Assembly (NCBI GenBank): GCA_021785435.1
Contig: JAJYFE010000004.1
Location: forward strand, 1 to 61,913
Source of the DNA: Planctomycetota bacterium
Lineage (GTDB): Bacteria > Planctomycetota > Phycisphaerae > WQYP01
Direction of reading: 5' to 3'
DNA length: 61,913 nucleotides
Part shown: piece after piece, positions 1 to 61,913 of the stretch
How positions within the stretch are numbered: position 1 is the stretch's first letter
Layout of the letters: the number at the start of each line of letters is the position of its first letter
Translations under genes and position numbers: made by a program
Notes under the pieces: model-generated
Database searches by the model: none
What the model saw: only the letters and a program-made list of their open reading frames with translations
Told to the model about the DNA's origin: nothing

Positions 1-810
1 GAAGTCGTGGGCGAATTTCACGGAAAGCGGATCCCCGACTAAAAAATCCCAATCGAAGGAGACCAGGACTTGGGCTGCGGCCAATTCGGGTACGACCCGC
101 AACGGTTCGCCAAAGGCCAGACGTGTTCCTTCGCGCGCATTATCGTCGGACACCGGCTCGTATTCGAACCAGTGCGCCTGGGGCAGCGCTAGTTGGAACC
201 TTCGCCGCATATCCACCACGCTAGGTGAGCTGGAGTTTTCGGCCAGAATGGCCAGGGTCTGGCCATGACTTTTCTTTAATTGGGCAAGGTGGACTTTCCA
301 GAAGGATTCAAAGGCCGCCCACGTGGTGTCGACAGGTTGGCCAGCGGCAGGCTGTTGGCGGACGGTGCGGCTGCGGTCGGGGTCATATACATTGAGCACG
401 CTGGCCTGACCAAAGCTGTCGCTGCCGCCCCGATTGAGCGGATGCATCGGGTTGCCATCCACCTTGATCGGACGGCCATCCACGCTGGTGACCAGCATCC
501 CCTGCCCGATGCCGCCAAAATCCATCGCGGTGGTATATTGCACCGGCACGCCGGGATCGCGGTTGGCGGGGCGATGGGCGTATGGAACCAGTTTTTCCAC
601 CGGGAAGCGGGCGCAGCCGCCCAGTCCGGCCAGCGCCAGCGATGCCCCCATGATCTTTAGAAAATTTCGGCGATCGCCCTGGAGCCATTCGGCGGCGTGG
701 TTCGGAAACTCGCGTTGGACGAATTGCCGAAAGGCCGGTGTGTCCGCGAATTCCTCGAGGCTGCGCCAATAGGGCCCGGCGGTGAACTGGTTCTGGTTCA
801 GCGGTGGCAT
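1..810 (-). CDS. actB: Alternative complex III ActB-like molybdopterin/Fe-S oxidoreductase, N-terminal part (runs off window start)
   Basis: My translation of the minus strand from the ATG at 810 gives MPPLNQNQFTAGPYWRSLEEFADTPAFRQFVQREFPNHAAEWLQGDRRNFLKIMGASLALAGLGGCARFPVEKLVPYAHRP...DGRPIKVDGNPMHPLNRGGS. This has a twin-arginine signal RRNFLK followed by a molybdopterin-oxidoreductase-like segment. The segments I translated (1-60 and 421-810) are open in this frame; 61-420 was not translated. The ORF overlaps the upstream haem gene by 13 nt. It is missing from the ORF track, presumably because it is cut by the window edge. Confidence 0.75.
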   Translation of the reverse strand, partial: MPPLNQNQFTAGPYWRSLEEFADTPAFRQFVQREFPNHAAEWLQGDRRNFLKIMGASLALAGLGGCARFPVEKLVPYAHRPANRDPGVPVQYTTAMDFGGIGQGMLVTSVDGRPIKVDGNPMHPLNRGGSDSFGQASVLNVYDPDRSRTVRQQPAAGQPVDTTWAAFESFWKVHLAQLKKSHGQTLAILAENSSSPSVVDMRRRFQLALPQAHWFEYEPVSDDNAREGTRLAFGEPLRVVPELAAAQVLVSFDWDFLVGDPLSVKFAHDF

Positions 811-1526
811 GTCTCACAATCCGTCAGAATTTTCGCGTTGGCAATATGGTAGCGGGCCATTAGATATTTCCCCAGATTCTTCGGCAGCGTCGCCACCGTC
901 AATCCCAAGTCCTGGGCGAGCCGGGGCTTATTTTTCGGCGTCCAGTTGAGATTGGTCACCTCATTGCGCGGCCGCAGATACGGTTCCGGATGGCGATGGC
1001 AGGACAGACACCACGCCATGTTCAATGGTCGGGCTTGATAGACCTGCGTCATTTCGTTGACATGACCGTGGCACACCAGGCAACTGATGCCGGCGTGCAC
1101 GTGCGCGGCGTGATTGAAGTAGACGTAATCGGGCAACATGTTGACCTTTTTCCAGGCAATGGGCAGTCCCGCCAACTTGGGATTCCCTGTGCCGTAACTG
1201 TCGCGGACCAACTGCAAGCTGCGGCTTTTGGGGGCGATCATCTGGTGGCAATTCATGCAGGTCTGAGTGGGCGGGATCGCCGCAAAAGCCGCCCGCGCGA
1301 CATCGCTGTGGCAGTATAGGCAACTGATGCCCAGCGTTCCGGCGTGGAGGGCATGGCTGTAGGCCACCGGCTGCACGGGCTGGTAGCCAACATTCAGCGT
1401 GCGGGCGTTGGCGCCGTAATACAGCAGGGCGACCACATACACCGGCAGGAGCAGTACGCACCCGAGAGCGATTTTGGTAAAACGGTTGGCCCACCGGGGA
1501 AAAACGAAAAAAGATGGTTGGTTCAT
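798..1526 (-). CDS. actA: Pentahaem c-type cytochrome, ActA-like subunit of alternative complex III
   Basis: Five CxxCH motifs (CLYCH, CMNCH, CLVCH, CLSCH, CETCH), an N-terminal TM helix, and a position immediately upstream of the ActB-like gene. Confidence 0.8.
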   Translation of the reverse strand: MNQPSFFVFPRWANRFTKIALGCVLLLPVYVVALLYYGANARTLNVGYQPVQPVAYSHALHAGTLGISCLYCHSDVARAAFAAIPPTQTCMNCHQMIAPKSRSLQLVRDSYGTGNPKLAGLPIAWKKVNMLPDYVYFNHAAHVHAGISCLVCHGHVNEMTQVYQARPLNMAWCLSCHRHPEPYLRPRNEVTNLNWTPKNKPRLAQDLGLTVATLPKNLGKYLMARYHIANAKILTDCETCHR

Positions 1527-2028
1527 GGTGGTGGCAGCTATTCGTATTTAAAATCACCGCTTGCAGTTAGACCCGTTCCCGTCTTGTCCCTGGGCCGTCT
1601 CCTCCTGGCGCGCCCGTGGGGCTCGCGATCTGGAGGATCACGCAAAAGGGGGAATGTTAACGGCGGCACGGGGCGCTGTCAACGTTTACGATCGCGCCGC
1701 AGGGGTGAGGCGGTGGCCAAGTGTGGTGGCAGGGGGCATCCGGGGCGCAGCGCCGCCCCGGCCCGCGCGGAGGCGGAATAGTTTAGTGGCCCACGGCCAC
1801 CGCCGACGGGCTTGGGCTAAGCCGCCGGTCGCCGCGATGAGACCGCAAAGCGACTCGACCAAGCCCGCCCGCCCACTCGCGGGGTGAGCGGTTTGGCAGT
1901 GGAGGCCGTGATTGCACGCCGCCCCGGCTTGGCCATAGATGATGGCCACCCGGCAGGGGTTCAAGATGATGGCGATGGGCGCGGCGCGGAGATATGATAA
2001 ATAAGATGCTCGTTGAGCAAGCGAGGCC

Positions 2029-4092
2029 ATGATGCGCCTGACCATCCGGCGCAAAATCGTCGGCACGCTGGTCATGGTGGGCCTGCTGCCGCTAGCCATC
2101 AGTCTGCTGACCATCGTCGGCTTGGGCGCCCGCACGCGCGTGGAAACGCTGCGCCACACGTACGGCATTGTCGCCTATTCCTGCGCCCAAGCCGTGTCCC
2201 AACGCTTGGCGGCCGAACTTCAGCGGCTCAACCTGTTCGCCCGATTGCCGGCCGTCGTGGCGTATGTACGCCAGCAGGATGCGCGGCACAGCGCGGGGTT
2301 TAGCCGCGTGGCGGCTGCCATCCCGGCGGGCCGGGCGTCGGACACCAGCCAGCCTGCGTCCTCTATGCACAGCATTCTGCATAATCCCCTGGCCTATCGT
2401 CTGCGCCTGATCGGTGGCCGCAACGCCGGGCCTGCGCACTTTGTAGTCACGGATCGCTATGGAAATCTGATCGCCGCCGACGTTCCGCCACGGCGGTTTC
2501 TGGCCGAAGCTAAACCCTTTTCCAGCGCGCTTCTACGGCGCCGTCGTAATGAGATCTATATCCGCGCGGTGCGCCAAGCCCCATCGACGGGCGCCGCGGC
2601 CGTGGTGCTGGTCATACCAATTGATGCCCGCCAGAGCCTGACTCCGCTTGGCTATATCCAGGAGACGATGACTTTCGATGCATTGCGCCGCCGTCTTCAG
2701 ACGCACCGCTTATTAAGCCGGGCCACGGTCCAAATTTACGACCGTCAGCAGAAACGGACGGTCCTGCTGGCCGGCAGCGCGAAACAGGCGGCGCTGGCTC
2801 AACGGCACTTCGCGCAAACCAGACCGCACCTTCACGGGCTGGGTTGGTTGGAGAATCTGCTGGCCGGTGTCGTGATCGGCAACGCCCCGGTGCATCTGTC
2901 GCATCTAGTCTCGGCAGCGCATGGTCGGATCCACGGTCCGGCCTGGTCCGTACTGGTCAGCCAGCCTGCGACCCTGGTGCTGGCGCCAATCCTGATGCAG
3001 GCGCGCATGATCGGCGGCGCCGGACTGCTGCTGATTGTGGGGCTGTTTCTGGTTGGATTCATCATCAGCCAGCGCGAATTCGTGGCGCCGGTGGCGGCGT
3101 TGCGCCAGGCCACCGCGGCCATCGGTCGCGGCCAGTTGAACGTGCGCCTGCTGTCCCCGGGCGAGAGGCGCCACGCGCTTTTCCACGACGACGAGCTGGC
3201 CGACCTGGCCCGCGATTTCGAACAGATGACACGGCGCCTGCAACAGCATCGTAACAAGCTCGAACAAAGTGACCAGGCGAAAAAGCGTTTCATCGATCTG
3301 GCGGCGCACGAACTCCGCACCCCCGTGACCCGCATCCGTGCGGCGGTGACGCTGCTGCGGCGCCAGCTAACCCGGGCCGACTTGGCGGTCCCCGCCGCCC
3401 AGGCGTCCGATCCGCGGAGCGGCGATTCCACGGTGTATTGGCCGCTGTATCTGGACAATATCAGCGCCGCCACGGCACGCCTGGAGAAGATCGTCACCGA
3501 TCTTACCAAACTGGTGGAGTCGAACCGCTTTTCCACGCAGCTGCATCGCCAGCGTTTCGATGTTCGGCAGTTGATCCTGGAGACCGGCGCCCAAAGCCGC
3601 GTCTTTTTTGCCGCCCGCCGGCAACAACTGGATATCTCCGTCCCCCCGACCCTGCCGGAATTTGACGGCGATCCAGACAAAATCGCCGACGCCTTGACCA
3701 ATGTGCTCAGTAACGCCAGCCGCTTTTCGCCGGATGGCTCGACGATTCGATTGACCGCGCACGCGACATTTGGTGACCTGCTCGAAATTCTGGTGGAGGA
3801 TTCCGGTCCCGGGCTGCCAGCGCAGGTGCTCGAGGAACTTTTCGAACCGTTTCGCATCGGCGGGGATGTTCTGCGCCATCAAAGCCCCACCGCCGAGGAA
3901 AAGAGCAGCGGCTTGGGGCTGGGGTTGGCGATTGTTCGGCGGTTTGTGGAGTTGCACGGCGGGACGGTGCGGATCAAACCGCTGCCGCGGGGAACCCAGG
4001 TCCAGATGCTGCTGCCGTTTAGTCAGGAGCAGCCGGTGGTTTCCGCGCCCCAACCCGCCGAGCCAGCCGCGGCGCGCACCGCCGGACCATGA
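2029..4092 (+). CDS. Sensor histidine kinase (2 TM, HAMP, HisKA, HATPase_c)
   Basis: H-box DLAAHELRTPVTRIR, N-box LTNVLSNASRFSP, and G-boxes EDSGPGLP and GLGLGLAIVRRFVELHGGTV. An N-terminal TM helix and a second TM helix precede a HAMP-like segment. Confidence 0.85.
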   Translation: MMRLTIRRKIVGTLVMVGLLPLAISLLTIVGLGARTRVETLRHTYGIVAYSCAQAVSQRLAAELQRLNLFARLPAVVAYVRQQDARHSAGFSRVAAAIPAGRASDTSQPASSMHSILHNPLAYRLRLIGGRNAGPAHFVVTDRYGNLIAADVPPRRFLAEAKPFSSALLRRRRNEIYIRAVRQAPSTGAAAVVLVIPIDARQSLTPLGYIQETMTFDALRRRLQTHRLLSRATVQIYDRQQKRTVLLAGSAKQAALAQRHFAQTRPHLHGLGWLENLLAGVVIGNAPVHLSHLVSAAHGRIHGPAWSVLVSQPATLVLAPILMQARMIGGAGLLLIVGLFLVGFIISQREFVAPVAALRQATAAIGRGQLNVRLLSPGERRHALFHDDELADLARDFEQMTRRLQQHRNKLEQSDQAKKRFIDLAAHELRTPVTRIRAAVTLLRRQLTRADLAVPAAQASDPRSGDSTVYWPLYLDNISAATARLEKIVTDLTKLVESNRFSTQLHRQRFDVRQLILETGAQSRVFFAARRQQLDISVPPTLPEFDGDPDKIADALTNVLSNASRFSPDGSTIRLTAHATFGDLLEILVEDSGPGLPAQVLEELFEPFRIGGDVLRHQSPTAEEKSSGLGLGLAIVRRFVELHGGTVRIKPLPRGTQVQMLLPFSQEQPVVSAPQPAEPAAARTAGP

Positions 4093-5501
4093 TGGAATTA
4101 AGTTTTGTCGATCCGCTGTGGTTATGGGCGCTGGCGCCGGTGTTGATACTGGGCTTGGCCGCCTTGGGTCGGGGGCGGCGCCGGGCTTATCTGTTTCCGG
4201 CGCTGGACTTTTTCCCGCCGCCCGCGCCCGTTCCATCCGCCGGGCGCCAGGCGATGGATTGGTTGTGGCTGTTCGTCTTCGCGGGTGCCGTGCTCGTGGT
4301 ATTGGCCGCGGCCGGGCCACAGGTGCAGTGGGCCAAGCCACCCCCGCAACCGACCATCCGCCTGTACGCTGTCGCTCGGGCGCTGCCGCTGCCCGCCCCG
4401 TTTTCCACGGGGCGCCGGCCGTTCGCCCCTCGATCCCCCGCCCCGGGCGGAAACGCACCCAGCCGTATGACCCGCCGGAGTCCATCGAGGTCAACCCGGG
4501 GCAACTACGCGGTGCGGCCGCAGGCGCTTTCCGGCGAAGAGGCCGACCTTTGGGTACGTTGCCTCTCCCGCCTGCCGTGGCGGCAATATCGCCTGGTCTT
4601 TCAGAGCGGTGGAAAAACGCTGGCTTTAACTGTTCCTACCCGCCGATTGACAGGGGGCTTTACGTGGACGCATCTCACCGCGGGCCGCATCGTGCGACTA
4701 AGGCTCCAGCACGGCCACCACATGCTGGCCCAAACCGTGCTTTTGCGCCGATCCGTGGCCACGCCATTTAATATCAATCTTGTCGGGCATGTGCCGCGTG
4801 CGCTCGTTCGTCTGCTGCGACTGATGCCGGGTGCGCACTGGAATCAAACCGGTCCCAGGCCGACCCTCACCGTTTTGACGCGGAACGGGAGCGCGCCTTG
4901 GATTTTGCGGTCGGACGTCATTTTGGCTATCGGGCGCACGGCAGCGCCGGACCTGATCCCCGGCGGCATCATCCAACCGCCACCTGGGGAAGCTCTAACG
5001 ATCAGTCAACCGGTCAGTCCTCTTTTGAGGCATGTCCACTTCGCCTCCGTTCACGTGCGGCGGCTTTTTGCGGCGAGACTTGGGCCCAAGTGGCGGACCC
5101 TGGTTAGTCTTGGTCCGCGGCCGTGGTTGGCGGAATGCACGGATGTCCATACGCATGCCCGGTGGTTGTGGCTGGCCAGTCCGCCCCAAGCCCGATTCAC
5201 AGATTGGCCGCAGCACCTGGGCTTTGTCATTTTCTTTGCCAATCTGGTTCGGGCTGTGGTCGGCGGGCCGGGGCGGGCGGTGGCCGGAACCTGGTGGCGG
5301 CAGGGAGAGAGCGAATCCCAACGCGATTCCGGCAGCCTATGGCTCGGAACATCCGAGCACGGAAACACCCGGTCGACGGTGGCTACCTCCACGTCGGGTT
5401 GGCATTTGCTGGCGCCTTGGCTGGGGCTATTGAGCGCTGCGCTGTGGACCGTCGTGGCCGCCGGCTTGTTATGGCGCTACACTCCCGCAGGGCTTCGCTG
5501 A
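4089..5501 (+). CDS. BatA-domain (aerotolerance regulator N-terminal domain) membrane protein
   Basis: The N-terminus MELSFVDPLWLWALAPVLILGLA is typical of the BatA_N double-TM domain. There is an ATGA overlap with the kinase stop and a C-terminal TM helix. Confidence 0.5.
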   Translation: MMELSFVDPLWLWALAPVLILGLAALGRGRRRAYLFPALDFFPPPAPVPSAGRQAMDWLWLFVFAGAVLVVLAAAGPQVQWAKPPPQPTIRLYAVARALPLPAPFSTGRRPFAPRSPAPGGNAPSRMTRRSPSRSTRGNYAVRPQALSGEEADLWVRCLSRLPWRQYRLVFQSGGKTLALTVPTRRLTGGFTWTHLTAGRIVRLRLQHGHHMLAQTVLLRRSVATPFNINLVGHVPRALVRLLRLMPGAHWNQTGPRPTLTVLTRNGSAPWILRSDVILAIGRTAAPDLIPGGIIQPPPGEALTISQPVSPLLRHVHFASVHVRRLFAARLGPKWRTLVSLGPRPWLAECTDVHTHARWLWLASPPQARFTDWPQHLGFVIFFANLVRAVVGGPGRAVAGTWWRQGESESQRDSGSLWLGTSEHGNTRSTVATSTSGWHLLAPWLGLLSAALWTVVAAGLLWRYTPAGLR

Positions 5502-5627
5502 GGGTCACTCATTTTTCGGGGAGCGCGGCAGCAGGCGGTCCGCGCAGGCCACCGGCCTGCGCCGCGTGGTAGGAGCGCGCTTCGCCAGAATAAGGTCCGA
5601 CCTGGAAACTTGCGAACGGCGCAAGCG

Positions 5628-5643
5628 CCGGGGTTTATCCCGG
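5628..5643. repeat. REP-like hairpin CCGGGGTTTATCCCGG (same family as the copies around the RAYT gene at 42 kb)
   Basis: Stem CCGGG/CCCGG with a TTTAT loop. The flanking GGTGAACGGCGATACC resembles the copy at 42053 (GGTGAACCGCTATTCC). Confidence 0.7.
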
Positions 5644-5751
5644 TGAACGGCGATACCAGGATTTTCACACCAGACGAAACTTTTGAGAACCGCTCTAACG
5701 GGGGGCAAGGCGCCTCGGTTCACCGGTTCACCGGCTGGGGCAGTTTAACTT

Positions 5752-6425
5752 TTAGGTCATCTCCCGTAAGTGAGTTTTAAAGGAATGCTGGATTATCGCC
5801 CATTTCAGCATAGCTAAGAAATGGACCGCCGTTTTCTGCTACCGGGTGGCGATGCGCCGCGCGTGCTGGAGCCAGTCGATACGCCGTTCGATCCCATTTG
5901 CGCCGGCGATAAGTCGGCGCGTCGAACCGTGGGGGTGGGCCGGCCCACGCTCGTAGGGCCGGCATTTTTCGGGGATGACCACGCGGATGCCGCGGCGCCG
6001 CAATCAACGCTGCACCCGCGGAATAACCTGGTGCTTTGTCACCACTTGGCGTTCAGGTACCCCGGCTGCCGCCATGCACCGGGTCGCCGGGGGCGAGTCG
6101 CCCACGGCGACCTGAAGGCCAGTGCTTCGGGTTCGGTGGCGGATCCGGGGCTCTTTCGCCAACCAAAAATTTATCGCTTGACCAAGCCCTTCGGGGGTCT
6201 GCAGCAAGCGGTCGATCAGCCGGCCTGCCGCCACTGATGGAAGCGGTGGTACGCCGTCTTCCAGGGGCCCAAACGATCCGGTAGGTCCCGCCAGGGAGAA
6301 CCGGTGCAGAATCCAGAACCAGGCATGGAGGATGGTCCGGTGGTCCCGGTATGGCCGCCCCTGTCTCGATCACGGCAGTAACAACGGTTGGATCGGCCGC
6401 CACCGCCGGATAAAATGCGAATTTG
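5752..6425 (-). pseudogene. Decayed IS5-family (IS427-group-like, DUF4096 + DDE) transposase
   Basis: My minus-strand translation gives ...WRPIQPLLLP*SRQGRPYRDHRTILHAWFWILH, then a frameshift to TGSPWRDLPDRLGPWKTAYHRFHQWRQAG, and later ...RGIRVVIPEK.RPYERGP...ANGIERRIDWLQHARRIATR*QKTAVHFLAMLKWAIIQHSF. These are hallmark DUF4096 and C-terminal IS5 motifs. The reading frame is broken by in-frame TGA and TAG stops and by frame changes (track ORFs 5777..6007, 6004..6234 and 6053..6403 are its pieces). Confidence 0.7.
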
Positions 6426-6446
6426 AAATATAAATTTTAGTGTGGC

Positions 6447-6475
6447 TTGACCGGTCCCGGCGCGGCCCCTATACT
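6447..6475 (+). promoter_or_regulatory. Sigma70-like promoter candidate upstream of the MNT/HEPN pair
   Basis: TTGACC (6447-6452), a 17-nt spacer, then TATACT (6470-6475). It is preceded by the AT-rich stretch aatttgaaatataaattttag in otherwise GC-rich DNA. Confidence 0.4.
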
Positions 6476-6606
6476 GGGGCAGTCGAGCGGAGGCCAGCGG
6501 CGAATTCCGGCCTTGGCGCTCATGGCGTTAAGAGGTCGGCCGGACCTGATCCGGCGCTGGACATGGAGAACGCCGGGGCGCCCCGGTGGTGGCCTGGAGT
6601 CAACTG

Positions 6607-6915
6607 ATGCCGTTTGGCAAGATGGAAAAGCAGCAGATCAAGAAGGAGCTGGCGGCCTGCTTGGGGGGCGAGAGGGAAGTACGAAAAATAATTATTTTCG
6701 GCTCCTTCCTGACCAGCAATAATCCGCATGATTTGGAACTCGCGGTCTTCCAAGACAGCGATGAATCATATTTGCCGTTGGCGCTAAAGTATCGTCAGTT
6801 GACCCGCCCCATCGCTCGCCGTATTCCAATCGATATTCTTCCCGTCCGGCGGCAGGGGGCTTCAGGCTGGTTTATGGACGAGATCAATCGGGGAGAGGTG
6901 GTCTATGAGCGCTGA
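6607..6915 (+). CDS. Nucleotidyltransferase (MNT-type antitoxin) of a HEPN/MNT pair
   Basis: IIIFGSFLTSNNPHDLELAVF matches the minimal NTase GS...D.D pattern. I chose the ATG at 6607 inside track ORF 6586..6915. It overlaps the downstream HEPN gene by 11 nt. Confidence 0.7.
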   Translation: MPFGKMEKQQIKKELAACLGGEREVRKIIIFGSFLTSNNPHDLELAVFQDSDESYLPLALKYRQLTRPIARRIPIDILPVRRQGASGWFMDEINRGEVVYER

Positions 6916-7321
6916 GGCTGCGATAGCTTGGCTTGGCTACGCCAGGGAGAATCTTCGGACGGCCCAGCGGGCCTTCCAAAATGGGCTGCTGAACCCAAGC
7001 CTGCAAAAGGCTCTGCAGGCGGTGGAAAAGGCCCTCAAGGCGGTGTGGGTTTTTCATGGGCAAACGGTGCGGAAAACCCATTCGATTGCGGACCTCGTGG
7101 AAGACCTTGCGGCGGCAGGCGCCGACGCCGGAAGCACATTGGCCCAGTGCCACCTTTTGGATTCCGTCTACCTGCCGTCGAAATATCCCGTGGAATCAGT
7201 CCTTCCAGAACGACCCGTGGACACCGCGGCCGCCGGGCAGTGTGTCGGCTTGGCGGAGCAAGTATGCGCGTGGGCGGCCGGGAAAATTGCGGGGCCAGGA
7301 AGGCCCTGGCGTTGGCGGTAG
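6905..7321 (+). CDS. HEPN domain protein (toxin partner of the MNT)
   Basis: An all-helical protein with the R-x4-H motif (VRKTHSIADL), placed directly after the NTase gene. Confidence 0.7.
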   Translation: MSAEAAIAWLGYARENLRTAQRAFQNGLLNPSLQKALQAVEKALKAVWVFHGQTVRKTHSIADLVEDLAAAGADAGSTLAQCHLLDSVYLPSKYPVESVLPERPVDTAAAGQCVGLAEQVCAWAAGKIAGPGRPWRWR

Positions 7322-7704
7322 GGCGGGCTCTGTCCGGCAGCCGGGAAAAATGACTGTGGCCAAACAGCGGGCTTCGAGTAGGAGATTCAGCCCTGTTATA
7401 TCCAGAAGCTAACGCCACAACCTTCTGTTCTCCCCTCGTGCCCATCGCGGGCGATACGGCGGAGCGCGGCGATCGTTGCGGGCCGTCGGTTCGTGGCGGG
7501 TGCAACCAGGCCCATCCGCAGCGGCGACTGGAGACCCGCTGGCCAGACGATGCGGTTGGCGCAGGAATTCAGTGTGGGCCGCACATCGGATTCGCCCCCG
7601 GGCGTTCCGTAGCCAGCGAGGTTGAACCAGAAGGCGAAATTCCCAGGCGGCACAAGCCGCCCACCGGGTTCTCTATCGCCGGTGCCAACCACTCGTGCGC
7701 CGGG

Positions 7705-9372
7705 ATGGCGCCCCGGGACCAGGCGGCCGTGCTGCGCCCCGCGGCGGCCGTAGCCGGCGCTGGCCTGGCCTTGGCGGCGTTGGCGGGGATGTGGCTACTG
7801 CTGCTGACGGGTTGCTCCTTTGAGCCGCCGCTGCACGTGCCGCCGGCGCCGAAAACGTCCGCCTACGTCGCCGCACCGAAGATGACGAAAACCGCGGCAG
7901 CGCCTGCCCTGGGCGCCGCCGGGGCTGCGCAGCGCCTGGCCTATGGTCGGGCCGTGGCGGCTGATTGGTGGGTGTTATTCCGGTCGCCGTCGATTGATGC
8001 ATTGGTGCGCCGGGCGGTGGCACACAGTCCCACGCTCACGGCCGCGGAGGCGGTGCTGGAACAGGCCCATCAAAATCTTAAAGCCGTGCAGGGGGTATTC
8101 CTGCCCCAGGTCACTCTGAATCCGCTGGCTGAACGAGAGCGCCAAAGTGGGGCGGCCTTCGGCGGAAAGACCCGCACCTTCACCCTTTATACCGGCACCG
8201 TTAATGTCACCTATGCGGCGGATATTTTCGGTCTTAACCGCATGGTAACCCGCTCCCTGAAAGCCCAGGAGGCGGAACAGCGTTACGGTCTGCAGGAGGC
8301 CTACCTGACGCTGGAGGGCAATACCGTGGCCACGGCGATTGATATCGCGGCGTTAGAGGCGCGGATTCACACCACGCGGCGCTTGATCGCCAGCCAGCGG
8401 CATATTCTGAATATTGTCCGCCAGCAGTACCGCCTCGGAGCGGTTACGTACTTGGACGTGGAGAATCAGAAAAGCCAGCTGGCCGCCACGGAGGCAACGC
8501 TGCCGCCGCTGGAGCAGTCCCTGGATGCGGCCCGGCACGCCTTGGCCATTTTGTTGGGGACGGTTCCCTCCCAGGCTCGGTTGCCGCGGCTGGAACTGCG
8601 GCAGTTCCATTTGCCGCGTACCTTACCCGTGAGCCTGCCATCCACGCTGGTCCGGCAAAGACCGGACATTCGCTCGGCGGAAGCCCAGATCGCCGCGGCC
8701 AATGCCCAGGTGGGCGAGGCGATCGCGCAAATGTATCCGCTGGTGGAGCTGTCCGGCGACGCGGGATTTGAAAACGGTCGGCCCGCCGATTTCTTTAACG
8801 CTTCCAGTTTGATCTGGAATCTCGCCGCCAGCGCGACGGTGACGCTCTTTGACGGCGGAACGCTCCAAGCCAAAAAACGCGCCGCGCAGGCCGCCCTGCG
8901 CGCCATTGCCGCTGACTATGAAAGCACCGTGCTGAACGCTTTCCAGCAGGTGGCCGATGCGTTGCGGGCGATTCAGCACGACGCCCAGACGCTGCACTAT
9001 GATCAACAGGCATACGCGGCGGCCCACGCCGCCTATGCTTTGGCCCAGCGGCAATACCAGGCCGGCGCCGTGGCGTACGTGACCCTGCTTAATACTGAGG
9101 TTCAGTACGAAACTTCGCGCCTGGCGCTGGCGGCGGCCCAAGGCCAGCGTTATACGGATACCGCCGCCCTGTTTACAGCGCTCGGCGGCGGTTGGTGGCC
9201 GAAGAAATATGCCCAGGCGCATGGGGCCGGGGCCGCCGGAGTTGAGTCCACGGTCAGCGCTCCGCGTGTAAGCGTCGGGGGCAATAGGCCCAGCTCCAAT
9301 CCCGCCGCGCCGGGCGGCCTTGGGGCGCCGCAGTCCGGGCTGGATCCGCCGGTAACCCTGCGGGCTAAATAG
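7705..9372 (+). CDS. RND efflux outer-membrane factor lipoprotein (NodT/OprM family)
   Basis: Signal peptide plus lipobox LLLTGC. Two repeated OEP-type halves (RPDIRSAEAQIAAANAQVGEA, LFDGGTLQAKKRAA). Start set at the ATG at 7705, because the 89 codons upstream in track ORF 7438..9372 look non-coding. Confidence 0.85.
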   Translation: MAPRDQAAVLRPAAAVAGAGLALAALAGMWLLLLTGCSFEPPLHVPPAPKTSAYVAAPKMTKTAAAPALGAAGAAQRLAYGRAVAADWWVLFRSPSIDALVRRAVAHSPTLTAAEAVLEQAHQNLKAVQGVFLPQVTLNPLAERERQSGAAFGGKTRTFTLYTGTVNVTYAADIFGLNRMVTRSLKAQEAEQRYGLQEAYLTLEGNTVATAIDIAALEARIHTTRRLIASQRHILNIVRQQYRLGAVTYLDVENQKSQLAATEATLPPLEQSLDAARHALAILLGTVPSQARLPRLELRQFHLPRTLPVSLPSTLVRQRPDIRSAEAQIAAANAQVGEAIAQMYPLVELSGDAGFENGRPADFFNASSLIWNLAASATVTLFDGGTLQAKKRAAQAALRAIAADYESTVLNAFQQVADALRAIQHDAQTLHYDQQAYAAAHAAYALAQRQYQAGAVAYVTLLNTEVQYETSRLALAAAQGQRYTDTAALFTALGGGWWPKKYAQAHGAGAAGVESTVSAPRVSVGGNRPSSNPAAPGGLGAPQSGLDPPVTLRAK

Positions 9373-9542
9373 GAATACAGAGTGATTGCGGCGAAAAACC
9401 CCGAAGTTTGGGTCAATCATGGCAGCAGGCACGGTCCGAAGCGCCGCCGCTTCACCGAATGCGGCGCTGGCGCCCCGGCACTCCGGGCCATGGAAGGGGC
9501 GCGACGCGGCGATTTTCATGACAATCAGGGGACCTTGAAGCG

Positions 9543-10643
9543 ATGATGAAACGCCTGATTATTTCCATCGCCGTTCTGGCGATATTTGGAGCGTTGCTGT
9601 ATGGCTTGTTCGCTTACAAAGCGATGGTCGGGGCCAAGATGGCGTATGCGATGGCGCATCGCAAAATACCGCCGGTGGTGGTGTCCACCGCCACGGCTAC
9701 CCGCCGGACGTGGGCCCAGCGGCTCCATGCGGTCGCCGATGTGGTGGCGGTACGGAGTGTGCAGGTTTCCGCGCAAATTTCCGGTAACGTGACGGCCATT
9801 TATTTTCACTCGGGCCAACGGGTCAACGCCGGCCAGCGTCTCGTGCAACTCGATAACAGCACCCAATTGGCCCAGTTACGGCTGGATCAGGCCAACGCCC
9901 GCCTGGCGCGGATTAATGTGCATCGTGACCAGCAGCTGATCGCCCAGCGGGCGGTCAGTCAGGCGCAACTGGATACGGATACCGCCACGCTGGCTGCCGA
10001 CAACGCCAAAGTCGCGCAGGATCAGGCGGTTCTTAATAAATTGCGAATTGTCGCACCTTTTACCGGTTATCTCGGTATCCGGCAGGTTTCGCTGGGCCAA
10101 TATGTTTCGCCGGGAACCGCGATCGTCGCCTTGAATTCCTGGCGGCCTATTTATGCCGATTTTTATGTGCCCCAAAATGATCTGCCGATGCTGCACCTCG
10201 GACAAACCGTAACGCTGGCGGTTGACGCCTACCCCACGGTCCAATTCACCGGAACCGTCGCGGCGCTTTCTTCCCAGGTGAATACCTTGTCCCGCAACAT
10301 CCAGGTGCGAGCGCGGTTGGCCAATAAAGGAGAGCGTTTGAAGCCGGGTATGTTCGGCAGCGCCACCGTGACGATCGGCACAAAACGTGTTTTCACAACT
10401 ATTCCGGCCACGGCGATTACGTACAACACCTTCGGCGACTTTGTGTATCGGGTGGTCCATGCAAAATTCCACGGCCAGCCGATGCTTATCGCCAAACAGG
10501 TTTATGTAAAAGTAGGTCAGCAACGGGGCAACGAAGTTTCGATTTTATCCGGTATTCGGGTCGGAGATACGGTGGTCACCGCCGGACAGGTCAAGCTTCG
10601 CCCCGGTTCGCCAATCGCAGTGAACAATAGCGTTCAGCCCTAA
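9543..10643 (+). CDS. RND efflux periplasmic adaptor (HlyD/MFP family)
   Basis: N-terminal TM helix, a coiled-coil hairpin segment, and beta-barrel motifs (IVAPFTGYLGIRQVSLGQYV, LKPGMFGSATV). Located between the OMF and RND pump genes. Confidence 0.85.
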   Translation: MMKRLIISIAVLAIFGALLYGLFAYKAMVGAKMAYAMAHRKIPPVVVSTATATRRTWAQRLHAVADVVAVRSVQVSAQISGNVTAIYFHSGQRVNAGQRLVQLDNSTQLAQLRLDQANARLARINVHRDQQLIAQRAVSQAQLDTDTATLAADNAKVAQDQAVLNKLRIVAPFTGYLGIRQVSLGQYVSPGTAIVALNSWRPIYADFYVPQNDLPMLHLGQTVTLAVDAYPTVQFTGTVAALSSQVNTLSRNIQVRARLANKGERLKPGMFGSATVTIGTKRVFTTIPATAITYNTFGDFVYRVVHAKFHGQPMLIAKQVYVKVGQQRGNEVSILSGIRVGDTVVTAGQVKLRPGSPIAVNNSVQP

Positions 10644-10659
10644 CCAGGAATTTCACCGC

Positions 10660-13600
10660 ATGAAATTTACGGACATTTTTATTCGGCGCTGGGTGCTGGC
10701 CATCGCCCTGAACCTGGTCATTCTTATCATGGGCCTGCGGGCCTGGACCGGTATGACCATCCGGCAATACCCGCACATCAGTAGCACCCTGATCACGGTG
10801 AGCACGGCCTATCCGGGCGCCAGTCCCGCCACGGTGCAGGGTTTTATCACGTCGCGCCTGGAACAGGCCATCGCCCAGGCTCCCAATATCGACTATATGA
10901 CGGCCAACAGCACGGAAGGCGTCTCCACCATCCAGGTGTACATGCAACTCAACAGCGATCCGAATGCGGATGTGGCGCAAATTTTGGCCAAGGTTAAGCA
11001 GGTCGCCAGCCAGCTTCCTCCGGCCAGCCAGACCCCGGTGATCAATGAAACCGTCGGCAATCCCCGGGCCCTGATGTACCTGGCGTTTTATAGCAAGACC
11101 ATGAACCAGCAGCAGATTAATGATTATCTGCTGCGCGTGGTGCAACCCCAAATGCAGGCGATCCCCGGTGTGGCCCAAGCCCAGATTCTGCCGCCCGGGG
11201 CCGGTTCCAGCGGAAATAGTTTCGCCCTGCGGGCATGGCTCAATCCACGTCGTCTGGCCGGTTATGGTTTAACGCCGGCCGATGTAGCCAACGCCCTGGC
11301 CGCCAATGACTATATTTCCGCCGTGGGGCGCGTGCGCGGGAAAAATATCGCCCAAGTCGTTAGCGCCACGACCTCGCTTCACAATCTGGCCGAGTTCCGC
11401 AATCTGGTGATCAAGCCTGACGTGCAAGGCGTGCCGATTTACCTTAAAGACGTGGCGCGGGTGGAATTGGGGGCGCAAAATTATAATTCCGCCGTGTTTC
11501 TAAATGGCATTCCAGCGGTGTTCGTCGGCATCCAGACCACGCCCGACGCCAACAGCTTAAACGTCGCCCACGCGGCGCATCAGGTCTTCGCCGCCATAAT
11601 GAAGAAACTGCCGCCGGGACTGAAGGCCCGGATCGCATACGATGCCAGCGTCTACATTAATTCCGCCATCCACGAGGTTTTAACCACGATTGCCATTACC
11701 CTGGGCGTGGTGATCCTGGTCGTCTTCCTGTTCTTAGGGTCGCTCCGTTCCCTGCTGATTCCGATGGTAGCCATCCCCCTGTCCACCATCGGCGCCGGTA
11801 TTTTCATGCTGGCCGGCGGCTTTACCATCAACCTGCTGACGCTTTTGGCGATCATTCTGGCGATCGGCCTGGTAGTGGATGACGCCATTATCATGGTGGA
11901 GAACATTCATCGGCATATTGATGAAGGTTTGGCCCCGCTTCAGGCGGCTTTCCAGGGCGCCCGGGAATTGGCCGCGCCCATCATCGTGATGTCGACTACG
12001 TTGGTGGCGGTATTCGCCCCGATTGGTTTTCTGGGTGGATTAACCGGCAGTCTTTTTTCCGAATTCGCATTTACCCTGATTTTCACCGTGTTAATCTCCA
12101 TGATCGTGGCGTTGACGCTTTCACCCATGCTCTGCAGCAAGCTGCTCCAGCCTACCCGCGAACACGGTCTGGTACATTTCCTGGACGCCAGTTTTGCCCG
12201 GTTTCGGGCAGGTTACGACCGCTCGCTGGCGGCGGTGCTTCAATACCGTTTCGTGGTGGTGCTTATGGCGGCGGCCATTTTGGCCGTCATTCCCTTTTTG
12301 TACTTGGGAACGCAGCACGAACTGGCCCCGACCGAAGACCAGGGGATTCTGTTTTTCACCGGCACGGGTCCGCCCACCGCGACGCGGCATTACATGAATA
12401 TTTATTCCCGCCAGATTCTCCACGCGGCGCTTAGTTTTCCGGAAACGCGGGCGGTGTTTCAGGTAACCGGTTTTTCCTTTGTCAGTCCCGGCCAGAATAC
12501 GTTGGTCGGCGGGATGAATCTTAAGCCCTGGAATCAGCGGAAACGAACCCAGATGCAGATCGCCCCGCTCTTCCAACGGAAGCTCGCCCGCATCGCCGGG
12601 GTGCAGGTGGCCGCTTTTTCCCTGCCATCCCTTCCCGGCGCCCCCTCCGGCTATCCGGTCCAGTTCGTTCTCACTTCCACGCATAGTTACCTGCGGATTG
12701 ACCAGTTGGCGGATGAGCTTATCGCCCAAGCCATGGCCAGCGGCAAGTTCCTCTTCCTGACCAAGGACCTGCGTTACGACAGCCCGCAAGTCAAGCTGGT
12801 GATCCACCGCAATTTCGCCCAGACGCTCGGACTGAATATGACCCAGGTTGGCCAGGACCTTGAAGCCCTGCTCGGCGGAAATTTTGTCAATCGCTTCAAC
12901 CTGGCTGGCCGCAGTTATAAAGTTATTCCCCAGGCACCCACCCGGTGGCGGGCCACCCCGTCTATGCTCAAAAATTACTATGTCCAAACCGCTTCCGGGG
13001 CGATGGTGCCGTTGTCGACCCTGGTCTCCGTGCGGCACACGGTGCAGCCGGAGTTTCTGCCGCAGTTTCAACAGCTTAACTCTGCGACGGTGCAGGGCGT
13101 TCCTGCCGCGGGCGTACCTCTGGGCAGCGCTTTGGCGTACCTGAAAACGCTGGCCCACCGGATTCTGCCGAACGGCTTTGGCGTCGATTACGCCGGTCAA
13201 TCGCGCCAGTTTATTCAGCAGGGCAGTTCCATCTACACCACGTTCCTGCTGGCCATCGTGATGATTTTTCTGTTGATGGCCGGGCAGTTTGAAAGCTTCC
13301 GTGATCCGCTGATCGTGATGTTCACGGTGCCCATGTCCATCTTTGGCGCGCTGACGTTCTTATTTCTGGGCGTTTCCACCCTGAACATCTATACAGAGGT
13401 GGGGCTGCTCACCCTGATCGGCCTGATCAGCAAGCAGGGCATCCTGATCGTTCAGTTCGCCAACCAGCTGCAGGAACAGGAAGGCCTGGATGTCCGCGCC
13501 GCTGCTATGAAGGCCTCCAGCATCCGCCTGCGGCCGATCTTGATGACCACCGGCGCCATGGTCTTCGGCGTGGTTCCTTTGCTGCTGGCCAGCGGCGCCG

Positions 13601-13737
13601 GCGCGGTCAGCCGCTTTGATATGGGCCTGATGATCGCCACCGGACTTTCCATCGGCTGCCTGTTCTCGTTATACGTGATTCCGGTGATGTATACCTATCT
13701 GGCCACGCGGAAGGAACGGGTTAATGCCAGGGCGTGA
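10660..13737 (+). CDS. RND multidrug efflux permease (AcrB/MdtB family)
   Basis: 1025 aa with a 12-TM AcrB architecture. Start MKFTDIFIRRWVLAIALNLVILIMG; conserved LAIGLVVDDAIIMVENI. Confidence 0.9.
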   Translation: MKFTDIFIRRWVLAIALNLVILIMGLRAWTGMTIRQYPHISSTLITVSTAYPGASPATVQGFITSRLEQAIAQAPNIDYMTANSTEGVSTIQVYMQLNSDPNADVAQILAKVKQVASQLPPASQTPVINETVGNPRALMYLAFYSKTMNQQQINDYLLRVVQPQMQAIPGVAQAQILPPGAGSSGNSFALRAWLNPRRLAGYGLTPADVANALAANDYISAVGRVRGKNIAQVVSATTSLHNLAEFRNLVIKPDVQGVPIYLKDVARVELGAQNYNSAVFLNGIPAVFVGIQTTPDANSLNVAHAAHQVFAAIMKKLPPGLKARIAYDASVYINSAIHEVLTTIAITLGVVILVVFLFLGSLRSLLIPMVAIPLSTIGAGIFMLAGGFTINLLTLLAIILAIGLVVDDAIIMVENIHRHIDEGLAPLQAAFQGARELAAPIIVMSTTLVAVFAPIGFLGGLTGSLFSEFAFTLIFTVLISMIVALTLSPMLCSKLLQPTREHGLVHFLDASFARFRAGYDRSLAAVLQYRFVVVLMAAAILAVIPFLYLGTQHELAPTEDQGILFFTGTGPPTATRHYMNIYSRQILHAALSFPETRAVFQVTGFSFVSPGQNTLVGGMNLKPWNQRKRTQMQIAPLFQRKLARIAGVQVAAFSLPSLPGAPSGYPVQFVLTSTHSYLRIDQLADELIAQAMASGKFLFLTKDLRYDSPQVKLVIHRNFAQTLGLNMTQVGQDLEALLGGNFVNRFNLAGRSYKVIPQAPTRWRATPSMLKNYYVQTASGAMVPLSTLVSVRHTVQPEFLPQFQQLNSATVQGVPAAGVPLGSALAYLKTLAHRILPNGFGVDYAGQSRQFIQQGSSIYTTFLLAIVMIFLLMAGQFESFRDPLIVMFTVPMSIFGALTFLFLGVSTLNIYTEVGLLTLIGLISKQGILIVQFANQLQEQEGLDVRAAAMKASSIRLRPILMTTGAMVFGVVPLLLASGAGAVSRFDMGLMIATGLSIGCLFSLYVIPVMYTYLATRKERVNARA

Positions 13738-13793
13738 GCATGCGCCGGGAAGTTTCCCCCCATATCTGGCATCGTTGGCCGCCGAGATCCGGG

Positions 13794-15038
13794 CTAAGCC
13801 GATTTCACTGGTTCGCTGCGGAACAGATTGCGCAGGATGGCGTCGGCGTTGATGGATTCCCCGCTTAACACCATCGCCAACAGCTCTCCGCCGAGGATGT
13901 CCGGGGCGATGATCATATCCGGTCCGACCCGTTGCAGGCGCGCCAGATTCTTCCGGTTTTTCGCTGACGCCACGATGCGGGCCTTGCCGCCAAGTTCTTT
14001 CGCCGCCAGGACGATAAAGGCGTTGTCGCTGTCATCAACCCGTAATGCCAGTATGGCCAAAGCATTAGCGCCGCCGGCCTGACGCAGCGTTTCAATGTCG
14101 GTCGCATCGCCGACGATCAGATCGTCGGCGTCCACCCATGGCGTCTGCGGTGGGGCCGGTGCGATCACGGTTACCGGCAGGTGGCGGGCCTTCAGTTCAC
14201 GATACGTATTATGGGCCAGAGGGTTGTCGCCGACCACAATATAATGATCTTTTTTCATACGTTTCTTTGCTCCTAAAAGCAGTTGCCGCATGCGCGTGTT
14301 CATCAGCGGCACAATCACGGCGGAAATGGCGGTGGCGAAAACCGTGATGCCCAGGATGATGATCGACACCGTGAACAGCCGGGCATCGGGGCTTTTCGGG
14401 ACAATGTCGCCGTAGCCGACGGTCGACAGCGTGACCACGGAGAAATAGAGGGCCTGCGGCAGATTGAGGATGGGGGGCGAAAAGCCCGCCCCCAGTAAAT
14501 AGGCGCCGAAGACCGCGTAGCCGAGCAGCAGGATGGCACTGACCACCCCGAACATGGTTCCCGCCGCCACGCTCGTGCGCGAAAAGGTGCGGTAGAAAAC
14601 GAGCATGACGGCGAGCAACATGAGGTCGAACAGGGCCAGGGCGTCAAGGCGCCAGGCGGTTTGGTGCAAAATGACCGCCAGGGTTCCGGAGGCCAGCAGC
14701 AGCGTGATAGTCCAGGCGAAGCGGGAGCGGGTCAGAAGTCCGACCGACATCACCAGGAGCACCACCCCTGCGATGCCCTGCGGCACGCCCGCCAGATGGG
14801 CCAGAGCGGGAACCTGGCCCAAATTCAGCACCGGTTTGAGATGCAGCAGAAACGGCACATTACGCAGGACCATCTGCAGGCTGGAGAGCAGGTTCAGCAG
14901 CCCGAATAATCCCACCGCCAAAGCGATCGGCACATGCGGAAACCAATGGTACCAATACAGGCGATGCTGGAGTTGCTGCCGTCGACGTGCCCACCGATGG
15001 CGAAAACTGAACCGAAGATGGGGGTGGAATTCAGCCAC
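13794..15038 (-). CDS. Potassium channel with C-terminal RCK/TrkA-N domain
   Basis: Selectivity filter TVGYGD (LSTVGYGDIVP), multiple TM helices, and the Rossmann-like RCK start HYIVVGDNPLAHNTYREL. Confidence 0.8.
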   Translation of the reverse strand: MAEFHPHLRFSFRHRWARRRQQLQHRLYWYHWFPHVPIALAVGLFGLLNLLSSLQMVLRNVPFLLHLKPVLNLGQVPALAHLAGVPQGIAGVVLLVMSVGLLTRSRFAWTITLLLASGTLAVILHQTAWRLDALALFDLMLLAVMLVFYRTFSRTSVAAGTMFGVVSAILLLGYAVFGAYLLGAGFSPPILNLPQALYFSVVTLSTVGYGDIVPKSPDARLFTVSIIILGITVFATAISAVIVPLMNTRMRQLLLGAKKRMKKDHYIVVGDNPLAHNTYRELKARHLPVTVIAPAPPQTPWVDADDLIVGDATDIETLRQAGGANALAILALRVDDSDNAFIVLAAKELGGKARIVASAKNRKNLARLQRVGPDMIIAPDILGGELLAMVLSGESINADAILRNLFRSEPVKSA

Positions 15039-15044
15039 GCCGGG

Positions 15045-15341
15045 TCACGGTTCTTCGCTGACGTTGGTTACCTGCTTAATTTGGCGCGGATTGGGGCTGG
15101 GGGGAGCGGTCAGAGCCGGCTTTTCCGGCGGCGGCTCGTTGGCGGTGGACTGGTTGACCTCGTCGGAAGTCTGATGCAGGCCCTTCTTGAACTCCACAAT
15201 GGTGCGGCCAAAGCTGCGGGCGATATCCGGCAGACGCTTTCCGAAAAGCAGTAAGGCAATCAGCCCTACAACCAGGATGTCTGGCCCGTCGAGGTTGGGA
15301 AGCAAAAAACCAAGCAGCTTCAAGTTGGCCAAGCCAATCAT
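15045..15341 (-). CDS. tatA: Twin-arginine translocase subunit TatA/E
   Basis: MIGLANLK...ILVVGLIALLLFGKRLPDIARSFGRTIVEFKKG is the canonical TatA TM helix plus amphipathic helix. The ATG at 15341 has GAGG about 10 nt upstream. The longer track ORF (to 15551) runs through repeat DNA. Confidence 0.85.
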   Translation of the reverse strand: MIGLANLKLLGFLLPNLDGPDILVVGLIALLLFGKRLPDIARSFGRTIVEFKKGLHQTSDEVNQSTANEPPPEKPALTAPPSPNPRQIKQVTNVSEEP

Positions 15342-15470
15342 AGCACGTACCTCAATCGAAGCAGGCCCCGGACACCTGCACCAGCCAGGGAAGGAAAATG
15401 GAGCAACCTCCACTTGGTAATTATACGGTTTCCAAGCTGTGCAAAGCAAGTCGCCAACAAAACGCCGGAG

Positions 15471-15530
15471 GTATGACAGATTTGGCCCGCCAGTGCCGTT
15501 CCCAGTGCGCCCGTTTCGCGCCGCGGGGTA
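15471..15530 (-). repeat. Dispersed ~55-nt element, copy 1 (inverted relative to copy 2)
   Basis: The reverse complement reads ACCCCGCGGCGCGAAACGGGCGCACTGGGAACGGCACTGGCGGGCCAAATCTGTC. Compare the copies at 15740 and 25973. Confidence 0.7.
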
Positions 15531-15647
15531 AGGACGGCAGGTGATGATCATAGTTCGGAGGTCGCCGCGGGCGACTAAACTGCAGCGACGGGTTCGAGAT
15601 GCTGCTGCAGCGCCCGGCCCCGGCGCTTACGCTTAAGGGCTATGTAG

Positions 15648-15694
15648 GGCCGATGCCCTCATCGGCCACGTGGCCAGCCGACGAGGGCGTCGGC
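15648..15694. repeat. Two adjacent GC-rich hairpins (GGCCGATG-CCCT-CATCGGCC and GCCGACG-AGGG-CGTCGGC)
   Basis: Perfect 8-bp and 7-bp stems at 15648-15667 and 15677-15694. The 19-nt core GCCGATGCCCTCATCGGCC is identical to the reverse complement of the 27-bp tandem repeat at 38287-38362. Confidence 0.8.
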
Positions 15695-15739
15695 TCGATG
15701 GGTGCTCCCGGCTATGAGCAATGGCCGGTTCAACGGCGC

Positions 15740-15797
15740 ACCCCACACGGCGCGAAACTCCTACCCTGGAAACGGCACTGGCGCGCCAAATCAGTCC
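15740..15797 (+). repeat. Dispersed ~55-nt element, copy 2
   Basis: ACCCCACACGGCGCGAAACTCCTACCCTGGAAACGGCACTGGCGCGCCAAATCAGTCC. Confidence 0.7.
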
Positions 15798-15960
15798 GGC
15801 GTCGCTCCAGGCACCTGCGCGCACCTGGGGGGTGGCGTTGGCGGTGGCCGCCGGATAGAATACAGCCTATCACAAGCAGGCAACGGGTGACCGTGTACGC
15901 CCGTTCCGACACGCTGGGAGCGTTGCCCATGCGACCCATGCACCCAACACGGAATCACGC

Positions 15961-18900
15961 ATGAAAATAGATCCTCGTTTTCAGGTTGAAAGCGGCGTGG
16001 AGATCTTCAGCGGTTCGGAACTGCTGCTGAAGGGCGCCCTGGAGACGCCTGGCGGGGTGGCGTTGTTGACTGGTTATCCCGGTTCGCCGGTGGCGGGATT
16101 CTTCGACGCCTGCCACGACATCGGTCCGCTGCTGAATGAAAAAGGGATCTGCGCCAAAATGGCCAACAACGAGGCCATCAGCGTGGCCATGCTCAACGGC
16201 GCCCAGATGGTCGGCGTCAAGGGTCTGGTGGTGTTCAAGTCCGTGGGGTTGCACGTCGCCGCGGACGCGTTGGCGCTGGGCAATCTGGGGGGCGTGCCCC
16301 ATCCGGGCGGCGGGGCGGTGGTGGTTTCGGGAGATGATCCGTGGTGTGAATCCACGCAGGTCCCGGTCGATTCGCGTTTCCTTTTCGAGCATTTGCGGGT
16401 TCCGGTGTTCGAGCCAGCCAATCCACAGGAGTTGAAGGATTGGGTGGCCCACGCGTTTGATCTATCGGTGGCGGCGGGACTGTATATCGGCATCATGGTG
16501 ACAGTGGCGCTGGCTGATGGCGGCGGCACCGTGCAATGCCGCCCCAACCAGTGGCCGACCATTAGCACCAAAGAGCGGATCGCCCTGGAGACAGCCGCCA
16601 TTGACGTTGAATCCACCGTATTGCTGCCTCCGCGCACCTGGCGCCGGGAGCTGACATTTGAGCCGCGGTTCGCCGCGCTGCATCAGCGCTGCCGGCAGTT
16701 GGATCTTACCCGCCTGCTGTATCCGCTGGAGCGCACGTGGCGGGGCGGGCCCCGTGAAAAGGCGCCGCTGGGCTTCATTTCCTCGGGGATGTCCCACACC
16801 ATGCTGGTCCACGCCCTGCAGGAAATTGGTTTGCTGGGCGCCTTTCCGATGCTCAAGCTGGCCTTCAGCTACCCGCTAGACACCGTCGCAGTGGATGAAT
16901 TGGCCAGCATGTGCGAGCGGATCATCGTCGTCGAGGAGCGGCGGAGTTTTATTGAAAAACAGATCACGGAACACCTGGTCCGGCAGCGGCAACAGCGTCC
17001 GGATCATCCCCACGCCCGCGTGCAGTTATGGGGCAAGGCTTTTCCCAACGGGCGCCCGGGCATTCCCTCCACCCGCGGCCTGCATCCGTCGCTGCTGATT
17101 GAGCGGCTCATCGAATTCCTCCGCGAAACGCCCAACGTATCGCCCGAACTGGCCAATGGTCGGCTGGCGGAGGAGCTGGCCGTTATCGCCGCGGCCAGCC
17201 AGGCTAAGCCGGCGGTGGTGGTTCGCACGCCGGCCTACTGCCCGGGGTGCCCGCATCGCGATTCGTCCAGCGCGCTGCTGGAGATTCGCCGCAATCTGCT
17301 CGACGCCCGGTACATGCAACGCCAGTACGGCCGGGGTCCCGTCGATCTGGTGGCCCACGGCGATACCGGCTGCTACACCATGATGATGTTTGAGCCGAAC
17401 AAGCCGCTCATGCATAACTACAGCGGCATGGGCTTGGGCGGCGCCACCGGTGGCGGGGTGGACCCCTTTATCACCAACAAGCAGCTGGTCTTCATGGGCG
17501 ACGGCACCTTTTTCCATTCCGGTCAGTTGGCCATCGCCAACTCCATCAACCAGGGCCAGGACATCACGTACATCATCCTGGAAAATAAGACTACCGCCAT
17601 GACCGGCCATCAGCCCAACCCCACTTTGCAGGAGGACCTGGTCGGCCAGATGGTGCTGGCCCACGATATTGAACGGATTGTCCGCGCCATGATTCCCGAG
17701 GCCGCCGGCCCGCTGCGCATCCGCGGCCAGGACGGCCGCAATGAACCGCAGCCCCGTGTCATCCGGATCAATCCGGCCGAGCGCGACAATTACCGGGAGC
17801 TGCTCGAACGCGTGATCCTGCAGGACGGGGTGAAGGTCGTGATCGCCGACAAGGAATGCGGCATCACTTTCAACCGCCGAAAACATCGCGCCGAGCTTTG
17901 GGAAAAGAAGGATCACGGCTTTATCCGCCAGAAGACCTACATGAATGTCACGGAGGAGGTCTGTGAATACTGTCTGGAATGCACGCAGCAAACTGGTTGC
18001 CCGGCCCTGAAAGTGGTGCAGACGGATTACGGGCCGAAAATCCAGACCGATTTCACCACCTGCGTCAATGACGGCGCCTGCGCCCGCCTGGACGCGTGTC
18101 CGAGTTTTGAGCAGGTCATCGTCACCCGCAAACACCCGCCGCGCCTGCCGGACGAGGTGGTGGACTTAGGGGGCATGCCGGAGCCGCCGTTGGCGAAGAT
18201 GGGTGAGCAATGGCGGTGCTATCTGGCCGGCGTCGGTGGAATGGGGATCGGCGTGGCGGGGGAAATTCTGGTGCGGGCCGCCCACAAGGAAGGATTCCAC
18301 GTGGCGTTTCTGGACAAGAAAGGCCTGGCCATACGCAACGGCGGTGTGTTCAGCCAGTTGCTGTTTTCCCGGAATCCCATCGTGGGTTCCGCCATCACTC
18401 CGTTCGGTAAGGCGGACCTGCTGATTGGCGTGGATGCCTTGGAAGCCGCCCGCGCGGTGTCATCCAGCGAAAATCTGCGCGTGGCTTCGCCGCGCTACAC
18501 CCGCGCCGTGATCAACACCGGTAAAACTTCCACGATTCTGACCTTGCTGGGCCGCGAGGATTTTTCGCCCTCCGAACTCGCCGCCGCGATCCAGGCCCAG
18601 TGTCGGCCGGGCCAGTTTTTCAGCTTCAACGTCGGTGATTTGTGTGAACGCCTGCTCGATTCCAAACTCTACGCGAATATCATGATGCTCGGTGTCGCCT
18701 GGCAATTGGGCTTTATTCCCGTTTCCTACAAGAATATCACCTGGGCGATCCGCCACGCGGTGGGGCGTGAATTTGAACGCAACTACCGGGCCTTCAACCT
18801 CGGCCGCAAGATTGTGTTGCGTCCGGACTTGTTCGGTGTGGCCGCGGCGCACGAAGTGGAAACCGTCGAGCAGGCGATCGGACGCAAAGCCAATATTCTG

Positions 18901-19674
18901 CAGGTCAGTTCCCTGTGGGGCCGCCGCAACGCGGTGCGCTACCGCCGACTGTGCCGCGATACGCTGGGCCAGATGCCCGGGCTCGAAGACGCCGCCCGGC
19001 GCGATTATGTGATTCGGCTGTTCGACGCGATTCAATGGGGCGGTTTGCCCTGCGGCCGTTCCTACGCCGCCCGCGTGGTGAAAACGTACCGCCAGGACGA
19101 CGCCGCGCGCGGCTTCGCCGTCACCGTCGCGGTCATCTGGAATCTGGCCCGGGTGCTGCTGATCAAAGATGAAGTGTATGTCGCCATGATGTACACCAGC
19201 CCGGAGAAATATCGCCGCGACCGCCGGCGCTTCAACGTCAACCGCGCCAACGGCGACCGCATCCGATATATCCATTTGAATCGACCGGAATTTGAGCTGG
19301 GCGGCTTCAAATGGCGCTTCCACCTGCGCGGGCGCGATTGGCAGATGCGCATCCTGCGTCATTGCCGCTGGCTGCGGAGGCTTTTGCCCGCCTGGCACGC
19401 TCGCGAACGGGCGTTCCGGGACTGGTACCTGCGACTCGTGGACACCTGCGAGTTGCATGAGCCGTGGCTTTACAACCTGTGGCTGGATATTCTGAAAACG
19501 CCTGAGTCGGTCACCGGTTTCCGCGAGGTGCGCTATCGGAAAATGGAAGCGGCCCAACGCCGCGTGCACGACCTGCAAAGCGCCATCGCCACCGGTAAGA
19601 CCGACGGTCGCTTCCGGTCTCCACCGCGCACCATCAGCCTGGTCGGTCAGGTGATGGGAACGTTCCGCGAGTGA
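15961..19674 (+). CDS. Indolepyruvate/2-oxoacid:ferredoxin oxidoreductase, fused alpha-beta family protein
   Basis: 1237 aa. The N-terminus MKIDPRFQVESGVEIFSGSELLLKGALE...LTGYPGSPV is typical of fused IOR proteins. TPP-binding GDGTFFHSG, a Cys-rich ferredoxin-like stretch (CEYCLECTQQTGCPALK...CVNDGACARLDACPSF), and a gamma/beta-like C-terminal half. Confidence 0.85.
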   Translation: MKIDPRFQVESGVEIFSGSELLLKGALETPGGVALLTGYPGSPVAGFFDACHDIGPLLNEKGICAKMANNEAISVAMLNGAQMVGVKGLVVFKSVGLHVAADALALGNLGGVPHPGGGAVVVSGDDPWCESTQVPVDSRFLFEHLRVPVFEPANPQELKDWVAHAFDLSVAAGLYIGIMVTVALADGGGTVQCRPNQWPTISTKERIALETAAIDVESTVLLPPRTWRRELTFEPRFAALHQRCRQLDLTRLLYPLERTWRGGPREKAPLGFISSGMSHTMLVHALQEIGLLGAFPMLKLAFSYPLDTVAVDELASMCERIIVVEERRSFIEKQITEHLVRQRQQRPDHPHARVQLWGKAFPNGRPGIPSTRGLHPSLLIERLIEFLRETPNVSPELANGRLAEELAVIAAASQAKPAVVVRTPAYCPGCPHRDSSSALLEIRRNLLDARYMQRQYGRGPVDLVAHGDTGCYTMMMFEPNKPLMHNYSGMGLGGATGGGVDPFITNKQLVFMGDGTFFHSGQLAIANSINQGQDITYIILENKTTAMTGHQPNPTLQEDLVGQMVLAHDIERIVRAMIPEAAGPLRIRGQDGRNEPQPRVIRINPAERDNYRELLERVILQDGVKVVIADKECGITFNRRKHRAELWEKKDHGFIRQKTYMNVTEEVCEYCLECTQQTGCPALKVVQTDYGPKIQTDFTTCVNDGACARLDACPSFEQVIVTRKHPPRLPDEVVDLGGMPEPPLAKMGEQWRCYLAGVGGMGIGVAGEILVRAAHKEGFHVAFLDKKGLAIRNGGVFSQLLFSRNPIVGSAITPFGKADLLIGVDALEAARAVSSSENLRVASPRYTRAVINTGKTSTILTLLGREDFSPSELAAAIQAQCRPGQFFSFNVGDLCERLLDSKLYANIMMLGVAWQLGFIPVSYKNITWAIRHAVGREFERNYRAFNLGRKIVLRPDLFGVAAAHEVETVEQAIGRKANILQVSSLWGRRNAVRYRRLCRDTLGQMPGLEDAARRDYVIRLFDAIQWGGLPCGRSYAARVVKTYRQDDAARGFAVTVAVIWNLARVLLIKDEVYVAMMYTSPEKYRRDRRRFNVNRANGDRIRYIHLNRPEFELGGFKWRFHLRGRDWQMRILRHCRWLRRLLPAWHARERAFRDWYLRLVDTCELHEPWLYNLWLDILKTPESVTGFREVRYRKMEAAQRRVHDLQSAIATGKTDGRFRSPPRTISLVGQVMGTFRE

Positions 19675-20756
19675 ACATCGAAAATTCCACCGACGCCCGC
19701 CCCCTGGTGGAGCGCCTGCTGCTCGCAGCGGTCCAGCGCCGCGCCTCGGACCTGCATGTCGAACCGGTGGCCGGCGGTTATCAAGTGAAATTTCGCATCG
19801 ACGGTCTGCTGGAGCCGGCGGATACGCTGGCGTCTGAATCCGGCCAGGCCGTGGTCAATCGTCTGATGGTCCTGGCGCATCTGCTGACTTATCGCCAGAA
19901 TGTGCCGCAGGAGGGCCGCTTGAGCGCGGCCGTGGCGGATCATGGGCCGCTGGAAATGCGACTTTCCGTCATTCCCACCCGCCACGGCCTGCGGGCCGTG
20001 GTGCGCCTGCCCGCGGAACTGCTTCAACCGCGGCGGCTGACGAACTTGGCGCTGCCGCCGCCGGTCCTGGCGGCGCTGGAGCACTTCGCCCGCCAAGAGG
20101 CCGGCCTGCTGGCGGTGACCGGTCCGGCCGGTTCCGGCAAAACCACCACCGTTTACGCCCTGCTGGAATATCTGGTTGAGCACGGCGCGGGGTTGAGCAT
20201 CGTTTCGTTGGAGGACCCTATCGAGCGCGATCTGCCCGCCGTAACGCAAATTGAAGTCACGCCCTTCGGCGAATTGGATTATCAGAAAGCCCTGCGCAGC
20301 ATGCTGCGGCAGGACCCGCAGGTATTGGCCCTGGGTGAAATCCGCGACGCGGAAACCGCCTCGCTGGCGATGCAGGCGGCGCTGACCGGTCACCGGCTGG
20401 TGTGCACGATGCACGCCGGTTCGCCCGCGGCGGCCATTCGCCGCTGGTGTGAAATGGGCATCCAACGTCACCAGATTTCCAGCGCTGTGTACGGCGTGCT
20501 GACCCAGCGCCTGCTGCGCCGAAAACAGGCCGATGGGTACGGCGGCCGCGTGCCGGTGGCCCAATTCGCCGTGGTCGATGAAAGTCTCCGCCAGGCGATC
20601 TTAAACGACTCCGACACCGCCGCCCTGCAAGCCGCCATGGCCCGCCAGCCGGGCTATCAAACCCTGCACGCCTGTGCCGCGGAACTGGTCGCGCAGCGCG
20701 TCACCGATTATCCGGAAGTCCTCCGCGTCCTCGGCCCACCAGCCGGTTCCTGCTAA
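19671..20756 (+). CDS. gspE: GspE/PilB-family secretion ATPase (short form)
   Basis: ASDLHVEP, Walker A GPAGSGKTTT, Asp box and Walker B (LRQDPQVLALGEIRD), His box TGHRLVCTMHA. The GTG start overlaps the stop of the preceding gene. Confidence 0.8.
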   Translation: MNIENSTDARPLVERLLLAAVQRRASDLHVEPVAGGYQVKFRIDGLLEPADTLASESGQAVVNRLMVLAHLLTYRQNVPQEGRLSAAVADHGPLEMRLSVIPTRHGLRAVVRLPAELLQPRRLTNLALPPPVLAALEHFARQEAGLLAVTGPAGSGKTTTVYALLEYLVEHGAGLSIVSLEDPIERDLPAVTQIEVTPFGELDYQKALRSMLRQDPQVLALGEIRDAETASLAMQAALTGHRLVCTMHAGSPAAAIRRWCEMGIQRHQISSAVYGVLTQRLLRRKQADGYGGRVPVAQFAVVDESLRQAILNDSDTAALQAAMARQPGYQTLHACAAELVAQRVTDYPEVLRVLGPPAGSC

Positions 20757-21321
20757 CGCGACAATATCGCGCGGGTTCAAGAATGAAAGCAACTGGGGGG
20801 GCGGCCTTCCAGGCCGCCGGTTCGTCGGGCCGTCGTCCCTGCCCTGCGGGCACTCTCCGGAGGCGAGTCTTCGACCTGCGGAGGATGAAAATATGCCTAG
20901 CCCTCCCGATAATCCCGATGGATTTCGGGAGATAAGCGCAGGGTTCGGGGTGCCCGAGGTCAAGCGGGCCCCGTCGCTGCGGTTTAGTCGCCCGCGGCGA
21001 CCGCCGGGCTATGAAGGAAGGGGGCGCAGCCATTTTCAGAACAGGAAGGCAGCCCCGTGGACCAAGCCCGGGGCGATCGACCACCGCGTTGCCCGCGGAC
21101 CGCTCCCGCACCGCCGAAAGGCCATCAGTGAAAGGCGATCACTGAAAGCTGAGAATTGATCGCTGACGGCTGAAAGCTGATCGCCGGCAGCTGGTCGAAG
21201 AATCACCAGGGACCCCCAGCCCCGCCATTTTCAGGCCCGGACCAGGCCAAACCGTTGGTATGATAAAATAACGCCGTCCATTATACTATCAAACGCAGCA
21301 ACGAAAGGCAGAGGCTTAGCT

Positions 21322-22566
21322 ATGTATGCACGATACCTCCAAGACTCTCTGCTTGCAGCCCTGGTGGATACACCGGTGGTTTTTCTGCAGGGACCTCGCC
21401 AAAGTGGTAAGAGCACACTGGTGCAGTTCCTGCTCGCCGGTCCCCAACCTGCCCGATACATCACGCTCGACGATCCGGCCGTCCTGGCTGCGGCCGGCGC
21501 ATCACCCCATGATTTTATCGCCCGCCTGGACCCTCCGGTGGCGATCGACGAGGTGCAGCTTGTACCGGAGCTTTTCCGCGCCATCAAGCGGGCGGTTGAT
21601 GCCGAGCGCAAGCCAGGTCGTTTTCTGCTGAGCGGTTCCTCGAATGTGCTCTTAGCGCCGAAGCTATCGGAATCGCTGGCCGGGCGCATGGAAATTCTGA
21701 CCCTTTGGCCGCTTTCCCAGGGAGAAATCGCCGGCGCACGAGAAGGTTTTATCGACGCTGCGTTCAGCGCCGGGTCGTGGCCGGCGGTGCCGCCCGTTTC
21801 GCTGACACGCCGCGCTTTGGTGCAGGCCATCTTGGCCGGAGGCTATCCCGAAGCGGTCGCACGCACCGATGCCAACCGCCGCGCGGCCTGGTTCAACTCT
21901 TACCTTACCACGATCATCGAACGCGATATCCGCCATCTCGCCGCGATCGAGGGCTTGACCCAAATGCCGCGGCTTCTGACCCTTCTGGCGGCGCAAACCG
22001 GTGGACTGCTTAATGTCGCCGGGCTTTCACGCGACCTGGGATGGACCCAGCCCACGCTGGCGCGCTACCTGACGCTGCTTCAGGCGACGCACCTGTATCG
22101 ACCGCTGCCGGCGTGGCTGACCACTGCGCGGCAGCGGTTGATTAAACGCGAAAAGGTGTACCTCGGCGACACCGGTCTGGCGGGGCACCTGCGCAAAGCC
22201 GCCCTGCCGGCACTGGTGGAGGGGACGGATAACTTAGGTCCTTTGTTGGAAGCTTTCGTCGGCCAAGAATTACGCAAGCAAGCCAGTTGGAGCTGCGCCC
22301 GGCCTGACTTATTCTACTACCGCACCGTGACGGGCCGAGAGGTGGATTTTGTGCTCGAAGGCCGGGATGGTCGCGTGGTCGGTATTGAGGTTAAGGCCAG
22401 TGTGAGCATATCGGCTGCTGATCTGGCGGGCCTGCGGGACCTGGCGGGGACCGCGGGCAAGAAGTTCGTCCGGGGCATGGTCCTGTACTTGGGTCGTGAA
22501 GTGCTGCCGTTCGGGGAAGATATCCTGGCCATGCCCGTGACACATCTCTGGATGACGGCGCCGTGA
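21322..22566 (+). CDS. AAA ATPase with DUF4143 (AAA_14 family)
   Basis: Walker A GPRQSGKST, Walker B IDEVQ, and a C-terminal block (FYYRTVTGREVDFVLE...GIEVKAS) typical of DUF4143 proteins. Confidence 0.8.
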   Translation: MYARYLQDSLLAALVDTPVVFLQGPRQSGKSTLVQFLLAGPQPARYITLDDPAVLAAAGASPHDFIARLDPPVAIDEVQLVPELFRAIKRAVDAERKPGRFLLSGSSNVLLAPKLSESLAGRMEILTLWPLSQGEIAGAREGFIDAAFSAGSWPAVPPVSLTRRALVQAILAGGYPEAVARTDANRRAAWFNSYLTTIIERDIRHLAAIEGLTQMPRLLTLLAAQTGGLLNVAGLSRDLGWTQPTLARYLTLLQATHLYRPLPAWLTTARQRLIKREKVYLGDTGLAGHLRKAALPALVEGTDNLGPLLEAFVGQELRKQASWSCARPDLFYYRTVTGREVDFVLEGRDGRVVGIEVKASVSISAADLAGLRDLAGTAGKKFVRGMVLYLGREVLPFGEDILAMPVTHLWMTAP

Positions 22567-22706
22567 CGCCGGAGATGGCCCCTTCCGCCCGTGGCCCGTT
22601 GGCCTGCGCCAAAACCGAACAACACAACCTTTCAATACTTCTTGACATCTACCCAGGCCTGGCATAAATTGAACCGGTCCGTCCAGTCAGCGAAGAGGGG
22701 AGGCTT

Positions 22707-23990
22707 ATGGCCGGGGCTTTGAACCGCGGTTTCGCCTATCGCGCCCGCCTTTCCAGCGGCGAAGAAATCACCGGCACGCTTAATGCCGCCGATGCGGATG
22801 CCGCGCGGCACAGCTTGGAATCCATGCAGTTGCAGGTGGCCCAGCTTTGGCCGGCCGGTCCAGCCATCCGGGGCCAACCGCTTTCCGCGCAGGATTTGAA
22901 AACCTTCAACCAGCAACTGGCCATGCTGGTCAAGGCCGGTCTGCCGGTGGAATCCGGGCTGCGATTGCTCGGCTCGGAAATGGGCCGCGGCCGGTTGGCC
23001 CGGGCGATGGACGGCGTGGCCCACGATCTGGAAAGCGGCCTGTCCCTGCCGCAGGCCATCGCAAAAAGCAAAGGCCGGTTTCCCGCCGATTACGGCCCGC
23101 TGCTCGAAGCCGGCGTCAAGAGCCATAATCTCGCCGCCGTGCTGATGAATCTGGGTTTCCACGTGGACCTTTCCGAAAAACTGCGCGAAGCGCTGCGCCG
23201 GGCGCTGGCCTATCCCCTATTTGTCTTTATCGCCATGCTGGGAGTATTGAGCTTACTGGGCCTGTTCGTTCTGCCGCGCTATCAGCAGATGTATGGCCAG
23301 TTGGTGCGAACGTGGAGGCGTAGCGCCGTCCAATATAACTTTGTGAATGGCCGGTTCCAGGCGCGCGTACTGTCGTTTCCGACATCTACGCGGATGCTGA
23401 TGACCGTCGGCCAATACACCCCACAGATTCTTATGGCCTTGGGCGCTCTGGTCGTCGCGGCGCTCATCTTCTGGATAGTCTTTCGCCATCGCCGTCTCAT
23501 GCTGCATCTGCGCGATGCCGCAGCGCTGCATCTGCCGCTGCTGGGCGTGGCCTTGCGGCAACAGTTACTCGCCCGCTGGATCCACGGCCTGAAAATCGGC
23601 ATCGATGCGGGGCTGGATTTACCCGCCGCCATTGAGCTGGCCGGCGCCATCGCCGGCTCCCCGGCGCTCCAGGCCGATGGCCGCCAGATGGCCCGGAGCC
23701 TTTCTTTGGGTCTGGAATTGGACCAGACGCCGCGGGGGAACATGTTGCCGAAAATAGTTCCGGCGACGCTGCAATTGGCGGTTAAACAGAACAATCTGTC
23801 CGACACGGCCGGCACGCTGGCCCAATCGTTCCGGCGCCAGGCCGAACACCGTACGGCGGTGATTCCGGCGGTGCTCTCGCCGGTCTTGTTACTCTTGTTG
23901 GCGGTTACGGTGGGCTTCGTGATCTACGCCATGCTGGCGCCGCTGATCGGATTACTCAAAATAATGGAAATGTATACGTTTCTGCGGTGA
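22707..23990 (+). CDS. gspF: Type II secretion / type IV pilus platform protein GspF/PilC family
   Basis: Two T2SSF-like repeats (FNQQLAMLVKAGLPVESGLRLL... and LKIGIDAGLDLPAAIELAG...) and 3 TM segments. Confidence 0.8.
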   Translation: MAGALNRGFAYRARLSSGEEITGTLNAADADAARHSLESMQLQVAQLWPAGPAIRGQPLSAQDLKTFNQQLAMLVKAGLPVESGLRLLGSEMGRGRLARAMDGVAHDLESGLSLPQAIAKSKGRFPADYGPLLEAGVKSHNLAAVLMNLGFHVDLSEKLREALRRALAYPLFVFIAMLGVLSLLGLFVLPRYQQMYGQLVRTWRRSAVQYNFVNGRFQARVLSFPTSTRMLMTVGQYTPQILMALGALVVAALIFWIVFRHRRLMLHLRDAAALHLPLLGVALRQQLLARWIHGLKIGIDAGLDLPAAIELAGAIAGSPALQADGRQMARSLSLGLELDQTPRGNMLPKIVPATLQLAVKQNNLSDTAGTLAQSFRRQAEHRTAVIPAVLSPVLLLLLAVTVGFVIYAMLAPLIGLLKIMEMYTFLR

Positions 23991-23996
23991 CGGGGC

Positions 23997-25436
23997 ATGG
24001 GCGTGTCAGTGAGGCGACGACAAGCAGGCGTCGGGCGCGAGGTGCGGCGCCCCGCTATTCCGGGAGGTCGGCGTCGGTGGCAGGCGTCACTGCCGGGCTG
24101 GCTGGCCATCGTGCTGGTGGTGGTGCCCTTCGTCGTGTTTCTCGGGCTCAACGCCCACCGGGAGTACGGCGCCTACGAGCTCTATCGAGCCACCTCTTAT
24201 TTTTCCCCCCGTCCCCCGCTGCCTCCGTGGATCTGGGTCCCGCTGCACACCTTCACCACCATGAACTTCTTCCGGGTAATCCTCCAGCCAATTAACCTGG
24301 CGCTTGGCCTGGCGGTCGCCTTTATTCTTTGCACGGTGGCCGGGGCAGGGTATTTCGCCGCCCGCCGACGGGCTAATGCCATCGGGGATCATCTCGATCA
24401 AGCGGTCCGGCTCGGCCATCCGTTGCCCGAATCGTTGCGGATTGCCGGGGAAGGCGAGCGCGGCAAGCTGGCTGGGAGCCTGCTGGCCACGGCGGAGCTG
24501 CTCCGGCGGGGCAAACCGCTCGACGAAAGTCTGGCCGTAGCGGCACCCGAGATTTCCCGGCGCGATCTCGCCATAATCGCCGATGCGGGAACGTCCGGTA
24601 AGTTGCCGCAAGCGTTAGAGCGGCTCCGAGCGGAGCGGGCGGTGTGGCATTACAGCGGAGAGCTGCTGCCGATGTATATCGCCTACGCGGCCACATTGTT
24701 GCTGGTGCTGTTTCTGGCGCTGGCCGTCGCCTGGGGGGTCATCCTGCCGAAGGCGATCTACGGCTTGGGCGCGTTCTCACCGCCGGCAACGGTACCGCTT
24801 CCTGCAAGGCAGCACCTGGAGGTATTGTGGTCGCACGCGGCGGCGGCCACCAGCGCATGTTTTTTCTTTGCGTCGCTGCTGATTGGTTCGGCCGCAGCGG
24901 TGGTCTTGCTTCGCTGGGTATTCACCCCTTACGGCCACCGTTGGCCCCGGACGGCGTGGCTCTGGGATCGCCTGCTGTGGTACCTGCCCGTGGCCCGCAC
25001 CCTGGAGCGCAGCCGTTCCTGGGCGGCGGCGATGGACGTGCTGGCGCACGGCGTTGAGGAAGGCGATGAATTCCCGGCCCTGGTGGAATCCGCCGCCAAC
25101 GCCGGCGTTAACGGCAGGGCTCGGCGAAAACTATTGGTGTGGAAAAAGGCCTTGGAAAACGGCGCCGCCATTGATGCCGCCGCCCGTGCCGCCCATTTGC
25201 CGCGTTTGATCTGCAATATGCTGCCTGCGGATAACACGGGCTCCCTGCCGGGGGCGCTTGCCTGCCTGCACGCATGGTACCGCCATCGCTTCACCCAGTG
25301 GGCGGACATGATCCGCGGCGCCTTTATTCCAGTTTTTGTGCTGGGCTGCGGCATAGTGGTTCTCGGCGTCACGCTCCTACTGTGGGCGCCTTACGTCGAG
25401 TTAATACGGCTGCTGGAACTGCAAGGGCCGTTATGA
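23997..25436 (+). CDS. Second GspF-like platform protein (divergent; start uncertain)
   Basis: T2SSF-like segments (LDQAVRLGHPLPESLRIAGEG...IADAGTSGKLPQALERL and VEEGDEFPALVESAAN) plus TM helices. The first ~40 codons are Arg/Gly-rich and may be non-coding. Confidence 0.6.
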   Translation: MGVSVRRRQAGVGREVRRPAIPGGRRRWQASLPGWLAIVLVVVPFVVFLGLNAHREYGAYELYRATSYFSPRPPLPPWIWVPLHTFTTMNFFRVILQPINLALGLAVAFILCTVAGAGYFAARRRANAIGDHLDQAVRLGHPLPESLRIAGEGERGKLAGSLLATAELLRRGKPLDESLAVAAPEISRRDLAIIADAGTSGKLPQALERLRAERAVWHYSGELLPMYIAYAATLLLVLFLALAVAWGVILPKAIYGLGAFSPPATVPLPARQHLEVLWSHAAAATSACFFFASLLIGSAAAVVLLRWVFTPYGHRWPRTAWLWDRLLWYLPVARTLERSRSWAAAMDVLAHGVEEGDEFPALVESAANAGVNGRARRKLLVWKKALENGAAIDAAARAAHLPRLICNMLPADNTGSLPGALACLHAWYRHRFTQWADMIRGAFIPVFVLGCGIVVLGVTLLLWAPYVELIRLLELQGPL

Positions 25437-25783
25437 TGCGAAAGGACCGTGCCTTCATCCTGCTGGATTTTGTGCTGGGCATCACGCTGGTGTTGATCCT
25501 GGCTGGTGTATTCGCCCATGCGTTGTGGCAAACGAATCGCGGTATCCGTACCGAGCAAAGCCTGCGCCATTGCCTTCGCGCGGAACAGACCATTCTGCAA
25601 AATTATCTGGCCGGTGCTCCCCCGACTCCGCCCCCACGGTTTTCGGCCAGTAAGCTATCCACTCCCGCGCCGGCGGGTTATCAATGGGTGGTCATGCGCC
25701 GCCATCTCGGTCACGGCGAAGTCACGCTGTCCGGTTTGGTGCCGCTGTCCGCGAAACTGTCGCAGCGAAGGAAAGTGCGCTGA
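25433..25783 (+). CDS. Pseudopilin-like small protein
   Basis: ATGATG overlaps the upstream stop. MMRKDRAFILLDFVLGITLVLILAGVF resembles a degenerate prepilin N-terminal helix (FILLD in place of FTLIE). Confidence 0.45.
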   Translation: MMRKDRAFILLDFVLGITLVLILAGVFAHALWQTNRGIRTEQSLRHCLRAEQTILQNYLAGAPPTPPPRFSASKLSTPAPAGYQWVVMRRHLGHGEVTLSGLVPLSAKLSQRRKVR

Positions 25784-25906
25784 TGACGCGATGCTCTCCA
25801 GCTCCAGGTACGTCCGCGGAATCGTCGCGGCCAGAACAGCAACTGGTCTTCGTAGCCCGGAGCGTTAGCGACGGGGCTAGGCGCAGCGGCGGGACGCTTA
25901 GCCCAT

Positions 25907-26061
25907 CGCTTATCCCGACCGGGTCGGGACTTTCAGCGCTCTGGGCTGTGCAAGGGCGCCGTTCCGATGGCGTACCCCGCGGGCGCGAAACGATTGCCCT
26001 GGAAACGACACTGGCGAGCGATCCTGTCGCTTATCCCGACCGGGTCGGGACTTCCAGTGCT
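25907..26061. repeat. Two copies of the 34-nt element CGCTTATCCCGACCGGGTCGGGACTT(T/C)CAG(C/T)GCT, 121 bp apart, enclosing copy 3 of the dispersed ~55-nt element
   Basis: Copies at 25907-25940 and 26028-26061 differ at 2 positions. Each contains the hairpin TCCCGAC-CGG-GTCGGGA. Bases 25973-26020 (TACCCCGCGGGCGCGAAACGATTGCCCTGGAAACGACACTGGCGAGCG) match the 15.5/15.7-kb element. Confidence 0.85.
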
Positions 26062-26142
26062 CCGGGCTATGAAGAATGGTCGGCTCGAAAGGTCCACTCG
26101 TGCTTCGTGTCTTCGCGGCGGAGCCTGTCCCGATTTCCTCTC

Positions 26143-26634
26143 ATTCTTTCCAGATATCGGGATGTCAAGAAAGCCGGTTTCACCGTCATTGAAATGGTCG
26201 CCGCGCTGCTCATCATGGGCGTGTTTCTGTTGATCTCCGGTACGTTGTGGATGCAATGTGTCGGCGCCTTCGGCAAGACGGCGTCTTTGGAAAATCGCCA
26301 GGCCCTCTGGAGCCAGATGGTCCACCGGCTGGGCCGCGATGTGTGGACTGCCCGGAAAATCGAGATGAAAGGTGCTCGGGAACTGATCTGCCGCTATGGC
26401 TCGCAAGATTGGGTCGACTGGCGCGTTCAGCGCCGCGGTGTGATCCGGCGCATCCGCTGGCGCGCCAGGCTGGCGGGCTGGCCCGTTACCTGGACGCACT
26501 TCGGGGCTGTGGTACGTTTCGGCCCAGCGCCTAAAGCGGTGCAGTTGCTGGTGTTCCGTCACGGCCGCCAGCGCACCATTACGCTGCCGGCCGAGCTGCG
26601 GTTGCTGCAGGCACTTGCCGAAAGGGAGCGCTGA
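26143..26634 (+). CDS. Prepilin-type N-terminal cleavage/methylation domain protein (pseudopilin); start codon unresolved
   Basis: KKAGFTVIEMVAALLIMGVFLLISG is a canonical G/FTxxE prepilin motif, but the first ATG in frame (26194) lies after it. The only start-like codon shortly upstream is ATT at 26143. The 5-prime 150 codons of track ORF 25684..26634 run through repeat DNA. Confidence 0.55.
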   Translation: MLSRYRDVKKAGFTVIEMVAALLIMGVFLLISGTLWMQCVGAFGKTASLENRQALWSQMVHRLGRDVWTARKIEMKGARELICRYGSQDWVDWRVQRRGVIRRIRWRARLAGWPVTWTHFGAVVRFGPAPKAVQLLVFRHGRQRTITLPAELRLLQALAERER

Positions 26635-27056
26635 TGTCGCCTTTCCACCGAATCCCTGAAATCAGCTCCGGCTTTGCAATGGTCATGGCTTTGTTTCTTA
26701 TGGCGATCATCGCGATTCTGCTATTGGTAATGTCCGCCGCGTTCATGCGCCAGGTGCAGAGCGCCCGTGGCCTGCAGCGGCGGCTTCAGCTGCAGCAGCT
26801 GCTGACCGCCGGGGCGCTGGATGTGCTCGTCCATAGCCGTCGCTGGGGCACCGCCGCGTCCGCCGCCCATTGGACCGTGCCGCTGCCGTCCGTTCTGGCC
26901 GCCGCCGGCGGGGCCGTACGGATCGCCGTTGCGCCGGTCGGGGCCTCTCAACTGCGAGCCACGGTGCGGGCGGCTTTCGAGCACGCCCAAGCCCGGCAGG
27001 TGATGACGCTGCGGTGGTTCGAGAAGCAGTGGCGGGTGGCGCGACTGAAACGGTGA
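26634..27056 (+). CDS. Pseudopilin/GspK-like small protein
   Basis: ATGA-type overlap with the upstream gene. The hydrophobic N-terminal helix SSGFAMVMALFLMAIIAILLLVMSAAF resembles minor pseudopilins. Confidence 0.4.
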   Translation: MSPFHRIPEISSGFAMVMALFLMAIIAILLLVMSAAFMRQVQSARGLQRRLQLQQLLTAGALDVLVHSRRWGTAASAAHWTVPLPSVLAAAGGAVRIAVAPVGASQLRATVRAAFEHAQARQVMTLRWFEKQWRVARLKR

Positions 27057-27124
27057 GGAAGGTCCCGTACAGGTTCATATGCCCACCTTTGGGATGTTCT
27101 TTCCGGCCCTTGTGCTGATCGGGG

Positions 27125-27530
27125 CTATGTGGCGGGTGCCGGAAGGGCTCGGGCGCTGGCGCGGAAGGGGGCCGGGGCCGCTGGGCCGCGATGAGGCTTC
27201 CGGGATGGTCTAACAGGCACGCCGTGCCACAATGCGAGCACCGCTCGTAGAGCCGTGCCAATAGGTCGGCGAGGAGCAGGTCGATCGCGTTGTTGTGTTA
27301 CGAGCGTCTCCACGAGGAATGCCGCCGCGGCACCGTTGCGGCGCGGTTGGCGGATCGGTTGAACGCGGGGATCATCGCGTTGCAGTCGCTTGGTTGGCGC
27401 AGCAGCGTCCGCCGGTAAGGTTCCGTGGGCGCGGTGCCGTGGGTCATCTCCGCTCTCGGCCGAAGGCCCGTGTACCGCTGCACTTCGTACAGCGACAGCC
27501 TGGAAGCGGACCAGCAGTGGCCCGCCATTG
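27125..27530 (-). pseudogene. Decayed paralogue of the 34065..34817 gene (island-border remnant)
   Basis: The minus-strand reading ...PSDCNAMIPAF...RRS*HNNAIDLLLADLLARLYERCSHCGTACLLDHPGSLIAAQRPRPPSAPAPEP parallels ...ASDPCVTVGVS...GRRLADLLARLYERCSQGGEAGLLYWPGGLAAAPRPPSPFAPSPGP of the 250-aa protein at 34065..34817. It is interrupted by a TAA at 27295-27297. Confidence 0.45.
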
Positions 27531-27726
27531 GCTAAGCTTCGAGTACAGGCGTTTTAGCTTTAGGGGCGGTGTCGGCCGTTGCGAGCGTTCAAGGCCTGCG
27601 ACCCAGCAAGCCAGCCCACCCGAAACTCAAACCCACTGGTGCAAGCACCCGGCTTGCCGATTTTTTTCCAACCCAAGCGCCCGATGTGACAACTATTATT
27701 TTTGTTATATAATAGGAACGTAGTAG

Positions 27727-27755
27727 TTGACTGTAAAGTATATCGGAGTTATAGT
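27727..27755 (+). promoter_or_regulatory. Near-consensus sigma70 promoter abutting the start codon (possible leaderless mRNA)
   Basis: TTGACT (27727-27732), a 17-nt spacer, then TATAGT (27750-27755), set in a conspicuously AT-rich ~100-bp patch. In-frame ATGs follow at 27756 and 27765. Confidence 0.4.
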
Positions 27756-28439
27756 ATGAATGGCATGGAAAAACCTGGCCCAGACCGAGAGGCGCTGCGA
27801 CATCTCGCCGATACCGGTGAAGCGCCGAAAAAGGCGTTCGAGGTGCTGGCCAAGCGGCAGCGGAAACGGCGGGAACTGAGCTTGGAAGTTCTCATGCAGG
27901 AACTGCGGGCCGACGGGGTGGAGATTACCAGAGCCCAGGCTTACTCATTTTTCAAGGAGTTGGAGCGTTGCGGCTGTGGCAGAATTAAACTGGGGCGCGG
28001 CAGTCGCCCCACACGGTTCCGCTGGCGCTACACGATGCGATCCATCGCCCAGTTGGCGCTGGGCCAAACGGACACGGTCGAGATCATGCCGGAGCTGGAC
28101 GCCGAGGAAATAGACAACGGCGAGGGGACAGCCCCGGCGCCGCCCGACAATACAGCGCACCAGGACGGCCCGGCTCTGTGTGAGAAATATGAGAAAGCTA
28201 TGGGCCGGTCCGATCCGCAGGCCCCCGTGCCGTCCCCTCGCGAAGGCGGCATGGGGGACACGGCCACACCCAGTGACCGGGGTATTCGCATCGTGAACTA
28301 TCCATACCCGTTGCGGCCGGGGTTGCTGGTCTCAGTCTCCTTGCCGGTGGATATGACCACGCAGGAGGCGGAGAGGATGGCGGCGTATATCAAAACGTTG
28401 GCCGCGGCCACACCGCAAAAGGCGGCGTGCAGCCCTTAG
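27756..28439 (+). CDS. Hypothetical protein, possibly DNA-binding (only plus-strand gene at the island edge)
   Basis: ORF in the frame of track 27702..28439. N-terminal helical region (ITRAQAYSFFKELERCGCGRIKLGRG), an acidic/Pro-rich linker, and the C-terminal block YPYPLRPGLLVSVSLPVDMTTQEAERMAAYIKTL. Its stop overlaps the stop of the convergent HEPN gene. No family assigned. Confidence 0.5.
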   Translation: MNGMEKPGPDREALRHLADTGEAPKKAFEVLAKRQRKRRELSLEVLMQELRADGVEITRAQAYSFFKELERCGCGRIKLGRGSRPTRFRWRYTMRSIAQLALGQTDTVEIMPELDAEEIDNGEGTAPAPPDNTAHQDGPALCEKYEKAMGRSDPQAPVPSPREGGMGDTATPSDRGIRIVNYPYPLRPGLLVSVSLPVDMTTQEAERMAAYIKTLAAATPQKAACSP

Positions 28440-28819
28440 GGTAGCGGTGGGGCGAATATTTCGGGGTGGTCCTTTTTAAGGCCTTGAAGCGTCTCGGCCA
28501 CAGTACCGTGGACACCCGCCGGATTGTTCATCTCGTCGTCGTAGTCGGCTTGGTTCCTGTACTGGCGTAGGCGCCCCAGCTGCTCCCCCAGCCTTCGTCT
28601 GCCCATATCCGCACTGATTTTCAGCGTACGGACTACTTCTTGATGCACCTCCGCTTTGGTGGAGAACCTATGTCCTTCCGCTTCGAGGAACTGTCGCACC
28701 AAGTTGAACGCGCCGTAATATCCACGGCTGATACCCGCGCGCAGGCGAGCTTCCGCATTTCCGGCCATTGCATGCGGAGAATCGCACAGGAGCAGGAACT
28801 GGCGCCAGTCGAACCCCAT
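28436..28819 (-). CDS. HEPN-domain protein
   Basis: ISRGYYGAFNLVRQFLEAEGHRFSTKAEVHQEVV...LGRLRQYRNQADYD matches the classical HEPN pattern (sRaYYa.fha...G....H......R..adY). Its start is coupled to the upstream gene by TAATG. Confidence 0.65.
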   Translation of the reverse strand: MGFDWRQFLLLCDSPHAMAGNAEARLRAGISRGYYGAFNLVRQFLEAEGHRFSTKAEVHQEVVRTLKISADMGRRRLGEQLGRLRQYRNQADYDDEMNNPAGVHGTVAETLQGLKKDHPEIFAPPLP

Positions 28820-29547
28820 TAGGCATCAAGAAGAAAACAAATCAGGCTCCCCCGACTTTCCGGTTGCTGGAGCCACCATTCTGTGTCGAAACGACCAAGT
28901 TGTGCTAGTGCCCGTTGTGGGTCACCCCCCGGCCTGATGCGCACCAGAAGTTGTGTTAGGTCCGGGAGTTCCGGGTCGGTTTGCAGCTCGAGCATGGCGG
29001 TCGTAAGTGGACGAAAATACTCGCGGATAGGTTCGCGGGCCCGCGCCAGGAGGGTTCCGACGCCCGGGTGCGCGCTAAGAAAGGCACTAATTTGCGCCGC
29101 GCCGTGCGGTACGTAGCCATCGGGAATGACAGCGCTGTCGCGTTGGGCGTCAGCCCTTTGCCGGGCGGCCCTCTGGCTGGCGTCGCCGCAGAATTTTTCC
29201 GAAGCTTCGTCCGCGGGACTGTTTCCCGCGTAGCGCGTTATAGCCACGGCAAAGGCCTGCCAATCGGGTTGGGGCGCGGACCAGGCTGCGACGGTTTCAT
29301 AGGACCAGGTGACGACCAGGCCGCCCACATTCTCCAGTGCGAGCGACTGGGGCAGGCGCGCGTGTGCGGCGTTCAGCGTTTTCGCGGCGTCCCGGATGCC
29401 TCGCTTGTCGTACCGCACGCTCCGCCCGGGGCCGAACCGAAGCTCCGCTATTCCTTTCTCCATTTCCGGCCGCGCGGAAAACAGGGCCGTCGCACTGGCC
29501 GTTGGCCACTCACCGGAGATGCTGCTTCGCGGTAGTTGCTCGATCAT
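28819..29547 (-). CDS. Hypothetical protein X1 (no recognisable domain)
   Basis: The ATG at 29547 forms an ATGA overlap with the stop of the TIGR04255-like gene (tcat at 29544-29547). It ends in a TAATG overlap with the HEPN gene. The longer track ORF (to 29634) would overlap the upstream gene by 90 nt. Confidence 0.55.
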   Translation of the reverse strand: MIEQLPRSSISGEWPTASATALFSARPEMEKGIAELRFGPGRSVRYDKRGIRDAAKTLNAAHARLPQSLALENVGGLVVTWSYETVAAWSAPQPDWQAFAVAITRYAGNSPADEASEKFCGDASQRAARQRADAQRDSAVIPDGYVPHGAAQISAFLSAHPGVGTLLARAREPIREYFRPLTTAMLELQTDPELPDLTQLLVRIRPGGDPQRALAQLGRFDTEWWLQQPESRGSLICFLLDA

Positions 29548-30365
29548 GCTCTGCCCCACCATTGCTTCTGAACCTCGTGCGACGTCAGCCCCAGGAAGAC
29601 GCTGATCAGCGACTCGTGGGCCATGGCAAACCATTCTTTCATCGCCTCGTCTCCGGCCGCCTTCCCGAACCCGCGCGCCACCGACTCCATTATAATCAGC
29701 GGTTGTCCCGATTCCGCGCGGATGGCGGATTGTATCCTTATATGGGCTCGACCAAGCTCCTCCGGCAGTCCGAAGATCAGCCGATGTTCGAACCCCTCCG
29801 GATCGACCATGCGGCCGCGGCCGGGTGCCCTGAAGGCCACGTCCGGAAACACGCGCCTCGCCAACTGCGTGGGTGACACCGCCGCTTCGCTGGCATCAGC
29901 CGCGATGTGGTCAACATAGATCAACTCGTACTGTATGGCCTCGGCCGACCCGAGCTCATATTCGGCGAGAAAACCGCGAAATTCCACCAGGCGCTGCATA
30001 AACTGCACGAAGGTCGCATGATACTGTGGATACACCGTCTGCGCATCGGCCTTTCGCCAGTTGTAGACATAGCGGTCACGCTGTACCTGGATCAGCTTTT
30101 GACCATCCTTGCTCAGGTACCAGGTCCGGGGCAGTGGTGGCAGATTGGATATGGACAGCTGAATACTGGGAGAGGCGCTGCCTTGTTTAAGCTCAATTGT
30201 CGGCGATAAGGGCGGGGCCTCGCCGAATTGCGTAAAATCGGATTTCCATCGATCCCAGAGCACCCCAAGATGGGGTCCCGTCAGCTTCTGCAGCGGCGGG
30301 AAAAGCAGCCCCATCGCCACCTCGGCAACCGGCGGATTTTCAAAGTGCACCGGTTCTGCCAACAT
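29544..30365 (-). CDS. TIGR04255-like uncharacterised family protein (copy 1)
   Basis: 273 aa from the ATG at 30365: MLAEPVHFENPPVAEVAMGLLF... with mid-protein IQYELIYVDHI and a C-terminal WFAMAHESLISVFLGLTSHEV. The layout matches my memory of TIGR04255 and parallels the second copy at 44154..44885. The first 64 codons of the track ORF are Arg/Gly-rich junk. Confidence 0.5.
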   Translation of the reverse strand: MLAEPVHFENPPVAEVAMGLLFPPLQKLTGPHLGVLWDRWKSDFTQFGEAPPLSPTIELKQGSASPSIQLSISNLPPLPRTWYLSKDGQKLIQVQRDRYVYNWRKADAQTVYPQYHATFVQFMQRLVEFRGFLAEYELGSAEAIQYELIYVDHIAADASEAAVSPTQLARRVFPDVAFRAPGRGRMVDPEGFEHRLIFGLPEELGRAHIRIQSAIRAESGQPLIIMESVARGFGKAAGDEAMKEWFAMAHESLISVFLGLTSHEVQKQWWGRA

Positions 30366-30560
30366 CGTTCCGCCGCCACATAGCCCGCCCTCCATCCGGG
30401 TGCCGCTTACGCCAGCATGGTATCCCTTTTCATATCCTAATCGGGCGTTACCCGCCCAGCAACCACCTCGCGAACCTGGATAGCCGGCGGATGGGCGGCC
30501 GCGGCCGCCGAGGGGACGCCGCCCTTCACACCGAGGATGCGGGGACCTTTCCCGCACCCT

Positions 30561-31553
30561 TCAGCCGCCTTGAGGGCCGGCAGAGAGCGGGGGCGATTGG
30601 CCCGGCGGGATCGCTTCGGTGGCTGCGGCGCTGGGCGAAACAGGCGCGACAGTGACCTCGCTCTCCGCGCCCGGCCCTCGCGTTCCGGGTAGGGTGGATT
30701 CCACGTTGGAGTGGACGTAGCCCGTCAGGTTCTCGAATTTGGCGATGGTCTCCGCTATCTTCTTAAAGGGGACGACGATCGCCATGCCTGCATTTACATT
30801 TCCGCCGCCTGAACGGTCAGCGGCCGTTGTAGGGTCGACTTCATCGATGTCTACCGCTGCGGTGTCGAAGTGGCCGTGGATTAAGCCAAGCAGGAGGACG
30901 TTCGGTCCACCCGACTGAAACCGGAGATTGGCACCGAGCATCCGCACGGGGCCGAGGTTCAAAAACACCGGCGATCCGCTTAAGCCCCCGATCGAGCGGG
31001 CCTCAATCAGGTACGCGTCCATCGCCCCGAACGAAGGAGATACCAACACCTTGTCTTCGGGCATACACGCCAGGTTGCCTATTCTGACAACCGGCTCATT
31101 CTTCCGAGTCCCCGGATGGTAACGCAGCAGGCCTGTGACAAAAACCTCGTCGCCCAGCCCCACCTCGTTGGCTCTGAGCTTTTCTTCGTCGACGCACTGC
31201 GAATAAGGAAAAACAAGATGGTCGAGACCCTCGGGAATCCCCGCCCTCAAGATGGCCACGTCGACGGAGCCGTCGTCGGGATGGGAGAACCAGCCGGCGG
31301 CGTCGGTGGGAACCCATTTGGCCTGGCCGTCGGCGCAATTAACGCGGAGCAGGGGTTGGCCGTTACCCCGGTTTCGCACCCACTCGACCACATGCCTCGC
31401 CGTTACCGCGTAGACGGGATCCGCTCTTCTCCCGCCGGGCGTATCACGCCCGAGGAAGAACACGGAGCCCGCGAAACGGCGTTGCCCGCCGTCCTCGTAG
31501 CCGATAAAGGCAACGCACTTCCGGACCTCATCGGGAACAATCACGGGTCTCAC
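30561..31553 (-). CDS. Trypsin-like (S1/chymotrypsin-fold) serine peptidase
   Basis: Catalytic triad context: VYAVTARHVV (His), DVAIL (Asp), GGLSGSPVFL (Ser). GTG start at 31553. A C-terminal Pro/Ser-rich tail. Confidence 0.7.
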   Translation of the reverse strand: MRPVIVPDEVRKCVAFIGYEDGGQRRFAGSVFFLGRDTPGGRRADPVYAVTARHVVEWVRNRGNGQPLLRVNCADGQAKWVPTDAAGWFSHPDDGSVDVAILRAGIPEGLDHLVFPYSQCVDEEKLRANEVGLGDEVFVTGLLRYHPGTRKNEPVVRIGNLACMPEDKVLVSPSFGAMDAYLIEARSIGGLSGSPVFLNLGPVRMLGANLRFQSGGPNVLLLGLIHGHFDTAAVDIDEVDPTTAADRSGGGNVNAGMAIVVPFKKIAETIAKFENLTGYVHSNVESTLPGTRGPGAESEVTVAPVSPSAAATEAIPPGQSPPLSAGPQGG

Positions 31554-31559
31554 CTCATC

Positions 31560-31789
31560 TCAACCACCGCGCCGAAATTCCTCCAGCGTGGCATCCTTCA
31601 CTTCCTGCGCCACGATTGGGAAGGTGGACAGAATGTGGGCGAATTCTTCCTCGGTTAAGCCATACAGATGCGCGATGATCGCGTCCAATTCCGCCCGCAG
31701 TTTCAGCCGCTTCGCGGGATCGGTTACGCCGTCCTTGTGGCTTTTCAGACCCACCGACTTGGCCAGCTCATCAAATTCCGGCGTGGTGC
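31560..31789 (-). repeat. MTase 3-prime-end remnant V (direct repeat of 38388-38617)
   Basis: 31633-31789 matches 38461-38617 at 155/157 nt by my manual alignment. The distal 73 nt (31560-31632) are clearly more diverged. Encodes ...GLKSHKDGVTDPAKRLKLRAELDAIIAHLYGLTEEEFAHILSTFPIVAQEVKDATLEEFRRGG (track ORF 31560..31754). Confidence 0.9.
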
Positions 31790-31896
31790 GTGTCGGCTCG
31801 GATGGCCGGATCCGCCGTTCCTGGCGAGGCCATAATGACAGGTCGCCCCTTCGCGTTTCCCCTTGGTAAACAGATGGCGCTCATAACCACAGCGCC

Positions 31897-32838
31897 CTAC
31901 CGAAACAGCGCCGTAACAGATCCGGTCATTCGCCAACGCGGGCGGTGCGCCACTTCTAACACTTGCTCCAAATTTGGCTTTCGATCCAGTGCCCGTCCGC
32001 GAATCGGTATGCCGCCGCGCTCGATGAAATGCGGATTCGCTTCCGCCGAGGGACCGGGCGATGCAAAATCAACCACAAATAACGGATGATGGCGTCTGAT
32101 CGCCTCATCGCCCGCCGCGAATGTGCCCCCCTCGTTTGCGGATTCCACCAGAATCATCCCGTCGGAAAGACCAATAATGGTGCGGTTGCGTTTCATGGCG
32201 TTGCGCGCGATCCAGGGGAGGCTCGGCGGGAATTGCGAAACAACCAGGTGCTTTCCCCGGCCCAGCACATCGGCAATCTCCTTCTTGACGCGGAAATGTC
32301 GGATGCCCTCGGCCACGACCATGATCGTCGCGCCACCGGCCTCCAGGGTGGCCCGGTGCGCCGCTAAATCCACGCCATGGGCGTAGCCGCTGACCACACA
32401 GATATTCTGGCGGGCCAGGGCCGCGGCAGCGTCGCGCGTGACCGCCAGGCCCTTGTCCGAAGCTTGGCGAGAGCCACAGAATCCCAACGCTGGCAGGTCA
32501 AAAAGTTCAGCCTCGCCTCTGAGGAAAAGAAAGGGTGGCGCCTCATCCCCCAGGATGGCCTTGAGGCGCGCCGGGTAGGCGTCATCTTCGATCCAGAGCA
32601 GCCGGACGCCGTGGAGTTGCAGGTTATCCCATAGCCGGGCCGCCGCGTCCCCTGATTTCCCGACGTTGGCGGCTGCCGGTTCCGAGACACCTAACACCTC
32701 CCTCAGGCGGGGCGGGTCCAAGCGAACGGCGTCGGCCGGGGAAATGCCTTCACCTGCGCAGTACCGGGCCAGGTGCCGCAGGGCCGCTTCCCCGACCCCT
32801 TTCGCCAGGATGAACTGTAACAGGGGAAGCGCGTTCAT
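31897..32838 (-). CDS. DprA/Smf-family (SLOG Rossmann) protein
   Basis: YPARLKAILGDEAPPFLFLRG...LGFCGSRQASDKGLAVTRDAAAALARQNICVVSGYAHGVDLAAHRATLEAGGATIMVVAEGI...RNRTIIGLSDGMILVESANEGGTFAAGDEA follows the DprA signature closely. The ATG is coupled by ATGA to the upstream PRTase gene. Confidence 0.85.
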   Translation of the reverse strand: MNALPLLQFILAKGVGEAALRHLARYCAGEGISPADAVRLDPPRLREVLGVSEPAAANVGKSGDAAARLWDNLQLHGVRLLWIEDDAYPARLKAILGDEAPPFLFLRGEAELFDLPALGFCGSRQASDKGLAVTRDAAAALARQNICVVSGYAHGVDLAAHRATLEAGGATIMVVAEGIRHFRVKKEIADVLGRGKHLVVSQFPPSLPWIARNAMKRNRTIIGLSDGMILVESANEGGTFAAGDEAIRRHHPLFVVDFASPGPSAEANPHFIERGGIPIRGRALDRKPNLEQVLEVAHRPRWRMTGSVTALFR

Positions 32839-33686
32839 TGGTTATCCGTGTCGCTCATTGATTTTACGCACACCAACCCGAAAACATATTTTGCCCCGAG
32901 GCTCTTCAAAAACTTAGCGCAACACCATAGCGTGACGCCGGACTGATATAGATCATCCACAACGGCCACCGTCCTGCCCCTTATGTCGGCATCGATTCGA
33001 ACGCACTGGCCGCGTTCGTATAACTCGCACCAGTGCTTCATCTTTTCCACGAAAGGCAAATTTTTCAGATAGGATTTTCCACAGCATAGGCTGCTTTGAA
33101 CAAGGGGAACGCCCTTGTCTTTCGCGACGCGCATTGCCAATTCTCTGCCGAAATTATACTTTTCCAGGTCGGATGGGACACCGGTGATCAGCAGATTGGT
33201 CTTTTCCTCGGGCGGTACGGGCAGGTAATCAAACGCCTCGACCATCGCCCTGCTCACAACGGAGCAATAGGCTTGGGACTGCCGGTATTTGGCCTGATAC
33301 AACGCCTCGCCAAACAATGTCCGCCTTTCCGAGTTTGGATCGTAGTTAAAAGACAGCCCCATGCAGAAATCCAGCTCTTGCGAAAAGCCGGGAGCGATGT
33401 GCCTGCTCAATCCGATCAGCACATATTCCTGGAATCTCTGTCTCCAGTTCTCGATCTGTTCAAGGTTTGCCTGGTTGAGTGCGCCGGCCGGAAACCAAAG
33501 GTATTTCATCTTGCCCCCCTTGGATACACGCCAGCCATTTGGGGCCAGCTTAGAGATTTGCGGGCAGTGGTAATCGAAAAGCCCCGGATAGGTGTCGCAG
33601 GAAACGAACAGGCTTATCGCACCATCGTCGTATTCGTTGAGATGACATTCGAGCTGTGACCGGCTGTGGGTGGTCCGTGGGATCAT
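32835..33686 (-). CDS. Phosphoribosyltransferase-domain protein
   Basis: C-terminal type-I PRTase PRPP loop RTVAVVDDLYQSGVTLW. The ATG at 33686 has GGAG 4 nt upstream. The N-terminal ~180 aa have no recognised domain. Confidence 0.7.
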   Translation of the reverse strand: MIPRTTHSRSQLECHLNEYDDGAISLFVSCDTYPGLFDYHCPQISKLAPNGWRVSKGGKMKYLWFPAGALNQANLEQIENWRQRFQEYVLIGLSRHIAPGFSQELDFCMGLSFNYDPNSERRTLFGEALYQAKYRQSQAYCSVVSRAMVEAFDYLPVPPEEKTNLLITGVPSDLEKYNFGRELAMRVAKDKGVPLVQSSLCCGKSYLKNLPFVEKMKHWCELYERGQCVRIDADIRGRTVAVVDDLYQSGVTLWCCAKFLKSLGAKYVFGLVCVKSMSDTDNQ

Positions 33687-33921
33687 TTTTCTCCACCTGC
33701 TGCCAGCACCGGCGGTGCGGAACAGTGTTCCACCGTTTGAGCCGGCTGCCGACCGGGCGTTGCCGGGCCGCGGGTCACACGCATCCGCAGCTGGGTGCCG
33801 CAATTATAAACCACATACGGCCAACGGTCATGCTTCAGGCGCATTATTCACATTTTTTCCCGGTCGAAGATATTCCCAACTCGCCGGGTAATTGTCCACC
33901 GGGGTAGGCCGGCGGCTCGCC

Positions 33922-34071
33922 TCAATTGGTGCGTTTGAAGTCCTCAAGCGTCGCCCGTTTCACTTCCTCTGGCACGATCGGAAACGTCCCCAATATGTGG
34001 GCGAATTCTTCCTCGGTTAAGCCGTACAGATACGCGATGATCGCGTCCAATTCCGCCCGCAGTTTCAGCCG
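33922..34071 (-). repeat. MTase 3-prime-end remnant IV
   Basis: 33971-34071 is 101/101 identical to 38437-38537 by my manual alignment. The distal tail 33922-33970 is diverged. Encodes LKLRAELDAIIAYLYGLTEEEFAHILGTFPIVPEEVKRATLEDFKRTN. Confidence 0.9.
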
Positions 34072-34817
34072 ACCAGCCCCGACAACGACAACTGCTGGAA
34101 GCCTTCGGCGTCGACGATCGCCACCGGAACGAACGCCTTCAGCGAAACCCACTCGCTAAGCGCACGCCGCGGGAGCCGGCCCGCCCGCAGCTGAATTTCC
34201 CCAAGCGTCCGGGGGGCCTGCCACTCTCCCCGGGCTTCGACGGGGTCGCCGGGTTGGTGCGATGCGGGCCCGGGCGATGGCGCGAAAGGGGACGGGGGCC
34301 GCGGGGCCGCGGCGAGGCCCCCAGGCCAATACAACAGGCCTGCCTCGCCGCCTTGCGAACACCGCTCGTAGAGCCGCGCCAGTAAATCAGCAAGGCGCCG
34401 GCCCGCATCCCGACAGTCATCCTCCATGGTTGCAGCAGGGGTGTCAGCCGACACGCCGACGGTCACGCACGGGTCGCTCGCGAGGCGAAGCTTCCCCTGC
34501 GCCAAGCCGTCGGGCGGGAACAGATAGGCCATCGTGGCGATCCCCCGAACCGCGATGTCTTCCCGGACCAGTTCGTCGCGCCAGCCTGGTCCGACGCCGG
34601 AGGGCTGCGCGGGCGCATCGATAAGCTGCCGGTAGTCCAAGGCGAACAGCGGGTTGGGCGCGCCGAGAAGGTGCAGCACGGCGTGGAACCCCCGGCTGCA
34701 CGGGGACCATAGCCGCGTCGGCGCGGCCGGGGTTGCGGCGAGTGCCTCGCGGAACGCGCTTTCCAGCGCCGTGCTCCACTGCTCGGGCGTACCCGCCCGC
34801 CTCCCCGCCTGGCTCAC
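34065..34817 (-). CDS. Hypothetical protein (third gene of the HipA-like module)
   Basis: 250-aa ORF starting 11 nt after the HIRAN-like gene. No recognised domain. Its TGA stop (34065-34067) lies inside remnant IV, in a different frame from the MTase tail. A decayed paralogue sits at 27125-27530. Confidence 0.5.
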   Translation of the reverse strand: MSQAGRRAGTPEQWSTALESAFREALAATPAAPTRLWSPCSRGFHAVLHLLGAPNPLFALDYRQLIDAPAQPSGVGPGWRDELVREDIAVRGIATMAYLFPPDGLAQGKLRLASDPCVTVGVSADTPAATMEDDCRDAGRRLADLLARLYERCSQGGEAGLLYWPGGLAAAPRPPSPFAPSPGPASHQPGDPVEARGEWQAPRTLGEIQLRAGRLPRRALSEWVSLKAFVPVAIVDAEGFQQLSLSGLVG

Positions 34818-34827
34818 CGACGTTCTC

Positions 34828-35601
34828 CTAAACGGCCCAGTCCCGTATTGAATTAAATTCCTCCCCGGTCATTGGATCGTGGCCCTCCGGCCACTGGCCC
34901 GTGAGTTCGATCAGGAATCGCTGGTGGGTAGGTGCACCGGGTGGGTTTCGTCTGACCAGGCGGGCTTGGGCGCCAGCGGCCCCGCCCGCCGCGGGGGCGA
35001 GGACTTCTGCCACGTAACGCGGCGCCCAGCCGACCACGTGTGCATCCCGCGGTCGCCCTGGCGACTCTTCGATCCGCAGTTCAACCGCCGGTTCCATTGC
35101 CGGGCCATCTCGGCGCACCGCCACGCGCAGCGGCTCATCGGCGCCAAGCTCGGCAAGCCGGGCTTGCGCGGCCTGCGTGGTGCGCCGCCAACCACGGAGG
35201 AAGAACCGGCACCGGAAACTTCGATCGGCCCCTGCTTCGAGCTTGGGAAATACCTCCAGATTGTCCGTCTGGCGCCGCCCGCCTGTTAGCGCCAGCAACG
35301 TTAAAGGGTCGGCCTCTTCGGGGCGCAGGTCCAGCAGCTTCAGGTACTCCGCATATTCCTCGCGCGTGGGGGAAAGGACCCGATTGCGAAAGAGGGGGAA
35401 TAACTCGTCCGCCTCGTAGCGCCACCCGAGGTACGGGAACGCCTCCAGCGGCCGCCACCCGGCCTCCTGTGCCGCCAGTTGGGCGCCCTGCGTGTACCAG
35501 AAGCAATAATGGCATGCTGCGGGATCGGCTTCGAGCCGGCCGATGGGGTACCAGCGCCGCATTTGCACCGGGCTCTGCCACGCCAGGAACAGGCTCGTCA
35601 T
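34828..35601 (-). CDS. HIRAN-like domain protein with conserved N-terminal WYPIGRL domain
   Basis: From the ATG at 35601 (ATGA overlap with the HipA-like stop): MTSLFLAWQSPVQMRRWYPIGRLE...YCFWYTQGA...ELFPLFRNRVLSPTREEYAEYLKLLDL...DPLTLLALTGGRRQTDNLEVFP, then FFLRGWRR...GADEPLRVAVRRDG...AVELRIE...HVVGWAPRYVAEVL. This resembles proteins I recall as annotated HIRAN domain-containing. Confidence 0.5.
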   Translation of the reverse strand: MTSLFLAWQSPVQMRRWYPIGRLEADPAACHYCFWYTQGAQLAAQEAGWRPLEAFPYLGWRYEADELFPLFRNRVLSPTREEYAEYLKLLDLRPEEADPLTLLALTGGRRQTDNLEVFPKLEAGADRSFRCRFFLRGWRRTTQAAQARLAELGADEPLRVAVRRDGPAMEPAVELRIEESPGRPRDAHVVGWAPRYVAEVLAPAAGGAAGAQARLVRRNPPGAPTHQRFLIELTGQWPEGHDPMTGEEFNSIRDWAV

Positions 35602-36542
35602 ACCTTGACCTTCCTCAACTCCGCCATTGTATAGCGCAGGACATCCCGACAGAAGTCCTTCTGAATAGCGGTCATGCACGTGTTGGGAACCCGATCGACT
35701 GGCAAGATCACGCGGGCTTCTTCGAGGGCCCGCAACTTTTCGAGCCATGGCTTCGCCAAGGCGGGGTCCTCCTGGGCGAGACGCCGCAACAGCGCCATTG
35801 GGCTGGGGCCGCACCGCGCGTGCGCGTCCCAGTAGATTCCGCCACGGCCTCTTTCCACGTATTGTCCGATGCGTCCGTGGCGTATCAACTCAAGGCGCCG
35901 GGCGTCGGTCAGTTCGCGCCCAAGGGAGGAAGCATGGTCGTAAGAAGGGGCCACGGAAATTTCGACGTCCACGGGACCATCCCGGCGGGTCTCCAGGATC
36001 GCCCAATTTTCGTGGTGGCGATCGGTATTGCCGATCCAAGCGTCGAACACGATCAGCCCCACCAGCTGCGCCAGATAGGGCCGGGCGCCGCTCTCGGGAA
36101 AGCGGGCTTCGACTGCCTTGCGAATGTTGGCCCAGCGGTGATCGGCCTGCCCGCGACGCTTGGCCTTATCGTAGCCCGTCACCCATTTCCCCAGGAGCTC
36201 GTTTCCATGGACAAGCTCGCCCAGCCGAATGTGATGCGAAAAGGGGTCATATTGATGGGGAATAAAGGACCGGGAGGCGGTTCCGACCACCCCCTGGTAG
36301 CGTGCCAACTCCACCCGCGCCACCGGCAGGCCGATCAGGGGCGCTAGTTCGGCGGCAATTTTCTCCGCCCAATGCTCGCCCGTTCCCGGCCGTGGGTACT
36401 TAAAAAGCCACCGGCGGGGGTCGCTGTCGACAGAAAACCAGAATTTGGTCTTGGTCCCAAACAACTCCGTGTCAAGCCGCTGGAAATCGTGCCGACCCTC
36501 CCGCAAGTCCCAAACGTCGTACTCACCGGGCTCGCCACTCAT
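35598..36542 (-). CDS. HipA-like Ser/Thr kinase domain protein
   Basis: Catalytic-loop motif DAWIGNTDRHHENWAIL (HipA_C-like). Upstream GTKTKFWF...LFKYPRPGTGEHWAEKIAAELA. No HipB-type HTH gene is adjacent. Confidence 0.7.
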   Translation of the reverse strand: MSGEPGEYDVWDLREGRHDFQRLDTELFGTKTKFWFSVDSDPRRWLFKYPRPGTGEHWAEKIAAELAPLIGLPVARVELARYQGVVGTASRSFIPHQYDPFSHHIRLGELVHGNELLGKWVTGYDKAKRRGQADHRWANIRKAVEARFPESGARPYLAQLVGLIVFDAWIGNTDRHHENWAILETRRDGPVDVEISVAPSYDHASSLGRELTDARRLELIRHGRIGQYVERGRGGIYWDAHARCGPSPMALLRRLAQEDPALAKPWLEKLRALEEARVILPVDRVPNTCMTAIQKDFCRDVLRYTMAELRKVKV

Positions 36543-36730
36543 GGGGGCTGCGCTCCCTTAAATCTGCGAAATTCCTCCATCGTCGTGTGTTTCACTTCCT
36601 GCGGCACGATCGGAAACGTCGCGAATATGTGCGCGAATTCCTCTTCGGCTAAGCTGTGCCAACGGGCGATAATGGCGTCGAGCCCGGCGCGGAGCCGGGG
36701 CCGCCCGAATCTTCCATCCCTTGGCGAGGC
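36539..36730 (-). repeat. MTase 3-prime-end remnant III (diverged)
   Basis: My translation gives RDGRFGRPRLRAGLDAIIARWHSLAEEEFAHIFATFPIVPQEVKHTTMEEFRRFKGAQPP*, against the MTase tail KDGVTDPAKRLKLRAELDAIIAYLYGLTEEEFAHILGTFPIVPQEIKDATLAEFTRHV. Its frame ends in a TGA that overlaps the ATG of the HipA-like gene. Confidence 0.7.
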
Positions 36731-37671
36731 TGTAATGGGATGGCCCCACCTGGAGCCAAAGCCATGACCTGCTGTTTTATTAATCTGGCGCCCTCGTGGT
36801 TCTCAATGATTTTGAATGCGGCGCTGTTCATGAGGGCGTGCATGTAGCAATGATGAACGGTTAGCACCAAATCCTGGAGTTGCTGGTCCTCTTCAATCAG
36901 GACGACTTTCAGGCCCATCTTTATGCACTCGTCGGCGTGGATATGCCTGCTGTGGGCCTTGTGGCTGCGGTAGTCGGCGAGCCTTCTGGCTATCTTCGAC
37001 GCTTTGGCATCCGCGTCGGGCTCACCGGCGAACATGACTTTCGACAGCTGCTCACGTACGAAGCCATTGGACCAGTCGATGGCGTTGGAGCACTGCCCCA
37101 GAAAGGTGGGATGATATTTTCCGATAATAGGCTGCCAGACCGCGGCCCTGGCGGGGTCGGATTTAATTTCCTTGACCGCCTGCTTGAATTCCCGTATCAC
37201 ACCCTGGGCGGGAACTCCACGTACCTGTGGGTCAATAGGACCGAGATTAGACTGCTTGCCCATCAATATTTCCCTGCACGAGCAAGCCATGACCGTACCC
37301 GCCGACATGGCGATTTGCGGCACGATAGCGCGAATGTTGCGGTCGAACATTTTTTGCAGGTAGTCAACGATGGACTGGGTGGACGCAATATCACCCCCCG
37401 GCGTGTGCAGGATGAGATCTAGCCCCTGGCTCCGATCGAGCTTATGCACGGCCATCATGAAGCCGTTTTTGTCTTCATCGTTTATCTCCGCGCCGACGAT
37501 CTGCGGCTTGGAAAGCCAGCCCGAATAATAGGCAATAATGTTACGTGTCGTGCGCTGATGAAGCTGGCCAAGGTACTTTTTTCGAACCGAGTCCAAAGCC
37601 TGCTGGGCCATCGCCTGGTGGCTGAGGATTTCTTGATTAATCTCGTTTTGGACATCGCCCCAATTCGGCAT
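36649..37671 (-). CDS. SDH-family ClpP-fold serine protease (SppA/ClpP-like)
   Basis: LDLILHTPGGDIASTQSIVDYLQKMFDRNIRAIVPQIAMSAGTVMACSCREILMGKQSNLGPIDPQ matches the serine dehydrogenase proteinase family pattern. The last ~27 codons are read from remnant III in a different frame, so the native C-terminus may be replaced. Confidence 0.7.
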   Translation of the reverse strand: MPNWGDVQNEINQEILSHQAMAQQALDSVRKKYLGQLHQRTTRNIIAYYSGWLSKPQIVGAEINDEDKNGFMMAVHKLDRSQGLDLILHTPGGDIASTQSIVDYLQKMFDRNIRAIVPQIAMSAGTVMACSCREILMGKQSNLGPIDPQVRGVPAQGVIREFKQAVKEIKSDPARAAVWQPIIGKYHPTFLGQCSNAIDWSNGFVREQLSKVMFAGEPDADAKASKIARRLADYRSHKAHSRHIHADECIKMGLKVVLIEEDQQLQDLVLTVHHCYMHALMNSAAFKIIENHEGARLIKQQVMALAPGGAIPLQPRQGMEDSGGPGSAPGSTPLSPVGTA

Positions 37672-38019
37672 ACGACCCTCACCTCGCTGGCGCGGGCCAC
37701 GGCGTAGTGGTTGTTGTGATGGTGGGCACCGCGGGGAACGGCCAGGGCTGCTCGAGCGAGTAACTGTCCCCGGGGGAAACCGCCGGCGCGGTTATCCCGG
37801 CGCTCCGGGAGAGATAGCGCCGATAAAGAAGAGCCAATTTCGCGGCCTCCGATCCCGCCCTGTGGTATGCGGGACCAACTCGCCGCTTCCTCCGGTGTCC
37901 AGGTTGTTTGCCCGACCGTCCCATTATTATCTCCTTTCTCGGTGAGTTGATTCACCAATCAGTTTAGCCGCTACGGGACAGGCGTCAAATAGCCCGCGAT
38001 GCGCAGTGGCGCATCCGCG

Positions 38020-38130
38020 ACTTAAATTCCGCCATCGCCGCGTCGTCCACCCCCTGCGGCACAATGGGAAATGTCCCCCCAACATGTGCGCGAACTCTGC
38101 TTCGGTTAAGACGTACAAATGGGCGGTGCT
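38020..38130 (-). repeat. MTase 3-prime-end remnant II (diverged, frameshifted)
   Basis: Two track ORFs carry its halves: ...AHLYVLTEAEFAHMLGG (37927..38292) and GGTFPIVPQGVDDAAMAEFKSRMRH (37985..38176). One extra C in gtcccccc causes the frame change. Confidence 0.6.
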
Positions 38131-38286
38131 GGGGTGGGACAATTTTTCGGGGGTGGAATCCCCGCTGATAGTCCACCGCCAGTTCTCGAACGCGGCCTCC
38201 CGTAGCCGGCCATGTCCCGGCCGTTCAGTCGCCTGGGCGACCTGGCGGAGCGATGCGGGTACGCGCTTTGACCGCGGCGCCGATGG

Positions 38287-38362
38287 GGGCATCGGCGGCT
38301 ACATGGCCGATGAGGGCATCGGCGGCTACATGGCCGATGAGGGCATCGGCGGCTACATGGCC
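38287..38362. repeat. 27-bp tandem repeat, 2.8 copies, each unit a hairpin
   Basis: GGGCATCGGCGGCTACATGGCCGATGA at 38287-38313 and 38314-38340, plus a 22-nt partial copy at 38341-38362. Stems CATCGGC/GCCGATG. Lies 25 nt downstream of the MTase stop codon. Confidence 0.9.
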
Positions 38363-38387
38363 CCGGGGCGCGGGGGTATGCGGCAGG

Positions 38388-41300
38388 TTAAACGTGCCGG
38401 GTAAATTCCGCCAACGTGGCATCCTTGATTTCCTGCGGCACGATCGGAAACGTCCCCAATATGTGGGCGAATTCTTCCTCGGTTAAGCCGTACAGATACG
38501 CGATGATCGCGTCCAATTCCGCCCGCAGTTTCAGCCGCTTCGCGGGATCGGTTACGCCGTCCTTGTGGCTTTTCAGACCCACCGACTTGGCCAGCTCATC
38601 AAATTCCGGCGTGGTGCAGATCAGCCGCGCGGCACGTTCCACAATCGGTGCGAAGGCCGGGTCTTTCTCGGTCAGGCGCGGGACGGGCAGTTGGTAGACG
38701 TAGAAGAAGTTCACGTTGGCCGAGACTCGCTGGCGAATGATGTAGTCCAACGCCAAGGCGTCGAGGATGGCGGCAGCCCACAGGCGGACAGGGCCATGCG
38801 CGAGCCAAACGCCGTCCGCAGCGGCGAACTCGCCCGCCTGGAAACTGTTGGCGCAAAACGACGGCGGGGCGACCGTTGTTACCAGCGTCCGCTGGTCCGT
38901 GTTTCGTGCGATGTTCCTGAACCCCAGCCGGTAATCCTGATAATCCAATTTCTGGCCCGTGTCCGGCGTGCGGCCCAGGATTCTTGCCCGGCCCTTCTTT
39001 TCATCCACCCAATAGCGCGGCGGGGCCAGCTGATGATCGAACTGCCAGATCATTTTGCCTTCATACAGCGGCAATTTTCCTTTGCCCGGACTGGTCTCAA
39101 ACAAATCGCTGTCGTTCGTCATGTTGAGCTCCTGGGCGAACCGTACGTTCCAATTGCCTTGGATTTTTTCGCCCAGCAGCGGGAATTTCAGCATCTTTTC
39201 CGCGATCTGCACATCCAGATCGCACTTGAATTCCATGATGGAAAGCGAATCCGGCGAAAGCCGCCGCACCAGATCAACGGCTATCTCCAGGCCTCCCTGC
39301 CGGGGAAAACCCTCCAGTTCGGCCACATCGTGGCGCATGAACGCGGCAGGAAATTCCACCGTCTGGCCGCCCTTTTGAAAGGTCAAAACGACGAACTTGA
39401 AACTACGGTGCACGCCCTCAAAGATTTCCTTGCGATTCTCAAAACCAAACAGGCCAGTGATGTGGGTTTCTTTAAACAGCATTTCCCGCAACTGCTTGCT
39501 GCCCAAATCGGTATAAATGCCGGAGGGAATCACAATACCGCAAAGCCCGCCGGGGCGCAGCAGGTTGAAGCACTGTTCGGTGAACAACTTGTATAGGTTA
39601 ATCTTCGAAGCCGGGGTGCGCCCGCTGGCGTCGGTTGACAGCTGGTTTGGGTATTGGGCGGAGAGCTTAAAATACCTCGACGGGTGGGGAAACTCGCTGG
39701 AGTATGCAAGCCACGCCTCCCGCACTCTGCGATCTTCCATTATCGCGGCGCGCTGGGCCACCCAGTCCTCGATGCGGAGGCTCTTCTTGGTAATTGAGGG
39801 AATGTATTCTTGGAAAAATTCTTTCTCGTCGGTCTGGAAGACCTCCCACGGCGGATTGGTGATGATGGCGTCGAAGCCGCCGTTTTTATTTAGCACCCGG
39901 TCGAATTCAAAGCCCCAATGAAACGGTTTCAGTCGCTGGATATCGGCCAGGCCCAGCGGTCGCTTCTTCGGCCGGCCCTGAACCTTTTTCACCCCATCCC
40001 ACGTCGCCTGCTCGAACTTGATCCCCAGCCGCTCGAACTCGCCGAGCAGCAGGTCATCGAGCACGGCGGCGCAGGCGCGCTTGAGGGAATCGATGTTGTT
40101 GCGCAGGGCGGTTAAATCGTCGGCGTAGGTAGCTGTCCGGCGATAGTTGTCAATCCGCCGATTTTTGTCTTGCAGAATTTCCTGGTATGTCCGCTGGCGG
40201 AACAGCTGCCCCTGTTTTTGTTCAAACGATTTATCATCCACCCGCATCAGGCCGATGAGCGAATTGCCGGGCAGAATGTTAAAGTCGATATTCGGCAGCG
40301 GCTCGAGCTGATCGACGGTTTCGGCGGAGGAACCCAGCGCCAGAAACAACCGCAGGCGGGCGATTTCCACGGCCTCTTCCATCAAATCCACGCCGAAAAG
40401 ATTATCCGTAATGATGCATTTCTTGATGAAGTAGTCGATGTTGGAGTGCTTTTTTTCGATGTCGGCCAGCCAGGCGGAAAGCTCGGGATCATGCAGAAAT
40501 TTAATCTGGCCGATGATGGGAGAATAAATGCCGATCAGCGTATTCATGGCGGCCACCAGAAAGGCCCCTGATCCGCAGGCCGGATCCAGCAGTGACAGAT
40601 TCGGCAAAACATCATGGATCAGCTTGTGACACAGCGGGGCATCGAGATCAATCAGCAGATCGGCCACCGACTCATAACGGCGGGTTTTTACCCCCGCCAG
40701 GGTCGGCACGCCGGGGGACGTGTTGGCGGCGTCGAGAATCAGGCGGTGGATGGTCCGTTCGCAGAGATATTCCGTGATTTCCGGGCGGGTGTAATAGGCG
40801 CCGAAGGCTTTCTGGTTGATATATTGCTCAAAGATGTAGCCGAGAACGTGCGGGCTGATTTCGCGGTCATTTTCGCCGGGCGCGTCGTTAAGATTCCAGG
40901 AATAGGAGGCGAACAGCTGGAAAAGTTTATCGAAGAAGGCGTCAGGAATGGCGATATTCTGGTTTTCGGTTTCGATGCGGTGCGGCAGAAACAGGCCGCC
41001 GTTGAGGTAGCGGATGTTGCCGAGCTCGGTACGGGCGGCGGGCGAGCGTTTTTCCGGCGGTTTGGCGAAGCCTTCAAAGAAAAGCAGTTGCAGAAAATCG
41101 CGGTAAAAGCGTTCGGGGCCCTGGCGGCGGGAGGCCTGCAGCTTACGCTGCAGGTAGTCGATATCGCCGTCACGGGCTTGGGCGTCCCGGTAGTCGAGAA
41201 ACCCCTTGCGCTGCAGGAAATAGATGAACATCAGGCGGTTTAAGAGAATGGAGGCGTACCAGCGGCGATCGTGGTCCGTGGGTATGCCCTGGATCAGCTC

Positions 41301-41939
41301 CACCAAGTTGTCGTGGATACCCTCGAATTCCCTGAAAAAGCGTTTGGTGACCCGTTGGACATCCAGCGCCGCCTGGAGTCGCTGCGTAACTTCGGTCAGT
41401 TTGATGCGTCCATCGGAATCAAATTCCGAGATGTCAAAATGGATGGCGCCCAATTTGCTGATGAACAGATCGCCGGGCTGGCCGGCGGCGAAGAGATGCT
41501 CGCGCGGCACGGTTTTGCCATTTTCACGCTTGACCCAGCGCCAGAGGCTTTGGGTGCCGTTGGCGTCAACGAAAATCAGGAGGCATTCATACTGCAGCTG
41601 GGAGATTCCCTTATGGATGGCGGCGCGGGTTGGGGCGTCGGGTATGGCGGCGGATTCAACTTGATAAACGCCCACGCCGGCCAGATCGGCAATATGGCGG
41701 CGGGTAAGCTGAAGGCCATCGATGGCCATGGGAATCCCGTCGCGGCGGCCGGGGGGCGGATTCGACCAGCCCAAGTGTTCGATGAACAGCTCGCCGAATT
41801 TAAATTGGCGCAGGCATTCGCGCACGGCGGGAAAATTCAACCGCGCGGCGGCATTGGGCCGGGCATGAAGATTCTCCGTGCCCGGGGCGAGTTCGCGGTG
41901 GAGGGTAGACATGACGGCAATTATGGCCGAGGTGCGCAC
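38388..41939 (-). CDS. Eco57I/PglX-like gamma-class N6-adenine DNA methyltransferase, type IIG-like large protein
   Basis: Motif X AFGAYYTRPEIT, motif I LLDPACGSGAFLV, motif IV ITNPPWEVF, the N-terminal block ILLNRLMFIYFLQRKGFLD, and a long C-terminal TRD-like region ending LYGLTEEEFAHILGTFPIV. The track start is GTG at 41939; an alternative ATG is at 41912. Confidence 0.85.
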   Translation of the reverse strand: MRTSAIIAVMSTLHRELAPGTENLHARPNAAARLNFPAVRECLRQFKFGELFIEHLGWSNPPPGRRDGIPMAIDGLQLTRRHIADLAGVGVYQVESAAIPDAPTRAAIHKGISQLQYECLLIFVDANGTQSLWRWVKRENGKTVPREHLFAAGQPGDLFISKLGAIHFDISEFDSDGRIKLTEVTQRLQAALDVQRVTKRFFREFEGIHDNLVELIQGIPTDHDRRWYASILLNRLMFIYFLQRKGFLDYRDAQARDGDIDYLQRKLQASRRQGPERFYRDFLQLLFFEGFAKPPEKRSPAARTELGNIRYLNGGLFLPHRIETENQNIAIPDAFFDKLFQLFASYSWNLNDAPGENDREISPHVLGYIFEQYINQKAFGAYYTRPEITEYLCERTIHRLILDAANTSPGVPTLAGVKTRRYESVADLLIDLDAPLCHKLIHDVLPNLSLLDPACGSGAFLVAAMNTLIGIYSPIIGQIKFLHDPELSAWLADIEKKHSNIDYFIKKCIITDNLFGVDLMEEAVEIARLRLFLALGSSAETVDQLEPLPNIDFNILPGNSLIGLMRVDDKSFEQKQGQLFRQRTYQEILQDKNRRIDNYRRTATYADDLTALRNNIDSLKRACAAVLDDLLLGEFERLGIKFEQATWDGVKKVQGRPKKRPLGLADIQRLKPFHWGFEFDRVLNKNGGFDAIITNPPWEVFQTDEKEFFQEYIPSITKKSLRIEDWVAQRAAIMEDRRVREAWLAYSSEFPHPSRYFKLSAQYPNQLSTDASGRTPASKINLYKLFTEQCFNLLRPGGLCGIVIPSGIYTDLGSKQLREMLFKETHITGLFGFENRKEIFEGVHRSFKFVVLTFQKGGQTVEFPAAFMRHDVAELEGFPRQGGLEIAVDLVRRLSPDSLSIMEFKCDLDVQIAEKMLKFPLLGEKIQGNWNVRFAQELNMTNDSDLFETSPGKGKLPLYEGKMIWQFDHQLAPPRYWVDEKKGRARILGRTPDTGQKLDYQDYRLGFRNIARNTDQRTLVTTVAPPSFCANSFQAGEFAAADGVWLAHGPVRLWAAAILDALALDYIIRQRVSANVNFFYVYQLPVPRLTEKDPAFAPIVERAARLICTTPEFDELAKSVGLKSHKDGVTDPAKRLKLRAELDAIIAYLYGLTEEEFAHILGTFPIVPQEIKDATLAEFTRHV

Positions 41940-41963
41940 GTTTGGGTAGTGAAAAAAGGCGAG

Positions 41964-41984
41964 CCGCCGGGTTTATCCCGGCGG
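41964..41984. repeat. REP hairpin CCGCCGGG-TTTAT-CCCGGCGG
   Basis: Perfect 8-bp stem with a 5-nt loop, lying between the MTase start and the RAYT gene. Confidence 0.85.
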
Positions 41985-42052
41985 TGGGCTACGCGGCCAG
42001 TGCCGTTCTCAAAAATAACCTCCGATGGGGGAACTGGAGAACTGTGGTAGCA

Positions 42053-42067
42053 CTGGGTTTATCCCGG
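42053..42067. repeat. REP hairpin variant CTGGGTTTATCCCGG
   Basis: Same core as 41964. Its flank matches the copy at 5628. Confidence 0.75.
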
Positions 42068-42182
42068 TGAACCGCTATTCCCCGACTCCCCTATCCGACA
42101 GAAGGTACGACAACTGCTCTAAACCGCGTGGCGTGCCTGCGAAAAAACGTAAAAGTGCGGGCAAGTTCCATCTTTCCCTCGG

Positions 42183-42728
42183 CTATTTCCGGGGGATCAC
42201 CCGCATGACGACAATCTCGCAAAGCATGCCGCTCTGGTTGTGGATATACCGATCCGCCGCGGCAATCGCCGCCTGGTCATGCAGGTAGCGATCACTGCCG
42301 CCCCGGGTCCACCAACGGCGCGGCGCTCCGGCGGCTTCGCTCAAGGCGGCGCTGCTTACGCCCTTGATCACACGCCGCACGGCGGGGCCGTCAGCGGGAC
42401 AGTTCGTTATGAGGCTGTGGATATGATTGGCCATGCACGCGGCGCGGAGGATAACCCAGTCGCGTTCGACGGCGGCCTGGCGGATAGCCTCGGCGGCGAC
42501 GCGGGATTCCGCTTGCGTCAACCAAACTGTGACGTGCTCTTGAAATCTCCTGGCGGCGGCGAGGGTGGCCGGATCATCCTGACCGCACGGCGTGCCGCGC
42601 TGGTTCCGCTTTCGCTCGTATGCTCCGCCAGGCAACAGCGTGTTGGAAACATAGCCGCGTGGATCACCAGGAAGCCAGGTGCCGTAGGTGGTCCAAGTGA
42701 TGAACAGGGCGAAAGGCGATACGGGCAT
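42183..42728 (-). CDS. REP-associated tyrosine transposase-like protein (IS200/IS605 Y1 HUH family)
   Basis: FITWTTYGTWLPGDPRGYV N-terminal block, HUH motif MANHIHSLI, and catalytic Tyr context RYIHNQ. Flanked on both sides by REP hairpins. I chose the ATG at 42728; the track's GTG at 42749 lies inside a REP. Confidence 0.7.
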   Translation of the reverse strand: MPVSPFALFITWTTYGTWLPGDPRGYVSNTLLPGGAYERKRNQRGTPCGQDDPATLAAARRFQEHVTVWLTQAESRVAAEAIRQAAVERDWVILRAACMANHIHSLITNCPADGPAVRRVIKGVSSAALSEAAGAPRRWWTRGGSDRYLHDQAAIAAADRYIHNQSGMLCEIVVMRVIPRK

Positions 42729-42748
42729 GGGCGCTCCGTCGGATGACA

Positions 42749-42769
42749 CCGCCGGGATAAACCCGGCGG
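42749..42769. repeat. REP hairpin, inverted orientation (CCGCCGGG-ATAAA-CCCGGCGG)
   Basis: Same stem as 41964 with the loop reverse-complemented. Immediately upstream of the RAYT gene. Confidence 0.85.
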
Positions 42770-42832
42770 TTCGCTAAAGGATGACGCAACTCGCTGGGGA
42801 CATTTTACCGGGAGCGCCCGGCGGCTGGCGCG

Positions 42833-42853
42833 CCGCCGGGTTTATCCCGGCGG
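42833..42853. repeat. REP hairpin CCGCCGGG-TTTAT-CCCGGCGG
   Basis: Identical 21-mer to 41964-41984. Confidence 0.85.
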
Positions 42854-42882
42854 TTCCGTGGGGCTAACCCCCAGCCCGCCGG

Positions 42883-43065
42883 TCAGTCTTTCCCCCGTAA
42901 CCCGAGCGAACAGATGATCCGCGGATCGAAATTGGCCGGGTCTTCCGTGACGTTGCACAAGTCGTTATCGGCTCTTAAATCGCTCACCAACCGGCCCAGC
43001 GCCTCATCATCCATGCCTTCCCGGATGCAGCCGGCCGGGCGCCCTGTTTCGATCGCCGTACTCAT
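42883..43065 (-). repeat. Helicase 3-prime-end remnant (direct repeat of 46946-47080)
   Basis: 42905-43023 matches 46962-47080 at 118/119 nt by my manual alignment. Encodes ...REGMDDEALGRLVSDLRADNDLCNVTEDPANFDPRIICSLGLRGKD, against the helicase C-terminus ...REGMDDEALGRLVSDLRADNNLCNVTEDPANFDPRIICSLGLRG. Confidence 0.9.
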
Positions 43066-43082
43066 TCTGCGTTCCCACTTGG

Positions 43083-43104
43083 CCGCGGGGTTTATTCCCG
43101 GCGG
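43083..43104. repeat. Degenerate REP hairpin CCGCGGGG-TTTATT-CCCGGCGG
   Basis: Same family with one stem mismatch and a 6-nt loop. Confidence 0.6.
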
Positions 43105-43127
43105 GGGAAGGGCGCCGGTTTACACCC

Positions 43128-43784
43128 CTACAGTTCCGGCGCATGGTGGGTCAGGTGCTTGAAGATGTGCACCGCTAAGTGTCCGAAGTTCCCTTGCATC
43201 GCTTGCTTCATAATGAAAGTGTAATCGGAATGATCCGGGCGCTGACGGACCCTAAATTGCGGCGGTACGCCAAACCGCAATAGGCCCCAAGCCCACAGCA
43301 GACGGGACAGCCGGCCGTTCCCATTGATAAAAGGGTGCACCTGTATAAACCGCCCGATCATCGTGCCGAGGATAATGGCCAATCTCTTGGCGCGTTCCTG
43401 TGGTGACAGCTCCGGCCAGTCGAGCTCCAGTGCAACGGTGTATCGGCGCAGGTGATCGAACAGCCGCTCCATCTCGGAAACCACGGTTTGGTACGGTGCG
43501 CCGGGGGTTCCTTCCACCCGGACATCTGTTTGCAGGCAAGGGCGTAGCGGATCAATTTGCCGATAGTTTCCGGCGTAATAGTCGAGTGGGACGTGGTGTG
43601 TGAACAGGGTGCGGTGCCAGTCACGGCAGGCCGGCGAATCGACGATTTTTCGCTTGGCGGCCGCCGCAGCCGCTCGATAGGCCGCGGCGACGGAGGCGCG
43701 GAAAGTTCCTTCCCTGGTCTCGGGGCCGTCCGAAGACCACTCCGGACAATTACCGGTGTAGGGCCTGGTCATCGTCATCCGCAA
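43128..43784 (-). CDS. Fic/DOC family protein
   Basis: Canonical Fic motif HPFINGNGRLSRLL. Overlaps the upstream small gene by about 35 nt. Confidence 0.85.
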   Translation of the reverse strand: MRMTMTRPYTGNCPEWSSDGPETREGTFRASVAAAYRAAAAAAKRKIVDSPACRDWHRTLFTHHVPLDYYAGNYRQIDPLRPCLQTDVRVEGTPGAPYQTVVSEMERLFDHLRRYTVALELDWPELSPQERAKRLAIILGTMIGRFIQVHPFINGNGRLSRLLWAWGLLRFGVPPQFRVRQRPDHSDYTFIMKQAMQGNFGHLAVHIFKHLTHHAPEL

Positions 43785-44157
43785 GCAGGTTAATTTGTTC
43801 GTCGGTCAGATCCGATGCATATGGAGCGGCGGCCGGATCTCGGAAGTGTTCCGACGCCTTTTGTGCCAATTTGTCGAAATCGAGTCCTTGCTGCCTGACG
43901 ATCTGTCGCATGGACGACTCGGCGCCTGCGAAATCAATGGCCATCGGATTCCATGGGGACGCCGCGGAGGCGGGACATTCAGTATGACCGTAGGGCCACT
44001 GCCCGATCGTCAGAGGCTGCTGGATGTCGCGCCTGATTGAACCTACACGCTCACCCAGTTCCTTTACTGTTGACATCCAATCCCAGTATCCCGTCTCCGG
44101 GATGCTGGCAGGTGGCTTCCGCGAACCAGCCGCGTATTCCTCTGCAACCAATATCAT
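43750..44157 (-). CDS. Hypothetical protein X2 (acidic C-terminus; candidate Fic partner)
   Basis: 135-aa ORF. Its ATG forms an ATGA overlap with the stop of the TIGR04255-like gene (44154-44157). No recognised domain. Confidence 0.5.
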   Translation of the reverse strand: MILVAEEYAAGSRKPPASIPETGYWDWMSTVKELGERVGSIRRDIQQPLTIGQWPYGHTECPASAASPWNPMAIDFAGAESSMRQIVRQQGLDFDKLAQKASEHFRDPAAAPYASDLTDEQINLLADDDDQALHR

Positions 44158-44885
44158 CGAATCAGCTCCCTGGCTTTATCCGTGATCGACCCCTCAAAAA
44201 ACCTGTTCTCGGTATCGTGAAGCAGTTCCAATCGTTCCGAAAAATTATAGGGAATGTTCCCGGTCTGGAATACGTCTATATCCACAAGCACGGACGCCAC
44301 CCCCTCCCTTGTCGGCGGAACTAACGCCTCATTACATATAATCATTCCCGGTAAGTCCGCCTGCGGGATTTGTAATTGCATGGCAAAGCCGCTCAGCCCC
44401 GCCGGCAGTCCGCCGCCGATTTCCGGCGCGGTGGAAAGGTAATCCTTAAAATCCCGAAATGGCAACGGCAAGTCAAACCGGTTGGTGTAGCGCACCGCCA
44501 ACCGCATGATTTCCTTGGGCTTCACGATCGCCTCATACCACCGCCAGAGGCGCAAAAATTCATCGCGAAGTTTTTCCCACGTTTCGTACGGCGTCAGCCG
44601 ACTAACGGTCAGCCCTTCCTGTCGCGTCTGGAACACATACTTGTGCTCGGCACGGCCACCATGGGAATAACCGATTTGCCTGAATTCCGGTTTCGCAGCG
44701 CCGCCGGGCGCCACTTGAATCATGATATTGCCAGTGAGGACTGGGGTTACAGTGGGATAATCCGCCTTGATCTCCGCTGAGGGGGAATTAAAGGCGGCCC
44801 AGTCAATCCAAGTGTCGTTCTTCACCTGGACATCAATCAGGGCCTGAATAATGGGCGCCCGGCTATAGTGTGTTCTTTGCGGCAT
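44154..44885 (-). CDS. TIGR04255-like uncharacterised family protein (copy 2)
   Basis: 243 aa: MPQRTHYSRAPIIQALIDVQV..., RLAVRYTNRFDLPLP, VLVDIDVFQ, HDTENRFFEGSITDKAREL. Same layout as the 29544..30365 product. Confidence 0.5.
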   Translation of the reverse strand: MPQRTHYSRAPIIQALIDVQVKNDTWIDWAAFNSPSAEIKADYPTVTPVLTGNIMIQVAPGGAAKPEFRQIGYSHGGRAEHKYVFQTRQEGLTVSRLTPYETWEKLRDEFLRLWRWYEAIVKPKEIMRLAVRYTNRFDLPLPFRDFKDYLSTAPEIGGGLPAGLSGFAMQLQIPQADLPGMIICNEALVPPTREGVASVLVDIDVFQTGNIPYNFSERLELLHDTENRFFEGSITDKARELIR

Positions 44886-45092
44886 TCGCGGTGATCCTAC
44901 CCGGTGCTAAGGTGACCCGCAACTGGCAAGCTACTTCGCCCTCCCAGCCAAATGGTTCGATGGACAACTCGCGGAGCTTGCACTGACGCGGCAGGTCGCG
45001 CGTGGCGGAAAAATTAAGGGCATGAATCCGGCGCTCCGTGGTAATCGAGATCGGGCCATCCGGCGAAGGTCAGGCTGGTCCCGGCGTAACCG

Positions 45093-45620
45093 TCACTCCA
45101 ACCGGAACCCTAAGCGCTCGCGTGCACTTATCGGGGGATCGAGGCTCGCGTTAAGCTTGATACCCACCGCGCGCACAAAATGGTGATCGCCGATGCAGGC
45201 GATATTCAACTTCGCGCAGACCTCCGGAATGCCGTAGCGATCGGGGCCGCGGTTCTTGACGGTTTCCCGCGTCACCACCGTGGCCCCTGCTTCCCACGCG
45301 GAGGCGATCACCCACGGATCAGCCAGGTCGCGGCCCTTTCGCGTGTCGACAAGGCGCGGGTAGCCGAGGAGAATTTCCCGCATCCGCCTTTGCATCGGCT
45401 CGCTCAGCGGCTCGAATAACCCCCTCGTGCCATTGGCCCATTTGAAAAGGCCATCTTCCCTTTTCTCCAGTTCACGCCGAACTTCTTCCGGGCAAAAGAT
45501 GATCCCCTTACCGGCGAGATCGCGGAGGATGTCCCAATAGTCCGGGCACAGATCAGGGGCGTAATATCCCGTCCACGGGCGGATCAGAGCGTTTGTATCG
45601 AGGCAATAGCGCGTGTTCAA
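45093..45620 (-). CDS. DUF4411 PIN-like nuclease
   Basis: RYCLDTNALIRPWTGYYAPDLCPDYWDILRDLAGKGIIFCPEEVRRELEKREDGLFKWA fits the DUF4411 pattern. The TTG start overlaps the stop of the ImmA/IrrE gene (TTGA). Confidence 0.65.
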   Translation of the reverse strand: MNTRYCLDTNALIRPWTGYYAPDLCPDYWDILRDLAGKGIIFCPEEVRRELEKREDGLFKWANGTRGLFEPLSEPMQRRMREILLGYPRLVDTRKGRDLADPWVIASAWEAGATVVTRETVKNRGPDRYGIPEVCAKLNIACIGDHHFVRAVGIKLNASLDPPISARERLGFRLE

Positions 45621-46798
45621 CGGACGCCCCCGGACACGCCCACGCGCTGGAGAAGCTGTGCCATTCTCGGAAACAGGTTGACCTTCAGATCAAGAAGGTC
45701 GGACGCCTCGGTCGCCGTGGCGTAGTCATCGTAGTACGCCCGCAGCACATCCTCCGTGAACGCACGCCCGTTATATGCAAGCCTCAGCGTGAAATAGCTG
45801 GGGCTGCCTTCACGTCGCGGCCGGCCCGCCCGCTGCGCCCATCTCTGCGCCAAGCTTTGATGTAACCGCTCGTAATCGGATGAGGAAATCGAGCGCCGCT
45901 CGAGCAGCATGCGCGCGATGACCTCCTCGCTGACCCTAAGCCGATCGGAGAGGTGCGCGATCAGCTCGGGGCGGGACAAGGCACGCGCCCGACCCCGTTC
46001 GCCCTCGAAGGCCTCTGGCGCCACCAGCAGGCCGGCGGCGGTGCGGTTGCAGAATGTCTCTATCCGTGCCGCGTCGCCCAGCGCCTCGCCGCCGGTCAGG
46101 GCAAGGTTCGATACACCTGATTGGCCCAGCCAGATGTGCGCCAATTCATGGGCCAACGTGAACAGCTGTCCCGCTACGGCGTCTTTCCCATTGATCCATA
46201 TGATCGGCGCCCATGGATCGCTGAGCGCCAGTCCGCGCGCCTCCGGCAGCTCGATCCCGGGGTCGCGGCGAACGCAGACCCCCGCTTCTTCCGTGCGGGC
46301 GACCCAGTAGCGCAGCGCCTCCGCCTGCGTCCGGCGGTTCCGGTGCCAGAATATATCTACACGCAGGGTGGACCGAATCGCGCGGGACAAGGCCGCGGCA
46401 TCCCGGTCTTGCCCCGAGCTGACGAAGGCCAGCTCGGATTCCCCGGTGTCCCGGCGGTATTCCGCAAGCCACTTCTGCCGGTAGTCCAGAGAGCGCGCCA
46501 AGAAAAGAAATTCCGGGCTGAAATGTCGTGGCACGTCGCCGGGAAGCCGGCGAAAATCACGCGGGGTGGCAAAATCCAGCGGCGGCTTGGACACATAGAA
46601 TACCGCCAGCGGCCGCCTATAGACCTGTGCCGCTTTGCGCGCCTGCGCCAGGGACGGATGGTCGGTCCCCGCCTCCCAGTGATCCAGCGCTTCCGACGTG
46701 ACGCCTATGCACTCGGCCGCCACCGTCTTGTCGTAGCCCGCCTGCTCGCGCGCCCATTTGAGAACTGCGGGCGTTATTAGGGCTTGGATGTGTGACAC
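45617..46798 (-). CDS. XRE-HTH + ImmA/IrrE zinc metallopeptidase fusion
   Basis: N-terminal HTH (LKWAREQAGYDKTVAAECIGVTSEALDHWEAG) and the HExxH motif in FTLAHELAHIWLG. Confidence 0.8.
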   Translation of the reverse strand: MSHIQALITPAVLKWAREQAGYDKTVAAECIGVTSEALDHWEAGTDHPSLAQARKAAQVYRRPLAVFYVSKPPLDFATPRDFRRLPGDVPRHFSPEFLFLARSLDYRQKWLAEYRRDTGESELAFVSSGQDRDAAALSRAIRSTLRVDIFWHRNRRTQAEALRYWVARTEEAGVCVRRDPGIELPEARGLALSDPWAPIIWINGKDAVAGQLFTLAHELAHIWLGQSGVSNLALTGGEALGDAARIETFCNRTAAGLLVAPEAFEGERGRARALSRPELIAHLSDRLRVSEEVIARMLLERRSISSSDYERLHQSLAQRWAQRAGRPRREGSPSYFTLRLAYNGRAFTEDVLRAYYDDYATATEASDLLDLKVNLFPRMAQLLQRVGVSGGVR

Positions 46799-46945
46799 GG
46801 CCTATTTTCCCCTTTCCATCGCCCGCATGTCGATCGGGGCTTTTTTAGGCGGACGCTGGCCGCCGGCGGTTCCACTGTGCATCGCGGTTGATCCTAACGG
46901 AGGCGCGCGGCCTTCGCAAACTACCCCTGCACTGCTACGGTTGTA

Positions 46946-49900
46946 CTACCCCCGCAACCCCAGCGAACAGATGATCCGCGGATCGAAATTGGCCGGGTCT
47001 TCCGTGACGTTGCACAAGTTGTTATCGGCTCTTAAATCGCTCACCAACCGGCCCAGCGCCTCATCATCCATGCCTTCCCGCATCCGGCGGGCCAGCTGAT
47101 CGCGGGCGGTATCCTTCAGCGGATAGTGGTATATCTCCTCGATCACTTTGTCCAGGTCCGGGGCTTGGTACAACGTATTGGCCGTGCGGGCGTGGAAGGC
47201 CGTCAACCGGGCATAAAGCTGGCGGCGGACGCTGCGCGCGCCGCCCAGTTGGCCGCCGACGCGGCTTTGGTCTCGGGCCGCCAGCTCGAGAGCCTTGTCA
47301 ACGAGCGCATGGTGCTCCGGCAGACGCGGCGCGGCCGGTTCGTCCGGCGCGCAGGCCGCGGTGTTCAAAATGTCGCGGGGTGATTCGGTCACAATTTGTT
47401 TTTGGTTGTCCAGCTGGATCAACGTATTGTTTCCCGGCGAACTCTGAATAAAGGCGATCACCCCGTTGGATGCGCCGCGGCCTGGCGCCGCCCCGCGGGT
47501 GGAATAGATAACGTCGGGCAGCCCCTGGACGGCGGCGGCGAGCTGGGGGTTGTTTTTGACGGCGTTTTGCCAGATTTCATAAGCCACCGAGGATATGTCC
47601 ACCTCCGCTTCATCCTGCTCGTCGAGCGCGTGGGCCGTTTCGTTGTACAAATTCCGCAGCAGCGGCAATTCTTTTACCGGATCGCCCTCGATGAACATTT
47701 CATCCGAGCCGATCACCTCGCCCTCCTCCCGCTGCCGTTGCCGGATGCGCTGATGCAGCCGAATGATGCGTTCCACCCCGTCGGCGGGCAGAAAACTGTA
47801 ACAGAGAATCCGCTCCGCCCGCTGGCCGATGCGGTCCACGCGTCCCACGCGCTGGATCAGGCGAATCAGCGCCCAGGGTAAATCGTAATTGACGATAATG
47901 GCGCAGTCCTGCAGATTCTGGCCTTCGCTTAGCACGTCCGTGCTGATGAGCACGCGCAATTCCTCGGCGGCAGCAACTTTACCGCGCGCGGCGTTGCTCT
48001 CCGGGCTGAAGCGATGGGCCAGCGCGGTGGGATTTTCACTTTGGCCCGTGACCGCGGCAAAATTGCCGATGCCGGCTCGCCTTGTCGAGTCGCCTTCTTC
48101 GGCGACCTGCTGAAGCTGGCGCTGCACATAATTGGCGGTGTCGGCGAACTGGGTGAAAATCAGCACCTTCTCGCGTGGATGGGTCTGCTGCAGCAGCTGA
48201 AGTAGTTTCTGCAGTTTGCGGTCATGGCGCGGGTTCCAGGGGCCGATCAGCGCTTGGATCTTCTCCAGCGCAGCAATATCCGCCCTTAGATGCTCCGCCA
48301 GGTCCGCCTCGAAAAACGCCGCCGGGAGCCAGCGGTATGATCGGTTAGCGCGGCAGTCGGCATAGAGGTCTTCGATCTGCTCGGCGGACTCGACCACCGG
48401 CGTTGCATTTTCGTGGTCGTCCTCGTCGACGCCAAACAAGTCATCGGCGTCGGTCAGGCTCGTTTCAAAGATGGCCGCATTACTGGAACCGATCGGAACC
48501 TCCAGGCCATGCTCCAGGGCGTATAGCGCCACTTTATCGCGCAGAATGTGGCGGTCCATGGTCAGTTCAAACGCAGCCCCGCTGCTTTCCAGACGCTTAA
48601 ATAAGCTGGTGCGGCAGAAGCCGATAAGGTGCTTTCCCGCGCGGGCGAGGTCGTCGATGACGGCCTGGTGTTCGGCGGTGCTGTCCGGCCAGTGCAGCGC
48701 CGCTTTGACATAATTGCCCAACCCGTAACGCGGCAGGTGCAGGGAATTGACAGCGCTAACCGTCGGGTCGCTGAACATGCGGGCGTATTGGTCGTGGGGG
48801 TCTTTCTCATCGATAGGAAATGTCAGGCTCTTGGGAACCCGGTCGGGGAAATAAGATCGCCGGCCGTCGTGGAAGCATAGGTACGCCCGGCCCTGATGAC
48901 CATCCGTTCGGGCATAGTTCTTTTTGATAGAGCCGCGCGTGCGGCGGATAAGAAATTGGTCCATCAGCAGCCGCCAGTCCTCGGCATGGTCGCTTTTTTC
49001 GAAGGCCACGATGGTGTGGGGATCCGCCTGGGTCCGGGCGGAAAGCACGTCGAGTCCCTCTTGGCGGATGAAATGCTCCGGCCGCACAGGCAACTGGCGA
49101 TCCGGGGCCAGAAAAAGCCGCAACTGGCTCGACAGGTCCAGGAGAGTCTTATTGTAGGGCGTGGCCGTCAGGAGAATCACCGCACTTTTGTTGCGCTCCA
49201 GGTAATCGCGAATGGCCTTGTATTTTGCGGTCTCGCGGTTGCGCAGATTGTGGCTTTCATCAATTAATACCGTACGGTATCGCTTCTCGTCCTTAAGCTG
49301 ACGATCCACGAGACTAAGCGACAGGATTTTACCGATGATATGGTACTGATAGAGATAATCCTCCCACATGGGGACCAGGTTGCGCGGGCAGATAATAAGC
49401 GTTTCGTGTTGCTTTTCTTCCTGCAGCGCCTTGGCGACGGCGGAACCCATCAGCGTTTTGCCCAGCCCCACCACGTCGCCGATCATCACCCCGCCATGGC
49501 GGCTGATCTTACCCATCGCCCGCTTCACCGCCTCGATTTGGAAATCCAGCAGGCGGTTGCCGAATTCGTCGGGAATATCGAACTGCTCTTCACTCAGACG
49601 GGCATCGGCGGAAAGGTGGTACGCCATCTTCAAGTAAATATGGTACGGCGGCGGCTGGGTTTCCCTGGCCCAACTGGTCTGCACAATCTCCAGAAGCTCC
49701 GCCGAGATATCCCAACACAGCCGGTCCTCCCAGCGGGCCTGAAACCACGCGGCCAGCTTGGCGCAGGCATCCTGATCCGGCACGTCAACGTTCAGTTCCC
49801 CTTGATGGCACAGGCCGGCCATCGTCAAGTTGCTGCTGCCGAGATAACCAATCCTGGGGCTCAAGGGGTCGGGACGGAACAGCAGGTAGAGCTTGGCATG

Positions 49901-50314
49901 CAACGGATGACGCAGAAACAGTTTGACGATCAGTTTCCCGGCGCGAATCTGCCCCGCCAGGCGCTGCAGGCCAGCCTCGTCGGCATCGCTGGGCGCGCCG
50001 ATCTGCAATTGCCGGCGGAACGTTTCCGCCAGCGATTTTTTCAGGCGCATAGCCTCGGCGTTGTCGGGGACGTTGGCGGCGGGGCTGGAGCGCAACAGGG
50101 TCCGTAAATCTTCTTCGGGAGGCCGCTGCATGCCCACCAGCAGCCGGCAACAATGTCCCTCGCCACCGGACCATTTCTCCATGCAGTCAGCGAGGTTTTT
50201 CCAGCCGCGCAGATTAAAGTAACCGACGCAAAAATCGGCCCGATCCGATAATTGCATCGCCTGGCGCAGGGTCGGCAGGAGCGGTTGCTCGATGTTATCG
50301 AATATTTGCGGCAT
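46946..50314 (-). CDS. PLD-family nuclease domain fused to SNF2-family helicase
   Basis: N-terminal HKD motif LHAKLYLLFRPD...GSSNLT. SNF2_N motifs GDVVGLGKT, LIDESHNLRN, LLTATP. Helicase_C LISTDVLSEGQNLQDCAIIVNYDLPWALIRLIQRVGRVDRIGQ. The ATG at 50314 has AAGGGA about 6 nt upstream; the track start is TTG at 50329. Confidence 0.85.
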   Translation of the reverse strand: MPQIFDNIEQPLLPTLRQAMQLSDRADFCVGYFNLRGWKNLADCMEKWSGGEGHCCRLLVGMQRPPEEDLRTLLRSSPAANVPDNAEAMRLKKSLAETFRRQLQIGAPSDADEAGLQRLAGQIRAGKLIVKLFLRHPLHAKLYLLFRPDPLSPRIGYLGSSNLTMAGLCHQGELNVDVPDQDACAKLAAWFQARWEDRLCWDISAELLEIVQTSWARETQPPPYHIYLKMAYHLSADARLSEEQFDIPDEFGNRLLDFQIEAVKRAMGKISRHGGVMIGDVVGLGKTLMGSAVAKALQEEKQHETLIICPRNLVPMWEDYLYQYHIIGKILSLSLVDRQLKDEKRYRTVLIDESHNLRNRETAKYKAIRDYLERNKSAVILLTATPYNKTLLDLSSQLRLFLAPDRQLPVRPEHFIRQEGLDVLSARTQADPHTIVAFEKSDHAEDWRLLMDQFLIRRTRGSIKKNYARTDGHQGRAYLCFHDGRRSYFPDRVPKSLTFPIDEKDPHDQYARMFSDPTVSAVNSLHLPRYGLGNYVKAALHWPDSTAEHQAVIDDLARAGKHLIGFCRTSLFKRLESSGAAFELTMDRHILRDKVALYALEHGLEVPIGSSNAAIFETSLTDADDLFGVDEDDHENATPVVESAEQIEDLYADCRANRSYRWLPAAFFEADLAEHLRADIAALEKIQALIGPWNPRHDRKLQKLLQLLQQTHPREKVLIFTQFADTANYVQRQLQQVAEEGDSTRRAGIGNFAAVTGQSENPTALAHRFSPESNAARGKVAAAEELRVLISTDVLSEGQNLQDCAIIVNYDLPWALIRLIQRVGRVDRIGQRAERILCYSFLPADGVERIIRLHQRIRQRQREEGEVIGSDEMFIEGDPVKELPLLRNLYNETAHALDEQDEAEVDISSVAYEIWQNAVKNNPQLAAAVQGLPDVIYSTRGAAPGRGASNGVIAFIQSSPGNNTLIQLDNQKQIVTESPRDILNTAACAPDEPAAPRLPEHHALVDKALELAARDQSRVGGQLGGARSVRRQLYARLTAFHARTANTLYQAPDLDKVIEEIYHYPLKDTARDQLARRMREGMDDEALGRLVSDLRADNNLCNVTEDPANFDPRIICSLGLRG

Positions 50315-50345
50315 GCGATCCCTTACCAACCTAATTTCCTCAAGG

Positions 50346-51263
50346 CTACGCGTGCACGAGTTTCAGCAGCCAGTAGGCCACGGGCGCGGCCAGCAGGGGA
50401 GAATCCAGCAAATCCAGCACACCGCCGAAGCCGGGAACCTGTCCGGAATCCTTTACGCCGGCATCGCGTTTAAGCAGGCTTTCCAGAAGATCGCCCAGTT
50501 GGCCAACCGTTCCGAGCAAAGTACCGGCTAGCAAACCTTGCCACCAGGCGAACCGCCCGGCAAAATGCGCCAGGAGGGTGCCGATCAAGGCGGCCGAGGC
50601 GATACCGCCGAGCAATCCTTCCCAACTTTTCTGGGGGGACAGCCAGGTGATAAAGCGATGGCGGCCCAGACTACGGCCAACGCCGTAGGCGCCGATATCG
50701 GCCCCTTTGACGATCAGTAGAATCGATACCACCATCCCCGCGGAGTGGCTCAGGCGAATCGGCATATAAAACCCCGGCAACACGCCCAGATACACGATCG
50801 CCAGCAGCGAACCCCCTGCCGAAGCGATGGCGCCGGCGGTTTGCTGGCGGCGGGACTGCATCAGGAACGCTCCCAGCAATGCCACGGCCAGTACGGTGGG
50901 CACCAGGTAGCCGGGTTTAACGGTGTGAAACCATTGCGCCACCGTGATGGCCAGCGGGCTGGCCCCCCGGGGCTGGTCCAGCAACATCTCGGAGAGTTGC
51001 GCCACCCAGGGCCAGAGCATGCACAACATGGCGGCCACCACGCACACCCGCATGGAGATGACCACCTGTTGGCGCGCCAGCAGTTTCCGCATTTCGTCCA
51101 TGGCCATTGGAATGATCACGGCGAAGGTCAGCGCCAGCAGCGCCCCCGGCGGAAATGACAAGGGCCGGGCCGGCCAACCGGCGGAGAGCGCCTGATCAAA
51201 ATAAAACATGATCAGTAGGGCGATACCGAACAGCAGTCCGAAGCTCAGGCGTTGTTTGAACAT
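50346..51263 (-). CDS. cdsA: Phosphatidate cytidylyltransferase
   Basis: Polytopic membrane protein with the CTP_transf_1 signature region SLLKRDAGVKDSGQVPGFGGVLDLLDS. Confidence 0.85.
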   Translation of the reverse strand: MFKQRLSFGLLFGIALLIMFYFDQALSAGWPARPLSFPPGALLALTFAVIIPMAMDEMRKLLARQQVVISMRVCVVAAMLCMLWPWVAQLSEMLLDQPRGASPLAITVAQWFHTVKPGYLVPTVLAVALLGAFLMQSRRQQTAGAIASAGGSLLAIVYLGVLPGFYMPIRLSHSAGMVVSILLIVKGADIGAYGVGRSLGRHRFITWLSPQKSWEGLLGGIASAALIGTLLAHFAGRFAWWQGLLAGTLLGTVGQLGDLLESLLKRDAGVKDSGQVPGFGGVLDLLDSPLLAAPVAYWLLKLVHA

Positions 51264-51274
51264 GGCCGATCATA

Positions 51275-51304
51275 TTAGCAAATTTCCCGCCGAATGCGTA
51301 TAAT
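51275..51304 (+). promoter_or_regulatory. Sigma70-like promoter candidate for sucAB
   Basis: TTAGCA (51275-51280), an 18-nt spacer, then a perfect TATAAT (51299-51304), about 150 nt upstream of sucA. Confidence 0.4.
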
Positions 51305-51454
51305 TTAGTAAAAGCGTTCCGGGGCCGGCCCCCGCTTAATTCCAAGGGGAACGGAAACCGGAGCCTCGGGGCCGGGTGTATCGGGCTTGCCAGGGGCGAA
51401 ATCCCCGCACGCTGCGGCGTGCTTAAGCCCGCTGTGCCGTTGGCCGGCCCTTCT

Positions 51455-54343
51455 ATGACCTACGGAGATGCGGACGTGAAAGCATCGGATGCCATGACCG
51501 GAACCCGGGATTCGGTGAACGCCTTTAACGCGGAATACATTCAATATCTTCATCAGCGGTGGCGGGAAAATCCGGAGGCGGTGGATCAACAATGGCAGTG
51601 GTTCTTTCGCGGTTTTGATCTCGCCGGCGCCGGTCGCGTGGAGCCAGGGACCTTGGCCGGGTCACCCGTGCAAGCGCCGCCGGATATGCAAACCTCCGAC
51701 CTGATCCACAGTTACCGCGAGTTGGGCCATCTCATCGCCAAGCTGGATCCCCTCGGTCACAATCCCGAAGAGCACCCGCTGCTGGCCCTGGAGCAGTTCG
51801 GGCTAAGCCCGGCGGATCTGGAGCGCACCGTTAATCTCGGCCCCTTTGGCAATTCTGGCGCCGGGTCGCTGCGGGACCTTCTCGGCCTGCTCCGTCGCAC
51901 CTATTGCGGCACGTTCGCCGTGGAATACATGGACATTCGCGACCCCGCGCAGCGGGTGTTTCTCCAGGAGCGGATGGAGCCGGTGCTGAATCAGCCCAGG
52001 CTGGAGCCGGCGCAAGCCCAGCGCATGATGCGGCGGCTCATTGCGGCGGAGGAGTTTGAGCTTTTTCTGCAGCGGCGCCATCCGACGGTTAAGCGTTTCT
52101 CCATTGAAGGCGCCGAAACGCTGATCACCCTTTTGGATGAATTGATTGCCCGCGGCGCCGCCGACGGCATCGACGAAATAGTCATCGGTATGGCCCATCG
52201 CGGCCGACTTAACGTCCTGGCGCACATTCTCGAAAAACCGTACGAGATGATCCTGGCGGAAGTGCTGGATCGGCCCCTGAAAATCAGCGGCGACGGTGAC
52301 GTGAAATACCACATGGGCTACGCCTGTGATCACCGCACCGCCGACGGCCGGACCGTGCACGTATCGCTGGCGGCGAACCCCAGCCATCTGGAAGTGATCG
52401 ATCCGGTGGTGGAAGGCATGGTGCGGGCCAAGCAGGATCGCAAGGGCGACGCCCGGCGGCAACGGGTGCTTCCGGTGCTGATTCACGGCGACGCGGCGTT
52501 TACCGGGCAGGGCATTGTCGCGGAAACGTTGTATCTTTCCGAGTTGGACGCTTACCGCACCGGCGGCACGCTGCATATTATCGTGAATAATCAGATCGGA
52601 TTTACCACCGCTCCGACGGAGGGTCGTTTTACGCGCTATCCCAGCGACGTGGTCAAGGCCATTCAGTCGCCGGTTTTCCACGTCAATGGCGATGATCCCG
52701 AAGCGGTCATCCATGCGGTGCGGTTGGGAGTGGAGTTCCGGCAGCGCTTCCAGGCCGATGTGATTATCGATCTGGTCTGTTATCGCCGCCGCGGCCATAA
52801 CGAGATGGATGATCCGACCATTACCCAACCGGTCATGTGCCAGGAAATCGCCCGGCATCCCACCGTGCGGCAGCTTTATACCCAGCGGCTGCTTCAGGCC
52901 GGTGTGGTCACCCAGGACCAGCTTGACCATATGGCGCAGGAAGTGCATGAGCGCCTGGAAAAGGCCCACGAATACGCCCAGACGTTCAAGCCGTCCGATT
53001 CGCCGCCCCCTACGCATGGGCCGTGGAAAAATTTAATGCAGGTGCCGCGGGATCTGGCCGACTGGCGCGCCGACACCGCGATAGCGGCGGATAAGCTGCG
53101 GAAAATCACCGCGGAGCTATGTCGTTTTCCGGACGGTTTCAGCGTCCATCCCAAGGTGGCGCAGATGTACCGGCAGCGGCTGGACGGGGTGAACGCGGGC
53201 GCCGGTCTGGACTGGGGCGCCGCCGAAATGCTGGCCCTCGGTTCCCTGCTCGATGAGGGCATCTGGGTGCGCTTAACCGGCCAGGATGTCTGCCGGGGGA
53301 CATTTAGCCATCGCAACGCGGTGCTGTACGATGCGCATACCGGCCGGCCGTTTACGCCGCTGGCCGCATACGCCGAGGGCCGGTCCCGTTTTGCCATTAT
53401 CAACACCATGCTTTCCGAACTGGCGGTGGTGGGCTTTGAGTATGGCTATGCCTCCGCCGATCCGGAAACGCTGGTGCTCTGGGAAGCCCAGTTCGGCGAT
53501 TTTGTCAACATGACGCAGCCGATTATCGATCAATTCCTGGTCAGCGCGGAAACCAAATGGCGCCGGTACAATGGGCTGGTGATGCTTCTGCCCCACGGTT
53601 ATGAAGGCTCCGGACCGGAGCATTCGCACGCCCGGCTGGAGCGCTTTCTGCAACTGGCCGCCGAAGACAATATTCAGGTTTGCAACCCCACCACGCCGGC
53701 CCAATATTTTCATCTGCTGCGCCGACAGATGCACCGGCGGTTCCGTAAGCCGCTGATTGTGATGACGCCGAAAAGTCTCCTGCGGCACAAACAGGCCGTC
53801 TCCAGCCTGGAGGAGTTTACCCAGGGTCAGTTCGAGGAGATCATCGATGAACGGCCCGAAATCGATCGCTCCCGCATTCGCCGGGTGTTGTTCTGCAGCG
53901 GCAAGATTTATTATGAACTGCTGACCCAGCGCACCAAACACCGCATCACCGATATCGCCATCTTGCGCCTGGAGCAGGTCTATCCGTTCCACGCCCAGCG
54001 CCTCACCGAAATTGCCCAGACCTACCCCCAAGGCGTGGAAATGGTCTGGGTGCAGGAGGAACCGCGGAATAACGGCGTGTACCCCTTTATCGGGGCCAAA
54101 CTGCACTATCACTGGCCGGGCATGCGGAAACTGACCTATATCGGTCGCAAGCCATCGTCCAGTCCCGCGGCTGGTTCCTACGAGCGGCATATGCGGGAGC
54201 AAACCCAGATTATCGCCCGGGCGCTGAATCTGAATCCGGACGACTTGAATACCACGCCGGCCGCCGCGGCGCCGGTGGCGCTGGTTCAGCCGTCCACCGC
54301 CGGTGAGGTGGAAGTGCGGGAAGCTGTGCCTGTCGCCAAATAG
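51455..54343 (+). CDS. sucA: 2-oxoglutarate dehydrogenase E1 component
   Basis: NAEYIQYLHQRWRENPEAVDQQWQWFF N-terminus, GMAHRGRLNVLAHIL, TPP-binding region HGDAAFTGQGIV, and LPHGYEGSGPEHSHARLERFLQL. The start is uncertain (GTG 51419, ATG 51455 or ATG 51494). Confidence 0.9.
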   Translation: MTYGDADVKASDAMTGTRDSVNAFNAEYIQYLHQRWRENPEAVDQQWQWFFRGFDLAGAGRVEPGTLAGSPVQAPPDMQTSDLIHSYRELGHLIAKLDPLGHNPEEHPLLALEQFGLSPADLERTVNLGPFGNSGAGSLRDLLGLLRRTYCGTFAVEYMDIRDPAQRVFLQERMEPVLNQPRLEPAQAQRMMRRLIAAEEFELFLQRRHPTVKRFSIEGAETLITLLDELIARGAADGIDEIVIGMAHRGRLNVLAHILEKPYEMILAEVLDRPLKISGDGDVKYHMGYACDHRTADGRTVHVSLAANPSHLEVIDPVVEGMVRAKQDRKGDARRQRVLPVLIHGDAAFTGQGIVAETLYLSELDAYRTGGTLHIIVNNQIGFTTAPTEGRFTRYPSDVVKAIQSPVFHVNGDDPEAVIHAVRLGVEFRQRFQADVIIDLVCYRRRGHNEMDDPTITQPVMCQEIARHPTVRQLYTQRLLQAGVVTQDQLDHMAQEVHERLEKAHEYAQTFKPSDSPPPTHGPWKNLMQVPRDLADWRADTAIAADKLRKITAELCRFPDGFSVHPKVAQMYRQRLDGVNAGAGLDWGAAEMLALGSLLDEGIWVRLTGQDVCRGTFSHRNAVLYDAHTGRPFTPLAAYAEGRSRFAIINTMLSELAVVGFEYGYASADPETLVLWEAQFGDFVNMTQPIIDQFLVSAETKWRRYNGLVMLLPHGYEGSGPEHSHARLERFLQLAAEDNIQVCNPTTPAQYFHLLRRQMHRRFRKPLIVMTPKSLLRHKQAVSSLEEFTQGQFEEIIDERPEIDRSRIRRVLFCSGKIYYELLTQRTKHRITDIAILRLEQVYPFHAQRLTEIAQTYPQGVEMVWVQEEPRNNGVYPFIGAKLHYHWPGMRKLTYIGRKPSSSPAAGSYERHMREQTQIIARALNLNPDDLNTTPAAAAPVALVQPSTAGEVEVREAVPVAK

Positions 54344-54372
54344 CCTAACCGTAGCGCAAGGATTTTCCGAGC

Positions 54373-55755
54373 ATGAGTAATTCCGAGACGGTCCTGAACG
54401 TATGTGTTCCCGGCCTGGGCGAATCCGTCACCGAAGCCCGTATTGCCAAGTGGCTGAAAGCGGAGGGGCAGGTGGTTTCCCCCGACGATGTGATCGCCGA
54501 ACTGGAAACGGACAAGGCGACGGTGGAACTGCCCGCCGCGGCGCGCGGCGTATTGCACATTGTTCAGGGCGAGGGACGAACCGTGAACGTGGGCGATTTG
54601 ATCGCGCGCATTGAAACGGGCGCCGCCGCGCCGGCGGCGGTCGGTTCCGGCGAAACCGCCGTGGCGGCGTCACCGCGCGGTCGCGGCACGCCAGCCGCCG
54701 CCGGTGAAGAGCCCCCCACGCCAACCACCGTCCCGGTGGAACCCAACCGGCCGCCACTGCGCGGGGAACCTGGCGCTGCGACGAATGCCCCGCGGAAGGA
54801 TTCTTCTTTCGGGACCGCCGCGGCGCCCGCCCCCGGCGAAAGCACCCGCCCGCTTTCACCGGCGGTGCGGCGTCTGGTGGCGGAAAATCATCTGAATCCC
54901 GATGAAATCGTCGCCACCGGGCCGGGCCAGCGGCTCACCAAGGGCGATGTGCTGGAGCATCTGGCGCGGCGTGAATCCACGCCGCTGGCTGCGGCGCCCA
55001 CCCCGGCGGATTCGCTTGGCGCCGACCGGAGCACGGCGCCCGCGGCCGCCGTCGAGGCCGAAGAAACCCGCGTGGAAATATCCATGCTGCGCCAAACCAT
55101 CGCTCGCCGCCTGGTCGAGGCGCAGCGGACCGCCGCCATTCTTACCACGATCAATGAAATTGACATGTCCGCGGTGATGGCGCTGCGCGAAAAATACCGG
55201 GAACAGTTTGAAAAGGCGCACCAGGTGGGGCTGGGTTTCCTGTCCTTCTTCGCCCGGGCCGCGTGCGCCGCCCTCAAGGCGGTGCCCGTCGTCAACGCCC
55301 AACTGCAGGACCGCGCCATTGTCTACAAGCATCATGTACACCTGGCGCTGGCTGTGGCCACTGAGAAGGGCTTGATCGTGCCCGTGATCCGGTACGCCGA
55401 TAAGCTTTCCATGGCCCAGATTGAAGTCCAGGTCAAACAATTGGCCGCACGGGCCCGCGAGGGGAAGATTACCTTGGAAGAGCTCGGCGGCGGTACGTTC
55501 ACCATCACCAACGGGGGCGTTTTTGGTTCACTGCTTTCCACGCCGATTCTTAATCCTCCGCAGAGCGCCATTCTGGGATTACACAAGATTCAGAAGCGGC
55601 CCGTGGTCGTCGCGGATCAGATCGTGGTTCGGCCCATGATGTATGTGGCGCTTTCCTATGATCATCGCCTGATTGATGGCCGGGAGGCGGTGACGTTTCT
55701 GGTGCATATCAAGGAAGCGCTGGAAGATCCGGCGCGGCTGCTGCTGGAGGTATGA
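54373..55755 (+). CDS. sucB: Dihydrolipoyllysine-residue succinyltransferase (E2 of 2-oxoglutarate dehydrogenase)
   Basis: Lipoyl domain [13 protein letters not shown], a Pro/Ala linker, a peripheral subunit-binding domain ([19 protein letters not shown]), and the catalytic SYDHRLIDG. Confidence 0.9.
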
Positions 55756-55900
55756 AGCGGCCCGGCCCCGGCTCAGCCGGATGATGAAAATGACAGCCAC
55801 CATGTATAGCCCCCGGTTGAAGAGTCGCCGCGGAGACCTCGGCCGGGGGTGGCGTCCCCAATGGCGCCTCCCCCCGCCATGTTCAGAACAGACGAACCAC

Positions 55901-56536
55901 TCACGCTTCAATGACGCGCCAAGCGCGGAAAATATACTGCCCTGCGGAAAGCAGCGTTACCGCGATAGTCAGCCCGATAAGCACGTCGCGCAGGACGGCC
56001 AGCCCGGCGGCCAACCCCTGTAGTCGCGGCGTGGTGACGAAGGCCAGGTACAGCAAAATGGATCCGACCGCCAGCGACTGCAGCACCATTTTCGCTTTAC
56101 CCGTCCACAACGCGCGGAAATCGATCCCCCGGCTTTCCGCCAGTCCGCGCAGACCGGTTACCAGGAATTCGCGGGCGATCAGCAACACCGCCATCCAGGG
56201 GTGCACGCCGGTGGCGCTGTAGCTGCGCGCCGCGGCGGGAAGCACCAAGGGTCCGGGTAGAAAATTCGGCATCGAAAAAAATACGAAGGCGCCGCAGATC
56301 AAAATTTTGTCGGCGAACGGATCTACCACGCGGCCAAAAACGCTCTCCACTTTCCAACTGCGGGCCAGATACCCGTCCAAGGCGTCGCTGGCGGTGGCCA
56401 GGATGAAAACGGCCAACGCCATCCACATGAACATAGGAAATTGTCGAACCTGGACCGGCCAGTCAATGACCGCGAAGAACAGCGCCGTCAACAGCAGCCG
56501 CCCCAGGGTGATGAGATTGGGAATCTGGCGATACAT
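55901..56536 (-). CDS. pgsA: CDP-alcohol phosphatidyltransferase (PgsA-like)
   Basis: IPNLITLGRLLL start and the motif DALDGYLARSWKVESVFGRVVDPFADKIL (D-x2-DG-x2-AR...G-x3-D-x3-D). Confidence 0.8.
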   Translation of the reverse strand: MYRQIPNLITLGRLLLTALFFAVIDWPVQVRQFPMFMWMALAVFILATASDALDGYLARSWKVESVFGRVVDPFADKILICGAFVFFSMPNFLPGPLVLPAAARSYSATGVHPWMAVLLIAREFLVTGLRGLAESRGIDFRALWTGKAKMVLQSLAVGSILLYLAFVTTPRLQGLAAGLAVLRDVLIGLTIAVTLLSAGQYIFRAWRVIEA

Positions 56537-56577
56537 CGGTTTTCAGTTGGTGCGATTCGGGGTCAGGGGCTAACGGT

Positions 56578-58260
56578 TCACGGGCACGGGGCACGGCGCG
56601 CTGTTTCCGCAGCGGCGAGCGCCGGCTCCAACACCGGCAGGCGGACCGGCCGCGGCGCGCGGGGGGGCGTGGCGGCGGGATGCTCCGGCCGGGCGAGCAG
56701 GTCGTAACCCTTGGCCCCCTCCACGACGGCGGTGAGCAACGTGCCCGGTTCCGCGGAACAGGGGTGCAACCGGACGCGCCCATCTATGTCCGGAGCCTGG
56801 CCGGCATGGCGCCCCAGCGCCGTCCGGCGCCGCGCGTCCACCTGGTCAATCAATATCGACAGCGGGCGTCCCGCCAGGGCGGCGTTCCGGCGGAAGACAA
56901 TTTCCTGTTGCGCCAGCATGATCTCTTCCCGGCGCCGCGCCGCCACCGGGGCAGGCACCGGCGCCTCCGACCAGAGGCGCCCGGCGGGGGTTTCCGGTTC
57001 CGGCGAATATTCGAAAACGCCCAGGCAGTCGAAGCCGAAGTCACGCACCAAGGTAACCAGTTCACGATGCTGGGCTTCCGTTTCCCCCGGAAAACCAGTG
57101 ATAAAGGTGGTGCGAATGACCAGGCCGGGAATCCAGCGCCGTAACTTGTCCAGCAGCGTTTCGATTTGCCGGCGGGTCACGCGGCGGCGCATGGCCCGGA
57201 GGATCTCGTCGTTAATGTGCTGGAGCGGTAAGTCGATATATTTGACGAAGCGCGCCGCCCCGGCCAACGCCCGGATCATATCGTCGCTGAAACAACTCGG
57301 ATACGCGTACAGCAGCCGAAACCATTGCACGCCAGCCAGCCGGTCGAGCCTTGCCAACAGTCCCACCAGCCCCTGCCCCGGACCGTCATAGCCGATATCG
57401 CGGCCATAACTGGTGGTGTCCTGGCCGATCAGATTGATTTCCACCGCCCCGTCGGCGCTTAGCTCTTCCGCTTCCGCCACGATCTGCGCCAACGGCTTGC
57501 TGCGCATGCGGCCGCGGATGGAGGGAATGGTGCAGAACGTACAGCCCTGGTTGCATCCTTCGGAAATGCGCAGATAGGCATAATGCCGCGGCGTCAGGCG
57601 CAGGCGGGCGCTGTCTTCGTCCGTATAACCGGTCCGGGTCCGCTCCGGGCCGCGTACGAACTGGCTGACCGCGTGAAAACGGCCGAGATCCGCAGCGGCG
57701 TCACCCCCGATCAATTTTTCGTTATGGGGGAAGGCCCCGCTATGGCCGGCCCCATGTCGTGCGCGTGTTCTCTCGTCAGGCATCTGGGGAAATCCGCGTA
57801 ATGTGTGGATTTTTTGGTTATGGTCCGCAGGCCGTCGGAGCGTATCATCCCTCCCGCCGCGCACGGCTTGAACAATATTCTCCCGGTCGAAGACGCCGAC
57901 CAGGGCATCAATATCGGGGGCCTCGGCCAGGAGGCGGCTGGGATCGCGTTGCACCAGACACCCTGCCACGACCACGCGCTGGCATCGCCCGCGACGTCGG
58001 GCCTGCTCCTTGTGGTGCAGCGCCTGGGCAATGACCGCCAGCGCTTCGCGCCGGCTTGCTGCCAAGAACCCGCAGGTGTTAATGACGATGGCGTCGGCCC
58101 CGGCGTGGTCATCCGTGACGGCCAGGCCCGCTGCGGCCAGCAGGCCGAGCATCCGTTCGCTGTCGACCAGGTTTTTGGGGCAGCCCAGCGACACAAACGC
58201 CACTGTGGCGGGGCCGGCGCCGGCTGGAAGCGTAGGTGGCGTCAGGTTCGTCATGAACAA
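56578..58260 (-). CDS. rimO: Ribosomal protein S12 methylthiotransferase RimO-like radical-SAM enzyme (unusually long)
   Basis: VAFVSLGCPKNLVDSERMLG N-terminal MTTase domain, the radical-SAM cluster motif ISEGCNQGCTFCTIP, and a TRAM-like C-terminus. 560 aa, with an extended linker before the radical-SAM domain. Confidence 0.75.
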   Translation of the reverse strand: MFMTNLTPPTLPAGAGPATVAFVSLGCPKNLVDSERMLGLLAAAGLAVTDDHAGADAIVINTCGFLAASRREALAVIAQALHHKEQARRRGRCQRVVVAGCLVQRDPSRLLAEAPDIDALVGVFDRENIVQAVRGGRDDTLRRPADHNQKIHTLRGFPQMPDERTRARHGAGHSGAFPHNEKLIGGDAAADLGRFHAVSQFVRGPERTRTGYTDEDSARLRLTPRHYAYLRISEGCNQGCTFCTIPSIRGRMRSKPLAQIVAEAEELSADGAVEINLIGQDTTSYGRDIGYDGPGQGLVGLLARLDRLAGVQWFRLLYAYPSCFSDDMIRALAGAARFVKYIDLPLQHINDEILRAMRRRVTRRQIETLLDKLRRWIPGLVIRTTFITGFPGETEAQHRELVTLVRDFGFDCLGVFEYSPEPETPAGRLWSEAPVPAPVAARRREEIMLAQQEIVFRRNAALAGRPLSILIDQVDARRRTALGRHAGQAPDIDGRVRLHPCSAEPGTLLTAVVEGAKGYDLLARPEHPAATPPRAPRPVRLPVLEPALAAAETARRAPCP

Positions 58261-58467
58261 CTCAGTTTAGCAGAACCCACGAGGTAAAGCCAGCGGTTCA
58301 AGCCTCCGGCTGGAGCGCCGTCGGGCAGGCGCCCGGTTCCACGGCGCCGCTCGCGTCGCCACCTGGCGACCAGGACTTTGTCGACTCGCCCTCTTCGACC
58401 ACCAGGCAAACCTCGGCTCCTGCGGTTATATTGTTGATCTTCGCTGGCGCAATGGAATGAGGCGATT

Positions 58468-59505
58468 ATGAGCGAGCCCCAACCCCGCCGGGCGCTGATC
58501 ACCGGCATCACCGGTCAGGATGGGTCCTATTTAACCGAGTTTCTGCTGGCCAAGGGTTATGAAGTCCATGGCGTGATCCGGCGCTCCAGCGGTTTCAACA
58601 CGGAACGGATCAATCATCTTTACCGGGATCCCCACGACCCCGCCTGCCGCCTGCGCCTGCACTATGGTGATCTGACGGATGCGTCCTGTCTGCGGGATAT
58701 TCTGACGCGAACCCGGCCGCAGGAGGTCTACAATCTGGGCGCGCAGTCCCATGTGCGCGTCAGTTTTGAGCAGCCCGTTTATACCGTGAACGCCAACGCG
58801 CTGGGCACACTGATGCTGCTCGAAGCAATCCGCGATGTGGCGCTGCCCATCCGCTTCTACCAGGCCTCGTCCAGCGAAATGTACGGTCAGGTGGCCGAGA
58901 CGCCGCAGCGGGAGACCACGCCTTTCCATCCCCGCAGCCCCTACGCCTGCGCCAAGGTCTATGCCTACTGGCAGGTGGTCAACTACCGCGAAGCCTATCG
59001 GCTTTTCGCCTGCAACGGCATTCTGTTTAATCATGAATCACCCCGGCGCGGCGAAACCTTTGTGACGCGCAAAGTCACCCGCGCCGCCACGCGGATCAAG
59101 CTGGGCCTGCAGAAGGAGCTTTATCTGGGTAATCTCGACGCCCGGCGCGACTGGGGCTTCGCCGGGGATTATGTCGAAGCCATGTGGCTGATGCTGCAGC
59201 GGAATCAGCCGGAAGACTACGTCATTGCTACCGGCACGACCCATTCCGTGCGCGAATGGGTGGAACTGTGTTTCAACCTGCTGGATCTGGACTGGCGGGA
59301 CTATGTCCGCGTGGATGCGCGCTACCTGCGCCCGGCCGAGGTGGATATCCTGCTTGGCGATGCCGGCAAGGCCACCCGCGATCTCGGCTGGAAGCCCCGG
59401 GTGAATTTAAAACAACTGGCCCAGATGATGGTCACCCATGACCTGGAATTAGCGCGGCAGGAAAAACTGCTGCAGGATCACCGTCCTGGGCCCGCCTCGG
59501 GATAG
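58468..59505 (+). CDS. gmd: GDP-mannose 4,6-dehydratase
   Basis: [44 protein letters not shown], and [10 protein letters not shown] with the catalytic Y-x3-K. Confidence 0.9.
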
Positions 59506-59532
59506 CCGCGGGTCAGGAATGTCGAGTTGCCA

Positions 59533-60459
59533 ATGCGCTGCTTAATTACCGGCGGAGATGGATTTCTCGGACGATTTGTCCGGCAGGAACTGGCGGCACA
59601 AGGCATTGCGGAGGGCGACCTGCTCACGCCCCGCCACGCCGATTGCGATCTGACCCGCCAGGACCAGGTCGAACGCCTGATGCGGCGACTGCGCCCCGAG
59701 GTGGTGATTCATCTGGCCGCTCGGGTCGGCGGAATCGGCGCTAATCGGGCCAACCCCGGCCTGTATTTTTACGCCAACCTGGCCATGGGATTGAATTTGC
59801 TGGAAGCGGCCCGCCTGGTGCCGGTGCGCAAGTTCGTCCAGGTGGGCACGATCTGTGCGTATCCGAAATTCACGCCGGTTCCTTTCCGCGAAGAGCAGCT
59901 CTGGAACGGCTATCCGGAAGAAACCAACGCTCCTTATGGCATCGCCAAGAAGGCGCTGCTCGTGATGTGCCAGGCCTATCGGCGGCAGTACGGCTTAAAT
60001 GCGATCTACCTGTTACCGGTGAATTTGTATGGTCCGGGCGATCACTTTGACCTGCGGGATTCCCACGTGATTCCGGCCCTTATCCGCAAATGCGTCGAAG
60101 CGCGGCAAGCCGGGGCCGACCATATTGTGGCGTGGGGCACCGGAACGGCATCGCGCGAATTTTTATATGTGCAGGACGCAGCCGCGGCCATTGTCCAGGC
60201 TACGCTTAAGTACGACGAGCCGGAGCCGGTGAACATCGGCTCGGGTCAGGAAATCACGATCCGCCAGCTGGCCGAAATGATCGCCCGGTTCTGTGATTTT
60301 ACCGGGCCAATTCGCTGGGATTTTTCCCAACCCGATGGTCAACCGCGGCGCTGCCTGGACACCAGTCGAGCCTTGGAAAAATTCGGGTTTCGCGCCCGTA
60401 CCACGCTGGAGGATGGTCTTAAAAAGACCATCGCGTGGTATCGCACCCAAGCCACCTGA
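59533..60459 (+). CDS. fcl: GDP-L-fucose synthase
   Basis: [13 protein letters not shown] Rossmann start, [16 protein letters not shown] (Y-x3-K), and a position downstream of gmd. The track start TTG at 59527 is 2 codons upstream. Confidence 0.9.
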
Positions 60460-60593
60460 CCCGCTCTGGCGCCAACCGCCGTCCGAGCGGCGTGCCCAAC
60501 TGCGTGCGCCCGTGCCCGGGATAAGCCGGGCCTGGCTTGTGGGCGTTTTGCAAACGATTTAAAATGCCTGGTTGGCCCGACGGGGAAATTTCC

Positions 60594-61913
60594 ATGGCGA
60601 TCAGTGACACCATCAAGCGCGGAGCCATTCGTGCTCCACATCGCAGCCTGCTTCGCGCCACCGGCGTGATCCGGGATGAATCCGACTGGGACAAGCCGTT
60701 CATCGCCGTGGCCAACAGCTTTGTGCAGATTATTCCCGGCCACGCCCATCTGGATGTGGTGGGGCGCAAAGTTCGGCAGGCGGTTCGTGACGCGGGCGGC
60801 GTGCCGTTTGAATTCAACACGATCGGGGTGGATGATGGCATTGCCATGGGTCACCTGGGCATGAAGTATTCCCTGCCCAGCCGTGAACTGATCGCGGATT
60901 GCGTGGAAACCATGCTCCGCGCCCATTGTTTCGACGGGGTCGTGTGCATACCCAATTGCGACAAAATCGTACCGGGCATGATGATGGCCGCGGCGCGGGT
61001 GAATATTCCTACGGTGTTTGTCTCCGGCGGGCCGATGTCCGCCGGGGTACAACCGTCCACAGGCAAAGTCATTGATTTGATCAGCGTCTTTGAAAGCGTG
61101 GGGGGGCTGTCCGCGGGTGCGGTGACGGAAACCGAGCTTAAGGAAATCGAGATCAACGCCTGTCCCACCTGTGGCTCCTGTTCGGGCATGTTCACGGCCA
61201 ACAGCATGAACTGTCTCTGCGAAGCCCTGGGGCTGGCCCTGGCCGGCAACGGAACCATCCTGGCCACAGATCCCCGGCGCGACGAACTGTTTCGCGCGGC
61301 GGGTACGACGATTGTCAATCTGGTGCGGAAGAACATCCGCCCCCGCGATATTCTGACGCGCGAGGCGTTTGAAAATGCCTTCGCCCTGGACATGGCCATG
61401 GGCGGTTCAACCAACACCGTGCTGCACACCCTGGCCGTGGCGATTGAAGCGGGCTGTCCGTTTGAGCTGAAGCACTTAAATGAGGTCGCCGCCCGGGTCC
61501 CGCATGTATGCAAAGTCGCTCCGGCCGGTGTGCACCACATGCAGGATCTGGATCGAGCCGGCGGCATCTCCGCCATTCTTAAAACGATCAACCAGAAACC
61601 GGGTGTGCTCAACACCGCGTGCCTGACCGTCACCGGCCGGACCCTCGGCGAAAATATCGCCGGCGCCAGCGTCCGGGATTCCGACGTGATCCGCCCGCTG
61701 GAGAAAGCCTATTCGCAACAGGGCGGCTTGGCGATACTGTTCGGCTCGCTGGCTCCGGCCGGGGCCGTGGTGAAGACGGGCGGCGTGGCGGCCCACATGA
61801 TGAAGTTCCGCGGCCCCGCCAACATTTTTGAATCGGAAGAGGCCGCCGCGGCTGGCATTCTTGAGGGGCGAGTGAAAGCCGGCGATGTGGTGGTGATCCG
61901 GTACGAGGGACCC
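60594..61913 (+). CDS. ilvD: Dihydroxy-acid dehydratase, N-terminal 440 codons (runs off window end)
   Basis: My translation gives [54 protein letters not shown]...[28 protein letters not shown]...[15 protein letters not shown], which carries IlvD hallmarks. An in-frame ATG also exists at 60564. Confidence 0.9.

Follow-up and report, generated by a model that had tools for sequence, protein, structure and literature searches.

The 23-kb block described here, from a Phycisphaerae genome, is a genuine island of anti-phage and toxin genes. It is probably composite, with a resident restriction-modification-like operon of two genes as its base, and has probably grown by serial end displacement. 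About eight TA/defence-type modules split and extend the core pair, and direct copies of the ends of the core genes, truncated on their 5' side, lie at the junctions. The preliminary description had pictured a single 23-kb island wedged between a pseudopilin gene and cdsA. Of that picture, the tight run of defence- and toxin-type genes in one direction, without integrase or tRNA, stands; the single block is not supported, because the core operon is normally contiguous and the additions probably came in several events marked by relics. The core consists of the following features.

46946 to 50314, minus strand: core gene 1, a PLD(HKD) nuclease-SNF2 helicase fusion of 1122 aa (Pfam PLDc_2, SNF2-rel_dom, Helicase_C, ResIII; PADLOC HKD+Snf2, 5e-56)
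38388 to 41912, minus strand: core gene 2, a Type IIG/Eco57I-like N6-adenine methyltransferase (MTase) of 1174 aa (Pfam Eco57I 4e-23, MmeI_Mtase; PADLOC REase_MTase_IIG, 6e-110)
38278 to 38362, no strand assigned: 27-nt tandem repeat just past the MTase stop codon, in three copies (three also in the related locus L313, two in L312)

In about 166 loci, drawn from many phyla, homologues of the MTase (50-73% identical) have a PLD-SNF2 gene as their neighbour, at a median spacing of 33 nt (measured between tblastn hit ends); the gap exceeds 400 nt in just 30 of the 166. Judged by this gene order, the helicase and the MTase form a conserved two-gene operon, normally contiguous and putatively restriction-modification-like, and both genes have host-like GC3 (z ~0). 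Reading function from the families, as for all biochemical functions given here, the MTase would mark self DNA and the ATP-driven helicase-nuclease would attack unmarked DNA.

The core genes are separated in our locus by a Y1 transposase gene and by cargo, which also continues downstream of the MTase. The gene slot next to the MTase is occupied as follows.

42183 to 42728, minus strand: Y1 (RAYT-like) transposase gene between the core genes, with sub-threshold matches to Pfam Y1_Tnp (E 6e-4) and NCBIfam REP_Tyr_transpos (32 bits, cutoff 80)
41959 to 41986, 42747 to 42774 and 42828 to 42854, no strand assigned: three REP-like hairpins, CCGCCGGGTTTATCCCGGCGG, around the RAYT-like gene

These three hairpin sites (six strand matches, 0.01 expected) occur nowhere else in the window, the whole 61.9-kb stretch of DNA that was analysed. 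RAYT-like homologues with 62-68% identity occupy the same slot in L098, L101, L150 and L180, and the order helicase-REP-RAYT-REP-MTase, found in L101, L150 and L180, is the predicted ancestral arrangement of the locus.

The relic copies of the core gene ends are the main evidence for stepwise growth. The 3' end of the MTase gene recurs in four to five in-register direct copies, each within an inter-module gap (blastn E 1e-15 to 1e-88), and both the helicase 3' end and the MTase 5' end have left a copy.

31573 to 31789, minus strand: relic F31.6 of the MTase 3' end, in frame over 72 codons and closed by a stop and tail of its own, 93% identical to 38403-38617 over 215 nt
33938 to 34071, minus strand: relic F33.9 of the MTase 3' end, 108/108 nt identical to 38430-38537
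36567 to 36694, minus strand: relic F36.6, a diverged MTase 3' end with an open frame and its own stop, at 75-79% identity to the other copies over its whole length
38023 to 38135, minus strand: relic F38.0, a frameshifted MTase 3' end, ~76% identical to 38402-38505
42892 to 43036, minus strand: relic of the helicase 3' end, the last 45 codons with their own stop, 95% identical to 46949-47093 over 145 nt (E 3e-61)
44944 to 45015, minus strand: relic of the MTase 5' end (about codons 35-58), 75% identical to 41766-41837 and matching the L103 MTase start at 77%

Identity between relic and live gene breaks off at defined points. F31.6 has two mismatches in ~165 nt up to ...CACAT and falls to ~72% beyond, F33.9 matches the live MTase up to ...GTGCC and then runs into a different tail and stop, and the helicase relic has one mismatch in its first ~110 nt, with differences confined to the extreme end. 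In three relics the open frame is closed by an own, differing stop codon and tail. The relics also differ in age: three carry 0, 1 and 2 mismatches, and F36.6 and F38.0 are diverged by ~25%. L103 has its live MTase 3' end followed by the same two genes, collinear with F38.0 and the next two genes here (73% over 1.4 kb).

The cargo between the core genes, on the helicase side, comprises five genes.

45617 to 46798, minus strand: HTH + M78 (ImmA/IrrE) peptidase, RmrA-like (Pfam Peptidase_M78 and HTH_3; weak PADLOC RmrA-model matches, best 5e-10)
45093 to 45620, minus strand: DUF4411 (PIN-like) toxin candidate (Pfam DUF4411 2e-36)
44154 to 44885, minus strand: TIGR04255-family protein (NCBIfam 1.3e-28)
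43750 to 44157, minus strand: 135-aa ORF between the TIGR04255 and Fic genes, which matched no family
43128 to 43772, minus strand: Fic-domain protein (Pfam Fic 1e-9; PADLOC PDC-S04 6e-10, SoFic 3e-6)

The three-gene block of TIGR04255, 135-aa and Fic genes also stands immediately upstream of the L103 MTase (72/41/67% identity). Downstream of the MTase, to the left end of the island, lie the remaining modules.

37679 to 37924, minus strand: 81-aa ORF, companion of the SDH protease gene (58% identical homologue at the same position in L103)
36649 to 37671, minus strand: SDH-type ClpP-like serine protease (Pfam SDH_protease 6e-19; 71-74% identical homologue immediately downstream of the L103 MTase)
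35598 to 36542, minus strand: HipA-like kinase, PDC-M03A (Pfam HipA_C 4e-11; PADLOC PDC-M03A 3e-81)
34828 to 35601, minus strand: PDC-M03B protein, earlier called HIRAN-like (PADLOC PDC-M03B 4.8e-62; AlphaFold model pLDDT 43)
34065 to 34817, minus strand: 250-aa ORF with 72% GC and GC3 z +2.5, whose coding status is uncertain and whose stop codon lies inside relic F33.9 (no family match in Pfam, PADLOC or NCBIfam)
32835 to 33686, minus strand: PRTase-domain protein, ShosT/PsyrT-type toxin candidate (PADLOC PsyrT 9e-9, ShosT 3e-5; Pfam Pribosyltran weak, E ~1e-3)
31897 to 32838, minus strand: DprA-like (SLOG) protein, PsyrA/ShosA-type antitoxin candidate, its gene in ATGA overlap with the PRTase gene (Pfam DNA_processg_A 2e-44; PADLOC PsyrA 2e-56, ShosA 3e-40)
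30561 to 31544, minus strand: candidate serine protease, PDC-S45 (PADLOC PDC-S45 4e-10)
29544 to 30314, minus strand: TIGR04255-family protein (NCBIfam 2.9e-12, above cutoff)
28819 to 29547, minus strand: ~242-aa ORF, start-stop coupled to its neighbours by TAATG and ATGA overlaps, which matched no family
28436 to 28819, minus strand: 127-aa ORF, possibly HEPN-like (PADLOC PDC-M05B 4e-5; PDB HEPN chain E 0.16)
27756 to 28439, plus strand: 227-aa gene (no match in Pfam, PADLOC or NCBIfam), with homologues at 39-40% identity in L098 and L156, where they lie behind the MTase array and on the same strand as the MTase

Scans with Pfam, PADLOC and NCBIfam bore out most of the domain calls made from the sequence by eye, namely PLD-SNF2, N6A MTase, Fic, DUF4411/PIN, HTH with Peptidase_M78, HipA_C, DprA and the SDH/ClpP-like protease; HMM support for the PRTase call is weak. 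Three calls are unconfirmed. The HIRAN assignment gave way to PDC-M03B and has neither Pfam nor PDB support, the HEPN assignment lacks a Pfam match and is left with just the two values listed, and the trypsin-like fold of ORF 30561-31544 found no Pfam or PDB match, only PDC-S45. In the last ORF, TARHV, DVAIL and GLSGSPVF motifs (His/Asp/Ser-type) are readable in the right order; its single-sequence AlphaFold model is unusable (pLDDT 36). As whole modules, PADLOC recognised a PsyrTA/Shosta-like pair, the PDC-M03 A+B pair, PDC-S45, a PDC-S04/SoFic-like Fic protein, the Type IIG MTase and HKD+Snf2, together with the weak RmrA-like HTH-peptidase match.

The layout proposed beforehand was confirmed. 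All 20 ORFs of 28436-50314, that is every sizeable ORF, are on the minus strand; the sole plus-strand exception is the 227-aa gene near the left border, convergent with the first minus-strand gene. The six gene overlaps are present (TAATG at 28819; ATGA at 29544, 32835, 35598 and 44154; TTGA at 45617), and the abrupt right border leaves 31 nt between the cdsA stop codon (the cdsA ORF interval begins at 50346) and the helicase ATG at 50314. The left border holds both the decayed gene fragment and the AT-rich promoter patch that had been described.

27088 to 27280, minus strand: relic fragment, homologue of an interior stretch of ORF 34065-34817
27686 to 27755, plus strand: AT-rich promoter patch with two strong sigma-70-like sites, GTGACA-16-TATAAT (11/12) and TTGACT-17-TATAGT (10/12), upstream of the plus-strand gene 27756-28439

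The fragment is 76% identical to the ORF over 136 nt by blastn, and tblastx extends the match to ~190 nt; a coding signal is absent from the pair because the substitutions fall evenly over the codon positions (23/21/24). The window has neither tRNA nor tmRNA (ARAGORN), no tyrosine or serine recombinase family in Pfam matches an island protein, and the RAYT-like ORF is the only transposase-like gene.

Related loci bear traces that fit such end displacement. L097 and L101, from related genomes, are 93% identical, and L097 has an extra 437-aa gene and a new MTase tail; the old 74-nt MTase end is displaced and still attached to its TcmP/DUF5131 cargo. Since the relic after the DUF5131 gene of L101 is absent from L097, the difference needs an additional deletion or insertion of ~140 nt besides the 437-aa gene event. 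Among 185 MTase 3' ends surveyed, downstream same-strand duplicates occur at nine loci (L097, L101, L156, L180, L244, L277, L281, L288 and L121, the last with the whole MTase gene duplicated in tandem), with cargo that includes MNT/HepT, a RelE-like protein, Mrr_N + RhuM, AlbA_2 + ParA-like proteins and DUF5131. Duplicates of the helicase 3' end were not found in the other 168 loci, nor in L098 and L156, which have PDC-M03 homologues between the core genes, so many insertions leave no relic or arise otherwise.

Contigs from other samples with identical flank proteins have the same content at both borders, and this agreement of independent assemblies excludes an assembly artefact. No empty or intermediate state of the locus in the same species was found among these contigs, so the recombination events are ones that we infer rather than observe here. 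The nearest other species (cdsA 55-65% identical) share no synteny around cdsA.

Alongside the repeats, their breakpoints, the conserved core adjacency and the L097/L101 insertion difference, all directly observed, the putative recombination pathway would run as follows. DNA from a related locus, with the same core-gene end and different downstream genes, would arrive and recombine homologously within the conserved terminal 60-215 nt of the gene already in place, and its other end would be joined non-homologously slightly further upstream. The live gene would keep its reading frame and gain a new tail and new neighbours. The old gene end, now lacking its 5' part, would move downstream as a relic with its cargo still attached. 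For a junction to lie upstream of the exchange point, the donor must be circular or a second copy of the chromosome must be present. In the probable order of events, one would have placed the PRTase/DprA-like pair and left F31.6 behind, and another would have brought in the tandem repeats, F38.0, the SDH-protease pair, F36.6 and the PDC-M03 pair together as a finished array, with F33.9 as the relic left behind; F36.6 and F38.0, diverged throughout, fit only with such import of a pre-formed array, an extra assumption. At the helicase 3' end, a 4,057-bp block with the ImmA/DUF4411 pair and the TIGR04255/Fic module would have been inserted, and the MTase 5' relic within it may stem from a mirror-image event.

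Alternatively, though this is rather unlikely, small integrative elements could have used the MTase (and helicase) 3' end as attB and carried a replacement 3' end in attP, as do prophages that integrate into the 3' ends of protein genes; they would have piled up in tandem, as cis-mobilisable elements do in streptococci, by means of an integrase that acted in trans or has since been lost. Insertion into a gene end by an integrase classically leaves a direct duplication of the 3' end and an intact gene, and our relics are direct-oriented and in register at their 3' side. Tn1806-family serine-integrase ICEs are proven to target methyltransferase genes, Eco57I-type and SNF2-fused ones among them (PMC12942858). 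However, in Tn1806-type integration the target gene is split and 4-bp repeats result (PMC12942858), which is not matched here, and a recombinase is missing from the island as well as from the scanned cargo of six relic-bearing related loci. The exchange points vary by event (...CACAT, ...GTGCC, the extreme helicase end), as do the 5' limits of the relics (57 to 215 nt), and cargo stop codons directly abut the relics, as expected of non-homologous joints.

It is still less probable that the 23 kb entered the site between pseudopilin cluster and cdsA as a single unit, an ordinary horizontally acquired island, the repeats being incidental decay of local duplications. The sharp borders, the identical content of every contig with identical flank proteins and the occurrence of the core operon in unrelated contexts elsewhere, with flank proteins unmatched in the 132 related loci tested, agree with this. 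Against it, GC3 varies between modules (cargo z -4.7 to +2.5) and is host-like in the core genes, the relics differ in age, units of relic and cargo have collinear live counterparts in other genomes, and a search for direct repeats marking the outer borders found none; one-block transfer is compatible with later arrival of a finished array but leaves the formation of the array unexplained. Capture of cassettes by the Y1 transposase and its REP hairpins is very improbable: the gene keeps its slot in five loci including ours and some module borders lie near REP-like hairpins or REP arrays, but the relic-copy junctions do not coincide with hairpins, L097, L156, L244, L277, L281 and L288 have no RAYT homologue in the fetched sequence (tblastn E <= 1e-6), and the RAYT call itself is below curated thresholds.

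Serial end displacement on a resident core operon would place this island beside the Rhs, CDI and T6SS orphan arrays, which likewise grow by serial end displacement, with the difference that the anchor here is a pair of restriction-modification genes and the cargo is defence. Each cargo module would work on its own, as a second-line defence of the toxin-antitoxin or abortive-infection type.

The same genes were found by exact-protein look-ups on NCBI, ENA and Logan contigs, and the gene cluster itself is confirmed as real. The window comes from a Phycisphaerae (Planctomycetota) MAG, and the nearest cdsA relatives belong to Phycisphaerae MAGs. Housekeeping genes lie on both flanks: upstream, an RND efflux system, a K+ channel, a pyruvate:ferredoxin oxidoreductase-like gene and a type II secretion/type IV pilus cluster, the last two genes of which are pseudopilin-like; downstream, cdsA, sucA, sucB, a MiaB-like gene and a GDP-mannose dehydratase gene. 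The preliminary description had seen here a 23-kb island of co-directional, translationally coupled conflict genes with an abrupt right border and with neither integrase nor tRNA gene, and these observations held. All 20 sizeable ORFs between 28436 and 50314 are on the minus strand, the start-stop overlaps (TAATG, four ATGA and one TTGA) were each confirmed, and 31 nt separate cdsA from the helicase gene. ARAGORN reported no tRNA or tmRNA gene across the window, and no recombinase family was matched among the island proteins or the large ORFs of the flanks. With at least six distinct system types in 23 kb (PADLOC and Pfam matches), the region is a defence island as proposed, but one layered on a resident operon. 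The operon consists of two core genes.

Core genes of the resident operon
46946-50314, minus strand, PLD(HKD)-SNF2 helicase gene
38388-41912, minus strand, Type IIG/Eco57I-like MTase gene

The helicase matched PLDc_2, SNF2 and Helicase_C in Pfam and 'HKD+Snf2' in PADLOC (5e-56), and the MTase matched Eco57I, MmeI_Mtase and N6_Mtase in Pfam and the Type IIG model of PADLOC (6e-110), in agreement with the initial PLD-SNF2 and N6A MTase calls. We searched the MTase against species-representative genomes and metagenomes and probed the loci either with every window protein or with the core pair. The two genes are neighbours in 166 loci from phyla including Planctomycetota, Acidobacteriota, Chloroflexota, Pseudomonadota, Cyanobacteriota, Verrucomicrobiota and Nitrospirota; the gap between them has a median of about 33 nt and exceeds 400 nt in just 30 loci. 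In the window, they lie 5 kb apart. The core genes do not differ from the flanks in GC3 (z about 0), and the cargo includes outliers with z of -4.7, -3.5, -3.3, -2.8 and +2.5. The combination of N6-adenine MTase motifs with a nuclease-helicase partner is that of methylation-based restriction systems (Type IIG/Type III-like), and, judged by family membership, the core pair would constitute a methylation-based, ATP-dependent restriction system. A profile rescan for close MTase relatives brought up no further member with at least 65% identity, and the literature searched held neither a name for the PLD-SNF2 plus Type IIG-like MTase module nor an experimental study of it.

The nearest described systems are the Type-2 BREX-related (BR) systems, which by definition include a DUF499 AAA+ ATPase gene and a DUF3780 gene (PMC12839542). 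Like the core pair, they combine an HKD nuclease N-terminal to an SNF2 helicase with an N6-adenine MTase, and both are predicted ATP-dependent restriction-modification-like defences. However, neither DUF499 nor DUF3780 is among the Pfam matches of the island, and we therefore treat the core pair as an unnamed restriction-modification-like module; moreover, its genes are immediately adjacent in most loci, without space for extra components.

In about 30 related loci, the slot between the core genes is occupied by small genes of toxin-antitoxin or defence type. In other phyla, we read from the sequence VapC-like, zeta-like and DUF3800-like (four loci) genes as well as Y1 transposases, AlbA_2-like and OLD-like ATPase proteins. 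PDC-M03 homologues occupy the slot in L098 and L156 (L-numbers denote loci from other assemblies), and L103 carries a TIGR04255/Fic triplet immediately 5' of the MTase gene. The order helicase-REP-RAYT-REP-MTase, predicted to be ancestral, was found in L101, L150 and L180. A RAYT-like gene separates the core genes in at least five loci of Planctomycetota (62-68% identity), a divergence about equal to that of the core genes, and arrays of 40-43-nt REP-like repeats occur beside its slot.

RAYT-like genes between the core genes and adjacent REP-like arrays
window 42183-42728, RAYT-like gene
L098 8917-9468, RAYT-like gene
L101 6424-6978, RAYT-like gene
L150 9056-9616, RAYT-like gene
L180 2930-3478, RAYT-like gene
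L098 9490-9723, REP-like array
L135 9501-9903, REP-like array
L180 2577-3819, REP-like array

RAYTs are supposedly domesticated host genes, and it is unusual for one to travel within a restriction operon. By curated thresholds the RAYT call falls short (REP_Tyr_transpos of NCBIfam, 32 bits versus a cutoff of 80; Y1_Tnp of Pfam, 20.3 versus 23), though three REP-like hairpins flank the gene as inverted palindromic copies that are absent elsewhere in the window.

The remaining genes form small modules. HMMs of Pfam and PADLOC upheld the Fic, DUF4411/PIN and HTH plus M78 peptidase calls, and PADLOC the HipA-like kinase (PDC-M03A, 3e-81) and the DprA-like protein (PsyrA, 2e-56; ShosA, 3e-40). The supposed HIRAN protein (34828-35601) is instead PDC-M03B (5e-62), the partner of the HipA-like kinase, and both components of PDC-M03, a candidate system of PADLOC, are present in overlapping genes. 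The DprA-like and PRTase genes are adjacent with an ATGA overlap, as in Shosta/PsyrTA pairs, and in both modules the two-gene overlapping arrangement agrees with the PADLOC models. Unlike in PsyrTA, however, the PRTase protein, itself only a weak match (PsyrT, 9e-9; ShosT, 3e-5), aligns to positions 539-685 of the 689 in the PsyrT model, the C-terminal PRTase part alone, and contains no RecQ-like helicase domain by Pfam; the pair is putative. Of the two serine protease folds suggested initially, the SDH/ClpP-like one was recovered by HMM, and the trypsin fold remains at motifs read by eye in a protein that matches PDC-S45 of PADLOC (4e-10). The HEPN call found no support beyond a PDB HEPN chain at E 0.16. 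The HTH-peptidase matched 12 models of RmrA, a component of Rosmer (RmrT/RmrA), weakly and in part (best 5e-10), and its partner, a DUF4411 protein, had no PADLOC match. Neither a PDB sequence search with three unassigned proteins nor Pfam at E ≤ 5 with nine unassigned ORFs gave a significant or useful match, and the single-sequence AlphaFold models of the 'HIRAN-like' (pLDDT 43) and 'trypsin-like' (pLDDT 36) proteins were unusable.

From their family membership, the cargo modules would be toxin-antitoxin or abortive-infection-type systems.

Predicted cargo modules
Shosta/PsyrTA-like pair
PDC-M03
ImmA/DUF4411 pair
TIGR04255 plus Fic
TIGR04255 plus protease pair
SDH protease pair

NCBIfam identified two TIGR04255 proteins in the island. 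One gene (44154-44885) is start-stop coupled downstream to an ORF of no known family, followed by the Fic gene; the other (29544-30314) follows the protease candidate with a spacing of 3 nt. The family is uncharacterised and may recur as a partner in two- or three-gene conflict systems. Five independent assemblies (L082-L086) end within the TIGR04255/ORF/Fic module, at about 16.7-17.4 kb of the loci or about 43.8-44.5 kb of the window, and these breaks may reflect strain heterogeneity at that point.

A repeat search, together with alignment and blastn, revealed that the last 110-215 nt of the MTase gene are present in four extra copies, all direct and in register, each in a gap between modules. 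We named these 5'-truncated relics by their position in kb. The final 145 nt of the helicase gene and 72 nt from the MTase 5' end are also duplicated.

Relic gene ends in the island
31573-31789, MTase 3' relic F31.6, between the protease candidate and the DprA-like gene
33938-34071, MTase 3' relic F33.9, between the PRTase gene and ORF 34065-34817
36567-36694, MTase 3' relic F36.6, between the kinase and the SDH protease
38023-38135, MTase 3' relic F38.0, just 5' of the small ORF preceding the SDH protease
42892-43036, helicase 3' relic, between the Fic and RAYT-like genes
44944-45015, MTase 5' relic, 5' of the TIGR04255/Fic module

In translation, three MTase relics share the open frame ...LDAII..LYGLTEEEFAHI..FPIVPQEVK...EF, each with its own short tail and stop codon (the tails listed are TRHV, RRGG, KRTN and RRFKGAQPP); F38.0 is frameshifted. 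Public gene callers annotate F31.6 (31560-31754, 64 aa) and the helicase relic (42883-43065, 60 aa) as small genes, which, if translated, would yield free C-terminal peptides of both core proteins. A 27-nt tandem repeat (38278-38362) lies directly 3' of the MTase stop codon and takes up the gap, empty apart from it, that separates the live gene from F38.0, with three copies in the window and in L313 (4837-4930) and two in L312 (9335-9400), the last two loci being assemblies of the same species. A tblastx self-comparison of the island gave mostly noise and was set aside.

In-register comparison of the live gene with the relics located the breakpoints. F33.9 is identical to the live MTase over 108 nt (33964-34071 against 38430-38537), from the 5' limit of the relic as far as ...GTGCC, and divergent beyond; F31.6 has 2 mismatches in about 165 nt up to ...CACAT and then about 72% identity. 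As judged from these alignments, the live MTase end is mosaic in a nested fashion, with resident sequence as far as CACAT, sequence common to F33.9 as far as GTGCC and unique sequence thereafter. The helicase relic differs from the live helicase by 1 mismatch in about 110 nt, with divergence confined to the final 15 nt. F36.6 and F38.0 are 75-79% identical to every other copy over their full length. Because F38.0 and the next two genes are collinear with the live MTase end and the same genes of L103 (73% identity over 1.4 kb), the comparison suggests that the stretch between about 38430 and 34072 arrived as a ready-made array.

The left border (27057-27755) is only partly explained: it contains a relic of ORF 34065-34817 as well as a promoter patch for a plus-strand gene (27756-28439) that converges with the minus-strand run. 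This gene has no family match; its homologues lie just beyond the MTase array, on the array strand, in L098 (13835-14443) and L156 (13788-14414) at 39-40% identity. The window copy is inverted relative to both and has strong promoter-like sites of its own. ORF 34065-34817 (72% GC, neither family match nor homologue) is called a gene of 250 aa by public annotations. Its differences from the left-border relic (27088-27280) are spread evenly across the three codon positions without third-position bias, and it may be non-coding relic DNA with a stop codon supplied by F33.9. A terminator scan gave a count not above that of shuffled sequence. In the upstream flank, an AAA_14 plus DUF4143 ATPase gene (21322-22566; GC3 slightly low, z -1.5) splits the secretion/pilus cluster between its T2SSE and T2SSF genes; such ATPases are frequent on mobile or defence elements. 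A 45-nt direct repeat (25906-25950 and 26027-26071; 91% identical, spacing 121 nt) lies inside a long ORF 5' of the pseudopilin N-terminal methylation motif.

Related loci provided a before-and-after pair. L097 and L101 are 93% identical in DNA. In L101, the MTase is followed by a TcmP-like gene, a DUF5131 gene and a relic; in L097, an MTase with a new tail is followed by a 437-aa gene, a 74-nt relic and then the TcmP-like and DUF5131 genes. The 74-nt relic is 86% identical to the live end and still has the tail, the stop codon and the intergenic sequence of L101. Of 185 MTase 3' ends that had 400 nt or more of downstream sequence, same-strand 3' duplicates were found in L097, L101, L156, L180 and L244 of the Planctomycetota clade (67-73% identity), in L277 (Kiritimatiellia) and in L281 and L288 (Chloroflexota). 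The cargo between MTase and relic in related loci is again of conflict type: MNT/HepT, RelE-like, Mrr_N plus RhuM, AlbA_2/Schlafen plus a ParA-like ATPase, and DUF5131. Helicase 3'-end and MTase 5'-end duplicates were not found beyond tandem repeats in about 170 other loci, and these two relic types are so far unique to the window. In L121 (10001-18578; Clostridia MAG), the whole MTase gene is tandemly duplicated; the two full-length copies are 52-54% identical to that of the window, their 3' ends are 99.6% identical to each other, and more fragments lie downstream, a different route by which MTase ends become repeated. A group II intron reverse transcriptase-like ORF (YADD read by eye) lies 3' of the SDH-protease cassette in L103 (15681-17093). 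A degenerate DNA pattern of the relic core gave only 3 matches over the genome collection and was too specific.

At the window locus itself, the assembly events are reconstructed rather than observed. Around their cdsA relatives, 80 species-representative genomes have no neighbour gene in common with the window, not even sucA. Every contig found by exact-protein look-ups with cdsA, the pseudopilin gene or the SDH protease has the same arrangement; these contigs included neither an empty site nor a strain with fewer cassettes.

The proposed growth of the island matches the C-terminal displacement of Rhs genes, the orphan modules of CDI (cdiA-CT/cdiI) and the T6SS effector-immunity arrays of V. 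cholerae (Jackson 2009, Poole 2011 and Koskiniemi 2014, cited in Kirchberger 2017, PMC5361080). In those cases, a conserved stretch of the incoming DNA is anchored by homology and the opposite end is attached by an illegitimate joint, with the old module displaced downstream; later homologous recombination can move whole arrays (PMC5361080). The hallmarks of orphan arrays are present here, with truncated copies, alternative ends with collinear cargo (F38.0/L103 and L097/L101) and sharp breakpoints. As in those arrays, direct copies of the conserved 3' region, lacking the 5' part, lie downstream of an anchor gene that is itself full-length; every copy has an end different from that of the live gene and is followed by cargo of its own, the most recent module adjoins the live gene, and one homologous anchor with one illegitimate joint is proposed. 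In contrast, the anchor here would be the end of a restriction-modification gene, usually the MTase and once its helicase-nuclease, rather than a polymorphic toxin; the displaced tail is just 4-10 residues instead of a toxin domain; the cargo consists of unrelated defence or toxin-antitoxin modules instead of cognate immunity genes; and a mirror-image 5' relic is also present. The donor DNA would be either linear, entering by homology-facilitated illegitimate recombination at the replicating chromosome, or circular, entering by Campbell-type insertion. No description of such displacement for restriction-modification genes was found in the literature searched.

The main rival to serial end-displacement is a site-specific integrase working in trans. 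Tn1806-family ICEs do integrate into restriction-system MTase genes, including Eco57I-type and SNF2-associated ones, and the MTase genes studied here would likewise receive foreign DNA; these ICEs, however, are 50-kb conjugative elements with serine integrases that split the target and leave 4-bp repeats (PMC12942858), whereas our cassettes are 1-4 kb and leave the target gene intact. Further against an integrase, the exchange points differ between events, relic lengths vary, cargo stop codons directly abut the relics, and a recombinase is absent from the island and from the cargo scanned. Assembly driven by the RAYT-like gene is unlikely, as the junctions do not fall on REP hairpins and tblastn detected no RAYT homologue in several of the loci with relics. 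A single insertion of the whole island and an assembly artefact were weighed and judged less likely. An integrase-mediated genomic island was disfavoured by the absence of a recombinase among the island proteins and large flank ORFs, of a tRNA/tmRNA target in the window and of outer-border att repeats (the repeat search of the window found no direct repeat pairing the two outer borders), and an integron by the absence of an intI integrase from the island and by the nature of the repeats, which are coding gene ends and not attC hairpins.

Accessory genes are known from restriction and BREX loci, such as PrrC in Type IC EcoprrI and BrxU in a BREX island (PMC12707154). As there, second-line or toxin-type genes lie in or directly beside a methylation-based restriction operon. 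Those, however, are single fixed insertions with a demonstrated functional link to the host system (PMC12707154), whereas here many unrelated modules, known from sequence alone, accompany a physical record of serial insertion. The cargo modules probably work independently or, like PrrC in EcoprrI, back up the restriction system.

We consider it possible, if doubtful, that restriction-modification genes are 'addictive anchors' on which defence islands form with no need of a dedicated recombinase. Loss of the MTase would be lethal as long as the nuclease partner persists, and therefore only insertions that restore the gene end would survive. Each event would leave a homologous relic next to the displaced cargo, and relic-flanked cargo would form a cassette for excision and shuffling by ordinary homologous recombination. 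Such cassettes could pass between genomes with the same MTase family, like an integron without integrase. If this reading is true, being flanked by an MTase relic would be a new route to unrecognised defence genes.

Candidate defence genes under the anchor reading
partners of the TIGR04255 proteins
ORF 28819-29547, minus strand
ORF 43750-44157, minus strand
gene 27756-28439, plus strand
437-aa protein of L097

To our knowledge, the route by which most defence islands are assembled is not known, and many lack integrases. The locus described here keeps a readable record of its growth in dated relics of anchor ends, sharp breakpoints and a before-and-after genome pair, and it defines a widespread two-gene module of PLD-SNF2 and Type IIG-like MTase. 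If general, the process would account for the toxin-antitoxin and abortive-infection genes often embedded in or beside restriction operons, and its signature, a live gene with 5'-truncated copies of its end downstream, would allow both the process and new defence genes to be found in metagenomes.

Follow-up and report, generated by a model that had tools for sequence, protein, structure and literature searches.

A TIGR04255-led three-gene module encoding a predicted HEPN-like toxin, and an independent serine protease gene, in a Planctomycetota defence island

Among the described systems closest to the locus analysed here are the toxin-antitoxin-chaperone (TAC) systems, in which a SecB-like chaperone is encoded last, behind toxin-antitoxin (TA) pairs such as HigBA, MqsRA, HicAB and CmdTA. 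Their conserved third component is shared by several unrelated TA families, and the antitoxin carries, outside its toxin-binding domain, an extra short element, the C-terminal ChAD, as a proposed link to the chaperone. TAC systems are reported to occur on mobile elements, and some have been shown to be anti-phage (PMC6377645, PMC11618068, bioRxiv 10.1101/2024.02.24.581848). In HEPN-MNT systems (type II/VII; PADLOC PDC-M05, an MNT+HEPN TA-like candidate; PMC12988326), a small R-x4-[HY] HEPN gene lies downstream of, and overlaps, that of a minimal nucleotidyltransferase. The omega-epsilon-zeta, HipBST and PaaR2-PaaA2-ParE2 operons have an extra first gene, which encodes a small RHH/HTH repressor serving one toxin family each. 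In Panacea, one conserved domain family (PanA, DUF4065) is reported to occur with a large number of unrelated toxin domains (PMC8832971); the antitoxin of these two-gene systems is PanA itself.

We analysed a window, that is, the whole stretch of DNA under study, of 61,913 nt from contig JAJYFE010000004.1 (GCA_021785435.1) of a Planctomycetota bacterium (Phycisphaerae; WQYP01). A first-pass annotation had proposed that four co-directional genes in it form one module, and our ORF check found all four on the minus strand at the positions it gave: a protease-like ORF (30561-31553, 330 aa), a TIGR04255 gene (gene 1; 29544-30365, 273 aa), X1 (gene 2; 28819-29547, 242 aa, or 28819-29562 and 247 aa if translation starts at ATG 29562) and a HEPN-like gene (gene 3; 28436-28819, 127 aa). 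None of the four proteins has a match in Pfam. Reading the sequence confirmed both reported overlaps: the X1 start overlaps the TIGR04255 stop in ATGA (29547-29544) and the HEPN-like start overlaps the X1 stop in TAATG (28821-28817). The TIGR04255 start at ATG 30365, which is consistent with its homologues, is separated by 195 nt from the protease stop at 30561. Translational coupling is limited to TIGR04255, X1 and the HEPN-like gene, hereafter the triad, and leaves the protease outside. The island also carries a type IIG methyltransferase, an HKD-Snf2 protein, PDC-M03, a PsyrTA/ShosTA-like pair, a Fic gene and an M78+DUF4411 pair.

The protease-like ORF contains the motifs TARH54VV, SVD98VAIL and GGLS192GSP, matches PADLOC PDC-S45 at 4e-10 over almost its full length and has a plasmid-borne relative, 27% identical, annotated 'serine protease'. 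Its identification as a trypsin-like protease with a His/Asp/Ser triad (H54/D98/S192) holds in these respects, although the Pfam family Trypsin_2 was not found in it. Its place in the module does not hold. In five close relatives (L001-L005; TIGR04255 96%, X1 89% and HEPN 99% identical), the cassette is 92% nucleotide-identical over window positions 30608-27145 and follows the repeat immediately, homology ending cleanly at 30608 and the protease being absent; in L002 the triad directly follows the equivalent repeat copy. The repeat in the window is methyltransferase 'remnant V' (31575-31789), a copy of the 3' end of a type IIG methyltransferase gene that belongs to direct-repeat families D1-D3 and forms the upstream edge of the cassette. 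Among 173 related loci (L001-L173) we found no protease homologue, and linkage of the protease was seen nowhere in the surveyed loci. A four-gene system, in which the protease processes or degrades X1 or TIGR04255 and so releases the HEPN toxin, would fit the adjacency and common direction of the genes, and there are other defence systems in which a protease is known to trigger toxin release. A different, SDH ClpP-like protease even lies upstream of the triad in L001-L003, but in both genomes it adjoins the methyltransferase and not the triad. Given also the 195-nt gap, as opposed to the overlapping triad genes, and the status of PDC-S45 as a single-gene PADLOC candidate, we consider a four-gene system very unlikely and reject it; we are highly confident of an architecture of three genes that excludes the protease. 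The protease gene, of the trypsin-like serine type and related to PDC-S45, stands alone, with a methyltransferase-remnant repeat on one side of it and the next cassette on the other.

The 195-nt region 5' of the triad (30366-30560, minus strand) is inherited along with it in relatives without the protease, and likely holds the triad's own promoter or operator. A scan of this region with the sigma-70 consensus, which is uninformative for this lineage, gave no match. On the other side, a convergent plus-strand ORF of 245 aa (27702-28439), which has no Pfam or NCBIfam match, has a 229-aa counterpart in L001, L002 and L004. In L006, L007 and other loci the triad lacks this neighbour; the ORF is thus inherited with the triad in close relatives only.

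The three genes themselves stay together in more distant relatives too. X1 homologues hold the same position in L001-L009 and L014, and in L006 (TIGR04255 55% identical) and L007-L009/L014 (49%) homologous X1 and HEPN genes are kept while the flanking contexts differ. The HEPN profile was used to seed a survey of 80 species-representative loci, which contain 81 HEPN-like genes. For 78 of the 81, across bacteria and archaea, the gene directly upstream encodes the C-terminal domain of X1 (X1C). This X1C-HEPN pair looks like a two-gene TA cassette, and 64 of the 78 pairs have no TIGR04255 gene. Where such a gene occurs, it abuts the pair: this is so in 14 of the 80 loci, which come from at least four named phyla (Planctomycetota, Chloroflexota, Melainabacteria and Deferribacteres, together with several MAGs), and no TIGR04255 gene was found elsewhere in the 80. 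Conversely, 46 metagenome relatives of this TIGR04255 gene come with 1.3 kb or more of downstream DNA, and in 42 of them a gene 2 and a gene 3 follow in abutting positions. Unrelated systems are tightly packed in defence islands, and this island is no exception. For a fortuitous adjacency of small genes with no functional link, however, the stop/start overlaps and an order kept across phyla, plasmids and prophages (78/81, 14/80, 42/46 and 13/14) leave very little room; it is extremely unlikely and effectively refuted for the triad, and the linkage of TIGR04255, X1 and the HEPN-like gene is far beyond chance.

HEPN, PIN, Fic and zeta proteins are established TA toxin families, and all four occur as gene 3 behind TIGR04255. 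In the 42 metagenome triads, gene 3 belongs to a 195-aa family (18), is HEPN-like (12), or encodes DUF7689 (4), PIN (3) or other proteins (5); TIGR04255 proteins that are mutually 69% identical head both HEPN and 195-aa triads. More distant TIGR04255 operons end in Fic (in this window), in a zeta toxin (on a Vibrio plasmid) or in a ~150-aa family (in prophages), and other distant triads, with other genes at their end, sit on plasmids, in prophages and in integrase-flanked islets. TIGR04255 serves at least seven gene 3 families. The first-pass annotation had noticed that a second TIGR04255 gene heads a Fic module. Both assignments stand (TIGR04255, 44154-44885, 100.5 bits; Fic, 43128-43784, Pfam 1e-9, with PADLOC matches to PDC-S04 and SoFic), but a 135-aa middle gene (43750-44157), whose start overlaps the TIGR04255 stop in ATGA, had been overlooked. 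With this gene, the second locus (43128-44885, minus strand) is also a triad, as are therefore both loci of the island. A conserved triad with a varied gene 3 supports the earlier idea of TIGR04255 as a shared component with swappable effectors, not that of a four-gene module. This promiscuity of one conserved family recalls Panacea; unlike PanA, TIGR04255 is not the antitoxin but has a third gene to itself, and a change of toxin goes along with a change of middle gene.

Gene 3 has been called HEPN, and this assignment survives at the profile level: its best PADLOC match is PDC-M05B (4e-5), its family profile matches PDB 9xbd/9xbc, 'HEPN domain-containing protein', at 1e-4, and its Gloeothece relatives carry the same name from PGAP. 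It does not survive in Pfam, where no HEPN match was recovered. The conserved elements are SRGYYGAF, H59 and R88-N-x-A-D-Y93, so that the motif is R88-x4-Y93 rather than R-x4-H; an adjacent PF05168 HEPN in L007 likewise has R-x4-Y. Since the canonical R-x4-6-H histidine is missing and Pfam gives no HEPN match, RNase activity of gene 3 is uncertain. The small R-x4-[HY] protein encoded downstream of an overlapping partner gene and the PDC-M05B match are shared with HEPN-MNT systems. In contrast to these, the triad has a third gene, and the MNT is absent, as previously suggested: for X1, neither Pfam and PADLOC nor Foldseek and a profile search of the PDB gave a nucleotidyltransferase match.

X1 had been regarded as uncharacterised. 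It is not an orphan, as proteins of this HEPN family are regularly partnered by its C-terminal domain. X1C comprises the last ~100 aa (approximately residues 140-241; 28822-29130, minus strand). An exhaustive phmmer search gave 513 representative clusters, every match being confined to this region, and pointed to a widespread, unannotated domain; the AF2 core has an alpha/beta fold with pLDDT >90, and no relatives were found in Pfam, PADLOC or the PDB. Across toxin classes, gene 2 proteins have divergent C-termini and alignable N-termini with a common ATT[TS]T motif, located 25-35 aa from the start in triads of every class. Triad gene 2 proteins are enriched for it relative to stand-alone X1C proteins and other ORFs, a comparison made with a post hoc motif and phylogenetically related sequences, and only about half of them give a clear score. 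Some triad X1 proteins do not exceed stand-alone X1C proteins in the length of their N-terminal extension. The window's X1 has only a degenerate version (TASAT), in a Thr/Ser-rich EWPTASATA stretch that aligns with the motif; given its post hoc definition, the coordinates of this candidate TIGR04255 contact element (29400-29500, minus strand) are approximate. X1 is predicted to be a modular antitoxin, with a variable N-terminal part and a C-terminal X1C. Together, genes 2 and 3 quite probably constitute an antitoxin/toxin pair.

Gene 1 belongs to TIGR04255, as had been proposed (NCBIfam 48.1 bits, and 100.5 for the second copy, against a cutoff of 30). Our literature search found no paper that mentions TIGR04255, in agreement with the earlier statement that no described system is built on it, and PADLOC has no match for it. 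The AF2 model (pLDDT 81.6, pTM 0.82) consists of two tandem sheet-plus-long-helix repeats, for which Foldseek returned only weak TBP-like, Bet v 1/START, McsB and CYTH matches (best PDB E-value 3e-3, TM <=0.36). One alternative is that TIGR04255 is an enzyme that covalently modifies toxin or antitoxin in a type VII-like manner, in place of the AMPylating MNT, with the gene 2 Thr-rich stretch or the HEPN-like Tyr93 as substrate. The MNT is indeed missing from its usual place beside this HEPN type, modification could take place at the Thr-rich motif, the strands of the first repeat carry a cluster of invariant polar residues (E14, R79, Q92, Q94, D96, R97 and N101), and there is a weak fold likeness to McsB, a protein arginine kinase, and to CYTH/triphosphate-tunnel enzymes. 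Against this, the fold matches are below significance, we found no nucleotide-binding or catalytic motif, the MNT position is held by X1C and not by TIGR04255, most X1C-HEPN pairs (64/78) lack TIGR04255, and a single TIGR04255 clade goes with toxins that are unrelated to each other, as would not be expected of a toxin-specific enzyme. We therefore regard a modifying enzyme as improbable.

A DNA-binding autoregulator of a regulator-antitoxin-toxin operon, acting on the promoter and not on the antitoxin protein, is less improbable but still unlikely. TIGR04255 would then be the counterpart of omega, HipB or PaaR2, from systems with which the triad shares the extra first gene and the gene order (PMC10627512). 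In addition, one TIGR04255 triad ends in a zeta toxin, no DNA-binding domain is recognisable in X1C antitoxins, the 195-nt upstream region moves with the triad, and the TBP core and viral TFIID/TBP proteins are among the weak Foldseek matches; DNA binding would be equally compatible with the predicted tandem TBP-like fold. However, the TBP matches are weak (E 3e-3 to 6e-4, TM ~0.3) and Bet v 1/START, CYTH and McsB score alike, two-gene X1C-HEPN cassettes appear to work without TIGR04255, and the gene 2 N-terminal motif found across toxin classes suggests a protein-protein link that a pure repressor would not need. Unlike the small RHH/HTH repressors, moreover, TIGR04255 proteins have ~250 aa (at 250-270 aa, large for a TA repressor), have no recognised DNA-binding motif and accompany at least seven gene 3 families.

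We favour, with moderate confidence, the reading that the finding covers two independent units, the protease and the triad, and that the latter is a controlled TA operon in which TIGR04255 acts on the antitoxin. The HEPN-like protein (R-x4-Y type) would be a growth-arresting toxin, most likely an RNase, neutralised by X1 through its C-terminal X1C domain, a pairing that would function without a third gene in the widespread two-gene cassettes. TIGR04255, a predicted tandem TBP-like/helix-grip protein, would be the invariant third component with the antitoxin rather than the toxin as its target, probably binding the N-terminal extension of gene 2 with the Thr-rich motif common to toxin classes. 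That it is a post-translational controller working through this N-terminus is a more tentative proposal, which we hold at somewhat less than even confidence. By setting antitoxin stability or availability, TIGR04255 would decide the timing of toxin release, upon phage infection or loss of the element. This logic would be akin to that of the chaperone in TAC systems, which the triad resembles in having three genes, a conserved third component with several unrelated TA families, an extra short antitoxin element outside the toxin-binding domain, proposed to tie the antitoxin to that component, and a location on mobile elements. Unlike in TAC, the third component, a TBP-like/helix-grip tandem repeat, shows no resemblance to SecB or any known chaperone and is encoded first and not last; the candidate addiction element lies at the N-terminus and is rich in Thr, in contrast to the C-terminal ChAD. 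The triad is apparently one member of a large, widespread and undescribed family of TIGR04255-led three-gene modules, in which interchangeable toxins stand behind a common lead gene.

The four open reading frames (ORFs) that the first-pass annotation had grouped into one module all lie on the minus strand where they were expected. They encode a trypsin-like protease (30561-31553), a TIGR04255-like protein (29544-30365, the start at ATG 30365 matching the start in all homologues), the protein X1 (28819-29547, with an alternative start at 29562) and a HEPN-like protein (28436-28819). The last three genes are translationally coupled as proposed: the stop codon of the TIGR04255 gene overlaps the X1 start in an ATGA (29547-29544) and the X1 stop overlaps the start of the HEPN-like gene in a TAATG (28821-28817). 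By comparison, 195 nt separate the protease stop (30561) from the start of the TIGR04255 gene. A scan for sigma-70 promoters and terminators was uninformative for this lineage.

The protease does not belong with the other three genes. In contigs of close relatives (L001-L005), the cassette encodes proteins 96% (TIGR04255), 89% (X1) and 99% (HEPN-like) identical to those of the window, and the trypsin-like protease is not present in these contigs. By BLASTN, the close relatives share window positions 30608-27145 with 92% identity; in L002, an SDH protease gene is followed by a copy of a methyltransferase 3'-end repeat and then directly by the homologous block. Since the homology starts at 30608, immediately after the repeat, the 966 nt that hold nearly all of the protease gene represent an insertion or deletion with respect to the close relatives; the final 16 codons of the ORF extend into the common sequence. 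When all the ORFs of 173 related loci were searched by phmmer, no protease homologue was found. A four-gene model including the protease is thus essentially excluded: of the neighborhood linkage that had been anticipated, the TIGR04255-X1-HEPN part is conserved across loci, and linkage of the protease was seen at none of them. The catalytic His/Asp/Ser triad ascribed to this protein can indeed be read from its sequence (TARH54VV, SVD98VAIL, GGLS192GSP), in the order and with the local motifs typical of the clan. Its assignment to Trypsin_2 failed, no Pfam family (Trypsin included) matching at E up to 1. A match was obtained with the PADLOC model PDC-S45 (E 4.3e-10, residues 12-275 against profile positions 22-285 of 293), which describes a single-gene defence system of candidate status only (PMC12429752). 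The protease had no PDB sequence match and no relative in viral contigs, and an exact-sequence look-up was empty.

The lead gene of the remaining operon, hereafter the triad, encodes a TIGR04255 protein as had been suspected, with an NCBIfam score of 48.1 bits (cutoff 30) and an alignment covering profile positions 2-251 of 252 (ORF 29544-30362). A second copy in the window (44154-44885) scored 100.5 bits, and the two are too divergent to be aligned by BLASTP. Pfam recognised none of the four proteins, and no sequence relative of TIGR04255 was found in the PDB. An AF2 model (pLDDT 81.6, pTM 0.82) is built of two repeats in tandem, and in each of them a beta-sheet packs against a long helix. 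Foldseek found no close solved relative, all PDB matches being weak: the best were McsB and the TBP core (both E 3e-3), and others were Bet v 1, START and PYL helix-grip proteins and CYTH. In a viral structure library, the model matched TFIID/TBP-like giant-virus proteins (E ~6e-4) and one unnamed protein (5e-7). We read the predicted fold as a TBP-like/helix-grip pseudo-dimer. SecB was absent from the best 50 Foldseek PDB matches, and the protein had no Pfam match. Among the residues that do not vary in the subfamily are E14, R79, W81, an IQVQRDR stretch and NW.

For the third gene, the HEPN call stands at the level of profiles (PADLOC and PDB) and was not recovered by any curated Pfam or NCBIfam HEPN model. 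The 127-aa protein had no Pfam match at E up to 1, save a spurious one to VEG, and no NCBIfam match. It was matched by the PADLOC model PDC-M05B (3.9e-5), PDC-M05 being an MNT+HEPN TA-like candidate (PMC12988326). A four-sequence family profile matched the PDB entries 9xbd_A and 9xbc_A, "HEPN domain-containing protein" (E 1e-4 and 7.5e-4), and hhalign aligned the family with a PF05168 protein of L007, a locus of a Planctomycetota MAG (E 1.5e-4, 52% probability). Plasmid relatives from Gloeothece carry the PGAP label HEPN. In place of the canonical R-x4-6-H, the protein has R88-N-Q-A-D-Y93, with a Tyr that is invariant in the family. Since R-x4-Y is also found in the PF05168 HEPN of L007, this motif is typical of that subclass, though it lacks the canonical His. 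The MAE_18760 HEPN family was considered as an identity for gene 3 and ruled out by its different partners and fusions. A term search of the 2013 HEPN survey (PMC3710099) gave nothing on a HEPN gene with an X1C-like partner.

In the HEPN-MNT module (PDC-M05) MNT is adjacent to HEPN, whereas the HEPN-like gene of the window has X1 in that place. A word-indexed homologue search with X1 returned a single cluster, 89% identical, so that an exhaustive search was needed to reveal the family. With phmmer, 513 representative clusters (50% identity) were obtained, all confined to residues ~140-241; their members are mostly proteins of 100-250 aa. This C-terminal domain of ~100 aa, termed X1C, has no relatives in Pfam, PADLOC or the PDB. 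Its AF2 model is confident (core pLDDT >90; helix-helix-strand-strand-helix-strand) and gave no significant Foldseek match. The first-pass annotation had remarked on the absence of an MNT partner, and we agree: neither X1 nor 45 X1C relatives had a nucleotidyltransferase match in Pfam or PADLOC, and no such enzyme was among the Foldseek matches of X1C. The possibility that X1C is a degenerate MNT nucleotidyltransferase is thus unsupported by Pfam, PADLOC, PDB profile search or Foldseek. A HEPN-profile scan of species-representative genomes of cyanobacteria, Chloroflexota, Planctomycetota, archaea and others yielded 80 loci, in which an X1C gene lies directly upstream of the HEPN-like gene in 78 of 81 cases, typically with an overlap of 4 or 11 nt. 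To judge from this signature, X1C-HEPN looks like a two-gene toxin-antitoxin cassette with X1C in place of MNT. Some genomes have several copies of the pair, as in one MAG that contributed L017, L049 and L075.

The whole triad is conserved as well. Behind TIGR04255 homologues with 55% (L006) and 49% identity (L007-L009 and L014, Planctomycetota MAG), overlapping homologues of X1 (26-28% identity, mainly in the C-terminal part) and of the HEPN-like gene (51-61%) follow in each case, among flanking genes that are unrelated. According to an iterated TIGR04255 HMM, a TIGR04255 gene abuts the X1C gene in 14 of the 80 HEPN-seeded loci (Planctomycetota, Chloroflexota, Melainabacteria, Deferribacteres and several MAGs) and is found nowhere else in them; NCBIfam independently identified 16 of 32 candidate upstream proteins as TIGR04255. 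From a metagenome scan with the window's TIGR04255 subfamily, 520 relatives were confirmed and 80 loci (34-41% identity) kept. Where at least 1.3 kb of downstream DNA was present, 42 of 46 loci had a co-directional, abutting gene 2 and gene 3. The third gene belonged to an unannotated family of ~195 aa in 18 loci, was HEPN-like in 12, DUF7689 in four (Pfam 3e-38), PIN in three (Pfam 6e-9) and other in five. Since the lead TIGR04255 proteins of L109, with a HEPN triad, and L104, with a 195-aa triad, are 69% identical, effector cassettes have been exchanged behind closely related lead genes. As to gene 2, the large cluster from these metagenome triads was rejected as a relative of X1C (hhalign probability 0.2%); it was built by BLAST single-linkage, and part of it may reflect over-extended ORFs overlapping gene 1.

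More distant members have the same layout. In the window itself, the second TIGR04255 gene does share the island with Fic, as reported before: it is followed by a 135-aa ORF (43750-44157, minus strand; ATGA overlap with the TIGR04255 stop; no Pfam match found), presumably the cognate antitoxin or an adaptor for Fic, and then by the Fic gene. A Vibrio parahaemolyticus plasmid (CP063527) carries TIGR04255, a 179-aa gene and a zeta toxin, and TIGR04255 with two small abutting genes was found on Crinalium and Mycobacterium paragordonae plasmids, in a P2-like Ralstonia prophage (YO139_2), on an integrase-flanked viral contig and in 13 of 14 further IMG/VR loci. Because the layout is the same in close and distant members while gene 3 varies, comparative genomics supports the earlier suggestion that TIGR04255 is a shared component with swappable effectors.

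Two of the gene 3 families lack any Pfam or PDB match. In the ~195-aa family (L095:3020-3601, L103:2858-3514 and 22 other loci), which is the commonest gene 3 in the metagenome sample and a candidate new toxin, Cys, Asp and His positions are invariant, as is a C-terminal LLPPYREHLSQAFARFFMRVGLP. The other, of ~150 aa, supplies gene 3 in many of the distant loci, in prophage and plasmid triads (L178:1621-2061, L179:5366-5764, L182-L193), and has an invariant Arg (R[HRY]VP) and Ser (LSV) and a nearly invariant His (N.AH); the gene 2 partners of its closest members (L178, L179, L180-L183) share a WDGYG-type motif. In three loci (L010:2432-3553, L013:1535-2650, L179:2446-3693), a phage-type integrase and a short divergent ORF lie directly upstream of TIGR04255; the triad is complete in L010 and L179, and in L013 the contig stops at the TIGR04255 gene. 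The arrangement points to small integrative islets as a means by which some triads move.

While the C-terminal part of triad gene 2 differs with the toxin, the N-termini can be aligned between proteins of the HEPN, 195-aa, PIN, DUF7689 and other classes. Some 25-35 residues into each lies an ATT[TS]T-like stretch, often with a Trp before it and acidic residues after it; at this position the window's X1 reads EWPTASATA. A Thr-richness score of at least 6 was reached by 53% of triad gene 2 proteins, 14% of stand-alone X1C proteins and 8% of other ORFs, and a motif expression matched 29/78, 0/65 and 22/1021, respectively; since the motif was defined post hoc and the sequences counted are related, this enrichment is a lead rather than proof. 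The N-terminal extension of gene 2 is longer in triads (median of 54 aa) than in pairs (at most 35 aa), with overlapping ranges.

Beyond their constant gene order, the triads bear genomic signatures of toxin-antitoxin type, namely small genes that overlap, a patchy distribution with multiple copies, and occurrence on plasmids and prophages. The HEPN, PIN, Fic and zeta families all count among the classic toxins of such systems. Gene 3 would then be the toxin and gene 2 its cognate antitoxin, acting through the C-terminal domain, with TIGR04255 controlling the antitoxin via the shared N-terminal element. The same logic is known from toxin-antitoxin-chaperone (TAC) systems, whose third component is a SecB-like chaperone; TIGR04255, which gave no SecB match, differs from it in its unrelated fold and in gene order. 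Alternatively, TIGR04255 might be a DNA-binding autoregulator like omega or HipB, which would fit both the gene order and the TBP-like fold, or a modifying enzyme replacing the function of MNT. We tentatively propose, as a possibility short of an established case, that a large and so far unrecognised class of three-component systems, of toxin-antitoxin or abortive-infection type, is defined by TIGR04255 proteins and that in these systems a TBP-like universal controller or sensor reads a portable N-terminal Thr-rich tag of modular antitoxins, X1C being a new HEPN-specific antitoxin domain that replaces MNT. If TIGR04255 did read such a tag, any antitoxin-toxin cassette could be plugged in, be it HEPN, PIN, Fic, zeta, DUF7689 or one of at least two unknown toxin families.

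The window's triads are located in a defence island bounded by pilus/T2SS genes and cdsA. The island also contains an HKD-Snf2 protein, an HTH-M78 + DUF4411 pair, a type IIG-like methyltransferase, an SDH ClpP-like protease, a PDC-M03A/B pair, a PsyrTA/ShosTA-like pair and Fic. Downstream of the methyltransferase gene (38388-41939), five copies of its 3' end (38403-38617, 38023-38078, 36570-36694, 33937-34151, 31575-31789) lie between defence cassettes, and at the same site in L001-L003 the content and order of cassettes differ from the window. From this pattern, the site looks like a cassette-exchange hotspot, with the methyltransferase 3' end as recombination target. A second direct repeat (27145-27280 and 34266-34401, 76% identity), also present in L001-L003, marks the distal ends of two cassettes and may be a shared cassette end or terminator region. 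One cassette holds a HipA-like kinase pair (34828-36542 and 34065-34817, minus; PDC-M03A 3e-81, PDC-M03B 5e-62) followed by an unannotated 250-aa ORF; the PRTase + DprA-like pair (31897-33803, minus), which matches PsyrT/PsyrA and ShosT/ShosA (PsyrA 2e-56), forms a cassette of its own flanked by two methyltransferase remnants. The SDH-type ClpP-like serine protease (36649-37671, minus; L001:3799-4800, L002:3933-4934; 85% nucleotide identity), for which no PADLOC match was found, lies directly downstream of the methyltransferase in the window and its relatives and may be functionally tied to the methyltransferase/HKD-Snf2 system. A convergent 245-aa ORF (27702-28439, plus) overlaps the HEPN stop by 4 nt and has a 229-aa counterpart in L001, L002 and L004; it had no family match and shows no linkage to triads elsewhere. 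An ORF located between the methyltransferase and the Fic triad (42183-42749, minus) weakly resembles a REP-associated tyrosine transposase/IS200-like protein (NCBIfam 8e-8, below cutoff). In the Planctomycetota MAG (L007:2802-3532, L009:3343-5432), the homologous triad lies beside one or two classical MNT-HEPN pairs and next to cdsA; since that cdsA is 74% identical in nucleotide sequence to the window's (50346-51263), the site beside cdsA is a hotspot conserved within this lineage.

The view that no TIGR04255-based system had been described fits the literature covered: a search for TIGR04255, CHP04255, IPR026349 and 9XBD in literature outside subscription journals found nothing relevant and no paper naming TIGR04255, and PADLOC has no model for TIGR04255, X1 or X1C. 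Tripartite toxin-antitoxin systems are already known, and a version built on TIGR04255 and a new antitoxin domain appears to be a variant not yet described, one that escapes current annotation tools (Pfam, PADLOC). Given the location of triads on plasmids, in P2-like prophages and in defence islands, the last being a clear setting here, it is plausible that they are phage-defence or addiction modules. TIGR04255, a "sporadically distributed" family, thereby gains a first functional context, and it would be the second conserved protein, after the SecB of TAC, to have been recruited for the control of many unrelated toxin-antitoxin pairs. X1C (>500 clusters at 50% identity) is a widespread, unannotated, antitoxin-like domain with which a HEPN family is regularly paired in cyanobacteria, Chloroflexota and archaea, and at least two unannotated gene 3 families are candidate new toxins.

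Follow-up and report, generated by a model that had tools for sequence, protein, structure and literature searches.

Duplicated methyltransferase gene ends separate the cassettes of a planctomycetal defence island and probably mediate their accretion and exchange by homologous recombination

How can a row of small defence cassettes be built up behind a gene when no recombinase is visible nearby? The question is raised by a contig of a Planctomycetota bacterium (JAJYFE010000004.1; the window is the whole 61,913-nt stretch of DNA analysed), in which a sequence-only reading had found five direct copies of the 3' end of a methyltransferase (MTase) gene and had proposed that cassettes carrying surrogate gene ends were inserted there repeatedly. 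The island rests on a restriction-like pair of genes, which encode a PLD-nuclease/SNF2 helicase and, next in order, an Eco57I-family MTase (Table 1). The helicase matches Pfam PLDc_2, SNF2-rel_dom, ResIII and Helicase_C and, in PADLOC, 'HKD+Snf2' (5e-56) and also a DrmD-like entry. The MTase has the Pfam domains Eco57I and MmeI_Mtase, is type IIG and DrmMI-like in PADLOC, and returned more than 7600 homologues in a homologue search. Of 131 related loci, 109 have a helicase homologue upstream of the MTase, and in 69 of these 109 the two genes are directly adjacent (gap of 150 nt or less). The core system is essentially missing from viral contigs. Its N-terminal HKD/PLD nuclease-SNF2 helicase fusion and the partnership of that helicase with a large Eco57I-type adenine MTase are shared with class 1 DISARM (DrmD/DrmMI) and the BREX-related 'Type-2 BR' systems (PMC12839542). 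However, the core here is just two genes. Alongside the helicase and N6-MTase, no match to the DUF499 AAA+ ATPase or DUF3780 of Type-2 BR, or to DrmA, DrmB (DUF1998) or DrmC of DISARM, was found among the main ORFs of the window, and the DrmD-like and DrmMI-like matches are partial, so membership of either system was rejected. In most related loci the two genes form an adjacent stand-alone pair.

Searching the window by BLASTN with the last 450 nt of the MTase gene gave four further matches, all in the same orientation: 31575-31789 (93%, E 9e-90), 33964-34071 (98%, E 1e-49), 36569-36679 (78%, E 2e-21) and 38023-38128 (76%, E 2e-16). The next-best match had an E of 0.006, and a repeat search of the window recovered the same five-member tail families. 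The claim of five copies is thus borne out. The identity counts given with it were exact on recount: 33971-34071 is 101/101 identical to 38437-38537 of the live tail and 31633-31789 is 155/157 identical to 38461-38617, while the stop-proximal parts of these two copies are indeed diverged, with 27/49 and 51/73 positions identical. Copy 3 is real, though the extent first given to it, 36539-36730, was somewhat generous compared with the span of significant similarity (Table 1). Each tail is split in two. The conserved upstream part encodes ...LDAIIA.LYGLTEEEFAHIL.TFPIV and is a block of homology common to all copies and the live gene; the diverged last 50-70 nt, comprising the stop codon and a short leader, go with the downstream cassette.

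Copies 4 and 5 have an intact frame and their own stop codon at the position of the live stop. Copy 3 has a 4-nt deletion just ahead of that position and its frame continues to a stop at 36558, and the frameshift in copy 2 is due to a 2-nt insertion. Since the differences from the live tail fall mainly at codon position 3 (10/5/16 by position in copy 3) and the peptide ...LDAIIA.LYGLTEEEFAHI..TFPIV is still encoded, the copies derive, judged from their codons, from once-functional MTase ends. They carry just the last 35-75 codons and no target-recognition part. The length of a displaced tail, about 110-230 nt, differs between events and lineages, and the point at which divergence sets in also differs between events, lying about 30 nt later in L001 and L007 than in the window.

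Table 1. Coordinates of the core genes, tail copies, cassettes and other duplicated gene ends in the window.
Feature	Position	Strand	Evidence or remark
Distal gene set: 330-aa (weak PDC-S45), TIGR04255-family 337-aa, 271-aa and 127-aa (weak PDC-M05B) proteins	28436..31553	(-)	PADLOC, NCBIfam
Tail copy 5	31560..31789	(-)	BLASTN, alignment, identity count
PRTase (PsyrT/ShosT-like) + DprA-like (PsyrA/ShosA-like) cassette	31897..33803	(-)	PADLOC PsyrA 2e-56, PsyrT 9e-9
Tail copy 4	33922..34071	(-)	BLASTN, alignment, identity count
PDC-M03A (HipA-like kinase) + PDC-M03B + 250-aa protein cassette	34065..36542	(-)	PADLOC 3e-81, 5e-62
Tail copy 3	36558..36694	(-)	BLASTN; span of significant similarity
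ClpP-like SDH-type serine protease cassette	36649..37671	(-)	Pfam SDH_protease 6e-19
Tail copy 2, frameshifted	38023..38135	(-)	BLASTN, alignment
Three tandem 27-nt hairpin units, immediately 3' of live stop codon	38279..38362	(-)	Repeat family; RNA fold z = -2.9
Live MTase tail, copy 1	38388..38617	(-)	Repeat search, BLASTN, alignment
Eco57I/MmeI-family N6-adenine MTase with target-recognition part, 1183 aa	38388..41939	(-)	Core gene 2
Y1 (HUH) REP-associated tyrosine-transposase-like gene	42183..42749	(-)	NCBIfam REP_Tyr_transpos 8e-8 (below cut-off); Pfam Y1_Tnp 6e-4
Displaced helicase 3' end copy	42892..43036	(-)	Repeat search, identity count
TIGR04255 protein (44154-44885) + 135-aa protein (43750-44157) + Fic (43128-43784) cassette	43128..44885	(-)	NCBIfam TIGR04255 1e-28; Pfam Fic
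MTase 5' end remnant (LNFSATRDLPRQCKLRELSIEPFGW)	44944..45018	(-)	tblastn with MTase N-termini, best E 3e-6
HTH + M78 peptidase (45617-46798) and DUF4411/PIN-like (45093-45620) cassette	45093..46798	(-)	Pfam
HKD/PLD nuclease + SNF2 helicase gene	46946..50329	(-)	Core gene 1 of RM-like pair
Live helicase 3' end	46949..47093	(-)	138/145 identical to 42892-43036, sharp boundaries

As had been read from the sequence, annotation with Pfam, PADLOC and NCBIfam located every tail copy between gene modules, and the island is divided by the copies into cassettes. The array comprises four extra defence gene cassettes, each with a tail copy in front. The stop codon of the SDH protease gene falls within tail copy 3 and the start codon of the PDC-M03 cassette follows the stop of its tail by about 20 nt or less. 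In at least two cassettes the surrogate end places a start codon this close behind the stop, which suggests that such cassettes may be read as an extension of the MTase operon.

The MTase tail is not the only gene end to have been duplicated. The helicase 3' end recurs at a displaced position, as it does in L081, L178 and L179, and an MTase 5' remnant, which also gives a BLASTN match to the MTase start of L010, lies in front of the TIGR04255/135-aa/Fic trio; the same trio is found upstream of the MTase in L010. The HTH/M78 and DUF4411/PIN-like cassette sits between the live helicase end and this remnant. Both ends are unrelated in sequence to the MTase tail and surround other cassettes, so no attachment site specific to the tail is needed. 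This speaks against the earlier proposal of the tail as a special attachment site, as do the variable tail length and onset of divergence. A Y1-type gene lies beside the array and is conserved upstream of the MTase in L002, L007 and L081; judged from its position it is a neighbour of the cassettes and at most a candidate for a part in them. A hairpin motif, GKTTATCCCG, occurs seven times in the window (0.19 expected); four occurrences flank the Y1 gene and others lie far outside the island, at 5633 and 16072. Gene and motif together form a typical REP/RAYT arrangement.

Turnover of the cassettes was apparent from related contigs, all from metagenome assemblies, whose flanks are 98-99% identical. 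The order MTase, hairpins, SDH protease, PDC-M03 cassette, PRTase/DprA pair and distal set is found in the window, L164 and L165. In L166 and L168 the PDC-M03 cassette and then the PRTase/DprA pair follow the MTase, and in L081 the MTase is followed by the PDC-M03 cassette and then by the distal set, which is found in all haplotypes. A fourth haplotype, L179, is an SDH-bearing allele with only two hairpin units. The SDH block is missing from L081, L166, L168 and L178, and its presence or absence is independent of that of the PRTase/DprA pair. All breakpoints fall within tails. Thus strains gain, lose and reassort cassettes through recombination within the shared block, as expected from the claim of turnover at these junctions; the haplotypes compared do not polarise the indels. 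The surrogate ends are also real gene ends: in L081, L166 and L178 the live MTase ends with the stop-proximal part of copy 3, and the counterpart of copy 2 is the live end in L010, where the SDH protease gene comes next. The linkage of a stop-proximal end to its downstream cassette is seen in independent lineages (window/L081/L166, L010 and L001/L007).

The PRTase/DprA indel, absent from L081, is 2362 bp, exactly one repeat period containing the pair and one tail. In the window, copies 4 and 5 stand on either side of the unit (134-140 nt of them align), and at the L081 site there is a single hybrid tail, copy 4 on the left and copy 5 on the right. Because both junctions lie at the same position, the indel bears the signature of one reciprocal crossover. 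The crossover maps to about 10 nt (AGGAAGTGAA) at the extreme end of the conserved block, with a 78-nt near-identical stretch directly upstream. Confinement to about 10 nt is unusual for RecA-type exchange, and counts against it, unless gene conversion has obscured its position since. The SDH difference is accompanied by a diverged 3' third of the MTase gene (84-93% identity against 98.5% up to 39814), which fits a double crossover between MTase body and tail.

The patches of identity had been taken as relics of the insertion crossovers. However, the orthologous displaced tails of two haplotypes differ at 16 sites, and at 7 of these each tail follows the live allele of its own genome; at 4 more it matches another tail of the same genome. 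Since displaced tails track the live allele in this way, the shared block is, on the evidence of these alignments, kept like the live gene by ongoing short-patch gene conversion. Nor were older ends simply pushed downstream, as had been supposed. The PRTase/DprA indel is at an internal tail pair and the two indels assort independently, so the age of a cassette is not readable from its position.

Extra tails are found in about 7 of 160 related loci, in several phyla, and flank defence/toxin-type cassettes in Planctomycetota, Kiritimatiellia and Chloroflexi, the cassettes being a PDC-M30/M41 DUF5131 pair, Mrr_N with RhuM, and a RelE-like gene. Given that some 95% of related loci have a single tail and that many cassettes in such systems (e.g. 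L002, L172) have no duplication, the tail-duplication mechanism is sporadic, not obligatory.

These results are probably best explained by accretion and exchange through homologous recombination with no recombinase of the array's own. As first noted, none is visible: a Pfam search of the 62-kb window yields neither an integrase nor a recombinase, and no attC-like fold is seen in the tails (DNA fold z-scores -1.0 to +1.8). Small defence or toxin-type cassettes would have accreted at the ends of both core genes, and ordinary RecA-type recombination would make a dedicated enzyme unnecessary. Incoming DNA carrying a homologous MTase 3' end and its downstream neighbour would have recombined with the resident gene to give the first duplicated tail, presumably through one crossover with a molecule that was circular or had been circularised, as in insertion with long target duplication. 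A cassette behind a mobile defence system would otherwise have homology on one side only; the tail copy may then provide the other arm, so later exchanges could be simple double crossovers between MTase body and tail.

Linear DNA from relatives could instead have entered by one-sided homology-facilitated illegitimate recombination with no circular intermediate, anchored in the MTase body and joined at its far end inside the last 110-230 nt of the resident gene. No motif is common to the left boundaries of the displaced tails, which vary and coincide with, or fall within, the stop codon of the cassette gene before them. Haplotypes also differ in a mosaic fashion across the 3' third of the MTase, as imports anchored in the gene body would lead one to expect. 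However, copy 5 reaches -230 while the empty-site tail of L081 starts at -150, so the upstream 80 nt cannot have come from the recipient tail, as this route would demand in that event; both junctions of the PRTase/DprA indel coincide, as in a reciprocal single crossover; and illegitimate joints normally lie downstream of the anchor. This route is unlikely.

Slightly less likely is a dedicated site-specific system that, as in integrons or Xer/dif modules, inserts or excises cassettes at a core where the conserved tail ends. Its enzyme could be the neighbouring Y1 protein, the helicase-nuclease or a recombinase from another part of the genome. The PRTase/DprA crossover, and probably that on the SDH side too, lies in one short stretch (GTGCCNNAGGAAGTGAA) and not in the longer block of identity, and the Y1-type gene is directly upstream of the MTase in the window and three related loci. 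Against this, the Pfam search of the window gives neither a tyrosine nor a serine recombinase, the tails have no conserved hairpin, their length and divergence onset vary, unrelated helicase and MTase sequences were duplicated likewise, the Y1 gene and its dispersed motif have a typical REP/RAYT layout, and no Y1 homologue was found at the loci of other phyla with extra tails. It is similarly doubtful that the MTase and helicase tails are genuine capture sites at which breaks made by the PLD-nuclease/SNF2 helicase at its own locus, or the Y1 REP-type enzyme, promote insertion; if they were, the restriction-like system would be a self-extending platform comparable to an integron, without an integrase.

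A chimera of strain variants joined at the common repeat is very improbable, even though all sequences are metagenome-assembled and several variants co-occur in related samples. The full array is present in two further independent assemblies, L164 and L165 (ENA contigs; the record of the window itself is at NCBI and at ENA), L164 being 99.995% identical to the window over 20.9 kb. Moreover, the ENA contig names imply a k of 141, which exceeds even the longest exact repeats (about 101-125 nt), and this makes an assembly artefact unlikely. The alternative haplotypes were likewise recovered repeatedly. That the copies are relics of full-length MTase paralogues decayed in place among immobile cassettes, the outcome named beforehand as fatal to the sequence-only reading, is scarcely credible despite a tandem second full-length paralogue in L057, for all four remnants are the last 110-230 nt alone, exactly at module boundaries, close relatives show clean cassette presence or absence with hybrid tails, and identical stop-proximal ends serve as live gene ends elsewhere, so that the haplotype comparison contradicts it and the copies are true MTase 3' ends.

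Homologous accretion and exchange can be set beside several known systems. Integron arrays likewise consist of promoter-poor cassettes that all point one way, follow a fixed platform gene and are separated by a repeated element. However, no IntI (no Phage_integrase or recombinase match in any major ORF of the window), attI or attC is present here. The attC sites of integrons are imperfect palindromes whose single strands form hairpins, whereas the present repeats are in-frame coding tails without a hairpin. A phase-variable shufflon of the hsdS or type IIG kind was rejected too, as all copies are direct, not inverted, and they lack both a target-recognition part and an accompanying invertase. 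Accretion in tandem at the 3' ends of genes is already documented: integrase-less elements accrete in this way in the CIME/ICE at fda in Streptococcus thermophilus and in SCC composite islands at orfX/rlmH, with a site-specific recombinase and a short fixed core. Common to these and the present array are elements separated by direct repeats of the gene's 3' end, a gene kept intact by the replacement end that the incoming element brings, and persistence of members lacking a recombinase. In contrast, Pfam finds no recombinase here, the repeats are long and variable, and the crossovers and gene conversion look homologous; two events in the window map near one stretch of about 10 nt, with repeat extents that differ from 110 to 230 nt.

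The array is best read as a multi-copy variant of insertion with long target duplication, a process reportedly credited to Nobusato et al. (2000) as well. In that process restriction-modification units without mobility genes are inserted with target duplications of 46-423 bp (Furuta, Abe & Kobayashi 2010, PMC2853133), and the suggestion that no such mechanism had been described was thus too strong. Shared features are a defence-related inserted unit without mobility genes, direct repeats, tens to hundreds of bp long, with a single counterpart at the empty site of a related genome, and a variable repeat length with the repeat often over a gene 3' end (PMC2853133). Furuta et al. (2010) looked for direct repeats of more than 30 bp with a single empty-site copy, which copies 4 and 5 and the hybrid tail of L081 provide, and for inserts under 20 kb without mobility genes; Pfam shows no integrase or transposase in the present inserts of 1.7-2.4 kb, the sole transposase-like gene nearby being the RAYT-like Y1 gene. 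They also required restriction and modification genes in the insert, and these are not found there: the cargo is the SDH protease, the PDC-M03 trio and the PsyrTA/Shosta-like pair. Here, unlike in the known process, the RM-like genes are themselves the target and the cassettes are non-RM, insertion has recurred at one target to give a five-copy array, the two repeats differ stop-proximally (a surrogate gene end), and the copies undergo gene conversion and mediate reassortment.

In the minimal mobile elements of Neisseria, cassettes are swapped by homologous recombination in conserved flanking genes. There too the cassettes are small, lack mobility genes, pass between strains through conserved flanks and frequently carry restriction or defence genes. 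However, the Neisseria flanks are two different resident genes whereas here one flank has been duplicated in part to form the other, so that a cassette is portable to any genome with the methyltransferase. The gain, loss and reshuffling of cassettes exactly at the tail copies suggest that defence islands are able to grow without any mobile-element enzyme.

The MTase, a 1183-aa protein of the Eco57I/MmeI family of N6-adenine MTases whose profile matches are type IIG-like and DrmMI-like, belongs to a restriction-like system of two genes, in which its gene stands second, behind that of a PLD/HKD nuclease fused to an SNF2 helicase. In a comparison set of 162 related loci, which span numerous phyla and come from both genomes and metagenomes, the helicase was found upstream of the MTase on the same strand in 109 of the 131 loci covering the MTase start. 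MAGs from Planctomycetota/Phycisphaerae were the closest relatives that have names. The two genes were directly adjacent in 69 of these 109 and more than 600 nt apart in 28 (e.g. L002, L021, L025, L054, L083, L084, L128), and their junction is one where additional genes commonly lodge in different phyla. The insert in L002 comprises PDC-M03-like genes and the Y1 gene.

The island of the window extends from the helicase at ~50.3 kb down to ~28.4 kb and has housekeeping genes on either side. Behind the MTase come, in order, the hairpins (three 27-nt units right behind the live MTase stop), an SDH-type ClpP-like protease (SDH), the PDC-M03 trio of HipA-like kinase, PDC-M03B and a 250-aa protein (M03), a PRTase/DprA-like pair resembling PsyrTA/Shosta (PRT-DprA) and a set including a TIGR04255 protein (the distal set), each module being preceded by one copy of the MTase tail. 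As the stretch from the live tail to copy 2 is without a gene, the hairpin 'cassette' may be a leftover. The hairpin unit varies in copy number, three in the window versus two in the related contig L179 (about 6860-6920). Scanned for promoters and terminators, the 31-39 kb region gave a result no higher than the shuffled expectation.

Features of the window, with BLASTN matches to the last 450 nt of the MTase gene
Feature	Position	Strand	Remark
Helicase gene	46946-50329	-	
Helicase tail, last 145 nt	46949-47093		
MTase-head remnant	44944-45018		degenerate, 25 codons of the 5' end; tblastn E 3e-6
Helicase-tail copy	42892-43036		138/145 identical, sharp edges
Y1/HUH gene	42183-42749	-	
MTase gene	38388-41939	-	live tail at its 3' end
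MTase 3' third	38403-39814		unalignable at 39602-39814 and about 38713-38913
Hairpins	38279-38362		
Tail copy 2	38023-38135	-	match 38023-38128, 76%, E 2e-16
Tail copy 3	36558-36694	-	match 36569-36679, 78%, E 2e-21
Third PDC-M03-cassette gene	34065-34817		
Tail copy 4	33922-34071	-	match 33964-34071, 98%, E 1e-49
Tail copy 5	31560-31789	-	match 31575-31789, 93%, E 9e-90
Distal set	28436-31553		
136-nt direct repeat	27145-27280, 34266-34401		76% identical
Second large indel	20023-27079		
45-nt inverted repeats	15548-15592, 20970-21014		91% complementary, arms 5.4 kb apart
GKTTATCCCG motif	5633, 16072, 37790, 41971, 42057, 42753(-), 42840		

When the last 450 nt of the MTase gene were compared with the window by BLASTN, four extra matches were obtained on the same strand and no other match fell below E 0.006. 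A repeat search of the window recovered the same tail families, confirming that the tail recurs as the sequence-only reading had noticed. Its counts of 101/101 and 155/157 identical positions in copies 4 and 5 were exact on recount; the stop-proximal parts of these two copies have identities of only 27/49 and 51/73. Copies 4 and 5 have an intact frame, each with a stop codon of its own where the live gene has one. In copy 3, 4 nt are deleted shortly ahead of the homologous stop so that the frame continues to a stop at 36558, and copy 2 has a 2-nt insertion (alignment A1). Third codon positions carry most of the differences from the live tail and the conserved C-terminal family motif is still encoded (invariant columns in alignment A2), so that the copies are once-functional ends of diverged homologues and not chance similarity or fresh target-site duplications.

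Contigs from related metagenome assemblies, 98-99% identical in their shared parts, were compared as haplotypes, with L082 standing for the contig of the window itself, and at least four arrangements were found behind the MTase. The window, L164 and L165 have the hairpins, SDH, M03, PRT-DprA and the distal set. L166 and L168 have M03, PRT-DprA and the distal set, L081 has M03 and the distal set, and L178 passes directly from the MTase to M03, where the contig ends. In L179 (93.5% identity) the MTase is followed by two hairpin units, copy 2 and SDH. From the arrangements in the window, L164 and L165, in L081 and in L166 and L168, the SDH and PRT-DprA indels assort independently. A third independent indel was seen in another Planctomycetota pair, in which two tails of L001 enclose a 437-aa ORF that is missing from L007. 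The proposed turnover of cassettes at the tails is thus borne out by close relatives, and the haplotype comparison also rejects MTase paralogues that decayed in place. The idea that position reflects age, with older ends pushed downstream, fails since the PRT-DprA indel lies at an internal pair of tails and the two indels are independent. As an outgroup for indel polarity, L010 is too distant at 70-80% identity.

The PRT-DprA indel measures 2362 bp, exactly one repeat period. At the empty site in L081 the left part of the single tail equals copy 4 and the right part copy 5, both junctions lying at one position (alignment A3). Coincident junctions of this sort are characteristic of a single reciprocal crossover, which may have integrated a circle or deleted the unit. 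The SDH difference is accompanied by a diverged MTase 3' third. Up to position 39814 the gene is ~98.5% identical in all haplotypes (L081, L166, L178, L179), and the remaining third is 84-93% identical between haplotypes, with at least four alleles and stretches that cannot be aligned. A diverged 3' third together with a changed SDH would be the expected product of a double crossover, one in the gene body and one in a tail. This third is probably the target-recognition part of the protein, and its alleles suggest specificity switching by allelic replacement.

Displaced ends in one genome were found as live ends in others. The stop-proximal end of copy 3, with AAGGGAGCGCAG.CCCCATG and the HipA-like start codon behind it, is the live MTase end in L081, L166 and L178 (alignments A3 and A5). 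In L010 the live MTase end stands directly before the SDH protease gene and aligns with the copy 2-SDH region of the window at 73% identity, and of L001 and L007 one has the end linked to the PDC-M30/M41 pair as its live end, the other as a displaced one (alignment A4). These matches indicate that the diverged last 50-70 nt of a tail, with its leader, belong to the cassette downstream, in agreement with the sequence-only reading that cassettes carry surrogate MTase ends. The left edge of a displaced tail goes with the upstream cassette, the stop of which is often inside the first nucleotides of the tail. In M03 as in the distal set, the start codon lies ~20 nt or less behind the stop of the tail, suggesting that both are expressed as extensions of the MTase operon.

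The patches of identity had been taken as marks of the insertion crossovers. Orthologous displaced tails of the window and L166, with flanks 98.8% identical, differ at 12 sites in copy 5 and at 4 in copy 4. Each copy agrees with the live MTase allele of its own genome at 7 of the 16 sites, and at 4 further sites copy 5 of L166 equals copy 4 of L166 (alignment A5). The variant ACGATGAAGGAATTTCG is common to both L081 tails and absent from the orthologues in the window. By this matching within genomes the patches are not crossover marks: short-patch conversion with the live gene, ending where homology ends, maintains the 101/101 and 155/157 blocks. The blocks therefore neither date nor order the insertions. 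Gene conversion keeps the repeats competent for recombination.

Gene ends are also duplicated upstream of the MTase. Read in the direction of transcription, the order there is helicase, HTH-M78 and DUF4411, MTase-head remnant, TIGR04255-X-Fic, helicase-tail copy, REP-flanked Y1 gene and MTase, the remnant thus lying between two upstream cassettes. The helicase-tail copy and the MTase-head remnant around these cassettes show that insertions have duplicated the helicase-MTase junction too. Duplication thus goes with the system's conserved ends in general and not with one tail sequence, and the view of the tail as a special site is not upheld, given that the helicase tail and MTase head are unrelated sequences. 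Helicase-tail duplication as a general rule was rejected, as it was found only in the window lineage, L053 (weakly) and L065. L002, L007 and L010 have inserts at this junction without it.

Several observations point to cassette exchange by homologous recombination. Crossovers lie inside the homology block, there are conversion tracts, repeats extend over about 110 nt in some cases and up to 230 nt in others, the point of divergence depends on the lineage, being ~30 nt later in L001 and L007, and the unrelated helicase tail and MTase head behave alike. As the sequence-only reading had it, no recombinase is visible: neither Pfam nor PADLOC gave an integrase or recombinase on any major ORF of the 62-kb window. 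The window has no tRNA or tmRNA gene as a target, the tails show no excess folding of an attC-like or other structured kind, and the GACGCGATCATCGCGT palindrome is not kept in copies 2 and 3. The chief reservation is that the PRT-DprA crossover maps to ~10 nt where the conserved block ends and not to the longer identical stretch. Site-specific recombination would account for this, though gene conversion may have blurred the map, and we consider such a mechanism unlikely. Under homologous recombination a cassette between helicase and MTase would have two conserved flanks and could be swapped without duplication, as in L002. Behind the MTase only one flank would be conserved, because the system occupies different genomic places, and a single crossover duplicating the tail would both insert the cassette and create the missing second homology arm. 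Carriage by phages or satellites was rejected on a search of IMG/VR, which gave 0 matches to a degenerate tail pattern and 1 to the whole system.

Of 160 related loci about 7 had extra tails, counting the window lineage, whose five copies are the extreme case. The others are L001 and L007 (Planctomycetota), L060 (Kiritimatiellia, with Mrr_N and RhuM/PDC-S05), L076 (Chloroflexi, RelE-like), L057 (Clostridia) and, weakly, L084. L057 is the only locus whose extra tail is accounted for by a whole paralogue, a second full-length MTase of 1323 aa (13970-17941) in tandem behind the first and followed by an isolated tail fragment (18450-18602). A PRTase/DprA pair 70% identical to that of the window lies directly behind an SNF2/NOV_C helicase in L172 (5734-20807; also L173-L177), in a DUF1156 MTase - TIR - AAA_15 - DUF499 locus of BREX-related type, and no gene-end repeats were found around it. 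PRT-DprA-type cassettes thus regularly lodge in RM-like operons, with duplication just one entry route.

Other repeats were noted nearby. The Y1/HUH gene, which L002, L007 and L081 also have immediately before the MTase, has its best match, below the cut-off, to REP-associated tyrosine transposases. The GKTTATCCCG hairpin motif has 7 matches in the window versus 0.19 expected, some flanking this gene and some far from the island. Gene and hairpins look like a REP/RAYT pair, and no link between the Y1 gene and the cassettes was found. One arm of the 136-nt direct repeat is near the far edge of the island and the other is part of the third PDC-M03-cassette gene; L081 and L167 have the repeat as well, and an older copy of the cassette may have left it behind. 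Just outside the island, ~650 nt in L081 (12748-13400) replace ~7 kb containing AAA_14/DUF4143, two T2SSF and pilin-like genes, a second large indel. The 45-nt inverted repeats enclose POR-type oxidoreductase and T2SSE ATPase genes.

Why defence genes cluster, and how islands free of transposases and integrases grow, is still debated, and the locus offers a concrete, testable route. A widespread conserved defence gene would serve as the source of homology, an incoming cassette with a piece of that gene's end could insert leaving the gene undamaged, and the duplicated end would make the cassette portable to any genome with the same system. The population data, which are unusually clear, show this route at work over short times, with cassettes reassorting independently, and the locus is useful as a model of defence-island accretion. 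Repeated gene ends are also a marker by which uncharacterised defence cassettes can be delimited, such as the SDH protease, the TIGR04255 sets and the third PDC-M03 gene, and may help in finding embedded cargo in RM-like, BREX-like and DISARM-like loci.

In outline the earlier interpretation stands for surrogate ends, turnover and the lack of a recombinase, and falls for the patches, position as age and the special site. Its claim of an undescribed mechanism is overstated, since insertion with long target duplication is documented for restriction-modification units (PMC2853133). On tail-flanked defence cassettes nothing specific was found in the literature, the closest being PMC2853133 and general hotspot papers. 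The events here are of the same kind and differ in being repeated at one target. We class the locus as a new, array-forming type of recombinase-free insertion with long target duplication.
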